Below are positions 1 to 64,000 of a stretch of DNA of 64,000 nucleotides, piece after piece; within the stretch, counting starts at the first letter, position 1; each line of letters starts with the position of its first letter. The notes below the pieces were generated by a model that ran no database searches, had not been told where the DNA came from, and was given only the letters and a program-made list of their open reading frames with translations. The stretch is from Eledone cirrhosa. Its lineage: Eukaryota. Location of the stretch: assembly GCA_964016885.1 (NCBI GenBank), contig OZ024749.1, forward strand, positions 6,572,001 through 6,636,000. Reading direction: 5' to 3'. Made by a program: the position numbers and the translations under genes.

Positions 1-1050
<1,050 letters not shown>

Positions 1051-1060
1051 AATGAAGTTA

Positions 1061-1165
1061 AATAATTGTTTCTACTTTAGGCACAAGGCCAGCAATTACC
1101 CAGTGCATTACTGGTACTTTATTTTATCGACCCCGTAAGGATGAAAGGCAAAGTCAACCTCGGCA
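1061..1165 (-). mobile_element. Family A SINE, 3' part
   Basis: Reverse complement of gcctttcatccttacggggtcgataaaataaagtaccagtaat...ggccttgtgcctaaagtagaaacaatt, seen in many copies. Confidence 0.85.
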
Positions 1166-1184
1166 GTTAAATAATGATGATAAC

Positions 1185-1870
1185 ACATACAGAAACTTGT
1201 AGAGATACACACACACACTCACTGTCACACACATACACATGCACACACACGTACACACATTCATACAGAAACATATACACACACACACAGACATTCATAC
1301 AGAAACATACACACACACATTCATACAGTAACCTATACACACACACACACAATCATACAGAAACATATACACACACACACATCCATACAGTAACCTACAC
1401 ACACACACACATACATACATACAGTAACCTATACACACACACATACATACATACAGTAACCTACACACCTACACACACACATACACACATGCACACACAC
1501 AAGTACACACACACACACAAGCACACACACGCACACAATTTCACAGCCCTATAAAACCAAGCATTCATACACGTTTTTATGCGCATGCTTGCACACCCAC
1601 ACACACACAGGCACACGCACACACACATACACATATGCACACAGACACACAGGCACACACACACACATATACACACGCACACACACACACGCGCACACAA
1701 ACACATAAGCACACACATACACACACGGGCACACGCACACATGCACATACACACACACAGGCACACACACGCACGCACACATAAGCATACACACACACAC
1801 ACATACACACAGGCACATACACACACACAAGCACACACACACAATTCCTCAGCCCTATAAAACCAAGTAT
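1185..1870. repeat. (CA)-rich low-complexity repeat with duplicated caatt...cagccctataaaaccaag unit
   Basis: Unit seen at ~1535-1565 and ~1842-1870. Confidence 0.9.
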
Positions 1871-2016
1871 TCACGTACATGTTTATATTTGTTTGAAGGA
1901 GTTCTTGTGACCCAGGAGAGGCTGATGTACCTTTGACACACCTGAAGAGTTCTTTTTGACCCTTTAGTTTATATCATTTTTAGTTTTGCAACCAAAGGGC
2001 TGTGGATTGGCAGTAT

Positions 2017-2967
2017 CGGTAGAGAGTCGGACGCCATGCCTTGCAGCATAGAGTTACGGCCCTTTATGGTCCGAGTTCAAATCCCGCCGAGGTTAAATTT
2101 GTTTGCCTTTCATCCTTATGGGGTCGATAAAATAAAGTACCAGTAATACCCTGGTATAATTGCTGGCCTTGTGCCAAAAGTAGAAACAATTATTATACGG
2201 TGTCATTTGGATTGGCAGTATCGGTAGAGGGTCAGACACCATGCCTTGTAGCATAGAGTTACGGCCCTTTATGGTCTGAGTTCAAATCCCGCCGAGGTTA
2301 ACTTTGCCTTTCATCCTTACGGGGTCGATAAAATAAAGTACCAGTAATACACTGGGATAATTGCTGGCCTTGTGCCAAAAGCAGAAACAATTATTTTTAG
2401 TTTTGCAACTAAAAGGGCGGTGGTTTGGCAGAATCAGTAGAGCATCAGACAACATACTTAGCGGTATAGAGTTATGGCCCGTTACACTCTGTGTTCAAAT
2501 GCTGCCAAAGTTAACTTTACCTTTCATTACATCACATGGGGCCAATAAAATAAAGTACCAGTAACGAACTGGAGTCAATTTAATCGATGTTCCCGCTCCC
2601 ACACCAAAATTGTTGACCTTACGTCCCTTTACGGTTTGAGTTCAAATCCCGCCGAGGTTAACTTTGCCTTTCATCCTTACGAGGTTGATAAAATAAAGTA
2701 CCAGTAATGCACTGGGTAATTGCTGGCCTTGTGTCTAAAATAAGAAAGCATTATTTTTAGTTATGCAATGGAGGATTGGCAGTATCGGTAGAGGGTCAGA
2801 TGCCATGCTTGCCAGCACAGAGTTACGTCCCTTTATGGTCTGAGTTCAAATCCTGCCAAGGTTAACTTTCCCTTTCATGCTTACAGGGGTTGATGATAAA
2901 ATAAATAAAGTACTAGTAATGTACTGGGATAATTGCTCGCCTTGTGCCTAAAATAAGAACCCATTAT
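2017..2967 (+). mobile_element. Head-to-tail array of ~5 family A tRNA-derived SINE copies
   Basis: Repeated ttggcagtatcggtagag (A-box-like), gagttcaaatcc (B-box), gcctttcatcctt..ggggtcgataaaataaagtaccag core and gtagaaacaattatt tail. Confidence 0.9.
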
Positions 2968-3721
2968 TTTTTAGTTTTACAAGTATTTTTAAATGAACAT
3001 GGCGACTATTTTGATTCTTTATTCCGTTGTTTAACTCACACAAACATCTGCTGAAGAATGGATAGATATATTGATGAAACCTTAAGTATAAAGTATTTCA
3101 AGATGAGGAACACTCTCTCTCTCTCTTTCTCTCTCATCCCCTGTCTCTCTCTCTCACTTTCTCTCCCTCTAGAAAGAGAGAGAGAAAGATATTTCTCTCT
3201 CTCTTTCTATCTCTCTCTCACACCCTCTCACCTTTTCTCTCTATCTCTCTCTCTCTCCCCACAGAAAACACCACCACAAACAGCAACAACAACATAACCA
3301 ATAACACCACCACCACCACCACCACTACCAACCAAATTACTCACAACACCATCACCAACAACTCCAATAACAATGCTTACACCAACACCGCTACCCCCAT
3401 CACCACCACCACCACCAATAACCACACTGAATCTCCCTGAGAATTACGTTAAAGATACACAGACCTGTTGAATGTTCAGTCATTTGCCCGTTAATATCAC
3501 AAGCATGCTGTATTGCTTATTAAACAGCTGGAACTCTCCTCATTGTAACCAATGGAGGTCAGCTTACACAGTCTCTAAGTGTGTGTGTGTGTGTGTGTGT
3601 GGGTGTGTGTGTGTGTGTGAGCACACGTGTATTATAAGTTCATATTAATTAGAGTTCTAACCCATGCTAGCATGGAAGATGGACGTTAAACGAAGATGAT
3701 GATGATGATGTTTGTCTATGT

Positions 3722-4030
3722 ATCATCATCATCATCATCATCATCACCGTTTTACGTCCGTTCATCCACGCTAGCATGGGTTAGACGGGTTGTCCTGTTG
3801 TGGGCAGTGTCTGGTCGGCTGACCATGCCTTGCTAATACGGGAACTGATTCTGGCTTGATTTCTACAGCTGGATGCCCTTCCTAACACCAACCTCATTTA
3901 CAGTGAGTGCTGGGTGCTTTTTCGTGGCGCCTACACGTCCACTTTACAGTGTGGGCTGGGTGCCTTTTTGCCGTGGCACCTCCACGACCACCTTGCAGTG
4001 GGAGGGTGTGGGGGCATATTGTCTATATGC
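3722..4030 (-). mobile_element. SINE body/RTE-type 3' tail (family B related)
   Basis: (CAT)n then cgttttacgtccgttc..ctagcatgggtt..ctggatgcccttcctaacaccaacc; near-identical copy at 15832-16135. Confidence 0.85.
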
Positions 4031-4031
4031 T

Positions 4032-4475
4032 TCAGCTTGTACCCATGGGAGGTTGGGTACTCTGTATTACTGCGTGATGCCAGAGGTCACGGTCGTGTGT
4101 CATCACCTTTGAGAGGTGTAATTGGGTAAGGTCGGCTTTTATCACCTCATCCCAGGTCATCTTATTTGTCCTCACTCCGCGGTTTCCATCGACTTCTAGT
4201 GCTCTGCACCTTTTTATGCAGCTGTCATCCTTCATACGCATCACATGTCCATACCAACGCAACCACCTCTCCTGCACACATCAGTTGATTCCTCTTATGC
4301 TCAGTCTCTTTCTCAATTCATTTATGCTTTGTCGTTCGCGTATATTACTATTACACATCCATCGGAGCATGCAGGCTTCGTTTCTCTCTAATCTACGTAA
4401 GTCTTCCACCTTCAGCGCCCAGGTCTCACTACCATGTAACATTGCTGTTCGGACACATGCATCATACAGTCTGCG
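4032..4475 (-). mobile_element. RTE-clade LINE ORF 3' fragment (decayed)
   Basis: [22 protein letters not shown]...ERNEACMLRWMC...ERWLRWYGHVMRM...DRDLW, typical RTE post-RT region, with an in-frame stop. Confidence 0.9.
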
Positions 4476-4531
4476 TATATATGTATGCCAGAATGTATGA
4501 ATGTATGCCAGAATGTATGTATATATGTATG

Positions 4532-4641
<110 letters not shown>

Positions 4642-4673
4642 ATGAGACGGGGGTTCTGTTTGGATCATTTGTC

Positions 4674-4720
4674 TGCTTGCAATTGTTTCTTCCAAACCGA
4701 GGTTTGATGTCTTCGGAGCA
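4674..4720 (-). ncRNA. Decayed hammerhead ribozyme motif
   Basis: tgct-CCGAAGA-(caaac/gtttg stem)-GAAA-caattg-CA-agca; two core substitutions. Confidence 0.45.
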
Positions 4721-5164
4721 ATTATTCAGTGATTTTTAACATACTTGACCTCCTTTTCAACACAAGAGACATATAGAAACATATGTATATATTGACCCAC
4801 AGTGGGTTGACATCCATTATAATAATATAGCATGGTAATTTGGAAGAAGCAATTGTGAGCGGATGAATGATTTGGGCGGAGCTTTGTTTCATGTAATCTC
4901 TAAATAACTGCTCTGTAAAACAACTGATGTTGTTACATTGAGCTATTTATCTTACTGGTAATAAGGTAGTAATGAATTACTGTCTTTCACTATTTAGGGT
5001 ATACTATATATATAATTATAAAAGGTTTTAGTATATACATAACCATAAATAGTATCCTTAATACTATATGTATATATATATATGTATTTATATGTGTATG
5101 TGTGTATGTATGTATGTGTATGTATGTGTATGTATATGTATGTGCTACTGGTAACATGTATCCC

Positions 5165-5732
5165 AGTACAACCTGTCTCATGGTCGGGTCGTTGGCGACT
5201 AAACTGGCAACCCCACCAAGGTTTCTTGGTGAGGAGGGTGACTTTGGACATCCTGCAGGACTAAAAACAAAACCTGTCAAAGGGCAAAGGAGCTCTTAAG
5301 AATCAATAGCCATCCAAAATCACCGGGAGAGATGACCCCTTAGCCTTTGTCAAGGCAGAATTCTAGGAGAAGGAAAACTCTCATATAACACCTGCAACCC
5401 TTGATGGTATCCAATGATGTTGACTTGTTCTTCTTTTTGGTAAATATCATCTTGGTTAAGAGAGTGGGACTGGCTTTGTGCAGTGCCTTTGCTCACTATA
5501 AAAGCTTCACGGCACAGGCATTGCTTTATATCTGGAGATCTCTCTGCACTTGTCATCACATGGTACCATGGGCTCTGCGCTATGTGTCAATAATGGTCAC
5601 AAGTGTAGTCTTTGTACCAGAGTTTTCAAGTCGCTGGCTGGACTAAAAAGTCACACTCGTTCAGCGCATCGGTAGTTCTCCTACATGGATATAAAGTAGT
5701 GGCCGTACTCGAAAACGAGTTGGCAGCCACCA
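5165..5732 (+). mobile_element. Non-autonomous RTE-derived bipartite element (5'UTR-like part joined to ORF C-terminus/3' end)
   Basis: ctaggagaaggaaaactc 5'UTR-like motif; 3' part encodes HKCSLCTRVFKSLAGLKSHTRSAHR* (C2H2-like); second copy at 20908-21470. Confidence 0.7.
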
Positions 5733-6135
5733 TATATGTATACATGCATGCATGTATGTATGCATGTATGTATATTCTCTTTTAAATTTGAGTACATATT
5801 TGCCCAGCCACCTTCCTGGTGGCAAGGTTGTAAAAGAAAAGAAAGTGTCATCCCTTGAATCGTAGGAATGTTTAACAAATTTTGAAGGTGTCAGATTTCA
5901 CGGCCATTTGTAATCTATGTTGACATAAACACTAATTGTGTCCATTGTGGTCAGTCTCATCATCAGACATATGTAATTACGGCTTATTTGAAGGAAACAT
6001 ACCATGTATGTATGTATATATGTGTGTGTATGTGTGTTTATGTATGTGCATGTGTAATAGGGTAGTCTCTGAGCATAAAGGAAGAAAGAGAAAACAAAAA
6101 TCATCTTTCTATCTCCATTATTATTTCTATCCCAT

Positions 6136-6258
<123 letters not shown>

Positions 6259-6378
6259 CAGGGTGTCCTCAAAAAATGTATACACACTTTGATTACCTGT
6301 ACAGGCAATATTTATTAGAATGCTGCTGAAATTTGTATCCATTTTTTGGGACACCCTGCATGTATATGTGTGTATGTA

Positions 6379-6413
<35 letters not shown>

Positions 6414-6658
6414 ATCTATCCCTGTTTATTTATTTCTCTCTCTCTCTATCTATTTCTGTCTCTAGCTCTCTCTATCTCTCTGCCCTCCCCTCACTCTCCT
6501 TTTCTTTGTTTCACTCTCACCGCCCTAGTCTCTCTCTCTCTCTCTCTTTCTATGTCACTCACACATCTTTCTCTTCATACACCTCCCTCACTCTCTCTTA
6601 CTAGATCTCTATGTTTCTCTCTCACACTCCCTCCACTCTCTTCCTCCATCTCTCTCCA

Positions 6659-6689
<31 letters not shown>

Positions 6690-6770
6690 GGAGTTATTAC
6701 TGTGTCATCACATTATATTCCAACAGTCACAATAACTGGCAGTCTTAGTAATTGATTATTTGGCCTCCAG

Positions 6771-6990
6771 TTCCATCCTTCCAATAAATGCCATATGACA
6801 TTCTTACATACCCCTACCGACATCGCTGCTGAAAGATGCTGGGGAAAATTTCATAAAAAAAATCTAATTTCACTGACTTTGGTAAAGAATAAAGCCAATA
6901 TTATCCTGGCAGATGTTAATTATACCTGGAAAACGTGGGAACTTCTTGGAAAGATACAAATGGACAATCTTTTGGATTCAACATTACAAA
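6771..6990 (+). CDS. Candidate internal coding exon (phase 0 to 1), unknown protein FHPSNKCHMTFLHTPTDIAAERCWGKF...MDNLLDSTLQ
   Basis: ctccag acceptor, GTAAGT donor at 6991, 73 open codons of normal composition in unique sequence. Confidence 0.5.
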
Positions 6991-7069
6991 GTAAGTAAGA
7001 AAAAAAAAAAAAGGAAATATTAAAATATTAAAGATGACATTTAACTCTTCAGAGAGTTGTAAGAACCAT

Positions 7070-7790
7070 GTCCTGACACACGATGTGGCTTGGGTATTCC
7101 AAACCTGGCAGAGCCCATCTCACTTTGTGTGAGTTGTAGGAACCATGCCCTCACTTACAACATGTTTGCAACATTTTAGAACTGGTACAGCACATCTTTC
7201 CTGCTTGAGAGAGGTGTAGAAACCGTGGCATAACACACGATGTGGCCTGGGCATTTTAAACCTGACAGAGCCCATCTCTCTTTCTAAGATTTATAGGAGC
7301 AGTCCCCTGATGCACAGCAAGTCTTGGGGCATTTTAAATATGGTAGAGCCCATCTCTCTTTCTAAGATTTATAGAAGCAGTCCCCTGATACACAGTATGT
7401 CATGGGTCATTTTAAACCTGGCAGAGCCCATCTCTCTTTCTAAGATTTATAGGAGCAGTCCCCCGACGCACAGCAAGTCTTGGGGCATTTTAAATATGGT
7501 AGAGCCCATCTCTCTTTCTAAGATTTATAGAAGCAGTCCCCTGATACACAGTATGTCATGGGTCATTTTAAACCTGGCAGAGCCCATCTCTCTTTCTAAG
7601 ATTTATAGGAGCAGTCCCCCGACGCACAGCAAGTCTTGGGGCATTTTAAATATGGTAGAGCCCATCTCTCTCTTGAGAGAGTTGTAGTAACCATGCCCTG
7701 ATACACAGGATGTCTGGGGTTTTTTAAACCTAGCAGAGCCAAAGCATGTCTAGAGCTTTTTAGATCTGCCAGAGCCCATCTCTCACTCAG
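7070..7790. repeat. Minisatellite, ~62-bp subunit forming a 124-bp higher-order unit
   Basis: Repeated agagcccatctctctttctaagatttat...; explains the repetitive ORF 7310-7687; related fragment near 51585-51640 on the minus strand. Confidence 0.9.
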
Positions 7791-8533
7791 TTGGAACAGA
7801 ATGTGTACTAAATCTAAATCTGAAAGTTTGAACACAGCTGCCTATCTAATCCAATCCAATCCCTTCTCATTTAAGTTGTAAGAACCCCTCCCTGATTCAC
7901 CTTCACCACATTCTGGTGCATGTCATATCTTCAGGAGTATAGCCATACTCACCACGATTGACCAATTGCAGGTTGGTGATGCTATTTAATCGATAGCTGG
8001 GGTGGATGGCCATTGGCTCTGAGGAATTCATCTGCCCTTTTAACAGCTCCTGTTTTTCTCCTCCTGGGATTCCACTAACCCTCCTCTCCACGAAGCAGGT
8101 TGTATTGTGTTACATGGTACCAACAGCAGGCAGAAGTCTGACCTGACCAGTTATGTATCCAATTATAAATACTAGCAAATTTGCCCTCAAATCACACACT
8201 ACGATATTATATCTAGAAATATATATAATTGTGTGTTTATGTATGTATACCTCATTATATATGATGTCATTTCATATAGAAGTGATGTCTACATGACTAG
8301 TACTGTTTCATGAATTCAACATTGAATGAAACTACTAAATCTGACATGACCAGACTTTCACCAGCTGAAGCCCTAACACTAGACCGAATATCCTGAATAA
8401 CTTATTGTATTCTGAGCTTTCGCAGTCGTCTCCCCCCATCGATCTAATGTGAGTTGTCGCCCCTTTCAGAAGAACTTCTTCTGCGCATGTGTATTCATAT
8501 AATTGTTTCCCTTTCCATATAATCTCATTTAAA

Positions 8534-8575
8534 CCAAGCTGATGATCCATCTAAGGTGAAACAAATTGTTCTCGG
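8534..8575 (+). ncRNA. Minimal type I hammerhead ribozyme motif
   Basis: ccaag-CTGATGA-tccatctaaggt-GAAA-caaattg-TT-ctcgg; weak stem II, one stem I mismatch. Confidence 0.6.
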
Positions 8576-8995
8576 GAATGGTGAATTAACTGTTGTGGAA
8601 CTACTTCTCTTTCTCTCTCTATATATATATAAGAAAAACGAGCAAGTTTTGTTTACATGTATTAGATTTTTCTTGTGCATCTACCTGTTACACATGTTTC
8701 ACAGAGGATTGGCTCAGGTTCACCTATAGGAGTTATGGACCCAACTCAATTATCGATCTGCTCTTCAGACTGGTGATGTGACAAAAAAAAATAGTGTTTA
8801 TTGTATGTATATATATATATATATATATATCAGTTCCTGTATATATATATAAATCAGTTCCTGTATGAGCAAGGCATGGTCAGCCAACCAGATACTGCCC
8901 ACAACAGGACAACCCGTCTAACCCATGCTAGCATGGAAGAACGGACGTAAAACGGTGATGATGATGATGATGATGATAATGATATATATATATAT

Positions 8996-9352
8996 ATTAG
9001 AAAGTGAGGTTTTTTTTACAAAATGAAAAATAACCGAGGTGTCCTACACGAGTAAAAGTATAAAGAAAAAAAGATGAAATCGAAAATGCAACTGGAGTCT
9101 TATTTAAAAAAAATATATATATATTTATTTGGCTCCTTTACCGGTTTCACAGTCCTTCTGCTTTTCAAAAGTAGAGTTGAGATGGAGGGTCTGTGGGTTT
9201 TCTCACAGATGTGAGAAAACCCACAGACCCTCCATCTCAACTCTACTTTTGAAAAGCAGAAGAACTGCAAAACCCCAGTAAAGGAACCAAATAAATATAT
9301 ATATTTTTTTTAAAATAAGACTCCAGTTGCATTTTCGATTTCATCTTTTTTT

Positions 9353-9355
<3 letters not shown>
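8996..9355. mobile_element. Palindromic HHR-variant element (Penelope-like remnant), centre ~9208
   Basis: ~145-bp near-perfect arms flanked by (TA)n; same family at 15543-15828 and 32298-33120. Confidence 0.75.
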
Positions 9356-9409
<54 letters not shown>

Positions 9410-10581
9410 GAGTTCGATTCCTGGACCAGGCGATGCGTTATGTCCTTGAGCAAGACACTTTATTTCCCGTTGCTCCTTCTACCTGGAGTTGCGACCGATA
9501 GATAGTATTAGCAATTGGAAAGACCAACGGAAACATTGTTCCCTCGGTCTGATTTGACAAAAAAGTCGATCGTTCCTATATATATATTTAAGAGTTAAAC
9601 AAGATTCAATGAATACATCAAATAATGAGTTTTACAAATATCTTTATCTAGTGTAATAACATAATCGTAGTTGCATTTATAAATAATTTAAGCACTCAAA
9701 TGACATTATGTATTATTATAAATGTTTGGTTTTCCCTGGAAGGTCGAACTTATATAATCATTTACTTAATACAATATATGAACAAATAATAAAATATAAT
9801 CTTGGTATATTATGATCAATACATATATATAGTTGAAAATTATGACTTCTTTAAGTTTAATTATAAGGCCATGTTGATACTTTAGGCACTCAAACTATTT
9901 AACAATAAATTCTTTAATAGTTATAACTATAAATATCTTATAAATTATATTATAGAAACTGTTGTCATTATTATAAGTAATTTTGGTAAAGATTACCTTC
10001 GTGGGGATATAAAACATTATATATATATATTTTCTTTCTTTCTCGGGTTTCGTAAATCCTTTAAATTTGTTTTCATAAAATTTGAACTTTAGAAATTTAA
10101 CATAATTATATTATAATATTAATACAAATACCTATTAACTTTTAAAAGCTAAACTTTGATTCTTTACCCTGAAATAACATAAATTAAATATTTTGAAAAT
10201 TAACCGCCAACTATATAAGAATCTGTGTGTCTAGAAACTTGAACATAAATTACTCCCCTTTGTTTCTCTCTCTCTTTAATCATCTTTCATCTGTCTTCTC
10301 AAGCTAAATACTAAATAAGTTATCACATCAGCTGTTTCTTCCTCTATGCTTTCCTTTCCATCCCCTTTCTCTAGTAGTTTTTAAAAATTAAAAGTTTATA
10401 ACAGTTATATTGATGCCATGTATTTCTTAAAATATATTACTTGCACCCTCTCAATTGTTTGTATTACATTATCTCATGTTCTCAATATTAGGGTATAAAT
10501 ATTGAATGTTGTCATAAGTTAATCACTTCCTTGATTAAATCTTAACCATCTACCATGTCAGGGTATGTCATGTATCATTTG

Positions 10582-10646
10582 ATTTTATCTGATGAGGACG
10601 TACTGTTGAACTTAATTCAGTACCTCTGAAATATGTATAATAAAAT
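10582..10646 (+). ncRNA. Minimal type I hammerhead ribozyme
   Basis: attttat-CTGATGA-(gtactg/cagtac stem II)-GAAA-tatgta-TA-ataaaat. Confidence 0.75.
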
Positions 10647-10689
10647 ATAATTGATTACAAGAATATCTATTTTGTTAATATTTGGAATT

Positions 10690-10727
<38 letters not shown>

Positions 10728-10804
10728 AAAATGTGAAGTTGAAGATGTTAGGGTCCTTTATTAATGGTGTGAATTGCATCCTTGTATAACGAATGTATAT
10801 ATAT

Positions 10805-11180
10805 ATAGTGGTTAGAGCATTGGGCTTGCCATCGAAAGGTTGTAAGTTCAATTCTCAAACTGGGTGATGTTTTGTTTCCTTGAGCAAGACACTTTATTTC
10901 ACATTGCTCCAGTTTACTCAGCTGTAGAAATGAGATGATAGGGACTAGGATCCCTATCATTCCACTGCAAAGTGGTGGTGGAGGTGCCAAGGCAAAAAAA
11001 ATAAGCAGCCAGCCCACATTGTAAAGTGGACATGTAGGCCCATGGTATAAAAGCACCCAGCACTCACTGTAAATGAGGTTGGTGTTGTGTTAGAAAGAGC
11101 ATCCAGCCGTAGAAATCAAGCCAGAATCAGTTCCCGTCCCACCCTTGCAAGCAGGGAAAAGTGAACGTAAAATGATGATA
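10805..11180 (+). mobile_element. Family B SINE (tRNA head, CORE-like middle, RTE-like tail)
   Basis: tagtggttagagc..gttcaattc..ccttgagcaagacactttatttcacattgctccagtttactcagctgtagaaatgag..aaaagtgaacgtaaaatgatgat. Confidence 0.9.
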
Positions 11181-11200
11181 TATATATATATATATATATA

Positions 11201-11315
11201 TAGTTGAAAAAAAATGAAAACGAAATTTCATTTCTCACTCTTAGTATGTATATATGTATATATGATAAACGTAGGCTAAACTGATGCGTGCATATATGTA
11301 TGTGTACCTGTATGC

Positions 11316-11360
<45 letters not shown>

Positions 11361-11802
11361 TGCTACTGTACGTCTGTATACATATATGTATGTACGTATA
11401 CATACATACTTACATTTAAGTAAGTGCCATACTAAGAGTGAGAAATGAAATTTCGTTTTCATTTTTTTTCAACTAATCGTTTTCGGTATGCCTGACCGAT
11501 TTAACTCACTCAATATGCAAATTAGGCTGCTCAGCCGTTAATTTTCATAAGGAAAGTATATACTTTCGAACGTTCAACTATCTGGCAGATGGGTAAACGG
11601 TGCTGATGATAGCTAACAAGCTTGAAACTAGTACATCGTTCCTGTGTCAGTGTTGAACAAAAAGGTGACGTGGTTGCCTTAACACCGTATGGCATAAATT
11701 CAGGCTGTTCGCTTTGTTGACAAACAAACGAACAAAGCGGCCGGCGTTATAATAAACGTAGGCTAAACTGATGCGTGCATATATGTATGTGTACCTGTAT
11801 GC

Positions 11803-11834
<32 letters not shown>

Positions 11835-11890
11835 GCATGCTACTGTACGTCTGTATACATATATGTATGTACGTATACATACATACTTAC

Positions 11891-11895
<5 letters not shown>
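11201..11895 (+). mobile_element. Retrozyme-like/mini-Penelope element, ~480-bp unit with terminal direct repeats and a short inverted flap
   Basis: 11265-11418 repeated at 11752-11895; 11201-11248 is the inverse of 11428-11475; one HHR inside; (TA)n flanks. Confidence 0.75.
11596..11640 (+). ncRNA. Minimal type I hammerhead ribozyme
   Basis: aacggtg-CTGATGA-t agct aaca agct t-GAAA-ctag-TA-catcgtt. Confidence 0.85.
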
Positions 11896-11947
<52 letters not shown>

Positions 11948-12149
11948 ATGAGTAGGCAGACCCAGAAAAACCTGGGACGACCTGCTAAACTCCGACCTCA
12001 CACACTTACACCTCTCCAAGACAATGTCACTGGACCGAGATCTTTGGCGGCAATCAGTAATAGAGAAGACCCGCCTTACCTAAATACAAAGTAAAACCTA
12101 CTACAGTCAGTAGGCATCTCTAACAAAATACACCCCTGTCCCACCACCC

Positions 12150-12477
12150 CCACCCCATCCACACCGCCCCTTTCAATGTAAAGTTATGTTGGTGCCACAA
12201 CATCCAGGCCGAAACAAATGAGATCGTGTAGTTGTCACGACAAAAAAACACACAGTCCACGCTGTAATGTGGCCATGTAGGCAACACGGTAAAAACCTCG
12301 CAGTCCCACACTGTAAATGTGGCTGGTGTTAGGAAGGGCATCCAGCTGTAGAAAACCTGCCAGACAGTCCTATGCGAGCAAGACAACCACTCTTGCCTCA
12401 AGTGGGAAAACTCCTGTCCAAACCCATGCAAGCGTGGAACATGGACGTTAAACGATGATGATGATGATGATGATGAC
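12150..12477 (+). mobile_element. SINE 3' body with RTE-like tail ending in (GAT)n
   Basis: Same sequence as 16558-16875 (minus), 18275-18975 and 53705-53985. Confidence 0.85.
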
Positions 12478-12479
12478 AC

Positions 12480-13245
12480 AATGCAGATCTTGGGTACACA
12501 AGAGATGTATTGGGATAGCAGGAAAACTAACAGGTAGGGAAAACTACATATGCATTAGATGTACAGGGAAATTTGACAGTAGAAGTCGCAGTAATAGACA
12601 CATTTTTCAAATGCAGGTAGGTTCTATAGATGCGGTTGATAGCTTCTGGTATCTAGGTGATCAGATTAGCATGGGAGGGGGTGTTCCGAAGGCCATAGTA
12701 TCTAGAATAAGGATGGGTTGAAAGAAGTTTACGGTTCCTCTGTTGACAAAGAAGGGTTTCTCCCTGCGTATGAAAGGCCAGTTATATGATGCCTGTGCGA
12801 GATGCACGATGCTGCATGGTAGTGTGACATGGGCAGCAACTACAGAGGATATGCGATGGCTGGAGAGAAATGAAGCAAGCATGCTCCATTGGATGTGCAA
12901 TGTCAATGTGCCTGAACAACCAAGCATGGATGTATTGAGAGAGAAACTGTGTATAAGAGGGATAAGTTGTAGTGTGCGGGAAAGACGACTGTGATGGTAT
13001 GGACATGTGATGTGCATGGAGGATGACCGCTGGGTAAAGAATTGCCAAGAAATCCCAGTAGAAGGAAGATGCAGTAGAGGAAGCCCACGAAAAAGATGGA
13101 TGGAGGTGGTAAGAGCAGAACTCAGATCACTGAAGCTCACGGAGGAGATGACGAAGGACCGTGACAAGTGGAGAGATGCTGTGCTGAATAGGACCCGTCG
13201 AACCCATGCAAGCAGGGAAAAGCGGACGTAAAATGATGCTGATGA
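12480..13245 (+). mobile_element. 5'-truncated RTE-clade LINE with frameshifts/stops
   Basis: CRSWVHKRCIGI..YICIRC, YLGDQIS, KGQLYDACAR..MLHGSVTW..ERNEASML, wYGHV, RGSPRKRWMEVV..DRDKWR; 3' tail aacccatgcaagcagggaaaagcggacgtaaaatgatg. Confidence 0.92.
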
Positions 13246-13317
13246 TATATATAATGTTTGTTATATATATATAATTATATATATATATATATATATAATG
13301 TTTGTTTTATATATATA

Positions 13318-13488
13318 TAATTGTTTCTACTTTAGGCACAAGGCCAGCAATTACCCAGTACATTACTGGTACTTTATTTTATGAAAGGCAAAGTTAACCT
13401 CGGCGGGATTTGAACTCAGATCATAAAGGGACGTAACTCTATGCTTCAAAGCCTGGTGTCCGACTCTCTACCGATACTGCCAATCCAC
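13318..13488 (-). mobile_element. Family A SINE
   Basis: Reverse complement of the 2017-2193 unit. Confidence 0.85.
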
Positions 13489-13619
13489 CTTGCTATTTGT
13501 ATATAGAAAATTATATATGTGCAAATTAAGTAATTCCGTCGGAAAAGTCCAGGAAAAAAGAGTGCTCTATGTAGGTAACAGAGCTTAATAGTTATGTAAT
13601 AAACAACATAAGGCAATTA

Positions 13620-13680
13620 TTTCATTTACCAGTGGTTTCTTAAAAGCAAAAAAATTTTGCTTTCAATCATCAGAATGAAA
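13620..13680 (-). ncRNA. Type I hammerhead ribozyme (mirror copy)
   Basis: Reverse complement of 13746-13806. Confidence 0.85.
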
Positions 13681-13745
13681 AAATTCCTGGTGTATTTATT
13701 GGCGTTGGATTTTAAAATCCAACAGCAATAAATACACCAGGATTT

Positions 13746-13806
13746 TTTCATTCTGATGATTGAAAGCAAAATTTTTTTGCTTTTAAGAAACCACTGGTAA
13801 ATGAAA
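13746..13806 (+). ncRNA. Type I hammerhead ribozyme
   Basis: tttcatt-CTGATGA-ttgaaagcaaaa/ttttgcttttaa-GAAA-ccactgg-TA-aatgaaa. Confidence 0.88.
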
Positions 13807-13921
13807 TAATTGCCTTATGTTGTTTATTACATAACTATAAAATCATATATACAGATATAAAAATTTATTTCTAAGATTTAATATTAAAGAATAAAAACTA
13901 ATGATAAAATAAATATATATT

Positions 13922-14366
13922 TTTAATGTGATGCAGTCGTAGTGGGGTTTTCTATGTTTCAAGAATTTCATGCAGATGTCGTTTCATGTGGTGGCCATTA
14001 AAACATAATTGAGAGGTATTTTTAAAAGTGAGGACTCCTGAGATTGTGTGCCCCTAATCTGTAGATATCACTTCTAACTGAAATAAAAGAGTGCTCTCTA
14101 CATGTTATATTGAATGTCTGGATATATTCCAGGCCAATATCCAATGTAAGTAATAAGATGTTCACTAAGCTTTCCCGTATCTTGCCGTGTGTCTTACAGG
14201 ACTGGCTTTGACACTTCCTCTTTTAGATATCGTGCATAACATCTTGATAGATGCAGTCAATGCTCTCTTACCTTCTCAAATATGTTTTAATGGCCACCAC
14301 ATGAAACGACATCTGCATGAAATTCTTGAAACATAGAAAACCCCACTACGACTGCATCACATTAAA
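13922..14366. repeat. ~96-bp inverted repeat pair (13922-14018 / 14269-14366) with ~250-bp spacer
   Basis: Direct comparison: about one mismatch and one indel. Confidence 0.9.
14200..14336 (+). CDS. Candidate terminal exon (phase 1), (R)LALTLPLLDIVHNILIDAVNALLPSQICFNGHHMKRHLHEILET*
   Basis: gtcttacag acceptor; phase compatible with exon 6771-6990; open to TAG at 14334-14336; may instead be element-derived. Confidence 0.33.
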
Positions 14367-15542
14367 TATTAAGGATTGGAGTAACCGTAAATCATCAGAG
14401 AATATTCTTTGTAGCAAAGAGTTATAGCCCTTTGGGGTCTGAGTTTGAATCCAACAGATGTTTGCTTTGCCTTTCATCCTTACAGAGGTAGATAAAATAA
14501 AGTTCCAGCAATGCAATGAGGTTGATTTGATCGACCTTTGCCTCCCCTAAAATTCTAGGCCTTCTGCCTAAATCAGAAATCATTAAATATCAACGTGTTT
14601 ACTCTAATAATACAAATGTTCACCATGATCTGTCCAACAGTAAAGATACTATAAACATTTAAATTAACAAACACATTTTTAGATATTTTGGGCTACAGAT
14701 ATTACAGGATATTCAGGGTGAAGAAAATATTCATTAAAAGTACAGAACAATACTTTGACAGCATCACATTAACAATTAAAATAATCTTTACGCTCCCTCA
14801 GCAAATGTTCACAATGGTCTGTTCCCTAGTAAAGACAGTATAAATATTTGAATAAACCAACCTCTTTTTAGATATTTTCCACTAAATCCTTACAGAATGT
14901 TAAGACTTACAACAACAACCACAGAAGTGGCAACACAAACAAAATCAACAACAAAAAAAAGAGAAAAAAAAAAAAAAACAATATGTAAAAATCTAAAAAA
15001 TGAACTATATCTTTTGAAAGATTCGCTAAAATATTCAGAATTTGAGCATAATTTTCAGATTCAAACGAGATTTTCCACGACAATCAGAAAGAAAAAAAAT
15101 TGACACCTTTTCGATTTACTACCATCTAACTGTACATATACCGATTCCACTTAATAGCCATGCTAGCTGCTGAGAAATATAGTAATGTAACAGCGGGAGA
15201 GAAAGAGGAGGTAATTTTTGGATAATGCTGACGTGAAAAATATCACTTAGCATTGAAAATACAGAAGAATAGGTAAGAGAAACTTACCAAATATTTAAAT
15301 TGCTGCAAGAATTATGATTTGCAAAAAGGTCTTTTACAAGCTGACTGTGTTAAAATAATGATGGTAAATTATTCCAGAGAAAAGATTTCGAAGAAATGTT
15401 CTTAACTAAAGCAATTTAACAATTTTTCTCCTGTATAAATAACAATATTCAAAATCTAATATTTATCTACCTATTCCTTTCTCTCTCTCTGTGTTTGTGT
15501 GTGTAGAAAGATATATATATAAATATATATATGTATATATAT

Positions 15543-15828
15543 ATTAGAAAGTGCGTTTTTTTTTACAAAATGAAAAATAACCGAGGTGTCCTGCACGAGC
15601 GAAAGTATAAAGAAAAAAAGATGAAATGGAAAATGCAAATGCGGTCTTATTTTTTTTATAATATATATATTTATTTGGTTCCTTTACCGGTTTAAACCAC
15701 AGACCCTCCATCTCAATTCCACTTTTGAAAAGCAGAAGAAATGCGAAACCGGTAAAAGAACCAAATAAATATATATATATATTTAAAAATAAGACTCCAG
15801 TTGCATTTTCGATTTCATCTTTCTTTCT
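15543..15828. mobile_element. Asymmetric palindromic HHR-variant element (family of 8996-9355)
   Basis: Same arms; cttttgaaaagcagaagaaatgcgaaaccggtaaa in the right arm. Confidence 0.75.
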
Positions 15829-16173
15829 GTATCATCATCATCATCATCACCGTTTTACGTCCGTTCTTCCACGCTAGCATGGGTTAGACGGGTTGTCCTG
15901 TTGTGTGCAGTGTCTGGTCGGCTGACCATGCCTTGCTCATACAGGAACTGATCTGGCTTGATTTCTACAGCTGGATGCCCTTCCTAACACCAACCTCATT
16001 TACAGTGAGTGCTGGGTGCTTTTTCGTGGCGCCTACACGTCCACTTTACAGTGTGGGCTGGGTGCTTTTTTGCCGTGGCACCTCCATGACCACCTTGCGG
16101 TGGGGGGTGTGGGGGCATATTGTTTATATGCTTCAGCATGTATATATATATATTCAGCATGTATATATATATA

Positions 16174-16433
16174 TTCCAGTATCAACAATACTGGAATTGA
16201 ACTATCAAGACCTTAGCGGCATGTCATATATCAAATCATATATTTTGTCTGATGAGGACGTACTGAAAAAACAACACAGTACCTTTGAAATATATATTCT
16301 GATTATGAGAATATTTTTAATTTGTTAATATTTTGAATAATATTAAAAACTCCAGGAAAACACTTGTTGAGTGCTTCTAATCTATTGTAAAATTGTATTC
16401 ATTGAGTAATCAACGAACCATATTAATCTTTGG

Positions 16434-16436
<3 letters not shown>
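16174..16436 (+). mobile_element. HHR-bearing Penelope-like terminal fragment (family of 45328-45760); HHR 3' stem I deleted
   Basis: CTGATGA at 16249, GAAA at 16287; tail matches 45615-45760. Confidence 0.65.
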
Positions 16437-16476
<40 letters not shown>

Positions 16477-16554
16477 GATTCAGGAACCTAACAGCTGTGC
16501 TCTGGCTGTTTCGACAGCTAGACCATGTTTGGTCTTTGTTATATATATATATAT

Positions 16555-16586
<32 letters not shown>

Positions 16587-16901
16587 CCATCATCGTTTAA
16601 CGTCCATCTTCCACGCTTGCATGGGTTCAGATTGGAGTTTTCCCACTTGAGGCTAGAGTGGTTGTCTCGCTCGCATAGGACTGTCTGGCGGGTTTTCTAC
16701 GGCTGGGTGCCCTTCCTAACACCAACCACGTTTACAGTGTGGGGCTGGGAGGTTTTTACCGTGTTACCTACACGGCCACATTACAGCGGGGACTGTGTGT
16801 TCTTTTTGTTGTGACACCTACACGACCTCATTTGTTTTGGGCTGGATGTTGTGGTACCAACATAACTTTACATTGAAATATATATATATATATATAATAT
16901 A

Positions 16902-16941
<40 letters not shown>

Positions 16942-17153
16942 ATTAAGTTAAGAATGTACATCCACATATGTATACTGAAATACTAGTATTCATATGCATA
17001 CTAGTATTTCAGTATACATATGTGGATGTACATTCTTAACTTAATTGTTTAAGCGTCAGTCATACAAAAGTGAGTTACAAACGAAACAAAATTTAATTTC
17101 GTTTCGTTATTTGTTTTTATCGTCTCCGCTGAACCGGTACGTACTCACGCTCT

Positions 17154-17200
17154 ATGCAAATTAGTCTGCCCACTACTAATTTTCATAGAAAAAGCATATA
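17154..17200 (+). promoter_or_regulatory. Putative snRNA-type promoter module (octamer, PSE-like, TATA-like)
   Basis: ATGCAAAT..taattttcatagaaaaagcatata; same order at 11515-11562; octamer also at 34426-34433. Confidence 0.35.
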
Positions 17201-17246
17201 ACGATATGTGCTTTTACGATTCTCTAGAAAGGCCGGAAGATAGGTA

Positions 17247-17291
17247 AATATTGCTGATGAGATGTAACAACATCGAAACTAGTCCAATATT
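17247..17291 (+). ncRNA. Canonical minimal type I hammerhead ribozyme (GUC cleavage triplet)
   Basis: aatattg-CTGATGA-gatgt aaca acatc-GAAA-ctag-TC-caatatt; perfect stems I and II. Confidence 0.93.
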
Positions 17292-18274
17292 CCTGTCTGG
17301 CTTTCTGGAGAATAGAGGAAAGGTGTTTCCTCGAAAACCAGTATGACTCTAAAAACCGTTTTGTCTGTGTGTTTACATACAGAATAGCTGGACACTCACA
17401 GTAAAGTGTCCAGTGAAAAACTCGGTACATCTACATATGTACACGTGTGTGTATTCATATGCATACTAGTATTTCAGTATACATATGTGGATGTACATTC
17501 TTAACTTAATTGTTTAAGCGTCAGTCATACAAAAGTGAGTTACAAACGAAACGAAATTTAATTTCGTTTCGTTATTTGTTTTTATATAATATATATATAT
17601 ATATAATATATATATATATAATATATATATATATATATAATATATATATATATATATAATATATATTTTTAACCCGTCTGTTGAGAACTCTAATTCGATA
17701 TGTGATATTTTGTATTTTTACAATAATATACAATACTGAATTCATTCGCCTAATATAGGGGTTCCCTCCCTTGCTAGACCCCACGTGGATTTAGTAACGG
17801 GTTCCCTTGTATTATTGAACTAAACGCCTGTTGAAAAAGTGGTTTCCTTGTTCATCATCTTACCAGAAGCTGGATATTTTTTATGTAAGCTGACGGTAAC
17901 TGATTTAGGAGCCGCAGAAACCCAAATGCAGGAATTTACCATCTTTCAGGGGTCCGGGTAAATTTTCATTCATATATATTTTTATTTGTCTGACCCGAAT
18001 TTTCTTGGTCGTGTTTTCGGCTGTGCGAATGATTGTTTGAGCATCGTCTCTGTGTTGGTATTAAACGTTAGTTATAGCTCTTGTTTATCCAAACTATTGA
18101 GCACTTTGCCACACATTTCGAAGATTGTGTTTCGTTATTTCATGGGCCGAGGTTCCGATTCTCGATAATTTATTTGTTTTTATATAATATATATTATATA
18201 TATTATATATATTAAATATATAAAATATATATATATATATATATATAATATATATAATATATATATATAATATA

Positions 18275-18975
18275 ATGTGAAGTTATGTTGGTACCACAAC
18301 ATCCAGTCCAAAACAAATGAGGTCGTGTAGGTGTCACGACAAAAAACACACAGTCCACGCTGTAATGTGGCCGTGTAGGTAACACGGTAAAAACCGCCCA
18401 GTACACACTGTAAACGTGGTTGGTGTTAGGAAGGGCATCCAGCCGTAGAAAACCCTCCAGACGTGTAGGTGTCACGACAATAAAACACAGTCCACGCTGT
18501 AATGTGGCCGTGTAGGTAACACGGGAAAAACCTCCCAGACCCACACTGTAAACGTGGTTGGTGTTAGGAAGGGCATCCAGCCGTAGAAAACCCGCCAGAC
18601 GTGTAGGTGTCACGACAATAAAAGACAGTCCACGCTGTAATGTGGCCGTGTAAGTAACACGGGAAAAACCTCCCAGTCCACACTGTAAACATGGTTGGTG
18701 ATAGGAAGGGCATCCAGCCGTAGAAAACCCGCCAGATGTGTAGGTGTCACGACAATAAAACACAGTCCACGCTGTAATGTGGCCGTGTAAGTAACACAGG
18801 AAAAACCTCCCAGTCCACACTGTAAACGTGGTTGGTGTTAGGAAGGGCATCCAGCCGTAAAAAACCCGCCAGACAGTCCTGAGCAAGACAACCAATCTTG
18901 CCTCAAGTGGGACAATTGCCGTCCAGACCCATGCTAGCGTGGAAAATGGACGTTAAACGATGATGATGATGATGA
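18275..18975 (+). mobile_element. SINE body with internal ~138-bp unit amplified about 4 times
   Basis: gtgtaggtgtcacgac recurs at ~18325, 18464, 18601 and 18738; explains ORF 18212-18895. Confidence 0.88.
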
Positions 18976-19281
18976 ATATATATAATATATATATATATAT
19001 AATTGTTTCTACTATTGGCACAAGGCCAGAAATTACCCAGTTCATTACTGGTACTTTATTTTATCGACCCCGTAAGGATGAAAGGCAAAATGAAAACACA
19101 CACGCACATAAAACAAACAACCAACCAGTAACATGTAAATAAACAAATAGATCAACAAATATAAACATACACAGACACCCGGATGTAACACATGCGCAAA
19201 CTAAGCACACAACACACACAAAAACAAGATGGCGTAGGACAGAACAAAGGAGAGGCACACAAACAAAGAAAAGAATCCCCA

Positions 19282-19324
19282 GTCATTGAAGAGGTCACAT
19301 AATGTGTGACGAAAGAACTTTGAC
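19282..19324 (+). ncRNA. Hammerhead ribozyme variant (U3)
   Basis: gtca-TTGAAGA-ggtcacataatgtgtgac-GAAA-gaac-TT-tgac. Confidence 0.6.
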
Positions 19325-19507
19325 AATATATAAACAATCATCCGGTTGTGGAACCAACCAACCAACCGGAAATTTATAAATTTATAAATTTATTATAATA
19401 AATTGAAGTGAAAGCAACTGGTGCATGTGTTTCTTATTGGTAACATGACCCTCCCAAAGTATAACTATATATATATATATTTTTTTTTTCTTATTTTTGT
19501 ACGTATA

Positions 19508-19690
19508 TAATTGTTTCTACTTTTTGGCACAAGGCCAGCAATTACTCAGTACATTACTGGTACTTTATTTTATCGACCCTGTAAGGATGAAAGGCAAAGT
19601 TAACCTCGGCGGGATTTGAACTCAGACTGTAAAGGGAAGTAACTATGCTAGATAGCATGGCGTCCAACCCTCTACCGATACTGCCAATTC
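19508..19690 (-). mobile_element. Family A SINE
   Basis: Full reverse-complement copy. Confidence 0.85.
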
Positions 19691-20320
19691 ACCGAAGTCA
19701 TATTAGTGCATGAAAAAACGTCACTGTTTTGATGCCTCTTGTTTTATGGAAGTGTCAAATTTTGGCCTTGAAATCTAGGGTAATGTCTTTGTTCCAATGT
19801 ATCCATGTATGAATATATATGTATATATGTATATTTATGAAAATAACAGATTAAAGTTTAAGCAAAGAATCGCTGCTTTCACCCTTAACGGGATCTTCTG
19901 AAACTAAAGAAATCAATATGTGAATGCAGAAGTAAATATTTCAAAAAAAGTTGCAACCGAAGGAAAACAGGAAGATGATACTTTGACGTTCCCTGGCAAT
20001 GAATGGAAAAAAGCGAAGATAATATGTTGTTATGTGGAGCGATGAGAGCAAATACACGCAAAAACAAATCCACGTTTATGGTATAGATGGAGTCATAGAC
20101 TAATATTCTATTTGCTCTAGGGTTCTTATATATTTGATATATATTTATCCTTATCGAGCCCTCTTTGGATTTTAGTCTTCACATTTATTATTATTACTAT
20201 TATTATTATTTTTATTATTATTATTATTACTATATATATGTATATATAAATTTGTTTTGCAAGGTTTTTGATATGAAATCATGTGTTGAAACAAATATTT
20301 TTATACTTGGGGAGGGTCAT

Positions 20321-20820
20321 ATTGTTGTAATACCATTGCCAGAAATAACAACAGAACACACTCACTGTTTCGTTGGTTTTTGCTTCTGCATCTTTTATAT
20401 CTCCATAGTTAATTCATTTGGCCATCAATGTTTGTCATTGACTGACCAATGAATGATAAAAAATACAGATATAAATACACATACATATAGTCTAACAAAA
20501 TTCTTTCGTTGCACATCTGCGACATCATCAATGGTACTATTATCATTTTTCTTCCTATTGTGTTGTATTTACGCCATTTTTATTTTATAAAGAAATTTTA
20601 TTTTATAAAATAAAAATGGCGTGCAACAAAAGAACTTTGTTAGACTATATATATATATTTATATCTGTATTTTTGACCCTTGGTCATCAATATTGATGGC
20701 CAAATGAATTAACTGTGGAGATATAAAAGATGCAGAAGCAAAAACCAACCAAACAGTGAGTGTGTTCTGTTGTTATTTCTGGCAATAGTATTACAACAAT
20801 ATGACCCTCCCCAAGTATAA
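20321..20820. mobile_element. ~500-bp imperfect palindromic element with a decayed HHR in the left arm (minus strand)
   Basis: 20321-20447 inverse of 20680-20820; 20460-20515 inverse of 20621-20675; central hairpin 20571-20622; end motif atgaccctccc.aagtataa also at ~19445. Confidence 0.75.
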
Positions 20821-20907
20821 CAATATGTATATATATATATATATACACATATAAATACATATGTATATATATATATATGTATGTATATATGTATGTATAT
20901 ATGATAT

Positions 20908-21470
20908 CCTGTCTCATGGTCGGGTCGTTGGCGTCTAAACTGGCAACCCCACCAATGTTTCTTGGTGAGGAGGGTGACTTAGGACATCCTGCAGGACTAA
21001 AAAAAAAACCTGTCAAAGGGCAAAAGAGCTCTTAAGAGTCAATGGCCATCCAAAATCACCAGGAGAGATGACCCCTTAGCCTTTGTCAAGGCAGAATTCT
21101 AGGAGAAGGAAAACTCTGATATAACACCTGCAACCCTGATGGTATCCAATGATGTTGACTTGTTCTTCTTTTTGGTAAATATCATCTTGGTTAAGAGAGT
21201 GGGACTGGCTTTGTGCAGTGCCTTTGCTCACTATAAAAGCTTCACGGCACAGGCATTGCTTTATATCTGGAGATCTCTCTGCACTTGTCATCACATGGTA
21301 CCATGGGCCCAGCACTATGTGTCAATAATTGTCACAAGTGTAGTGTTTGTACCAGAGTTTTCAAGCCGCTGGCTGGACTAAAAAGTCACACTCGTTCAGC
21401 GCATCGGTAGGGGTTCTCCTACATGGATATAAAGTAGTGGCCGTACTCGAAAACGAGTTGGCAGCCACCA
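20908..21470 (+). mobile_element. Second copy of the RTE-derived bipartite element
   Basis: Collinear with and highly similar to 5165-5732. Confidence 0.75.
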
Positions 21471-21519
21471 TATATGTTATATATATATATATATATATAA
21501 AAACATATATATACAAATC

Positions 21520-21700
21520 ATTATCATCATCATCATTTTACGTCTGCTTCTCCCTGCTTACAAGGGTGGGACAAGTCCTATTCAGCACAGCATCTCTCCA
21601 CTTGTCACAGTCCTTTGTCATCTCCTCTGTGAGCTTCAGCGATCTGAGGTCTGCTCGCACCTCCTCCACCCATGTACTTTGTGGTCTTCCTCTACTGTGT
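21520..21700 (-). mobile_element. RTE LINE extreme 3' fragment
   Basis: RGRPQSTWVEEVRADLRSLKLTEEMTKDCDKWRDAVLN; matches 13075-13235. Confidence 0.88.
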
Positions 21701-21759
21701 CTATACATGTACAAATATCGACACACACACATATATGTATGTATACACACATATATTCA

Positions 21760-22025
21760 TGGAGGGAGGTAGCCAAGTGGTGAGGCTGGTCATAATGTAG
21801 TGGGTTCGATTATTGGTTTGTGTGTTGTGTTCTTCAGCAAAACACTTCATTTCACGTTGCTCCAGTATACTCAGCTGTAAATGAGTACCAGCAATAGCTG
21901 GAGGTTTAACCCTGCGATGGACTTGCGTCCTGTCCAGGGGGAAGTCTTGTACTCTCAGTCACTTCACACCATGAAACCGGGATAAGCACCGGCCAAATGA
22001 GCCTTCTGGCTTAAGACAGACTTTA
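21760..22025 (+). mobile_element. tRNA/CORE-like SINE with a different tail
   Basis: gggttcgatt, cagcaaaacacttcatttcacgttgctccagtatactcagctgtaaatgag. Confidence 0.7.
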
Positions 22026-22081
22026 GGATTAGATATAATATTCTGTTGAAGAAATATAAATGATAGTAGGGAGAAACTTAC

Positions 22082-22270
22082 ATTTCCCTTGTATTATTCC
22101 TACACCATCTGCTTCAATGTCTTCAGAATCCCAAACACGTTGACACACAATCATGATACACTATACAGCTTGACTGATTAATATGATTGATTCTAAAGCA
22201 TCTCTTGAAATCTCTTCTTGAGACAAATCTCCTTGAGAATATTTCACTGCTATAGGATATCTAGAATATT
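22082..22270 (-). other. Exon-like segment (189 nt, phase 1/1) with a single in-frame TAG
   Basis: tttcttccctttcattacacAG acceptor, GTAAGT donor; YSRYPIAVKYSQGDLSQEEISRDALESIILISQAV*CIMIVCQRVWDSEDIEADGVGIIQGK. Confidence 0.42.
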
Positions 22271-22672
22271 CTGTGTAATGAAAGGGAAGAAACAATAACC
22301 GTTGTTGTTGTTGTTTCATGCCAGTCTAGCACTACTCCTCAGCATGTCTAAATATATATATATATATATTAACCTGCCATTGAACCACATTGGCATATGG
22401 TTGGACAATACATGTGTCCCTAACCGCTTTGTGCGTGTAGGAACATATACTCTATTATTAATCTCCTCTTGGTTGAGAAAAAAAATTTGGTCGCTCTGAC
22501 TGCTGCTAGTTATAGCGGTAGCCGACTGACCTCCCTGCCTCCGCCTCTATCTTTACACTCAGCCCTTGAAAAAATTGATTCCACTTCATTTTCTCTCATC
22601 TCGGGAACAATTTTGAATAGCACCAGTTCGTAATTTGAATTCGGGAATTTTATATTCTTCGAATGAAAAGAT

Positions 22673-22754
22673 CCTTCTGATGAGAGTTTTTCTTTGCAAC
22701 GAATGCCGTATGGACTCAGTTTATTTTTGAGACTCCAAACCGATTCGGTAAAGG
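22673..22754 (+). ncRNA. Hammerhead motif with G12>C (probably inactive)
   Basis: cctt-CTGATGA-gagtttt..gagactc-CAAA-ccgattcgg-TA-aagg. Confidence 0.65.
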
Positions 22755-22884
22755 TAAGTATACTAAGTAAAGTTAATTTTTAAAAATTTATTTTGAATCT
22801 TTTTCTTATTTGCTAAACCTTGATTATATATAGAAATATATATATATGTTATATATGTATTATATATATATATATATATACATA

Positions 22885-23229
22885 TCATCATCATCATCAT
22901 TTCATTTTACGTCCGCATTCTCCCTGCTTGCAAGGGTGGGACGGGAACTGATCCTGGCTTGATTTCTACAGCTGGATGCCCATCCTAACACCAACCTCAT
23001 TTACAGTGAGTGCTGGGTGCTTTTTTTCCATGGCACCTCCACGACCACTTTGCAGTGGAATGATAGGGACCCCAGTCCTTATCATCTCATTTCTACAGCT
23101 GAGTAAACTGGAGCAATGTGAAATAAAGTGTCTTGCTCAAGGACACAAGACATTACCCGGTCTGAGAATTGAACTCACAACCTTTCGATTGTAAGGCCAA
23201 TGCTCTAACCACTAAGGCATGTGCCTCCA
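22885..23229 (-). mobile_element. Family B SINE, full length
   Basis: Reverse complement of 24879-25215. Confidence 0.9.
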
Positions 23230-23236
23230 TATATAT

Positions 23237-23993
23237 ATGGAAGCCAGTCAGAGTATAGCTTAAAGCTTTCTTTGTTAATGTATTGAATATTATACTCTTG
23301 ATTTGGCCTGAGATGAATATTTCCAGATACCTTTTAAGCGTAACTTTCCGTATTTATTATTACTATGAAATCATATCTCTGTTTTTAGCCTAAGAAAATA
23401 CCTATTTGCGTGTATAAATAATACATGCATATATTTATTTTTTAAAAAATCTAATTGCGTTCTTCACACGCAAGGTTAAAATTGTTGAAAAAATTAATTG
23501 ACCCGCGTGTATATTATTTTACTTCCTTGTGTTTCGCGATGACCTCCCCTTTCCGCTTGATGACAGTGTGAGATTCCTCATTCTGAGACTGCTGGAATTT
23601 CAAATTTGGCGGTCATTCTGATACGGAGAGAGACCATCGCTGACATGGGATTAGACATCGGTAATAGAGCTTTTTTTATATCAATGTTTGACGGGCATCC
23701 ACTGATGATTTATAAGTGCCCACCTGCATATATTCCTATGGAATATGTGAAGGCTTCTACATAACCCGGACACATTCTCCCAACTTGTAGAAAACTTATA
23801 ATGAAACAATTGTTTGGAAAGGGAGATATATTTTAATTATGTCTCATATAAAATAATACAACTGGCCTTCCGCAAAATACATATAGTTAGCACCCCAAAC
23901 GTAAAATTGGGATTATACTAAGGTATATCCTAATGTTTGTTGAGTGAGATGGAAGCCAGTCAGAGTATAGCTTAAAGCTTTCTCTGTTAATGT

Positions 23994-23997
<4 letters not shown>
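23237..23997 (+). mobile_element. ~712-bp HHR-bearing element with 49-bp terminal direct repeats, between (TA)n
   Basis: atggaagccagtcagagtatagcttaaagctt..gttaatgtattg at 23237-23285 and 23949-23997. Confidence 0.75.
23698..23818 (+). ncRNA. Type I hammerhead with extended, branched stem II
   Basis: tcca-CTGATGA-tttataagt[atattcc/ggaatat; ttctaca/tgtagaa]acttataat-GAAA-caattg-TT-tgga. Confidence 0.78.
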
Positions 23998-24055
<58 letters not shown>

Positions 24056-24181
24056 CACAGGCATGACTCTGTGTTTAAGGAGTTAGTTTTGTACCCGAGG
24101 TAATTCAAGTTCACTGCTACTGCATGGCACATTGGGTAAGTATCTACTAATGCAACCTTTGACTGACCAATATAGTATGCA

Positions 24182-24388
24182 TTGGCAGTATTGGTAAAGG
24201 GTCGGATGCCATGCTTTGCAGCATAGAGTTACTGCCCTTTATGATCTGAGTTCAAATCCCGCTGAGGTTAACTTTGCCTTTCATCCTTACGGGGTCGATA
24301 AAATAAAGTACCAGTCACGCACTGGGGTCGATCTCATCAACTTCCCCCTCCCCCCAAATTGCTGGCCTTGTGCCTATATAAGAAACTA
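24182..24388 (+). mobile_element. Family A SINE
   Basis: A/B boxes plus core and tail. Confidence 0.85.
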
Positions 24389-24878
24389 ATCTAGTATGCA
24401 CCACTTCTCCTACCTTCCCCTCTCTCTCCAAACACCTACCAGTTCATTACACCCCACCCCACATCCACATCCCCTAGATCTACCTCCCCAAGCACCTTCC
24501 ACACCCCAGCCCCCAGTCCTCACTTTAAATATAGGTATCGTGACAAAAAGCATCCAGTCCACAGTGTACGGTGGTTCTTTTGTTGCCGTGACATAAAGTG
24601 CTCAAACCACTCTGAAAAGTGTTTGTGTAGGTGTCACAAGAAAAGGCACCCAGCCCTCACTGTAAAGTGGTCATGTACTTGACATGACAACAAGCACCCA
24701 ATACACACTGAAAATGTGGTTGGCATTAGGAAGGGCATCCAGACAAGGAAACCAAGATAAAATCAGTTCAGTATGAGCAAGAGATAATCATGTGATCTGG
24801 CTTGTGTCACAAAGGGACAACTCGTACAGCCCATTCTAGCATGGAAAAATGGACATCAAACTGTGATTATATATATAT

Positions 24879-25215
24879 GGAGGCACATGGCTTAGTGGTT
24901 AGAGCATTGACCTTGCAATCGAAAGGTTGTGAGTTCAATTCTCAGACCGGGTGATGTGTTGGTTCCTTGAGCAAGACACTTTATTTCACATTGTTCCAGT
25001 TTACTCAGCTGTAGAAATGAGATGATAGGGACTGGGGTGCCTATCATTCCACTGCAAAGTGGTCGTGTAGGTGCCACGGCAAAAAAGCACCCAACACTCA
25101 CTGTAAATGAGGTTGGTGTTAGGAAGGGCATCCAGCTGTAGAAATCAAGCCAGAATCAGTTCCCGTCCCACCCTTGCAAGCAGGGAGAAAGCGGACGTAA
25201 ATTGAAATGATGATG
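24879..25215 (+). mobile_element. Family B SINE, full length
   Basis: ggaggcacatggcttagtggttagagc head through cggacgtaaattgaaatgatgatg tail. Confidence 0.9.
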
Positions 25216-25520
25216 AAAAAATGATGATATATATCACAGAAAAAAGAGAATCAGTGTTGCGACAAAAGGCATTTATTGGACATATTACAATTGTTTCTTG
25301 GGCGACCAGCTCGAGGCACGATAGATATGGTGATCAAACCTGACTCTGAAATTGCACGGTCCTCGGATACATCTCGATTCTACGAAGCAGATTTTCCTAT
25401 TATATATATATATATATATTTAGGGATTGTAATGTTCAGTTACTGTAGGTGCAGCAAAGTGAGCACTTGATGCATAGTTTCCAGTAAGTGTAGAGGTGTA
25501 GAATTAAGTAGTGTGTAATA

Positions 25521-25862
25521 ATAATTGTTTCTACTTTTGGCACAAGGCCAGCAATTATCCCAGTGCATTACTGGTACTTTATTTTATCGACCCCATCAGG
25601 ACGAAAGGCAAAGTTAACCTCGGCGAGATTAGAACTCAGATCGTAAAGGCCCATAACGCCATACTGCAAAGCATGGCATCCAACCCTCTAGTGTGTTATG
25701 ATAATTGTTTCTACTTCTGGCACAAGTACCATTACTGGTACTTTATTTTATCGACCCCGAAAGGATGAAAGGCAAAGTTAACCTTGGCAGGATTTGAACT
25801 CAGATCGTAAAGGGACGTAACTATACTGGAAAGCATATGTGACCCTCTACCTATACTGCCAA
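25521..25862 (-). mobile_element. Two tandem family A SINE copies
   Basis: Repeated ataattgtttctactt..ctggtactttattttatcgaccc..aaaggcaaagttaacct. Confidence 0.85.
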
Positions 25863-25876
25863 TAACGGATGATCTG

Positions 25877-26104
25877 TTATGTCTTCATTACGTTTATTGA
25901 GTAGTGACATGTGTTCCATGATTGATCAGCTCAAGGTTGATCTGGACTGACTCTGGAATCAAAAGCTCGTCAGTTCAGCTACCACAACAGAAATCTGATG
26001 AACTTTTGATTCCAGAGTTGGGCCAGATCAATACAGATCAAACCTTCAGCTGATCAATAGCAAAACATGCGTCACTACTCAATAAACGCAACGAGGACAT
26101 AATA
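25877..26104. repeat. Diverged inverted repeat pair with decayed HHR-like cores
   Basis: gtttattgagtagtgac/gtcactactcaataaac and ctctggaatcaaaag/cttttgattccagag. Confidence 0.7.
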
Positions 26105-26780
26105 AATGGCCCTTTAAGCAAGGAAAAGCAGACATAAAATGATGATGATATATATATATATGCATGTGTGTGGGTTTGTGTGTTGTACAAAATGGTAGAG
26201 TTTATATAAAGCATTAGGAAACATGTGGTTAGGCTTGTTCTGTAAAAGCCAGTACAATATAAGCTAGACATGTAGGAGTGAAAATTAAAGTAAATAAAGT
26301 AAAAAAAAAAAAGGTTAAATGTTTACCTAATATTCCTTGATATTTTGAGGATCTGTTATTTTGCTAATTACTGTTAGTACCAATCAAAAAATAGGAGGGT
26401 GTACAGTTGATTTCATTCACTGTGACCTCCACAATATGGCCTTGTCTACCTCAGAATATATTGACCACTGAGTTTCTTTTTTCTTAAAAAATTAAAGTGT
26501 AATTTGAGGGGATTGTGGCTGTTATTTCTAGCAGATCGAGTAACAGAGTACTTTAGTATTACTGTAAAAATAATTTACAGTGTAGGTACTGGCTTAATAT
26601 CTAGGTTATTAGAGTTTCATTCCTTCCCACTGGGGCATTGTGCCCTTGAACAAGACACTCAGTTTCACATTACCCCTATTTACTCAGCCTGAAAACATAA
26701 ATCAGTTATGTTTGTATTTAAAAGGGCCAGTGTTACCGCACACTGTATCATGTTGAATATTCTTGAACAAACCACGCCAA

Positions 26781-28770
26781 CCCTTTAGTATTTAAACCTA
26801 TATTTACTATTGTATTTTCACAGTAAACAATTTATTCCACATAATGTAGAATCTACGAGATTTCGATATTATTAATTTTGAGAACAATAACTTAACATCA
26901 GTATGAGCAGCTGGTTACAGGTGCTTTGAACCATACTGATGTTAAGGTATTGTTCTCAAAACAAATAATACCAAAATCATATACATTCAATATTATGTGT
27001 GATAATAATGTGAGGTAAAGCCTTTACCATGAAAATACAATAGTATATATAGAGCAATGTAAATGTTATGTGAGATATTATGTGAGGTAAAGCCTTTACC
27101 AAGAAAATACAATAGTATATATAGAGCAATGTAAATGTTATGTGTGATAATAATGTGAGGTAAAGCCTTTACCATGAAAATACAATAGTATATATAGAGT
27201 AATGTAAATGTTATGTGAGATATTATATGAGATATTATGTGAGGTAAAGCCTTTACCAAGAAAATACAATAGTATGTATAGAGCAATGTAAATGTTATGT
27301 GAGATATTATATGAGATATTATGTGAGGTATAGCCTTTACCAAGAAAATACAATAGTATATATAGAGCAATGTAAATGTTATGTGTGATAATAATGTGAG
27401 GTAAAGCCTTTACCATGAAAATACAATAGTATATATATAGAGCAATGTAAATGTTATGTGAGATATTATGTGAGGTATTATATGAGGTAAAGTCTTTACT
27501 GTGAAAATACAATAGTATATGGACAGTAATGTAAATGTTATAGGAGATAATTATGTGAGGTAAGGCCTTTACCATGAAAATGCAATAGGAAATATAGAGT
27601 AATGTAAATGTTATGTGAGATATTATGTGAGGTAAAGCCTTTACTGTGAACATACAATAGTATATATAGAGTAATGTAAATGTTATGTGAGATATTATGT
27701 GAGGTAAAGCCTTTACTGTGAACATACAATAGTATATATAGAGTAATGTAAATGTTATGTGAGATATTATGTGAAGTAAAGCCTTTACTGTGAACATACA
27801 ATAGTATATATAGAGTAATGTAAATGTTATGTGAGATATTATGTAAGGTAAAGCCTTTACTGTGAACATACAATAGTATATATAGAGTAATGTAAATGTT
27901 ATGTGAGATATTATGTGAAGTAAAGCCTTTACTGTGAACATACAATAGTATATATAGAGTAATGTAAATGTTATGTGAGATATTATGTAAGGTAAAGCCT
28001 TTACTGTGAACATACAATAGTATATATAGAGTAATGTAAATGTTATGTGAGATATTATGTGAAGTAAAGCCTTTACTGTGAACATACAATAGTATATATA
28101 GAGTAATGTAAATGTTATGTGAGATATTATGTGAGGTAAAGCCTTTACTGTGAAAATACAATTGTATATATAGAGTAATGTAAATGTTATGAGATATTAT
28201 GTGAGGTAAAGCCTTTACTGTGAAAATACAATAGTATATATAGAGTAATGTAAATGTTATGTGAGATATTATGTGAGGTAAAGCCTTTACTGTGAAAATA
28301 CAATAGTATATATAGAGTAATGTAAATGTTATGTGAGATATTATGTGAAGTAAAGCCTTTACTGTGAACATACGATAGTATATATAGAGTAATGTAAATG
28401 TTATGTGAGATATTATGTGAGGTAAAGCCTTTACTGTGAAAATACAATAGTATATATAGAGTAATGTAAATGTTATGTGAGATATTATCAGAGGTAAAGC
28501 CTTTACTGTGAAAATACAATAGTATATATAGAGTAATGTAAATGTTATGCAAGATATTATCAGAGGTAAAGCCTTTACTGTGAAAATACAATAGTATATA
28601 TAGAGTAATGTAAATGTTATGTGAGATATTATTTGAGTTAAAGCCTTTACTGTGAAAATACAATAGTATATATAGAGTAATGTAAATGTTATGTGAGATA
28701 TTATGTGAGGTAAAGCCTTTACTGTGAAAATACAAGATTATATATATAGAGTAATGTAAATACTAAAGGG
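26781..28770. mobile_element. piggyBac-type MITE expanded by a 72-bp satellite (~26990-28760, ~24 units)
   Basis: Ends ccctttagtattta / taaatactaaaggg followed by TTAA; unit gtaaagcctttactgtgaaaatacaatagtatatatagagtaatgtaaatgttatgtgagatattatgtgag. Confidence 0.8.
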
Positions 28771-29204
28771 TTAAGATGACACATTTCCGTGGAATACTCA
28801 GCCACATACATTGTAAATTATGATGGACCTGGCTGTCAATAGATCAAACAGCTGTAAGATTTGTTGTCAGAGTCCAACACAAGTCCAACACAAATATAGA
28901 AGCCAAAGATAAAAGAAACTTAAACCCCTGAAGTCTTAAACAAGAAACTAGACACCTTGTTGACATACAAAGTCATAAATCAAATGTTTATGATACAATA
29001 TATCTGACCTCACATAGATTGTCTTGAGCCCACAAATCACCTGTGTGTGTGCTTGTGTGTGTACATGTCTGTGTGTATGTGTGTGTGTGTGTGTACATGT
29101 AGTGTGTCAGTATTTAGGATTTGTGTATTTAATATAGATTTAGCAGGGGGGTGTTACATGTTCAGATAAATGTTATTCACCTACTATAATCTGTATAATA
29201 CATA

Positions 29205-29207
29205 TAA

Positions 29208-29243
<36 letters not shown>

Positions 29244-29270
29244 ATATATATATATATATATAAACATATA

Positions 29271-29335
<65 letters not shown>

Positions 29336-29510
29336 TCATCATCTTCGTTTAACGGCCATTTTCCACGCTAGCATGGGTTATACATATATATATATATACA
29401 CACACACACATATATACTATATATATATAGATAAATCTTATTCACCTTCTATAATCTGTATAATACATATATGTATATATATAAATATGTATATATATAT
29501 GTATATAAAC

Positions 29511-29541
<31 letters not shown>

Positions 29542-29573
29542 AACATATATATATATGTATATATATATATATA

Positions 29574-29668
<95 letters not shown>

Positions 29669-29993
29669 TCATCATCATCTTCGTTTAACGTCCATTTTCC
29701 ACGTTAGCATGGGTTATACATATATATATACACACACACACACACGCATATATATATATATGTGTGTGAGTGAGTGTGTGTGTACATATATATATACATA
29801 CATATATATATAGAGAGAGAGAAGAGAGACAGGGTGAGAGGATCAGAGGTGTATATATGAAAACATTTATAAATATATATACTTTGATATACAATAAACA
29901 TATGGGGAGCCTGGCTATATATCTTTATATGCTTGAACAGTGTCTTAGGGACTCTGCAAATGATATATACATATATATATATGTGTGTGTGTT

Positions 29994-30040
<47 letters not shown>

Positions 30041-30197
30041 ATATGTATACAAATATACGCACACACACGCACACATATATATATATATGAAAACGCATAT
30101 ATATATATACATATACAGACACATATATATATATATATATTCTTATATATTCATATGTATATATATATGAATATATATATACATGTGTCTGTATATG

Positions 30198-30255
<58 letters not shown>

Positions 30256-30372
30256 CACACATATATACATGAATATATACACAAACACATACATATCTAT
30301 AACTTATAAAACGTTTACATATATATGTATATATATATATATATATATACATATATATATTTATACATATAC

Positions 30373-30407
<35 letters not shown>

Positions 30408-30877
30408 TGGCTTAGTGGTTAGAGCATTGGCCTTGCAATCGAAAGGTTGTGAGTTCAATTCTCAGACCGGGTGATGTGTTGTTTCCTTGAGCAAGACACT
30501 TTATTTCACATTGCTCCAGTTTACTCAGCTGTAGAAATGAGGTGATAGGGAATGGGGTCCATATCATTCCACTGCAAAGTGGTCGTGGAGGTGCCACGGC
30601 AAAAAAGCACCCAGCACTCACTGTAAATGAGGTTGGTGTTAGGAAGGGCATCCAGCTGTAGAAATCAAGCCAGAATTAGTTCTCGTCCCACCCTTGCAAG
30701 CAGGGAAAAGCGGACGTAAAATGATGATGATGATGATATACATATATATATTTATACATATACATATATATATATATATGTATATATATATACATATATA
30801 CATATATATATTTATACATATATATATATATATGTATATATATATACATATATACATATATATATTTATACATATAC

Positions 30878-30908
<31 letters not shown>

Positions 30909-31049
30909 CATATATACATATATATATTTATACATATACATATATATATATGTATACATATATACATATATACATATATATATTCATACATATATATATA
31001 TATATGTATATATATATACATATATACATATATATATTTATACATATAC

Positions 31050-31080
<31 letters not shown>

Positions 31081-31140
31081 ATATATACATATATATATTT
31101 ATACATATACATATATATATATATATATTTATACATATAC

Positions 31141-31182
<42 letters not shown>

Positions 31183-31234
31183 GTATACATATACCTCTAT
31201 ATATATATATATATATTTATACATATACCTATAT

Positions 31235-31272
<38 letters not shown>

Positions 31273-31298
31273 ACATATATATATATATATATATATGT

Positions 31299-31378
<80 letters not shown>

Positions 31379-31471
31379 ATACATATATATATATATATGT
31401 ATACATATATATATATATGTATACATATATATATATATATAGTTATATATATATATATATATATACATATA

Positions 31472-31546
<75 letters not shown>

Positions 31547-31620
31547 TATATATATATATCTGATATATATATATATATATATGTGATATATATATATATG
31601 TATACATATATATATATATA

Positions 31621-31701
<81 letters not shown>

Positions 31702-31969
31702 ATATATATATATATGATATATATATATATATATCTGACTTGATACTGATAACTAGGGAGGTCATGTCCAACCTTGTAGATATTCCTATCAATTCATTGG
31801 TTTTTGTTTTTGTTTTTGATTTTTCTTCTTTACTTGTTCACAAGGAAAGAGAATAACAGATAGTTGAACATATTAATGGCTACACACACACACACACACA
31901 CATGTGTGTGCGCGTACATGCATATCTCCAAATGAGTGTGTTTGACCAAATATATATATATATATGTAC

Positions 31970-32001
<32 letters not shown>

Positions 32002-32300
32002 ATATGTGTATGCACAAATGAGTATGTTTGTCCATATAAATATATATATGTACATATATATATATATATATGTGTGTGTGTACATGCACACATGCATGTG
32101 AACATGCATGTGTGTACACTCACACATGCATGTGAACATGCGTGTGTTTCTCTACATGCATGTATATGTGTGTACATGTATATGCATGTATATGATTGAG
32201 TGTATTTGTCCATATATATATATATGTCTGTGTGTGTATAAACACACATCAGCATAGCAAAACACAAGTATGATGATGATATATATATATATATATATAA
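29205..32300. repeat. Extended (TA)n/(CA)n microsatellite field with short RTE-tail inserts (29332, 29666) and a family B SINE (30405-30737)
   Basis: Direct inspection. Confidence 0.9.
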
Positions 32301-33112
32301 AGAAAAAGAGATGAAATCGAAAATGCAACTGGAGTCTTATTTTTTTATAAAATATATATATTTATTTGGTTCCTTTACCGGTTTCACATTTCTTCTGCTT
32401 TTCAAAAGGTGAGTTGAGATGGAGGGTCTGTGGTTTTTCTCACATCTGGTTGGTCTCTGAATGTTACTTGTTTTATATGGAAAAAGTGGCTCGAAATGCC
32501 AGGTTTTTCGAGAAGTAATTTGATTGGTTTGTCAATAATTATAATAAATTTCGCGCCAGTTCGCGTTACAATAGTTCTTCAAATAAGAGAGGGGGGGGGG
32601 GGGGGGTTCACAGGTTGTTTTTTCATATATGAGTGTTTGAATTTCTTTTTACTTGAAAGCCAACCAAAAAAAAGCCTTCGTGAGCCTCCTTTTTTCAAGT
32701 AAAAAGAAATTCAAACACTCATATATGAAAAAACAACCTGTGACAACCCCCCCCCCCCCCCTCTCTTATTTGAAGAACTATTGTAACGCGAACTGGCGCG
32801 AAATTAATTATAATTATTGACAAACCAATCAAATTACTTCTCGAAAAACCTGGCATTTCGAGCCACTTTTTCCATATAAAACAAGTAACATTCAGAGACC
32901 AACCAGATGTGAGAAAAACCACAGACCCTCCATCTCAACTCACCTTTTGAAAAGCAGAAGAACTGCGAAACCGGTAAAGGAACCAAATAAATATAAATAT
33001 TTTATAAAAAAATAAGACTCCAGTTGCATTTTCGATTTCATCTCTTTTTCTTTATACTTTCACTCATGTAGGACACCTCGGTTATTTTTCATTTTGTAAA
33101 AAAAAACCTCAC

Positions 33113-33120
<8 letters not shown>
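32298..33120. mobile_element. Large palindromic element, ~360-bp arms, mirror HHR variants
   Basis: 32298-32659 inverse of 32694-33053, short spacer; explains mirror ORFs 32430-32702 and 32719-32922; (TA)n flanks. Confidence 0.88.
32943..32980 (+). ncRNA. Hammerhead variant with U3-A8 core (mirror at 32372-32409 on minus)
   Basis: cctt-TTGAAAA-gcag aagaa ctgc-GAAA-ccgg-TA-aagg. Confidence 0.7.
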
Positions 33121-33144
<24 letters not shown>

Positions 33145-33229
33145 GCTAATAAGTTAAACATGACTTGGGCCAATACAGGCTGAAACCTATCAAAGTTATA
33201 TAGTTAGTCATACAAATATATATATATAT

Positions 33230-33585
33230 GGAGGCACATGGCTTACTGGTTAGAACATTGGCCTTGCAATCGAAAGGTTGTGAGTTCAATTCTCAGATCA
33301 GGTGATGTGTTGTTTCCTTGAGCAAGACACTTTATTTCACATTGATCCAGTTTACTCAGCTGTAGAAATGAGATGATAGGGACTTCAGTGGAATGATAGG
33401 ACTGGGGTACCTATCATTCCACTGCAAAGTAGTCGTGGAGATGCCACGGCAAAAAAGGCACCGAGCACTCCCTCTAAATGAGGTTGGTGTTAGGAAGGGC
33501 ATCCAGCTGTAGAAATCAAGCCAGAATCAGTTCCCGTCCCACCCTTGCAAGCAAGGAAAAGCAGACGTAAAATGAAATGATGATG
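33230..33585 (+). mobile_element. Family B SINE
   Basis: Full head-core-tail. Confidence 0.9.
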
Positions 33586-33892
33586 ATATATATCTATCTA
33601 TCTAGGGCGGGTAAAATTCCCGAGATCCATGGACGAGTTCTCTCCAGCGGTCTCTGTCCCTCATTATCGCTGCCATGTCCTGTGTCTCCAGTAGTTAAAC
33701 CATGAATATTACAACCATGTGTTTTGTTGTTCTATCACAAGGAACGGTACTTGCTGGCGTCCATGGCATACACTGCTGCCATCTACATAGTACTTCCAGG
33801 ACATCTTACCTTGGCTTGAACACTCAGAATTTTTCACCTTTTTGACAGCTTAGTAAGGTTGTTTCCTTTTAAAAGAATCAATTATTATTATT

Positions 33893-34312
33893 TGGCTTTA
33901 TTGGTAGAGGGTCGGACGCCATGCTTTGCAGCATAGAGTTACGGCTCTTTATGATCTGAGCTCAAATCCTGCCGAGGTTAACTTTGCCTTTCATCCTTAT
34001 GGGGTCGATAAAATAAAGTACCAGTCACGCACTGGGGTCGATCTAATCGACTTTCCCCTCCCCCCCAAATTACTGGCTTTGTGCCTATATAAGAAACCAT
34101 TATTATTATTATTATTATTACTGGCGGCAGATCGGCAGTATCGGTAGAAAGTCGGACGCCATGGTTTGCAGCATAGAGTTACAGCCCTTTATGATATAAG
34201 TTCAAAACTGCCGATGTTAACTTTGCCTTTCATCCTTATGGGGACAATAAAATAAAGTACCAGTAATACACTGGCGTAATTGCTGACCTTGTGTCAAAAG
34301 TAGAAGCATTAT
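33893..34312 (+). mobile_element. Two tandem family A SINEs
   Basis: Two head-core-tail units separated by (ATT)n. Confidence 0.85.
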
Positions 34313-34324
34313 CATTATTCACTA

Positions 34325-34682
34325 TAACCCATATTTACATTTATGTATCTGCTATGCTAGAGCGAGAAATCAAGTTTCAATTATGTTTTTAATTTTCGGC
34401 AAGGCCAGCTGTAAAATGGCTCGGTATGCAAATGAGGCTAATCAGCCAATCTATACAATAGAAAACAATTTATATTTTCAACAGTTCAATCAAGTAGCAT
34501 AGAGGTATACAGTCCTGATGAAGGGCAATGACCCAGAAACATGTTGATTGTTCCTCGGTGCTACTGTTGAACAAATGGATGATGATAGCCATCAAGGCAC
34601 AGCATAGCTTATTTGGGCCGTTTGCTTGCAAACAGATTGAACATCATTATCCTTATTTGATCTAACCCATACTTACATTTAT
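34325..34682 (+). mobile_element. Retrozyme-like element, 338-bp unit with 20-bp terminal direct repeats
   Basis: taacccata(t/c)ttacatttat at 34325 and 34663; similar to the 11201-11895 element. Confidence 0.65.
34509..34551 (+). ncRNA. Minimal type I hammerhead ribozyme
   Basis: acagtc-CTGATGA-agggcaatgaccca-GAAA-catg-TT-gattgt. Confidence 0.78.
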
Positions 34683-34732
34683 ATATATATAAATATATAC
34701 CTGCATATATATCAATATATATATACATTACA

Positions 34733-35140
34733 GTTTTACATCTGTTCTTCCACGCTAGGATGGGTTAGACGGGTTGTCCTGTTGTGGGCAGTATCTGGTC
34801 GGCTGACCTTAATTTACTCATACAGGAACTGATTCTGGCTTGACTCTACAGCTGGATGCCCTTCCTAACACCAACTTCATTTACAGTGAGTGATGGGTGC
34901 TTTTTTTCTTTCCGTGGCGCCTACACGTCCACTTTACAGTGTGGGCTGGGTGCTTTTTTGTCGTGGCACCTCCACAACCACTTTGCAGTGGAATGATAGG
35001 GACCCCAGTCCCTATCATCTCACTTCTACAGCTGAGTAAACTGGAGCAAAGCAATGTGAAATAAAGTGTCTTGCTCAAGGAAACAAGACATCACCCGGTC
35101 TGAGAATTGCAAGCCCAATGCTCTTACCACTAAGTCATGC
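34733..35140 (-). mobile_element. Family B SINE
   Basis: Reverse-complement tail-core-head. Confidence 0.85.
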
Positions 35141-35414
35141 ACCTTCACATGTATAATTATAAATTTATATATGTGTATATATCTATACACATATATATAT
35201 ATATATATATATACAATCATATTATATGTTAGTCTGAAAGAAAGTTATTACATATATGACATTTCTCACTGAAATACAAAACTTTACAAATAAATTTAGA
35301 AAAATAGAGAGATGTGAAGAAGAGTTTGGAAATTTCTTGAAGCATTCAGTTTGTGACGTGTTCAGGTTTCATTTTTGATCATTAGACAACACCTCCACCA
35401 CATAGCATGAAAAC

Positions 35415-39215
<3,801 letters not shown>

Positions 39216-39254
39216 TGTTTAGCCACACAGTTTTTTTCATAATTATTATTTCTA

Positions 39255-39665
39255 TGGGGTCGATAAAATAAAGTACCAGTAATACACTGGTAAATTGCTG
39301 GCCTTGTGCCCATAGTAGAAACAATTATTATTACTGTTCAAATCCCGCCGAGGTTAACTTTGCCTCTCATCCTTACGGGGTCGATAAAATAAAAATAAAG
39401 TACCAGTAATGCACTGGGATAATTGCTAGCCTTGTGCCAAAAATAGAAACAATTATTATTATTACTATTGTTGTGGTGGATTGGCAGTATCGGTAGAGGG
39501 TCAGATGCCATGCTTTGATGCATAGAGTTACGGCCCTTTTCCATTCTGAGTTCAAATCCCGCCGAGGTTAACTTTGCCTTTCATCCTTACAGGGTCGATA
39601 AAATAAAAGTACCAGTGATACACTGGGTAATTGCTGGCCTTGTTCCAAAAGTAGAAACAATTATT
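39255..39665 (+). mobile_element. Cluster of family A SINE copies/fragments
   Basis: Three core/tail repeats. Confidence 0.85.
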
Positions 39666-39794
39666 ACTATTGTTGCTCATATTATTATTATCATTATTTT
39701 CTTCAATATTTTCAGCTTATTTCTGTTTTCACTTTTCTTCCATCTTTAATTTATACATAAAATGGAACTGAAAACATGGGTAAAATAATTTTCT

Positions 39795-40350
39795 ATAGGC
39801 ACTGTAAACTGAGCATATTTTGTATAGACATTGTAACCCCAGCATATTTTCCATAGGCACTGTAACTTCAGAATATTTTCTATAGTCATTGTGACCTCAG
39901 CATATTTTGTATAGGCACTGTGACCTCGGCATATGTTGTATAGGCACTGTAACTTCAGAATATTTTCTATGGGCACTTTAACCTCAGCATACTTTCTATA
40001 GGCACTGTATTCCACATATTTTCTATAGTCTCTGTAACCTCAGCATATTTTGTATAGGCACTGTGACCTCAGTATATGTTGAATAGGCACAGTAACCTCA
40101 ACATATATTATATAGGCACTGTGACCTTTGTATATTTTGTATAGGTACTGTAACCTCAGTATATGTTGTTTAGGCACAGTAACCATGTATTGTATAGGCA
40201 CAGTAACCATGTATTGTATAGGGCACAGTAATCTCTACAAGTGTTGTATAGTCAATATAACCTTAGTATATTTTGTATAGGCACTGTAATCTCCCCTTAT
40301 GTTGTATAAGCATTGTGATTTCCACATGTTTTATAGGCACTGTAACTTCA
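39795..40350. repeat. Degenerate ~29-bp tandem repeat
   Basis: taggcactgtaacctcagcatattttgta variants. Confidence 0.88.
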
Positions 40351-40802
40351 TATCTTTGTTATCTTTTAATGAACAAACAAAAAAAAAAACTTGACAGAAA
40401 TCGAATTACTAGAGAGAGAGAGATATAAAGAAAGAAAGAGAGGCTGGGAGATGGATAGAGAGATTGATTGAGATATTGAGAAAAAGATTGAGAAAGAGAT
40501 ATAGGGAATAGAAAGAAGGGCACGTGCACCTTTGAAAATGTTTGTTGATTCCAGTTTCCAATGACAAGATCAGCTGCGTTTATGTATGGGGAAGAAATTC
40601 TTAATTTTTCCAAATTCCATTAACTTTCATTCAGATTTTTATTTCAATTCCAAAGGTAATTAGTTTGGCACAGCTGATAGTATGTTGTATATGTGTTACT
40701 TGCCTCAGCATTCTGAGTTCAAACCCCTCTAAGGTCCCCACTTTGCTTTCCATCCATTTGGAGCCAATTAAAATAGTATGAGCCCACTCTTGGTGAAGCT
40801 CG

Positions 40803-42135
40803 GTCTCTCCCTCCAGCTGCCACATCATGAATGTTTCTCTGGCTTAAAGGAGAGAGGTGAGACGGTATCTGAGAGTGTTCAGGAATGCATGGGATGCAGT
40901 CCACTCCCTCCTCCCAGCTGTCACACCATGGATATTACTCTGGGTTAAAGGAGGGAGAGATGAGAGGGTATCTGTGTCTGCTCAGGAATGTATGGGATGC
41001 AGTCCACTACCTCCTCCCAGCTGTCACACCATGGATATTACTCTGGGTTAAAGGAGGGAGAGATGAGAAGGTATCAGTATTTACTCAGGAATGCATGGGA
41101 TGCAGTCCACTCCCTCCTCCCAGCTGTCACACCATGGATATTATTCTGGGTTAAAGGAGGGAGAGGTGAGAGGGTATCTGTGTTTACTCAGTAATGCATG
41201 GCATGCAGCCCACTACCACCTCCCAGCTGTCACACTATGGATATTACTCTGGGTGAAGGAGTGAGAGATGAGACCGCATCTGTGAGTGTTCAGGAATGCA
41301 TGGGATGCAGCCCACTCCCTCCTCCCAGCTGTCACACCATGGATATTACTCTGGGTTAAAGGAGGGAGAGGTGAGAGGGTGTCTGTGTCTGCTCAGTAAT
41401 GCATGGCATGCAGCCCACTACCACCTCCCAGCTGTCACACTATGGATATTACTCTGGGTTGAAGGAGTGAGAGATGAGAGGGTATCTGTATTTACTCAGG
41501 AATACATGGGATGCAGTTCACTCCCTCCCCCCAGCTGTCACACTATGGATATTACTCTGGGTTGAAGGAGTGAGAGATGAGACCGCATCTGTGAGTGTTC
41601 AGGAATGCATGGGATGCAGTCCTCTCCCTCCTCCCAGCTGTCACACTATGGATATTACTCTGGGTTAAAGGAGGGAGAGATGAGAGGGTATCTGTATTTA
41701 CTCAGGAATACATGGGATGCAGTTCACTCCCTCCCCCCAGCTGTCACACCATGGATATTACTCTGGGTTAAAGGAGGGAGAGATGAGAGGGTATCTGTGT
41801 CTGCTCAGTAATGCATGGGATGCAGCCCACTACCTCCCCCCAGCTGTCACACCATGGATATTACTCTGGGTTAAAGGAGGGAGAGATGAGAGGGTATCTG
41901 TGTTTACTCAGTAATGCATGGGATGCAGCCCACTACCTCCTCCCCCAGCTGTCACACCATGGATATTACTCTGGGTTAAAGGAGGGAGAGATGAGATGGC
42001 ACCTGTATTTACTCAGGAATGCATGGGAAACAGCCCACTACCTCCTCCCAGCTGTCACACCATGTATATTACTCTGGGTTGAAGGAGGGAGAGGTGAGAG
42101 GGTATCTGTGTCTGCTCAGTAATGCATCGGATGCA
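40803..42135. repeat. ~103-bp minisatellite, ~13 copies
   Basis: ctcccagctgtcacaccatggatattactctgggttaaaggagggagagatgagagggtatctg... Confidence 0.95.
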
Positions 42136-42185
42136 ACCAACTCTCACCTATGTTGATGAATAATCGGTGACCGGTGATGTGAAAA

Positions 42186-42311
42186 TAATTGTTTCTACTT
42201 TAGGCACAAGGCCAGCAATTACCCAGTGCATTACTGGTACTTTATTTTATCGAACCCGTAAGGACGAAAGGCAAAGTCAACCTCGGCGGGATTTGAACAC
42301 AGACCGTAAAG
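42186..42311 (-). mobile_element. Family A SINE, partial
   Basis: Tail, core and B box in reverse complement. Confidence 0.85.
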
Positions 42312-42496
42312 GTAATGTGAAAATAATGTGGGATAGATATTGTTGGAAGGTGGAGGTGGTAAGAGGTAGGAAGCTGTGTTAAATTTAGGACTCAGGTAGA
42401 GTGTGTACCTGAAGAGGGGTCATAACACTTGATTGGAAATATACTGCATAGAAAACTGTTTTCTATTTCCTGTCTTCGTGGGGAATGTACATTGAT

Positions 42497-43744
42497 ATGA
42501 TGATGATGATGATGATGGTGGTGGTGCCACCATGATACTGATGATAATATCGACAAACACGGTTGGGATGATGAGGAGGGGGGTGAGGAGGAGGGGGTGG
42601 GGGTGATGAGGAGGGGCGGACAGTGATGATGAGGGGGATGGTGATGGTGATGGTGATCATGATCATGATGATGGTGAGGAGGAGGAGTAGGAATAATGAT
42701 TGTCATGATGATGATGATGATAATTATGATTGCTATGATGGTGATGATGATGATAATTATGATTGCTATGATGGCGATGATGATAATTATGATTGCTATG
42801 GTGATGAAGATGATAATTATGATTGCTATGATGATGATGATGATGATAATTATGATTGCTATGATGGTGATGATAATTATGATTGCTATGATGATGATGA
42901 TGATAATTATGATTGCTGTGATGATGATGATTATGATTGCTATGATGGTGATGATGATGATAATTATGATTGCTATGATGGTGATGATGATGATAATTAT
43001 GATTGCTATGATGGTGATGATGATGATGATAATTATGATTGCTATGATGGTGATGATGATGATGATAATTATGATTGCTATGATGGTGAAGCTGAAGACA
43101 ATGGTGGTAGTTACTATTTGATATATTACAGTTGGTAGATAAAAGCTACAACACTAAATGAATGGAAGGACTTCTGTAGAATGTTATCAACACAGTGTCA
43201 CACACACACACACACACGCACACACACACACACACATATATGCACACACACACACACACACACATACATACACATATTATATATATATATGTATACACAC
43301 ACACACACACACAAACATACACATATATATATATATATATGTATACACACACACACACACAAACATACACATATTATATATATATATATGTATACACACA
43401 CACACAAACATACACATATTATATATATGTATACACACACACACACAAACATACACATATATATATATATATGTATACACACAAACATACATATATTATA
43501 TATATATATGTATACACACACACGCACGCACATACATACACATATTATATATATGTATACACACACACACACACATACATACACATATTATATATATGTA
43601 TACACACACACACACACATACATACACATATATATATATATATACACACACACACAAACATACACATATTATATATATGTATACACACACATAAATAGAT
43701 GTATGTATACATATATGCATGCACATGCACACATATGTATACAT

Positions 43745-43787
<43 letters not shown>

Positions 43788-43800
43788 CATACATATATGC
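42497..43800. repeat. (GAT)n-derived gataattatgattgctat repeat, then CA/TA mixed repeat
   Basis: Direct inspection. Confidence 0.9.
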
Positions 43801-44940
43801 ATACATAGGCACCACTGTATCGAAAGAGTTGTCTTTGACACTGAGCACTGCCATTCAGTTGTTAACCTCAGCTGGCAGCAACCTCCACTGTTTGTTGTAT
43901 TTCTAAAACTCTTTCTTATTATCTGCCTATCTCAATGAATTATGAGCATAAAGCCTTCAACTTAAGCCTGACATCATGGTCATTAAAAACCACACAGTGT
44001 TTTATCGATGCCATTAAAACCAACAGGATGTTTAAGGCATGCCAGAGAGATATTGGCTTTTACACTCTTTCATCTATATCAATTTCTTAAGGATATATAA
44101 CTGGAAACTTTACTAAAGGTCTCCTATGTTAAGTCCGGTGTTTGTAAAACTGCGTACTACACAAAAACCATCATCAATGCTTTTAGAATAGATTAGAGAA
44201 AGTTTGACACTGGCAATCCATGAGATGCCATTCTTACTTAAATACACAGAGCATGAGAAAATACAGGAAAAAGATATGCAGATACTTTCTAAGAACTAAG
44301 AAGAATCTAAGGGCAGGGCCAGAGCTAGGGATTAGCTGTTGTTTAATATTTAATGGTGTGAAATTGATGAGGAACAAGATAATATCTCCTGTGATGGTCT
44401 TATATTCAAATGGTTGGTGTTAGGGATGACATACATGTGTAGAAACCAGTCCAAAAATGTGAAGTATTGAGCAAGCTGTAGTTCCCCAGACTAGGAGTAA
44501 CAGTAGCACTAAATAAGATGGAACTTGGCACATAACAACTCATCAAATACATATCAGCATGGGAAAATGGATGTATGATGATGATGATGTGCACTGCAAT
44601 CAATAGTATCAACCTTAATGTACTGAAACTGTAGTGATTTCCTGAGATTTACTGAAAAGATGGGACTGTCCATTTTCCCGTTGTATTTGTGCTATGTTCG
44701 AAAGACTTAACTATGTGGGCTTTTTTTTAATACTATATATAAATGTATCTGTCTTTCTGCATTTGTCATCTTTCATTATATATATATATGTGTGTGTACT
44801 TGTGTTATAGAATGTTTACTAATGGGTAGCTGGTGTATCACAACTTTGGTATAATTAGGAAAAAGCAATCAACATCCTATGTATCTTTTCAATTCAGATG
44901 TAGCATCCCACAAGCAGTACAGGACAGTTTAAATACATTA

Positions 44941-45290
44941 ATAATAAAATACAAATTGTAGATTTCCGTGATTCCTTTATTATGTAATTATCCATAATAC
45001 ACATTTCTGTGGTGCCATTCCTATATCATGATCCTAATCACACAATTCCTGACATGACATCTTCAGCAGCTTCTTTAGTAATACATTTATTATGTAAACC
45101 ATATCAATAGATTGTGGTGCCTTAGAAATGGATTTCATGAGAAGATTATAACCTACAAAGTTGTCTGATGATGTCATGTGAGGAATTGTGTTATAGTATA
45201 ATGGCATAATAACTGCACCACAGAAATGGATATTATGGCTAAATACATAATAAAGGAATCATGGAAATCTACCTTTCATATTTTATTATT
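44941..45290. repeat. Diverged inverted pair (44941-45070 / 45160-45290) with decayed CTGATGA..GAAA core
   Basis: gtagatttcc.tgattcctttattatgta / tacataataaaggaatcatggaaatctac; catttctgtggtgc / gcaccacagaaatg. Confidence 0.75.
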
Positions 45291-45298
45291 GTTGTGTG

Positions 45299-45327
<29 letters not shown>

Positions 45328-45329
<2 letters not shown>

Positions 45330-45753
45330 TATTCAAAATATTAATAAATGAAAAATATTCTCATAATCAAAATATATATTTTATTATACATATTTCAAAG
45401 GTACGATGGTGTTTAAGTATGTTTTCATCAGATAAAATATACGATTTGATATGTGACATACCGCTATGGTCTTGATTATTCAAGTCTAGTATTGGCAATA
45501 CTGGAATTGAATAATCAAAGCCATAGCGGTATGTCATATCAAATCTTATATTTTGTCTGATGAAAACGTACTTAAGCACCATTGTACCTTTGAAATATGT
45601 ATAATAAAATATATATTTTGATTATGAGAATATTTTTCATTTATTAATATTTTGAATAATATTAAAAACTCCAGGAAAATCCATTGTTGAGTGCTTCTAA
45701 TCTATTGCAATATTGTATTCATTGAGTAATCAATGAACCATACTAATATTTGG

Positions 45754-45760
<7 letters not shown>
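45328..45760. mobile_element. Palindromic HHR element (arms 45328-45494 / 45496-45660) with a longer right tail
   Basis: Near-perfect inversion centred ~45495; (TA)n on both sides. Confidence 0.88.
45547..45613 (+). ncRNA. Type I hammerhead (mirror copy at ~45376-45441 on minus)
   Basis: tatattttgt-CTGATGA-aaacgtac..gtaccttt-GAAA-tatgta-TA-ataaaatata. Confidence 0.78.
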
Positions 45761-45796
<36 letters not shown>

Positions 45797-45799
<3 letters not shown>

Positions 45800-46023
45800 T
45801 CATTTCATTTTACATCCGCTTTTCCCTGCTTGCAAGGGTGGGACGGGAACTGATTCTGGCTTGATTTCTACAGCTGGATGCCCTTCCTACAGCTGAGTAA
45901 ACTGGAGCAATGTGAAATAAAGTGTCTTGCTCAAGGAAACAACACATCACCCGATCTAAGAATTGAACTCACAACCTTTCGATTGCAAGGCCAATGCTCT
46001 AACCACTAAGCCATGTGCCTCCA
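45797..46023 (-). mobile_element. Family B SINE with internal deletion
   Basis: Tail joined directly to core at ctacagctg. Confidence 0.85.
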
Positions 46024-46238
46024 TGATATATATATATCATCATCATCATTTAATGTCCATTTTCCACACTAATGTGTGTTAGATGGGTTGTCCCATTAGA
46101 GGCAAGTTGAGTCAGGTGATCGTGTCTTGCTCATATAGGACTGTTTTTAGCTAGTTTCTTATGGCTGGATACCTTTCCTAATGGCACCCTTATTTACAGT
46201 GTGGGCTGGGTACTTTTAGTCGTGACAACTAAAGTATA

Positions 46239-46292
<54 letters not shown>

Positions 46293-46756
46293 TTAGTACA
46301 GATTAAAAGTCTAAGCAATAAATTCTGCTTTCCCCATAAGTGGCATCATTAGAAATTGAAAAAATCCATATGTAGATGCAGACGGAAATATTTTAAAATG
46401 TTACGAAATATTGCCTTTAGAAAACAGGAAGACATAACGATAGTGTGTGAAAATGTTCTCTTGAGATGAACACAATATATGCAAGGATAATTACATCATT
46501 ATGTGGAGCATGAAGAACAAATTCTCGCTATAGAAAAAATCAGAAGACTAATATTATTTTTAGAATATCTAAATAATTTCCAGCTACCATATATGGTAAA
46601 TGAATAAACATAAATATACTGAAGGTATTAATAATAGTAAAAGTAATTTTAATGAGAACATTAATAGTAATGTTTTCAAATTTAGGCTCATAAATAAATA
46701 TGCGCTAACTAGTGTGGACGTATGCATAAACAGATATAGTGAATGAAAATGATACA

Positions 46757-47380
46757 TTATGGCTGCCCCCTCATTATCGAGTATGGCCACTGCATGATAA
46801 AAAAAAAACAAAAAAAAAACACATATATTAATTATGAATGGTGCTGCGATCGAATGTGGTTTTTTAGCCCAGCCAATGATCTAAAGTGTCTTGCACAGAG
46901 TTGGCAACCATGATAAAAACATTCACTGGCAATAGCCGGCTGTGGTTGGTCTTCATGTACTTTTGCATGTCATTTGAGCCCTCCTGCTGATCTACACTCT
47001 CTTCCACATGCCTGACAGGTATGATGAGTAGCATCTCCTACAGCAGCCTGGTAGTCAACCACTGGTCTCACTTTATGACTGCGAAGATGACTTTCGAGTC
47101 CAGCTTTGCTGAGGCTGACTGACTTTCAGGAAGAACACATTCTGCAATGCGTGTCAGCAGATGGTCCAGAAGCACCCTACATCAAACATTTTCCTGCGAC
47201 AGAAAACAATGATATACCCCTATAATTTCCACAATCATTCTTGTTACCCTTTCCCTTGTCCAAGACCACCATTACTGCATCTTTCCAGTCCTTAGTTACG
47301 GATTCACTAGCCCATATCCTGCCAAACAAAGAGTGAAGATGTCGCAGAAGTTTCTCACCACCATATGGTAAAAGCTCTGC
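46757..47380 (-). mobile_element. RTE LINE remnant (RT N-terminal region joined to 3' end)
   Basis: AELLPYGGEKLLRHLHSLFGRIW..DWKDAVMV..KGKGNKNDCGNYRGISLFSVAGK; 3' end ggccatactcgataatgagggggcagccat resembles 5700-5732. Confidence 0.85.
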
Positions 47381-47449
47381 ATACATACATACACATCTAC
47401 ATATGCCCAAGTACACATATACACACGTTTATATATATACACACACACA

Positions 47450-47483
<34 letters not shown>

Positions 47484-47649
47484 TAGATAGGTAAATATAC
47501 ACGGGTGTGTATGATTGTGTATAGAAGATTATATTAATAAGAGGAATTCCAACTATGTCTGATTTATTCGTTTTATTTACAATCCTTTAAAATTTATAAT
47601 GGTATTATAATGAAATAGTATGATAGAATATTAAATGTTAAGTGTTAAT

Positions 47650-47688
47650 TGAACAAGTACTTTCATGCTTTTGCAATCTTCAGGTTCA
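47650..47688 (-). ncRNA. Minimal hammerhead (mirror copy)
   Basis: tgaac-CTGAAGA-ttgcaaaagcat-GAAA-gtac-TT-gttca on the minus strand. Confidence 0.82.
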
Positions 47689-47775
47689 TAATATGTGGTG
47701 ACAGTCAAGTTTGCAATTTTCAACTGTCAATTTTCAACAGTTGAAAATTGCAAACTTGACTGTCACCACACATTA

Positions 47776-47814
47776 TGAACCTGAAGATTGCGAAAGCATG
47801 AAAGTACTTGTTCA
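47776..47814 (+). ncRNA. Minimal type I hammerhead ribozyme
   Basis: tgaac-CTGAAGA-t tgc gaaa gca t-GAAA-gtac-TT-gttca. Confidence 0.85.
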
Positions 47815-48104
47815 ATTAACACTTAGAATTTAATATTCTATCATACTATTTCATTATAATACCATTATTAATTTTAAAGGATTGTAAATAAAACGAGTAA
47901 ATCAGACATAGTTGGAATTCCTCTTATTAATATATATATATGTGTATGTGTGTGTGTGTGTGTGTGCGTGTGTGTGTGTGTGGAAGAGAGTCCAGGGTTC
48001 AATCAAGAGCAACCACTGTAAGTAAGGTACTCAATACATTAGTAGAGTGTATACAACAAATTTCTAATCAAATTTGTTATATATATATATATGTATGTAT
48101 ACAG

Positions 48105-48492
48105 GGAGGCACATGGCTTAGTGGTTAGAGCATTGGCCTTGTAATTGAAAGGTTGTGAGTTCAATTCTTGGACTAGGTGATGTGTTGTTTCCTTGAGCAA
48201 GACACTTTATTTCACATTACTCCAGTTTACTCAGCTGTAGAAATGAGATGATAGGGACTGGGGTCCATATCATTCCACTGCAAAGTGGTCGTGGAGGTGC
48301 CATGGCAAAGAAGCACCCATCGCACACTGTAAAGTGGACGTGTAGGCGCCACGGAAAAAAAGCACCCATTACTCACTGTAAATGAGGTTGGTGTTAGGAA
48401 GGGCATCCAGCTGTAGAAATCAAGCCAGAATCAGTTCCCGTCCGACCTTTGCAAGCAGGGAAAAGCGGACGTAAAATGATGATGATGATGAT
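48105..48492 (+). mobile_element. Family B SINE, full length
   Basis: Head-core-tail-(GAT)n. Confidence 0.9.
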
Positions 48493-48640
48493 ATAATTAC
48501 ATACATACATTCATACACGAACAGTTTTAGCAGACTGTAACAGGTATAATATGTTTATCAGAGGCACATATTCAACGTAGTCAATGGACATATTAATATC
48601 ATTACTATTTCGATATCATGATAATATCAAATAATAATTT

Positions 48641-48793
48641 TCAATATTTAGCATGCATTATATTGGTATTGTCTAAGGAAATTTTCACAAAATTAATTAA
48701 TTTTTCCACAATTTTAGTAACAGCAGTAATATTCAAATTCGTATCAAAAATTTCAAAATTTATTAGCACAATTCCATTTGCAAAGACACCAAA
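48641..48793 (-). CDS. Possible terminal exon FGVFANGIVLINFEIFDTNLNITAVTKIVEKLINFVKISLDNTNIMHAKY*
   Basis: cttttatttaacAG acceptor; 50 open codons in very AT-rich unique DNA. Confidence 0.28.
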   Translation of the reverse strand, partial: FGVFANGIVLINFEIFDTNLNITAVTKIVEKLINFVKISLDNTNIMHAKY

Positions 48794-48914
48794 CTGTTAA
48801 ATAAAAGCTTTATATTATTATTTTTGTTTCCATTTGTTTATTGATTTTATTTCCCTTACTCGTGTAATTTCATACAGATAATTAAATTGCAATTGTACAG
48901 AGAGAAAACAAAAG

Positions 48915-48955
<41 letters not shown>

Positions 48956-48999
48956 GTATATATATCATTGTCATTCTACATCTGCTTTTCCTGCTATAC

Positions 49000-49070
<71 letters not shown>

Positions 49071-49278
49071 GAAGTGTAACAATGGAAAATAGTACCTATG
49101 GCAAATATTGAAATTGAGCCCCTTCCCATGCAGCAAGCTATAGTAGTTGTTAGACAATAGGATTGACAGCACAGTTTAAATAAATGAGGGTTTAGGTTAT
49201 TAAACTGTATTTTCATTTGTTCTACAGGTATCTTTCACACTTAAGCCTATGTAAAGTATTGGCAAAATTGTTAGTGTA

Positions 49279-49612
49279 TTTAAAGGGAGTGATCTGTGTA
49301 ATATTGATATGTGACATATATTAAAGGGAGTGATCTGTGTAATACTGATCTGTGACAAATATTAAAGGGAGTGATCTGTGTAATACTGATCTGTGACAAA
49401 TATTAAAGGGAGAGATCTGTGTAATATTGATCTGTGACATATATTAAAGGGAGAAATCTGTGTAATACTGATCTGTGACATATATTAAAGGGAGTGATCT
49501 GTGTAATAGTGATCTGTGACATATATTAAAGGGAGAGATCTGTGTAATACTGATCTGTGACAAATATTAAAGGGAGTGATCTATGTAATACTGATCTGTG
49601 ACAAATATTAAA
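49279..49612. repeat. 41-bp tandem repeat, ~8 copies
   Basis: attaaagggagtgatctgtgtaatactgatctgtgacaaat. Confidence 0.95.
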
Positions 49613-49884
49613 ACCCTATTAAAATATATGACAAGTCATACTATGAGGTATGCCTCTGTGGTCATATAGTTCCCAAGCACTGTATTTTTACCTATGGAGG
49701 TCTAATATTTATATAAATGGTTTAATAATCCAGCCACCATAATGCTTCTCACCAATGATAATCAAAGACAGATCATACATCTGAAGAAGTTCCTTTTTTC
49801 ACTCTCTGACGATAGCTTATCTGACTTTAATAGAAAGTACTTCTAGTCCAGGTACCGCCCCCTTTCAAGCGGCCTCCATGGCCT

Positions 49885-49948
<64 letters not shown>

Positions 49949-49951
<3 letters not shown>

Positions 49952-50330
49952 TCACCATCATCACCGTTTTACGTCCATTATTCCACGCTAGCATGGGTTA
50001 CACAGGTTGTTCTGTTGTGGGCAGTGTCCGGTCGGCTGACCTTGTCTTGCTCATACAGGAACTGATTCTGGCTTGATTTCTACAGCTGGATGCCCTTCCT
50101 AACACCAACCTCATTTACAGTGAGTGCTGGGTGCTTTTTTTTGCCGTGGCACCTACACGACCACTTTGCAGTGGAATGATAGGGACCCCAGTCCTTATCA
50201 TCTCATTTCTACAGCTGAGTAAACTGGAGCAATGTGAAATAAAGTGTCTTGCTCAAGGAAACAACACATCACCCGGTCTGAGAATTGAACTTACAACCTT
50301 TCGATTGCAAGACCAATGCTCTAACCACTA
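49949..50330 (-). mobile_element. Family B SINE
   Basis: Reverse-complement copy. Confidence 0.88.
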
Positions 50331-50419
50331 AGAGAGAGAGAGAGAGAGAGAAGAAGAGAGAGAGAGGGAAAGAGAGAGAGGGAAAGAGAGCGAGGGAAAG
50401 AGAGAGAGGGAAAGAGAGA

Positions 50420-50619
50420 NNNNNNNNNNNNNNNNNNNNNNNNNNNNNNNNNNNNNNNNNNNNNNNNNNNNNNNNNNNNNNNNNNNNNNNNNNNNNNNNN
50501 NNNNNNNNNNNNNNNNNNNNNNNNNNNNNNNNNNNNNNNNNNNNNNNNNNNNNNNNNNNNNNNNNNNNNNNNNNNNNNNNNNNNNNNNNNNNNNNNNNNN
50601 NNNNNNNNNNNNNNNNNNN
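50420..50619. other. Assembly gap (200 N)
   Basis: Run of n. Confidence 1.
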
Positions 50620-51206
50620 CTGGTGGCACAAATAATTCATACAGTCCATTATGTAAAGTGGTTGGGTGATAGGAAGGGCATCCTGCCATGAAAGCTTGCC
50701 GAAACTATGTAAAGTACAACACATATGTCTCTCACTAATTGTGTACACAGGACTAACACTAGTAATGTTACTTCTGTGTATGGTAGTAGTTGGGTGGCTA
50801 ACTTAGTCAACTTTGAGGACCCTTAGGACATTGTCAAGCAATCACACACACTCATTCCTTTCCAGGTGCAAAGATGATGAAATATATATGTGTATGTGTG
50901 TATGTGTGTGTGAGTGAGTTGTGAGCATGTGTGTGTGTGTGTGAGCGTGTGTGTGTGCGTGTGTGTGCGTGTGTGTGAGTGTGAGTGTGAGTGTGTGTGT
51001 ATGTGCGTGTGTGTGAGTGTGTTGTGTGAGTGTGTGTGTGTGTGCGAGTGCGTGAGCATGAGCATGTGTGTGTGTGTATGTGTGAGTGTGTGTGCGAGTT
51101 GCATGAGAGTGTGTGCGTGAAACGTGAGTGTATGCATGACCGTGTGTGTGTGTGTGTGAGTGCGTGTGTGCGTGAGAGCATCAGCGCAAGCGTGTGTGAG
51201 TGTGAG

Positions 51207-51280
<74 letters not shown>

Positions 51281-51383
51281 TGTGAGTGGGTGTGTGTGTG
51301 TGTGTGTGTGTGAGCATGAGTGTGTGTGAGCATGAGTGTGTGTGAGCGTGCCATTCTTTCTAACTTTTTTGGTTCTATGACAG

Positions 51384-51484
51384 GCCATGTTTCCCCCCGA
51401 GCCTCCTTTCCTGTTACATATTCCCTGTGGCCCATACCCAAGGTAGTTTTTATGGAAATTTACTTAGTGGAGCTTTATGTTGAA
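51384..51484 (+). CDS. Candidate 101-nt exon; frame uncertain (phase 1 to 0 reads HVSPRASFPVTYSLWPIPKVVFMEIYLVELYVE)
   Basis: ctaac branch point, pyrimidine tract and acAG; GTAAGT donor at 51485. Confidence 0.35.
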
Positions 51485-51903
51485 GTAAGTGCCCAGAACT
51501 AGGGTCAATTCTCTATATCTCTATCTCATTTCCTTTCTATAACTATCTCTTTCTTTGGAAGAAATCTGCTGTTTTCAGACCTGAAGAGGATATGGGCTCT
51601 GCCAAATTTTAAAAATGCCCATGAAATGCCATATGTCACTATGATACCCCTACAACGCTGTCAGGAGTTACAGCTGCATACACACGCTATTTATTTAAAG
51701 ACCTTCCATCATAATTCTATGTAAGACCCCTTGTTAAGTTATACTCCAAATATCAGTTAGTTATATTAGTAAATACCTCAAAACTTTTGATTGTCTTTGA
51801 AATAATATGAAAATTCGAGTTTGTAATATTTAATTTAGATAATAACTTCCCTATGTTGGGTGGTTTAAACTTAAAAGATGTACAGACGTTTTGTATTGTT
51901 CAA

Positions 51904-52437
51904 CCCTTTAGCATTTACAATACGCTATATATATATATACTATTGTATTTTTGTGGTAAAGGATTTACCTTACATAATATCTCACATAACATTTACATTG
52001 CTCTATATATACTATTGTATAATATCTCACATAACATTTACATTGCTCTATGTATACTATTGTATTTTCACAGTAAAGGCTTTACCTCACATAACATTTC
52101 CATTACTCTATATATACTATTGTATTTTCACAGTAAAGGCTTTACCTCACATAATATCTCACATAACATTTCCATTACTCTATATATACTATTGTATTTT
52201 CACAGTAAAGGCTTTACCTCACATAATATCTCACATAACATTTACATTGCTCTATGTATATACTATTGTATTTTTGTGGTAAAGGCTTTATTTCACATAA
52301 TATCGAATCTACGTGATTTTGATATTTATTTTGAGAACAATATTGTAACACCAGTATAAGCAGATAGTTATGGCCGGTTTGAACAGAAAGATGTGAGAGA
52401 ATTCTTGCTGGATACAGCCAGTTTAAATGCTTCAGTG
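51904..52437. mobile_element. piggyBac-type MITE with 72-bp satellite units (reverse orientation)
   Basis: Left end ccctttagcattta; decayed right end tttaaatgcttcagtg-TTAA. Confidence 0.75.
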
Positions 52438-52576
52438 TTAAATTAGGTTGAGCTAATAAGTAGTACTAAGTGACAACCAAGTTCTATAGTCGTCCAAAAT
52501 GTGGCCTCTGTCTGATTTTTCTGATAGATTTTTCCTAAGAACATCTTTCTACAAAATGCTGTCATATCTGCTTTAA

Positions 52577-53370
52577 CCCTTTAGCATTTAAACCGGCTGT
52601 ATCCAACCAGAATTATCTCACCTCTTTCTGTTCAAACCGACCATAACTTGCCACTGACACCTATGTTAAGGTAATGTTCTAAAAATAAATGATATCAAAA
52701 TCTTAGATTCGATATTATGTGAGATATTATGTGAGGTAGAGCCTTTACTGTGAAAATACAATAGGATATATAGAGTAATGGTAATGTTATGTGAGATATT
52801 TATGTGAGGTAAAGCCTTTACCGTGAAAATACAATAGTATATATAGAGTAATGGTAATGTTATGTGAGATATTTATGTGTAAAGCCTTTACCGTGAAAAT
52901 ACAAGAGTATATATAGAGTAATGGAAATGTTATGTGAGATAATTATGCGAGGTAAAGCCTTTACCGTGAAAGTAGAATAGGATATATAGAGTAATGTAAA
53001 TGTTATGTGAGATATTATGTGAGGTAAAGCCTTTACTGTGAAAATAGAATAGTATATATAGAGTAATGTAAATGTTATGTGAGATATTATGTGAGGTAAA
53101 GCCTTTACTGTGAAAATACAATACTATATATAGAGTAATGTAAATGTTATGTGAGATATTATGTGAGGTAAAGCCTTTACCGTGAAAATACAATAGTATA
53201 TATAGAGTAATGTAAATGTTATGTGAGATATTATGTGAGGTAAAGCCTTTATAATGAAAATACAATAGTATATATAGAGTAATGTAAATGCTATGTGAGA
53301 TATTATGTGAGGTAAAGCCTTTACTGTGAAAATACAATAGTATATATAGAGTAATGTAAATGCTAAAGGG
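52577..53370. mobile_element. piggyBac-type MITE with ~9 copies of the 72-bp satellite
   Basis: TTAA-ccctttagcattta ... taaatgctaaaggg-ttga. Confidence 0.85.
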
Positions 53371-53656
53371 TTGACATCTCACGTGAAAATATTTACATGA
53401 TTAGAAAGAATCAAAGGTAAGTGTGCATCTGTGAAACATAAAAATTAGAACCAATATCTTTCAGTAGAATATATAAGAATGAAAGGTTAATTATTATATT
53501 GTCCATAGAACTGTGACTATTTAGGAACCAGCACTAAATCTGATAGTTCACTGTACTATAAGTTAACATTCTTGCACTCAGTACTCTCAAGCACCAGGCT
53601 TAATATAGATATATATATGTGTGTGTGTGTGTAAATATATGTGTAAATATATTATG

Positions 53657-53701
<45 letters not shown>

Positions 53702-53704
53702 AAA

Positions 53705-53985
53705 GCGCCATCCAGGCCGAAACAAATGAGATCGTGTAGGTGTCACGACAAAAAAAACACACAGTCCACGCTGTAATGTGGCTGTGTAGGCAACACGGTA
53801 AAAACCTCCCAGACCCACACTGTAAATGTGGTTGGTGTTAGGAAGGGCATCCAACTGTAGAAAACCTGCCAGACAGTCCTATGCGAGCAAAACAATCACT
53901 CTTGCCTCAAGTGGGACTACCCCCGTCCAAACCCATGCAAGCGTGGAACACGGACGTTAAACGTTGATGATGATGATGATGATGA
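53705..53985 (+). mobile_element. SINE 3' body with RTE-like tail
   Basis: Matches 12200-12477. Confidence 0.85.
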
Positions 53986-54320
53986 TATATATATATATGT
54001 ATGTGTGTATGTAAATATATGTGTAAATATATTTATTTATGTGTGTGTGTGTGAATATTAAAAATAAGTGTAAATATTATGTATATATATGTGTGAGAGT
54101 GTGTGTGTCTAAATATATGTGTAAATATATTATGTATATATATATATATGTGTGTGTATGTAAATATATGTGTAAATATATTATGTATATATATAAATGT
54201 GTGTGTGTGTGTGTATGTAAATATATGTGTAAATATATTATGTATATATATATATATTGATATGTTGATTTAAAACTGCACTATTCACAAGTGTTTTTTA
54301 ACCTTCATATCATGTCTTCC

Positions 54321-54391
54321 TATTTTATCTGATGAAAACACAAATGTTATTGCATGATGCTATTTGTTTTTGAAATGCGCATAATAAAATA
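54321..54391 (+). ncRNA. Type I hammerhead ribozyme
   Basis: tattttat-CTGATGA-aaacacaaat..tatttgttttt-GAAA-tgcgca-TA-ataaaata. Confidence 0.8.
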
Positions 54392-54679
54392 CATGGAACT
54401 CTTTTAACCATCTTTTGATCTTATATATTATATATATATATATATATGGGTGTGTATGTATGTAAATATATGTGTAAATATATTATATATATTTGTGTGT
54501 GTGTGTGTAAATATATTATATATGTGTGTGTGTGTGTAAATGTGTGTGTAAATATAAGCGGGAATTTTCATTGTGTTTGATTCTTCTGTTTTCACCCACG
54601 TTTTTTTAAATAATATATATGTATATATATGTGTGTGTGTGTGTAAATATATATATATATATGTCTGTGTGTGTGTGTT

Positions 54680-56617
54680 CCACCACACACACCACCACTT
54701 CACTCCACCACACACTCCACCACTTCACTCCACCACACACTCCACCACACACTCCACCACACACTACACCACACACTACACCACCCCACTCCACCACACA
54801 CTCCACCACTTCACTCCACCACACACTCCACCACACACTCCACCACACACTACACCACACACTACACCACCCCACTCCACCACACACTCCACCACTTCAC
54901 TCCACCACACACTCCACCACACACTCCACCACTTCACTCCACCACACACTCCACCACACACTCCACCACACACTACACCACACACTACACCACCCCACTC
55001 CACCACACACTCCACCACTTCACTCCACCACACACTCCACCACACACTACACCACTTCACTCCACCACACACTACACCACCCCACTCCACCACACACTAC
55101 ACCACTTCACTCCACCACACACTACACCACCCCACTCCACCACACACTACACCACCCCACTCCAACACACACTACACCACCCCACTCCAACACACACTAC
55201 ACCACCCCACTCCAACACACACTACACCACCCCACTCCACCACACACTCCACCACTTCACTCCACCACACACTACACCACTTCACTCCACCAGACACTAC
55301 ACCACCCCACTCCACCACTTCACTCCACCACCCCACTCCACCACTTCACTCCACCACACACTACACTACACCACCCCACTCCACCACACACTACACCACT
55401 TCACTCCACCACACACTACACCACCCCACTCCACCACACACTACACCACCCCACTCCACCACACACTACACCACTTCACTCCACCACACACTACACCACC
55501 CTACTCCGCCACACCACCCCCACTCCACCACCCCACTCCACCACTCCACCACACCACTCCACCACTCCACCTTGCCACACCACTTCACTCCACCACTACA
55601 CCACACACCACCACTCCACCACACCACCACTCCACCACACCACCACTCCACCACTCCACCACACCACCACACCACCACTCCACCACACCACCACTCCACC
55701 ACCCCACTCCACCACACCACACCACCACTCCACCACACCACCACTCCACCACTCCAGCACTCCACCACTCCACCACACCGCTCCACCACTCCACCCTGCC
55801 ACACCACTTCACTCCACCACACCACCCTGCCACTCCACCACACACCACCACTCCACCACACCACCACTCCACCACACCACCACACCACCACTCCACCACA
55901 CCACCACTCCACCACCCCACTCCACCACTCCACCACACCACTCCACCACACCACACCACCACACCACCACTCCACCACACCACCACCCCACTCCACCACA
56001 CCACTCCACCACACCACACCACCACTCCACCACCACTCCACCACTCCACCACACCACTCCACACCACCACTCCACCACACCACCACTCCATCACACACCA
56101 CCACTCCACCCTGCCACACCACTTCACTCCACCACACCACCCTGCCACTCCACCACACACCACCACTCCACCACACCACCACTCCACCACACCACCACAC
56201 CACCACTCCACCACCCCACTCCACCACACCACACCACCACACCACCACACCACTCCACCACACCACACCACCACTCCACCACCACTCCACCACCCCACTC
56301 CACACCACACCACCACACCACCACACCACCACACCACCACACCACCACACACCACCACACCACCACTCCACCACACACCACCACTCCACCACACCACCAC
56401 TCCACCACACCACCACTCCACCACCCCACTCCACACCACACCACCACACCACCACACCACCACACCACCACACACCACCACACCACCACTCCACCACACA
56501 CCACCACTCCACCACACCACCACTCCACCACACCACCACTCCACCACACCACCACTCCACCACACACCACCACACCACCACACCACCACTCCACTCCACC
56601 ACCACACCACACCACCA
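54680..56617. repeat. CCA/CAC-rich complex satellite
   Basis: ccaccacacact/ccacttcact units; source of His/Thr/Pro pseudo-ORFs. Confidence 0.95.
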
Positions 56618-56714
56618 TTCTCAGTGTTGTTACTCTGCCTGCCTCTCCTTCAACCCTTCCCTGTCCCCTAATAAAATGAAGCCAGATAATGATTTTTACA
56701 TTCTAGGACTAGGA

Positions 56715-57025
56715 TGAGAGTAGACAGAGTGAAAGAGAGAGGTGGAGAGAGAGAGGGGGAAAGAGAGGGAGAGAGAGAGGGAGAGGGGGAGAGAGGGGGA
56801 GTAGACAGAGTGAAAGAGAGAGAGGTGGGAGAGAGAGGAGGGGGAGAGGGGGAGAGTAGACAGAGTGAAAGAGAGAGAGAGGGTGAGAGAAAGAGATAGA
56901 CATATGAAAAGTGAGAGAGAGTGAGAGAGAGATAGAGAGAGAGGGTGAGATAAACATATGAAATGTGAGAGAGAAAGAGAGAGAGGGAGAGAGAGAGAGA
57001 CATATGAAACGTGATAGAGAGTAGA

Positions 57026-57117
<92 letters not shown>

Positions 57118-59750
57118 TTAATATATTCCAGCAAACACAAACACACTCACTTTCATACATAAACACACTCATCCACAACTAGACACACTCACTCATATGC
57201 ACATACCCTCACATATAAACTCACATACATACACAGAAATTCACACACACTCACCCACACAAACTCTCACATACAAACACTCACTCACACACATACACAC
57301 AAATTCACACACACTCACCCACAAAAACTCTCACATACATACACACACACTCACCCACACATACACACAAATTCACACACACTCAACCACACATAAACTC
57401 TCACATACATACACACAAATTCATACACACTCACCCACACACAAACTCTCACATACAAACACGCACACTCACCCACACAAAAACTCTCACATACATACAC
57501 ACACACTCACCCACACATACACACAAATTCACACTCACCCACACACAAACTCTCACATACATACACACACGCTCACCCACACATACACACAAATTCACAC
57601 ACACTCAACCACACATAAACTCTCACATACATACACACAAATTCATACACACTCACCCACACACAAACTCTCACATACATACACACACACTCACCCACAC
57701 AAAAACTCTTACATACACACACACACTCACCCACACATACACACAAATTCACACACTCACCCACACACAAACTCTCACATACATACACACACACTCACCC
57801 ACACATACACACAAATTCACACACTCACCCACACACAAACTCTCACATACATACACACACTCACCCACACAAAAACTCTCACATACATACACACACACTC
57901 ACCCACACAAATTCACACACTCACCCACACACAAACTCTCACATACATACACACACACTCACCCACACAAAAACTCTCACATACATACACACACACTCAC
58001 CCACACAAATTCACGCACTCACCCACACACAAACTCTCACATACATACACACACACTCACCCACACATACACACAAATTCACACACTCACCCACACACAA
58101 ACTCTCACATACATACACACACACTCACCCACACAAAAACTCTCACATACATACACACACACTCACCCACACAAATTCACACACTCACCCACACACAAAC
58201 TCTCACATACATACACACACACTCACCCACACATACACACAAATTCACACACTCACCCACACACAAACTCTCACATACATACACACACACTCACCCACAC
58301 AAAAACTCTCACATACATACACACACACTCACCCACACAAATTCACACACTCACCCACACACAAACTCTCACATACATACACACACACTCACCCACACAA
58401 AAACTCTCACATACATACACACACACTAACCCACACAAATTCACACACTCACCCACACACAAACTCTCACATACATACACACACACTCACCCACACAAAA
58501 CTCTCACATACATACACACACACTCACCCACACAAATTCACACACTCACCCACACACAAATTCACACACTCACCCACACACACACTCACCCACACATACA
58601 CACAAATTCACACACTCACCCACACACAAACTCTCACATACATACACACACTCACCCACACAAAAACTCTCACATACATACACACACACTCACCCACACA
58701 AATTCACACACTCACCCACACACAAACTCTCACATACATACACACACACTCACCCACACATACACACAAATTCACACACTCACCCACACACAAACTCTCA
58801 CATACATACACACACACTCACCCACACAAATTCACACACTCACCCACACACAAACTCTCACATACATACACACACACTCACCCACACATACACACACACT
58901 CACCCACACACACACTCACCCATACATACACACACTCACCCACACATACACACAAATTCACACACTCACCCACACACAAACTCTCACATACATACACACA
59001 CACTCACCCACACAAATTCACACACTCACCCACACACAAACTCTCACATACATACACACACACTCACCCACACATACACACACACTCACCCACACACACA
59101 CTCACCCATACATACACACACTCATCCACACATACACACAAATTCACACACACTCACCCACACACACACTCACCCATACATACACACACTCACCCACACA
59201 TACACACAAATTCACACACACTCACCCACACACAAACTCTCACATACATACACACACACTCACCCACACAAATTCACACACTCACCCACACACAAACTCT
59301 CACATACATACACACACACTCACCCACACATACACACACACTCACCCACACACACACTCACCCATACATACACACACTCATCCACACATACACACAAATT
59401 CACACACACTCACCCACACACACACTCACCCATACATACACACACTCACCCACACATACACACAAATTCACACACACTCACCCACACACAAACTCTCACA
59501 TACATACACACACACTCACCCACACAAATTCACACACTCACCCACACACAAACTCTCACATACATACACACACACTCACCCACACATACACACACACTCA
59601 CCCACACACACACTCACCCATACATACACACACTCATCCACACATACACACAAATTCACACACACTCACCCACACACACACTCACCCATACATACACACA
59701 CTCATCCACACATACACACAAATTCACACACACTCACCCACACGTACACA
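56715..59750. repeat. (GA)-rich tract then CA-rich complex repeat
   Basis: acactcacccacacacaaactctcacatacat units. Confidence 0.95.
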
Positions 59751-59827
59751 CAAACAAGATTCCATTATAATTTCAGGTTTAGAATTTTCATTTCAATTGT
59801 TGAGTGACTACAACCTAGACCAAGACA

Positions 59828-60452
59828 GATGGTGATGGTGGTGATGGTGGTGATGGTGATGGTGGTGGTGATGGTGATGGTGGTGATGGTGGTGATGATG
59901 GTGATGGTGGTGATGGTGGTGATGGTGATGGTGGTGGTGATGGTGATGGTGGTGATGGTGGTGATGATGGTGATGGTGGTGGTGGTGGTGATGGTGGTGA
60001 TGGTGGTGATGGTGATGGTGATGGTGGTGATGGTGATGGTGATGGTGGTGGTGATGGTGATGGTGGTGATGGTGATGGTGGTGATGGTGGTGATGGTGGT
60101 GATGGTGATGGTGGTGATGGTGATGGTGGTGATGGTGATGGTGGTGATGGTGGTGATGGTGGTGATGGTGGTGATGGTGGTGATGGTGGTGATGATGGTG
60201 ATGGTGGTGATGGTGGTGATGGTGATGGTGATGGTGATGATGATGGTGGTGATGGTGATGATGATAATGGTGATAATGATGATGGTGATGGTGATAATGA
60301 TGGTGATGATGATGGTGGTGATGGTGATGTTGATGATGACTCTGATGATGATGGTGATAATGATGATGATGATGATGGTGATGATGATGGTGGTGATGGT
60401 GATGATGATGGTGATGGTGATGATGGTGATGATGGTGATGATGGTGGTGATG
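59828..60452. repeat. (GGT/GAT)n trinucleotide tract
   Basis: Direct inspection. Confidence 0.97.
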
Positions 60453-60661
60453 CGCCTGGTGGCAATCCTCATCATCATCACCATGGTCACTATATACTAC
60501 ATATATCAATACTTGAGAGAAAAACACACAATATGTTATGTAATTCCTATTTATTTGTCTCCCCAAATTTTTTTTTTTTTAATTTTAAATTTTTAAAAAC
60601 TAAATTTTGTTTTTCAAAATGTTATATATTTTTAATCCTATTGTTATTCGTTCTTATTATT

Positions 60662-60694
<33 letters not shown>

Positions 60695-60862
60695 GCGATT
60701 ATTGTTATTATCATTTCATTTATCTTGCTTTATGTTCATATGAGTTATCACCAAGTCACAACCAGTGACCTCAAGAGACAACAAGGTCCGCCATGTTCAA
60801 GAAAACCACACATGCACACACACATACACGCACACACACACACACTAACATCCATGTATCTT

Positions 60863-61075
60863 TAGGTGTTTACACCTGTCGTGTACTTATATTGACAGAA
60901 TCTTCCTTAGTATATGGCCAGTTCCCATTAGTACTATCTTTTGTATTTCTTCTATACGCGGGTTTCCTGGCATGTGGGATAAAGTAATCATTAGACCCCT
61001 TGGGTATCATTCCTAGAGCCCCTACAACCACTCGTATTGTTTTAGTTCTCAACTTCAACATTTTTTCAATCTCTG
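60863..61075 (-). mobile_element. 3' fragment of a restriction-like-endonuclease non-LTR retrotransposon (R4/NeSL-type)
   Basis: KTIRVVVGALGMIPKG, then in a shifted frame EIQKIVLMGTGHILRKILSI*, typical RLE C-terminus. Confidence 0.75.
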
Positions 61076-61076
61076 G

Positions 61077-61292
61077 AGTTCAAATCCCGTCGAGGCTAAC
61101 TTTGCCTTTCATCCTTACAGGGTCGATAAAATAAAATACCAGTAATACACTGGGGAAATTGCGGGCCTTGTGTTCAAAGTAGAAACAATTATAAGGGCGG
61201 GGGATTGGCAGTATCAGTAGAGCATCAGACACCATGCTTTGCAGCATAGAGTCATGGCCCTTTGCACCTTGTGCCAAGAGTAGAAACAATTA
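61077..61292 (+). mobile_element. Family A SINE fragments
   Basis: B box-core-tail, then head joined to tail. Confidence 0.8.
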
Positions 61293-62884
61293 TTATCATC
61301 ATTCCCATTTATATTTTTTTTTTTTCTTCTTTTAACCAGACAAATTTCATTACAAGAACAATACATTACACTATGTCTGCATTAATTATATTCTTCATTA
61401 CTGAAATTAAATCCAATTTAAGTGTTGAATTTCAATTGTTTGTTTGTTTGTTAATGTCTCACTGACGCTCCTCTGCAAAATCAACTTGAAAAAAATTGTT
61501 TCTTAAATAACACATAGCCAGACATTTGAAGGTGGGGAGGAGTTAATTGATGAAGTTAACTCCAGTATTTCACTGATATGTATTTCATAAATCGAGTAAG
61601 ATGAATCCCCCCAATTACAGCTATCATAAAAATCCCACTCCTCTCCACTTCTGAAATCGTAGATGGAATATAAAACAGTTGCGGCTAAAAGGTTAAGACC
61701 ATTTCAATAATACGAGGTCATGATATCAATCCCAGTTACCCTGGGAAACATGTTTTTCTTGTTTTTTTTAACCTTAACCTTTGGTCAACCCAAGCTTTGT
61801 GAGTGAAATTTAGTAGATGGAAATATTCTATGGCATTATTTTCTTCTAGTGGAGGGATTAGACTTACAGGCCCCACATAACCCTTAGACACATCACGGGG
61901 TCCTTTTGAGGCAAAGTTTTAAGGTTGAATATCTTTCATTAAGGTCAGCTGCCAACTCCATTATTTGCAGGGATACAGTGTAACTAGCTCTTCTAAACTG
62001 GAGACACAATAACTTGTGTCAACTAGTATTTCTGGAATTTCTGGTTTTCTAAACTGGAGACACACGACAAATCATGTCAACTCGTATCTTTAATATAAAA
62101 TAAAATAATTGTTTTCTAAATTAAAGGTGAGTAGTTTATAATACTTAAAATCTGGGTTCAGTTTTCCCAGCAAGAATTACACAATAAAGCCATTTAATTA
62201 GAATTATTTTAATTCAATGTAATAGAATAAACTAATTTTAATTAAAATACTATTTTTGCTGCGAGTTTCAAACCAATTTTCGTTTTTAAAATAGCAACAA
62301 CAACAAAATATAAAAAAGTAAGAAAAAAATAAACCTAAATTCCCTTTAACAAATATTTTAAAATTTGTAAGAAAGATTTTGAGGGGAAAATAGATATTTG
62401 TGAAAATTGATAACTCTGAAAAAAATAAACATGCAATTTAATGATCCTTTAAAGTTAAAATTTGACATTTTTTTAATCAATGCATGGTAACTTAAGACCA
62501 ATGAAGCAACTGATTGCAAGTTAGCAAGCCAATTTAAATTTTAAAAAAATATATTACAACCTTTAATTTCAGATAGAATTGCAAAAGCAGTTGTGACAAT
62601 TTATGTAACTGAGTTGCAATGGAATTTGGTTGTTGACAAAGAGTGTGTTTAAGTGTGACAAAAAAACTTTGACACAATAAAATATATGAGAAGGGAATTA
62701 AATATTTCTTCAAAATAATGTAGAAAATGCAGCAAATCTTATTTTAGAATATACTTCTGTTGTTTCAGATATTATATTAGTGTTCATCTGATTGGCATTA
62801 TCAAGCACAAATTGATACATATATACACACAGTTTAGACCCTTATAATTTCTTTCCCTTGAAACATATATATATATATATATGT

Positions 62885-63045
62885 TTCAATGGACACACTG
62901 GAAGAGGAAGACCAAGGTTAACGTATGTTGATGCCCTAAGGACAGACACTGGTCTGTTGGAGATGCAGGACATAGCAACAATAATGAGGGACAGAGACCG
63001 TTGGAGAGAACTCGTCCATGGACCTTGGAAATTTTACCCGCCCTA
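62885..63045 (+). mobile_element. LINE (RTE-type) extreme 3' fragment
   Basis: GRGRPRLTYVDALRTDTGL..RDRDRWRELV; shorter copy at 33602-33695 on minus. Confidence 0.75.
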
Positions 63046-64000
63046 GATAGATATATATATATATTGGACTGACAGCTGACGCCATCCCACTCCCTCAATT
63101 AAAAGAACTACTTCGACCTATGCTTGACCGCACTGATTCCGAGTGCTATGCATAATAACTTGATTAGTCGCGAGCAGCAGAGGACATGTTCCATTCCTCT
63201 CCGACAGATAACCCCCCCCTCGGAAAACTCCCAAGTTGATGGATGGGAATCCGAAATATAGGGACAATTAAATCACTCCCAAGGTAACTCTATCTCATGT
63301 TATTATTTTTATTTTTTACGCTCTTTCCTACGTTCCTCTACACACTATACATCTCATTCTACAGTCCCTTACATCTCTCTCTCCACCACCGGATCTTGTT
63401 ACCCGGAGAATTACCCATCTGCATTGTTGAGGCTTCCAAAACGACCAAAAGATAATAAATCTTATTATTCCACAATGCTTCAAGCAAACTTCAATACTCT
63501 CATACATATATATATATTCTTTCTTCTGATGAAGGACTAGCGTCCAAACCGTTAACACCCTCTTCCTGCTATATCAAGCATTAACCTAATATATATCTTC
63601 CATATACTCTACCGATTGTGTTGTTATTTATGTTTACCTTTTACATATCATCATCATCAACGTTTAACGCCCATCTTCCATGCTTGCATGGGTTTCTATA
63701 TATATATATATACACACATATATACACTATATACACTAGGTCCAAACACAAAAGAACCAAACTCCCACTGTCACGTCTCTACCTCTCCGCCTCTCCTCAT
63801 CTCTCACTATTGTAAGCAAATGGGAGCTCAGGCGTTGGCTGCCCCCCAACAGTGGACTGGTTACCTTGCAGCCCCAGTGGACAGAATAAAGGTGTTTCTC
63901 TGGAGGATGGTCAGGGAGACATGCTGGAAGAACCATTCCAGCTCACGAGTGAATATAATATAGTTTTGGTGTCTTTTTAATCCTTTATTTCATAGTATCT

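What the first reader, a model, noticed from the sequence alone, without database searches (positions are those of the whole stretch)
11201..34682. Terminally redundant 340-480 bp HHR mini-elements carrying a conserved octamer (plus PSE-like/TATA-like) module
Seen: three divergent relatives (11201-11895, 16941-17585, 34325-34682; units ~480, 465 and 338 bp). Each has one HHR, no ORF, and terminal direct repeats of different length and boundaries. All have ATGCAAAT 88-100 bp upstream of the HHR core (11515, 17154, 34426), and two follow it with taattttcata..aaag.atata. Established: the octamer is the snRNA distal element, PSE plus TATA defines U6-type Pol III promoters, and non-LTR retrozymes form circular RNAs. 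Inference: a circular-RNA retroelement that carries its own snRNA-type promoter and restores it upstream through terminal redundancy. I do not know of this combination being described, but could not search. The octamer-PSE spacing is much shorter than in vertebrate snRNA genes.
Basis: partly seen in the sequence, partly recalled or inferred. Interest (0 to 1): 0.85.

Follow-up and report, generated by a model that had tools for sequence, protein, structure and literature searches.

The report
Retrozymes with hybrid snRNA promoter
These three short repeats are members of a very abundant family of non-coding jumping elements with a predicted self-cutting RNA, and each unit carries a block copied from the host's own small-nuclear-RNA promoters that likely lets the element switch itself on, an arrangement reported before for a newt repeat.

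Summary
Confirmed. The three elements are solo copies of non-LTR retrozymes: 338-495 bp non-coding units, each with a type I hammerhead, in tens of thousands of copies and in arrays. ATGCAAAT lies 76-103 nt before 29,440 of 40,253 hammerhead cores. The same 12-nt block sits at about -77 in five host Pol III promoters (U6, U6atac, RNase MRP) and in none of 16 Pol II snRNA promoters, so the short spacing is the host's own. The U6/Pol III label is only half supported: the rest of the module (YCAG core, TATA spacing) follows the host Pol II genes, and T-runs would stop Pol III. The 'PSE-like' taattttcata is the pairing arm of an octamer hairpin. The 'terminal repeats' are partial tandems: 3' ends fall at two fixed sites, 5' ends vary, and 29 of 34 head-to-head insertions have one end at each site, a Penelope-type footprint. 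One RNA-seq run holds the unit; start site and circles are untested. Hammerhead repeat plus snRNA promoter is in print for newt satellite 2. The scan noted this system before on other pieces of this genome.

The parts
11201..11248 (-). E1 short inverted arm; outer end is the distal fixed 3' end (unit position ~335), joined to (TA)n
   Evidence: reverse complement of 11428-11475
11261..11895 (+). E1 main arm, 1.3 units; 3' end at the proximal fixed site (unit position 278), joined to (TA)n
   Evidence: 100% identical cores in arrays elsewhere
11461..11469 (+). E1 T8 run just before the distal 3' end site
11514..11566 (+). E1 promoter-like module: TATGCAAATTAG, TCAGC core at +16, pairing arm TAATTTTCATA, TATA-like word in a hairpin at +42
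11572..11658 (+). E1 type I hammerhead with extended stem I; core 11603; predicted cut after 11633 (GUA); U-U mismatch at base of stem II
16941..16993 (-). E2 short inverted arm; outer end at the proximal fixed 3' site (unit position ~228)
16987..17585 (+). E2 main arm, about 1.3 units of 465 bp; 3' end at the T5 run (unit position 302), joined to (TA)n
17153..17216 (+). E2 promoter-like module: TATGCAAATTAG, pairing arm, CATATA in a hairpin; weakest match to the host Pol II core
17232..17310 (+). E2 type I hammerhead; core 17254; predicted cut after 17284 (GUC)
34307..34682 (+). E3, older copy, 1.1 units of 338 bp; 3' end CATACTTACATTTA joined to (TA)n, same end motif as E1
34425..34479 (+). 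E3 promoter-like module: TATGCAAATGAG, AATCAGC, TATA-like hairpin; best match to the host Pol II profile
34484..34572 (+). E3 type I hammerhead; core 34515; predicted cut after 34545 (GUU), imperfect stem II

Best explanation
These are non-LTR retrozymes, non-coding hammerhead repeats present in tens of thousands of copies, whose unit likely carries its own snRNA-type promoter and which are likely pasted into (TA)n tracts by a Penelope-like reverse transcriptase. Shown: the unit anatomy, copy number, arrays, the match of the module to host snRNA promoters, the two fixed 3' ends and the variable 5' ends. Inferred: in an array the module of one unit starts transcription about 72-77 nt after the octamer, 42-59 nt before the cut site, more likely by Pol II (about 50%) than Pol III (about 30%); the transcript reads through following units; hammerheads cut it into unit-length RNAs that contain the promoter sequence near their 3' end and can be circularised; the Penelope-type enzyme starts reverse transcription at two fixed internal sites 45-74 nt apart, one per target strand, and runs more than once round the unit, which restores promoter and ribozyme in DNA. 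The window's three single-ribozyme copies would be dead ends; arrays would be the sources.
For: Copies: E1 cores 100% identical in ~495-bp arrays, E2 99-100% in 465/466-bp arrays, E3 79-88%; an array of 31 cores on C1. 29,440 of 40,253 cores have the octamer 76-103 nt upstream (reversed controls 0 and 1; chance per such window 0.13%). TATGCAAAT is invariant in 5 of 5 families, the longest invariant block of the alignment; in 29 E3 copies it is conserved at 0.954 against 0.85-0.87 for flanks and 0.97 for the catalytic core. Host: 12-mer with 0-1 mismatch at -77 to -79 in three distinct U6 promoters, U6atac and RNase MRP, and at least 3 mismatches in all 16 Pol II promoters (MRP and U12 were fetched after the rule was set). 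YCAG-to-TATA 23-29 in Pol II genes, 24-27 in elements; octamer-to-TATA 46-48 in Pol III genes, 40-43 in elements. The octamer stays fixed while its pairing arm changes sequence and, in one family, side. Ends: 77 of 80 E2 and 34 of 39 E1 3' ends at two sites; 29 of 34 two-armed insertions have one end at each site, none has two alike; the junctions printed mostly run into (TA)n. Two RT start sites and a tail are described for a Penelope-like element (PMC11167929 passages). Predicted circles are strongly self-paired for E1 and E2 (z -8.9, -10.3). An RNA-seq run holds contigs over all 30 bins of the E2 unit, promoter included.
Against: No start site, polymerase, cleavage or circle was observed. 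The Pol II profile ranks the octamer+16 register 1 of 676 and 1 of 680 (E3), 2 and 18 of 900 (F5), 4 of 986 and 34 of 900 (E1 types) but only 90 of 932 (E2) and 114 of 900 (F4); element scores (-16 to +9) are below most real promoters (-3 to +33). The host distal element is missing. Octamer and TATA-like word both lie in predicted RNA hairpins, and stem I extends 15 nt upstream of the predicted start. The octamer 9-mer ranks only 26 of 292 in E3 copies and is AT-rich. The 79 E2 5' ends show no pile-up at the predicted start or cut site. No autonomous partner found: two PLE families lack the octamer in the terminal regions examined and 27 PLE-holding loci gave no pLTR homology. Tails are longer than the usual 30-40 bp. 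RNA contigs could come from passive read-through of thousands of copies; the run is of the same coded study as the best DNA holders.
Confidence: 0.7

Rival explanations
1. The module is a U6-type Pol III promoter. Pol III makes a ~330-370 nt RNA from just before the hammerhead to the T-run; unit-length templates come from leaky termination or from passive Pol II read-through.
For: The 12-nt block is specific to host Pol III promoters (5 of 5 against 0 of 16); each unit has a T5-T8 run and the distal 3' end site lies at or just after it; schistosome hammerhead repeats use Pol III (PMC6765202 passage).
Against: Octamer-to-TATA is 3-8 nt shorter than in host Pol III genes; the sequence after the octamer does not fit the Pol III profile (p 0.04-0.27, weak profile of 4 sequences); arms cross the T-run up to six times; in insects polymerase choice depends on the 3' half of the PSE (PMC1761439 passages), which here is Pol II-like.
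Confidence: 0.3
2. The module is not a promoter: it is kept as RNA hairpins or as a protein-binding site (POU factor or PLE protein), and the repeats are transcribed passively from host genes.
For: Octamer and TATA-like word sit in hairpins in all five families; distal element absent; E2, a young abundant family, fits the Pol II core poorly.
Against: Structure-only selection would let both arms covary, whereas the octamer arm is invariant; the match to host Pol III promoters is 11-12 of 12 nt and the core and TATA fall at host spacings.
Confidence: 0.2
3. Arrays arise at the DNA level (unequal crossing-over of a solo pLTR-like unit) or from linear multimeric RNA; no circle is involved.
For: Proposed as a model in bioRxiv 10.64898/2026.07.22.740005; hammerhead cleavage was dispensable for a PLE in vitro; tandem DNA and circles give the same junction, so sequence cannot separate them.
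Against: Both arms of one insertion can be multi-unit with fixed 3' ends, which points to arrays made at insertion; circles are shown for coral, mussel and axolotl retrozymes (PMC7229834).
Confidence: 0.25

Closest known systems
Metazoan non-LTR retrozymes (Cervera and de la Pena 2020, PMC7229834; Li, Clavereau and Pollet 2026, bioRxiv 10.64898/2026.07.22.740005)
   Same: Short non-coding tandem units with one type I hammerhead, monomers to multimers, minimal palindromic stem III, U-U at the base of stem II as in one axolotl family, self-paired predicted circle, co-occurrence with PLEs.
   Different: Units up to 495 bp; a defined internal promoter-like module, which the parts read of both papers do not analyse; no cephalopod among their species in the parts read; paired fixed 3' ends mapped here. 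Supplements of both could not be seen.
Newt satellite 2 (Coats, Zhang and Epstein 1994; Cremisi et al. 1992)
   Same: Hammerhead repeat with an internal snRNA-type promoter, transcribed by Pol II (as cited in PMC2220036, and PMC6765202). That its promoter consists of octamer and PSE is recalled, not read.
   Different: Here the octamer is the host's proximal Pol III block fused to a Pol II-type core and TATA; distant phylum; promoter activity untested.
Penelope-like elements: pLTR, tail, inverted arms (PMC8557442, PMC11167929 passages)
   Same: Partial tandems, 5' truncation, inverted 5' copy, two alternative 3' ends, (TA)n targets.
   Different: No ORF; distance between the two ends 45-74 nt rather than 30-40; no homology found to the pLTRs tested.
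Schistosome Sm-alpha hammerhead repeats (PMC6765202 passage)
   Same: Internal promoter upstream of the hammerhead, so that only tandems propagate.
   Different: Described as SINE-like with Pol III transcription; no snRNA-type block mentioned in the passage read.

Membership tests
Non-LTR retrozyme | Type I hammerhead in each unit | tested here: met
Non-LTR retrozyme | Short AT-rich tandem units, monomers to multimers | tested here: met
   338-495 bp; arrays to 31 cores
Non-LTR retrozyme | No protein | tested here: met
   longest ATG frames 45-102 aa in copies and dimers; these were not searched against families
Non-LTR retrozyme | Self-cleavage | not testable with these tools
   core intact; compensatory A-U to U-A change in stem II among contigs
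Non-LTR retrozyme | Circular RNA in cells | not testable with these tools
   only contigs of one RNA run, presence shown
PLE-mobilised element | Partial tandem, variable 5' ends, inverted arm, (TA)n target | tested here: met
PLE-mobilised element | Two alternative 3' ends (tail of 30-40 bp) | tested here: inconclusive
   two ends present, but 45-74 nt apart
PLE-mobilised element | Homology to the pLTR of an autonomous PLE | tested here: not met
   27 PLE-holding loci, chiefly one family, gave hits only to neighbouring retrozyme copies; other families not examined
Host U6-type Pol III promoter | TATGCAAATKAG block | tested here: met
Host U6-type Pol III promoter | TATA 46-48 nt after the octamer | tested here: not met
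   40-43 nt in 5 families
Host Pol II snRNA promoter | YCAGY core with TATA 23-29 nt later | tested here: inconclusive
   spacing met in 5 of 5; core good in E1, E3, F4, partial in F5, poor in E2
Host snRNA promoters (both classes) | Distal TTACCTCCCTT-like element near -260 | tested here: not met
   best matches 2-4 mismatches in E1-E3
Host snRNA promoters (both classes) | SNAPc-dependent transcription from a defined start | not testable with these tools
   no raw reads or chromatin data

The most novel reading that the evidence does not exclude
Cephalopod-type retrozymes have built a chimeric snRNA promoter, the host's Pol III-specific octamer block fused to a Pol II-type core and TATA spacing, that drives read-through Pol II transcription of their own arrays; circles from these are copied by a Penelope RT primed at two fixed sites, one per target strand. 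With the newt case, internal snRNA promoters would be a general way in which animal retrozymes are expressed.
Probability: 0.35. Interest if true: 0.7.

Novelty: new variant of a known kind. Interest (0 to 1): 0.52.

Why it matters
Animal retrozymes are highly expressed, but how they are transcribed and mobilised is mostly assumed. Here both steps get concrete tests: a promoter-like module with three mutable parts and a predicted start, and two mapped RT start sites with a strict one-of-each rule per insertion. The module is also a natural chimera for asking what decides Pol II versus Pol III at snRNA promoters, in a host whose two promoter classes are laid out here.

Tried and rejected
Rfam scan: swamped by TA-repeat miRNA hits; only a weak HH9 match shown. 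The repeat finder over the window: swamped by simple repeats. No RNA holder was listed on record; X6 was shown to be RNA only by laying it on a spliced gene. X4 and X5 (other organisms) hold E2-like contigs at low depth, X5 one unit-length contig that goes back 465 nt; neither shows RNA or circularity. An apparent pile-up of 5' ends at the cut site was an artefact of a two-unit reference and vanished with a longer one. No excess of A-to-G changes among 18 distinct units of one array (2 of 21 variant sites). Pfam found one weak RT hit among 7 ORFs; the PLE calls rest on motifs that I recall. Partner search: a Neptune/Poseidon-like family and a young family have minimal hammerheads and no octamer near them; a resemblance of 3' end motifs is too short to count. 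Dropped before the promoter counts: 3 of 7 U6 upstream regions (one split by an insertion, two without promoter), one near-duplicate U6 and one U2, and 7 of 8 U6atac hits taken as probable pseudogenes. Searches for prior description listed no paper on cephalopod retrozymes or their promoters; the library lacks most subscription papers and the two newt papers were not read. The supplement of PMC7229834 could not be read, so whether mussel, coral or axolotl units carry the octamer is open.
Full report
Observation. The three elements are as described. ATGCAAAT stands at 11515, 17154 and 34426, 88-100 nt before hammerhead cores at 11603, 17254 and 34515. Each core has stems I and II, a minimal palindromic stem III and a GUH triplet, inside a long stem I that folds better than shuffles. 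Periods are about 480, 465 and 338 bp and no ATG frame exceeds 77 codons in the window copies. The genome is a 3.0 Gb animal assembly; its repeats look octopod to me, which is recalled, not tested.

Family. E1 cores are 100% identical to arrays on three chromosomes (40 of 780 candidates scored), E2 99-100% (40 of 1,476), E3 79-88% (40 of 2,338). A pattern for E1/E2-type cores matches 40,253 places; 29,440 have the exact octamer 76-103 nt upstream; reversed controls give 1 and 0. Copies are not independent, so families are the fair unit. In 80 evenly spaced 10-kb stretches a strict filter gave 14 hammerhead-like sites, 8 of retrozyme type, 7 of these with the octamer or a one-letter variant; they add two families (F4, F5). 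Across five families TATGCAAAT is the longest invariant block.

Host promoters. Three distinct U6 promoters, the best U6atac gene and RNase MRP carry TATGCAAATKAG (0-1 mismatch) at -77 to -79 and TATA at about -30; none of 16 U1, U2, U4, U5, U12 promoters does (dropped rows are listed under Tried and rejected). The Pol II genes have YCAGY at -55 to -58 and a TATA-like word 23-29 nt later. The elements combine both: the Pol III block, then TCAG or a variant at +16 and a TATA-like word 24-27 nt after it; octamer-to-TATA is 40-43 nt against 46-48 in Pol III genes. The +16 register was first seen by eye; a scan of all positions ranks it first in both E3 copies, high in F5 and E1, and poorly in E2 and F4. 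The host distal element is absent. All three spacings put a start 72-77 nt after the octamer, 42-59 nt before the cut. In insects the 3' half of the PSE sets the polymerase (PMC1761439, passages); with T5-T8 runs in every unit this tips me to Pol II, but the Pol III-specific block keeps the question open.

The 'PSE-like' word. TAATTTTCATA is a near reverse complement of the octamer block and pairs with it; the TATA-like word lies in a hairpin in all five families. This is the main rival. Against a structure-only reading, the octamer arm never changes while its partner does, and in F4 the partner lies on the other side. In 29 E3 copies octamer and TATA region are conserved at 0.954, flanks at 0.85-0.87, non-CpG mean 0.90.

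Ends. The terminal repeats are partial tandems. In 54 E2 and 26 E1 stretches, 77 of 80 and 34 of 39 3' ends fall at two sites per family (a few counted twice from overlapping loci); 79 E2 5' ends spread over the whole unit; 23 of 26 and 6 of 8 head-to-head insertions have one end at each site, and the other five have a broken alignment. In E3, 18 of 30 loci end at the proximal site and 10 at the distal one. Window E1 and E2 are such two-armed insertions with a short inverted arm. Partial tandems, inverted arms, a tail at one end and (TA)n targets are PLE hallmarks (PMC8557442, passages), and two RT start sites explain the tail in vitro (PMC11167929, passages). PLEs are abundant here, but no partner was identified. 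The distal end lies 34-40 nt before the octamer, so an arm regains the promoter only if it copies almost a full unit, and arms of up to six units cross the start, the cut site and the T-run repeatedly: the template was multimeric or circular.

RNA. No run was on record as RNA, but X6 covers the exons of EF1-alpha with GT-AG joints and not its introns, and holds E2-type contigs over 30 of 30 bins, including the promoter region. This shows presence only; passive read-through would look the same.

Known and new. The elements fit non-LTR retrozymes (PMC7229834, passages and parts 3-4 of 6; bioRxiv 10.64898/2026.07.22.740005, parts 1-3 of 5), except for the features that need a bench. A hammerhead repeat with an snRNA promoter read by Pol II is in print for newt satellite 2 (seen only as cited). 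PMC7936874 (passages) added nothing. Searches listed nothing on cephalopod retrozymes; supplements that I could not see may bear on this. The scan noted the same system on other pieces of this genome; I took from those notes the 2026 preprint, the word 'dyad' and the editing idea, and tested each. What is new is the lineage, the chimeric promoter measured against the host's two classes, and the one-of-each end rule. Verdict: real, new variant of a known kind, interest 0.52.

Noticed in passing
window 10589, 16249, 45431/45557, 54329: A second family with a minimal hammerhead-like core (CTGATGA..GAAA TATGTA TAATAAA), often as an inverted pair, without the octamer; looks like a non-autonomous PLE derivative (also L057, L259).
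   Followed up: partly
host snRNA genes, L091-L140, L181-L212, L334, L335: Two promoter classes: Pol II genes with YCAGY at -55 to -58 and a TATA-like box near -30; Pol III genes with the octamer block at -77 and TATA at -30; many share a distal TTACCTCCCTT-like element near -260. A TATA-like box in Pol II snRNA genes and a proximal octamer are unlike vertebrates (recalled).
   Followed up: partly
L245:6240-9900 (G000:C1 120.006-120.010 Mb): Young PLE with a 725-codon open frame, inverted pLTR arms and a variant hammerhead core; copies 89-100% identical; its end motif resembles the E1/E3 proximal end.
   Followed up: partly
L136:1-613: An E2-family array lies about 900 bp upstream of a U1 gene in a U1 tandem cluster.
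   Followed up: no
window 47683-47850: Palindromic element with CTGAAGATTGC..GAAAGT on both arms, repeated elsewhere (L176, L178, L253); passes a loose hammerhead filter but is probably not a ribozyme.
   Followed up: no
window 52026-53362 and 54679-60452: A 72-bp minisatellite in two opposite blocks, then long CA/CCA-rich simple-repeat tracts.
   Followed up: no
run X6 contig over window 17164-17324: The RNA contig that spans the cut site carries GUU instead of GUC and a compensatory change in stem II.
   Followed up: no
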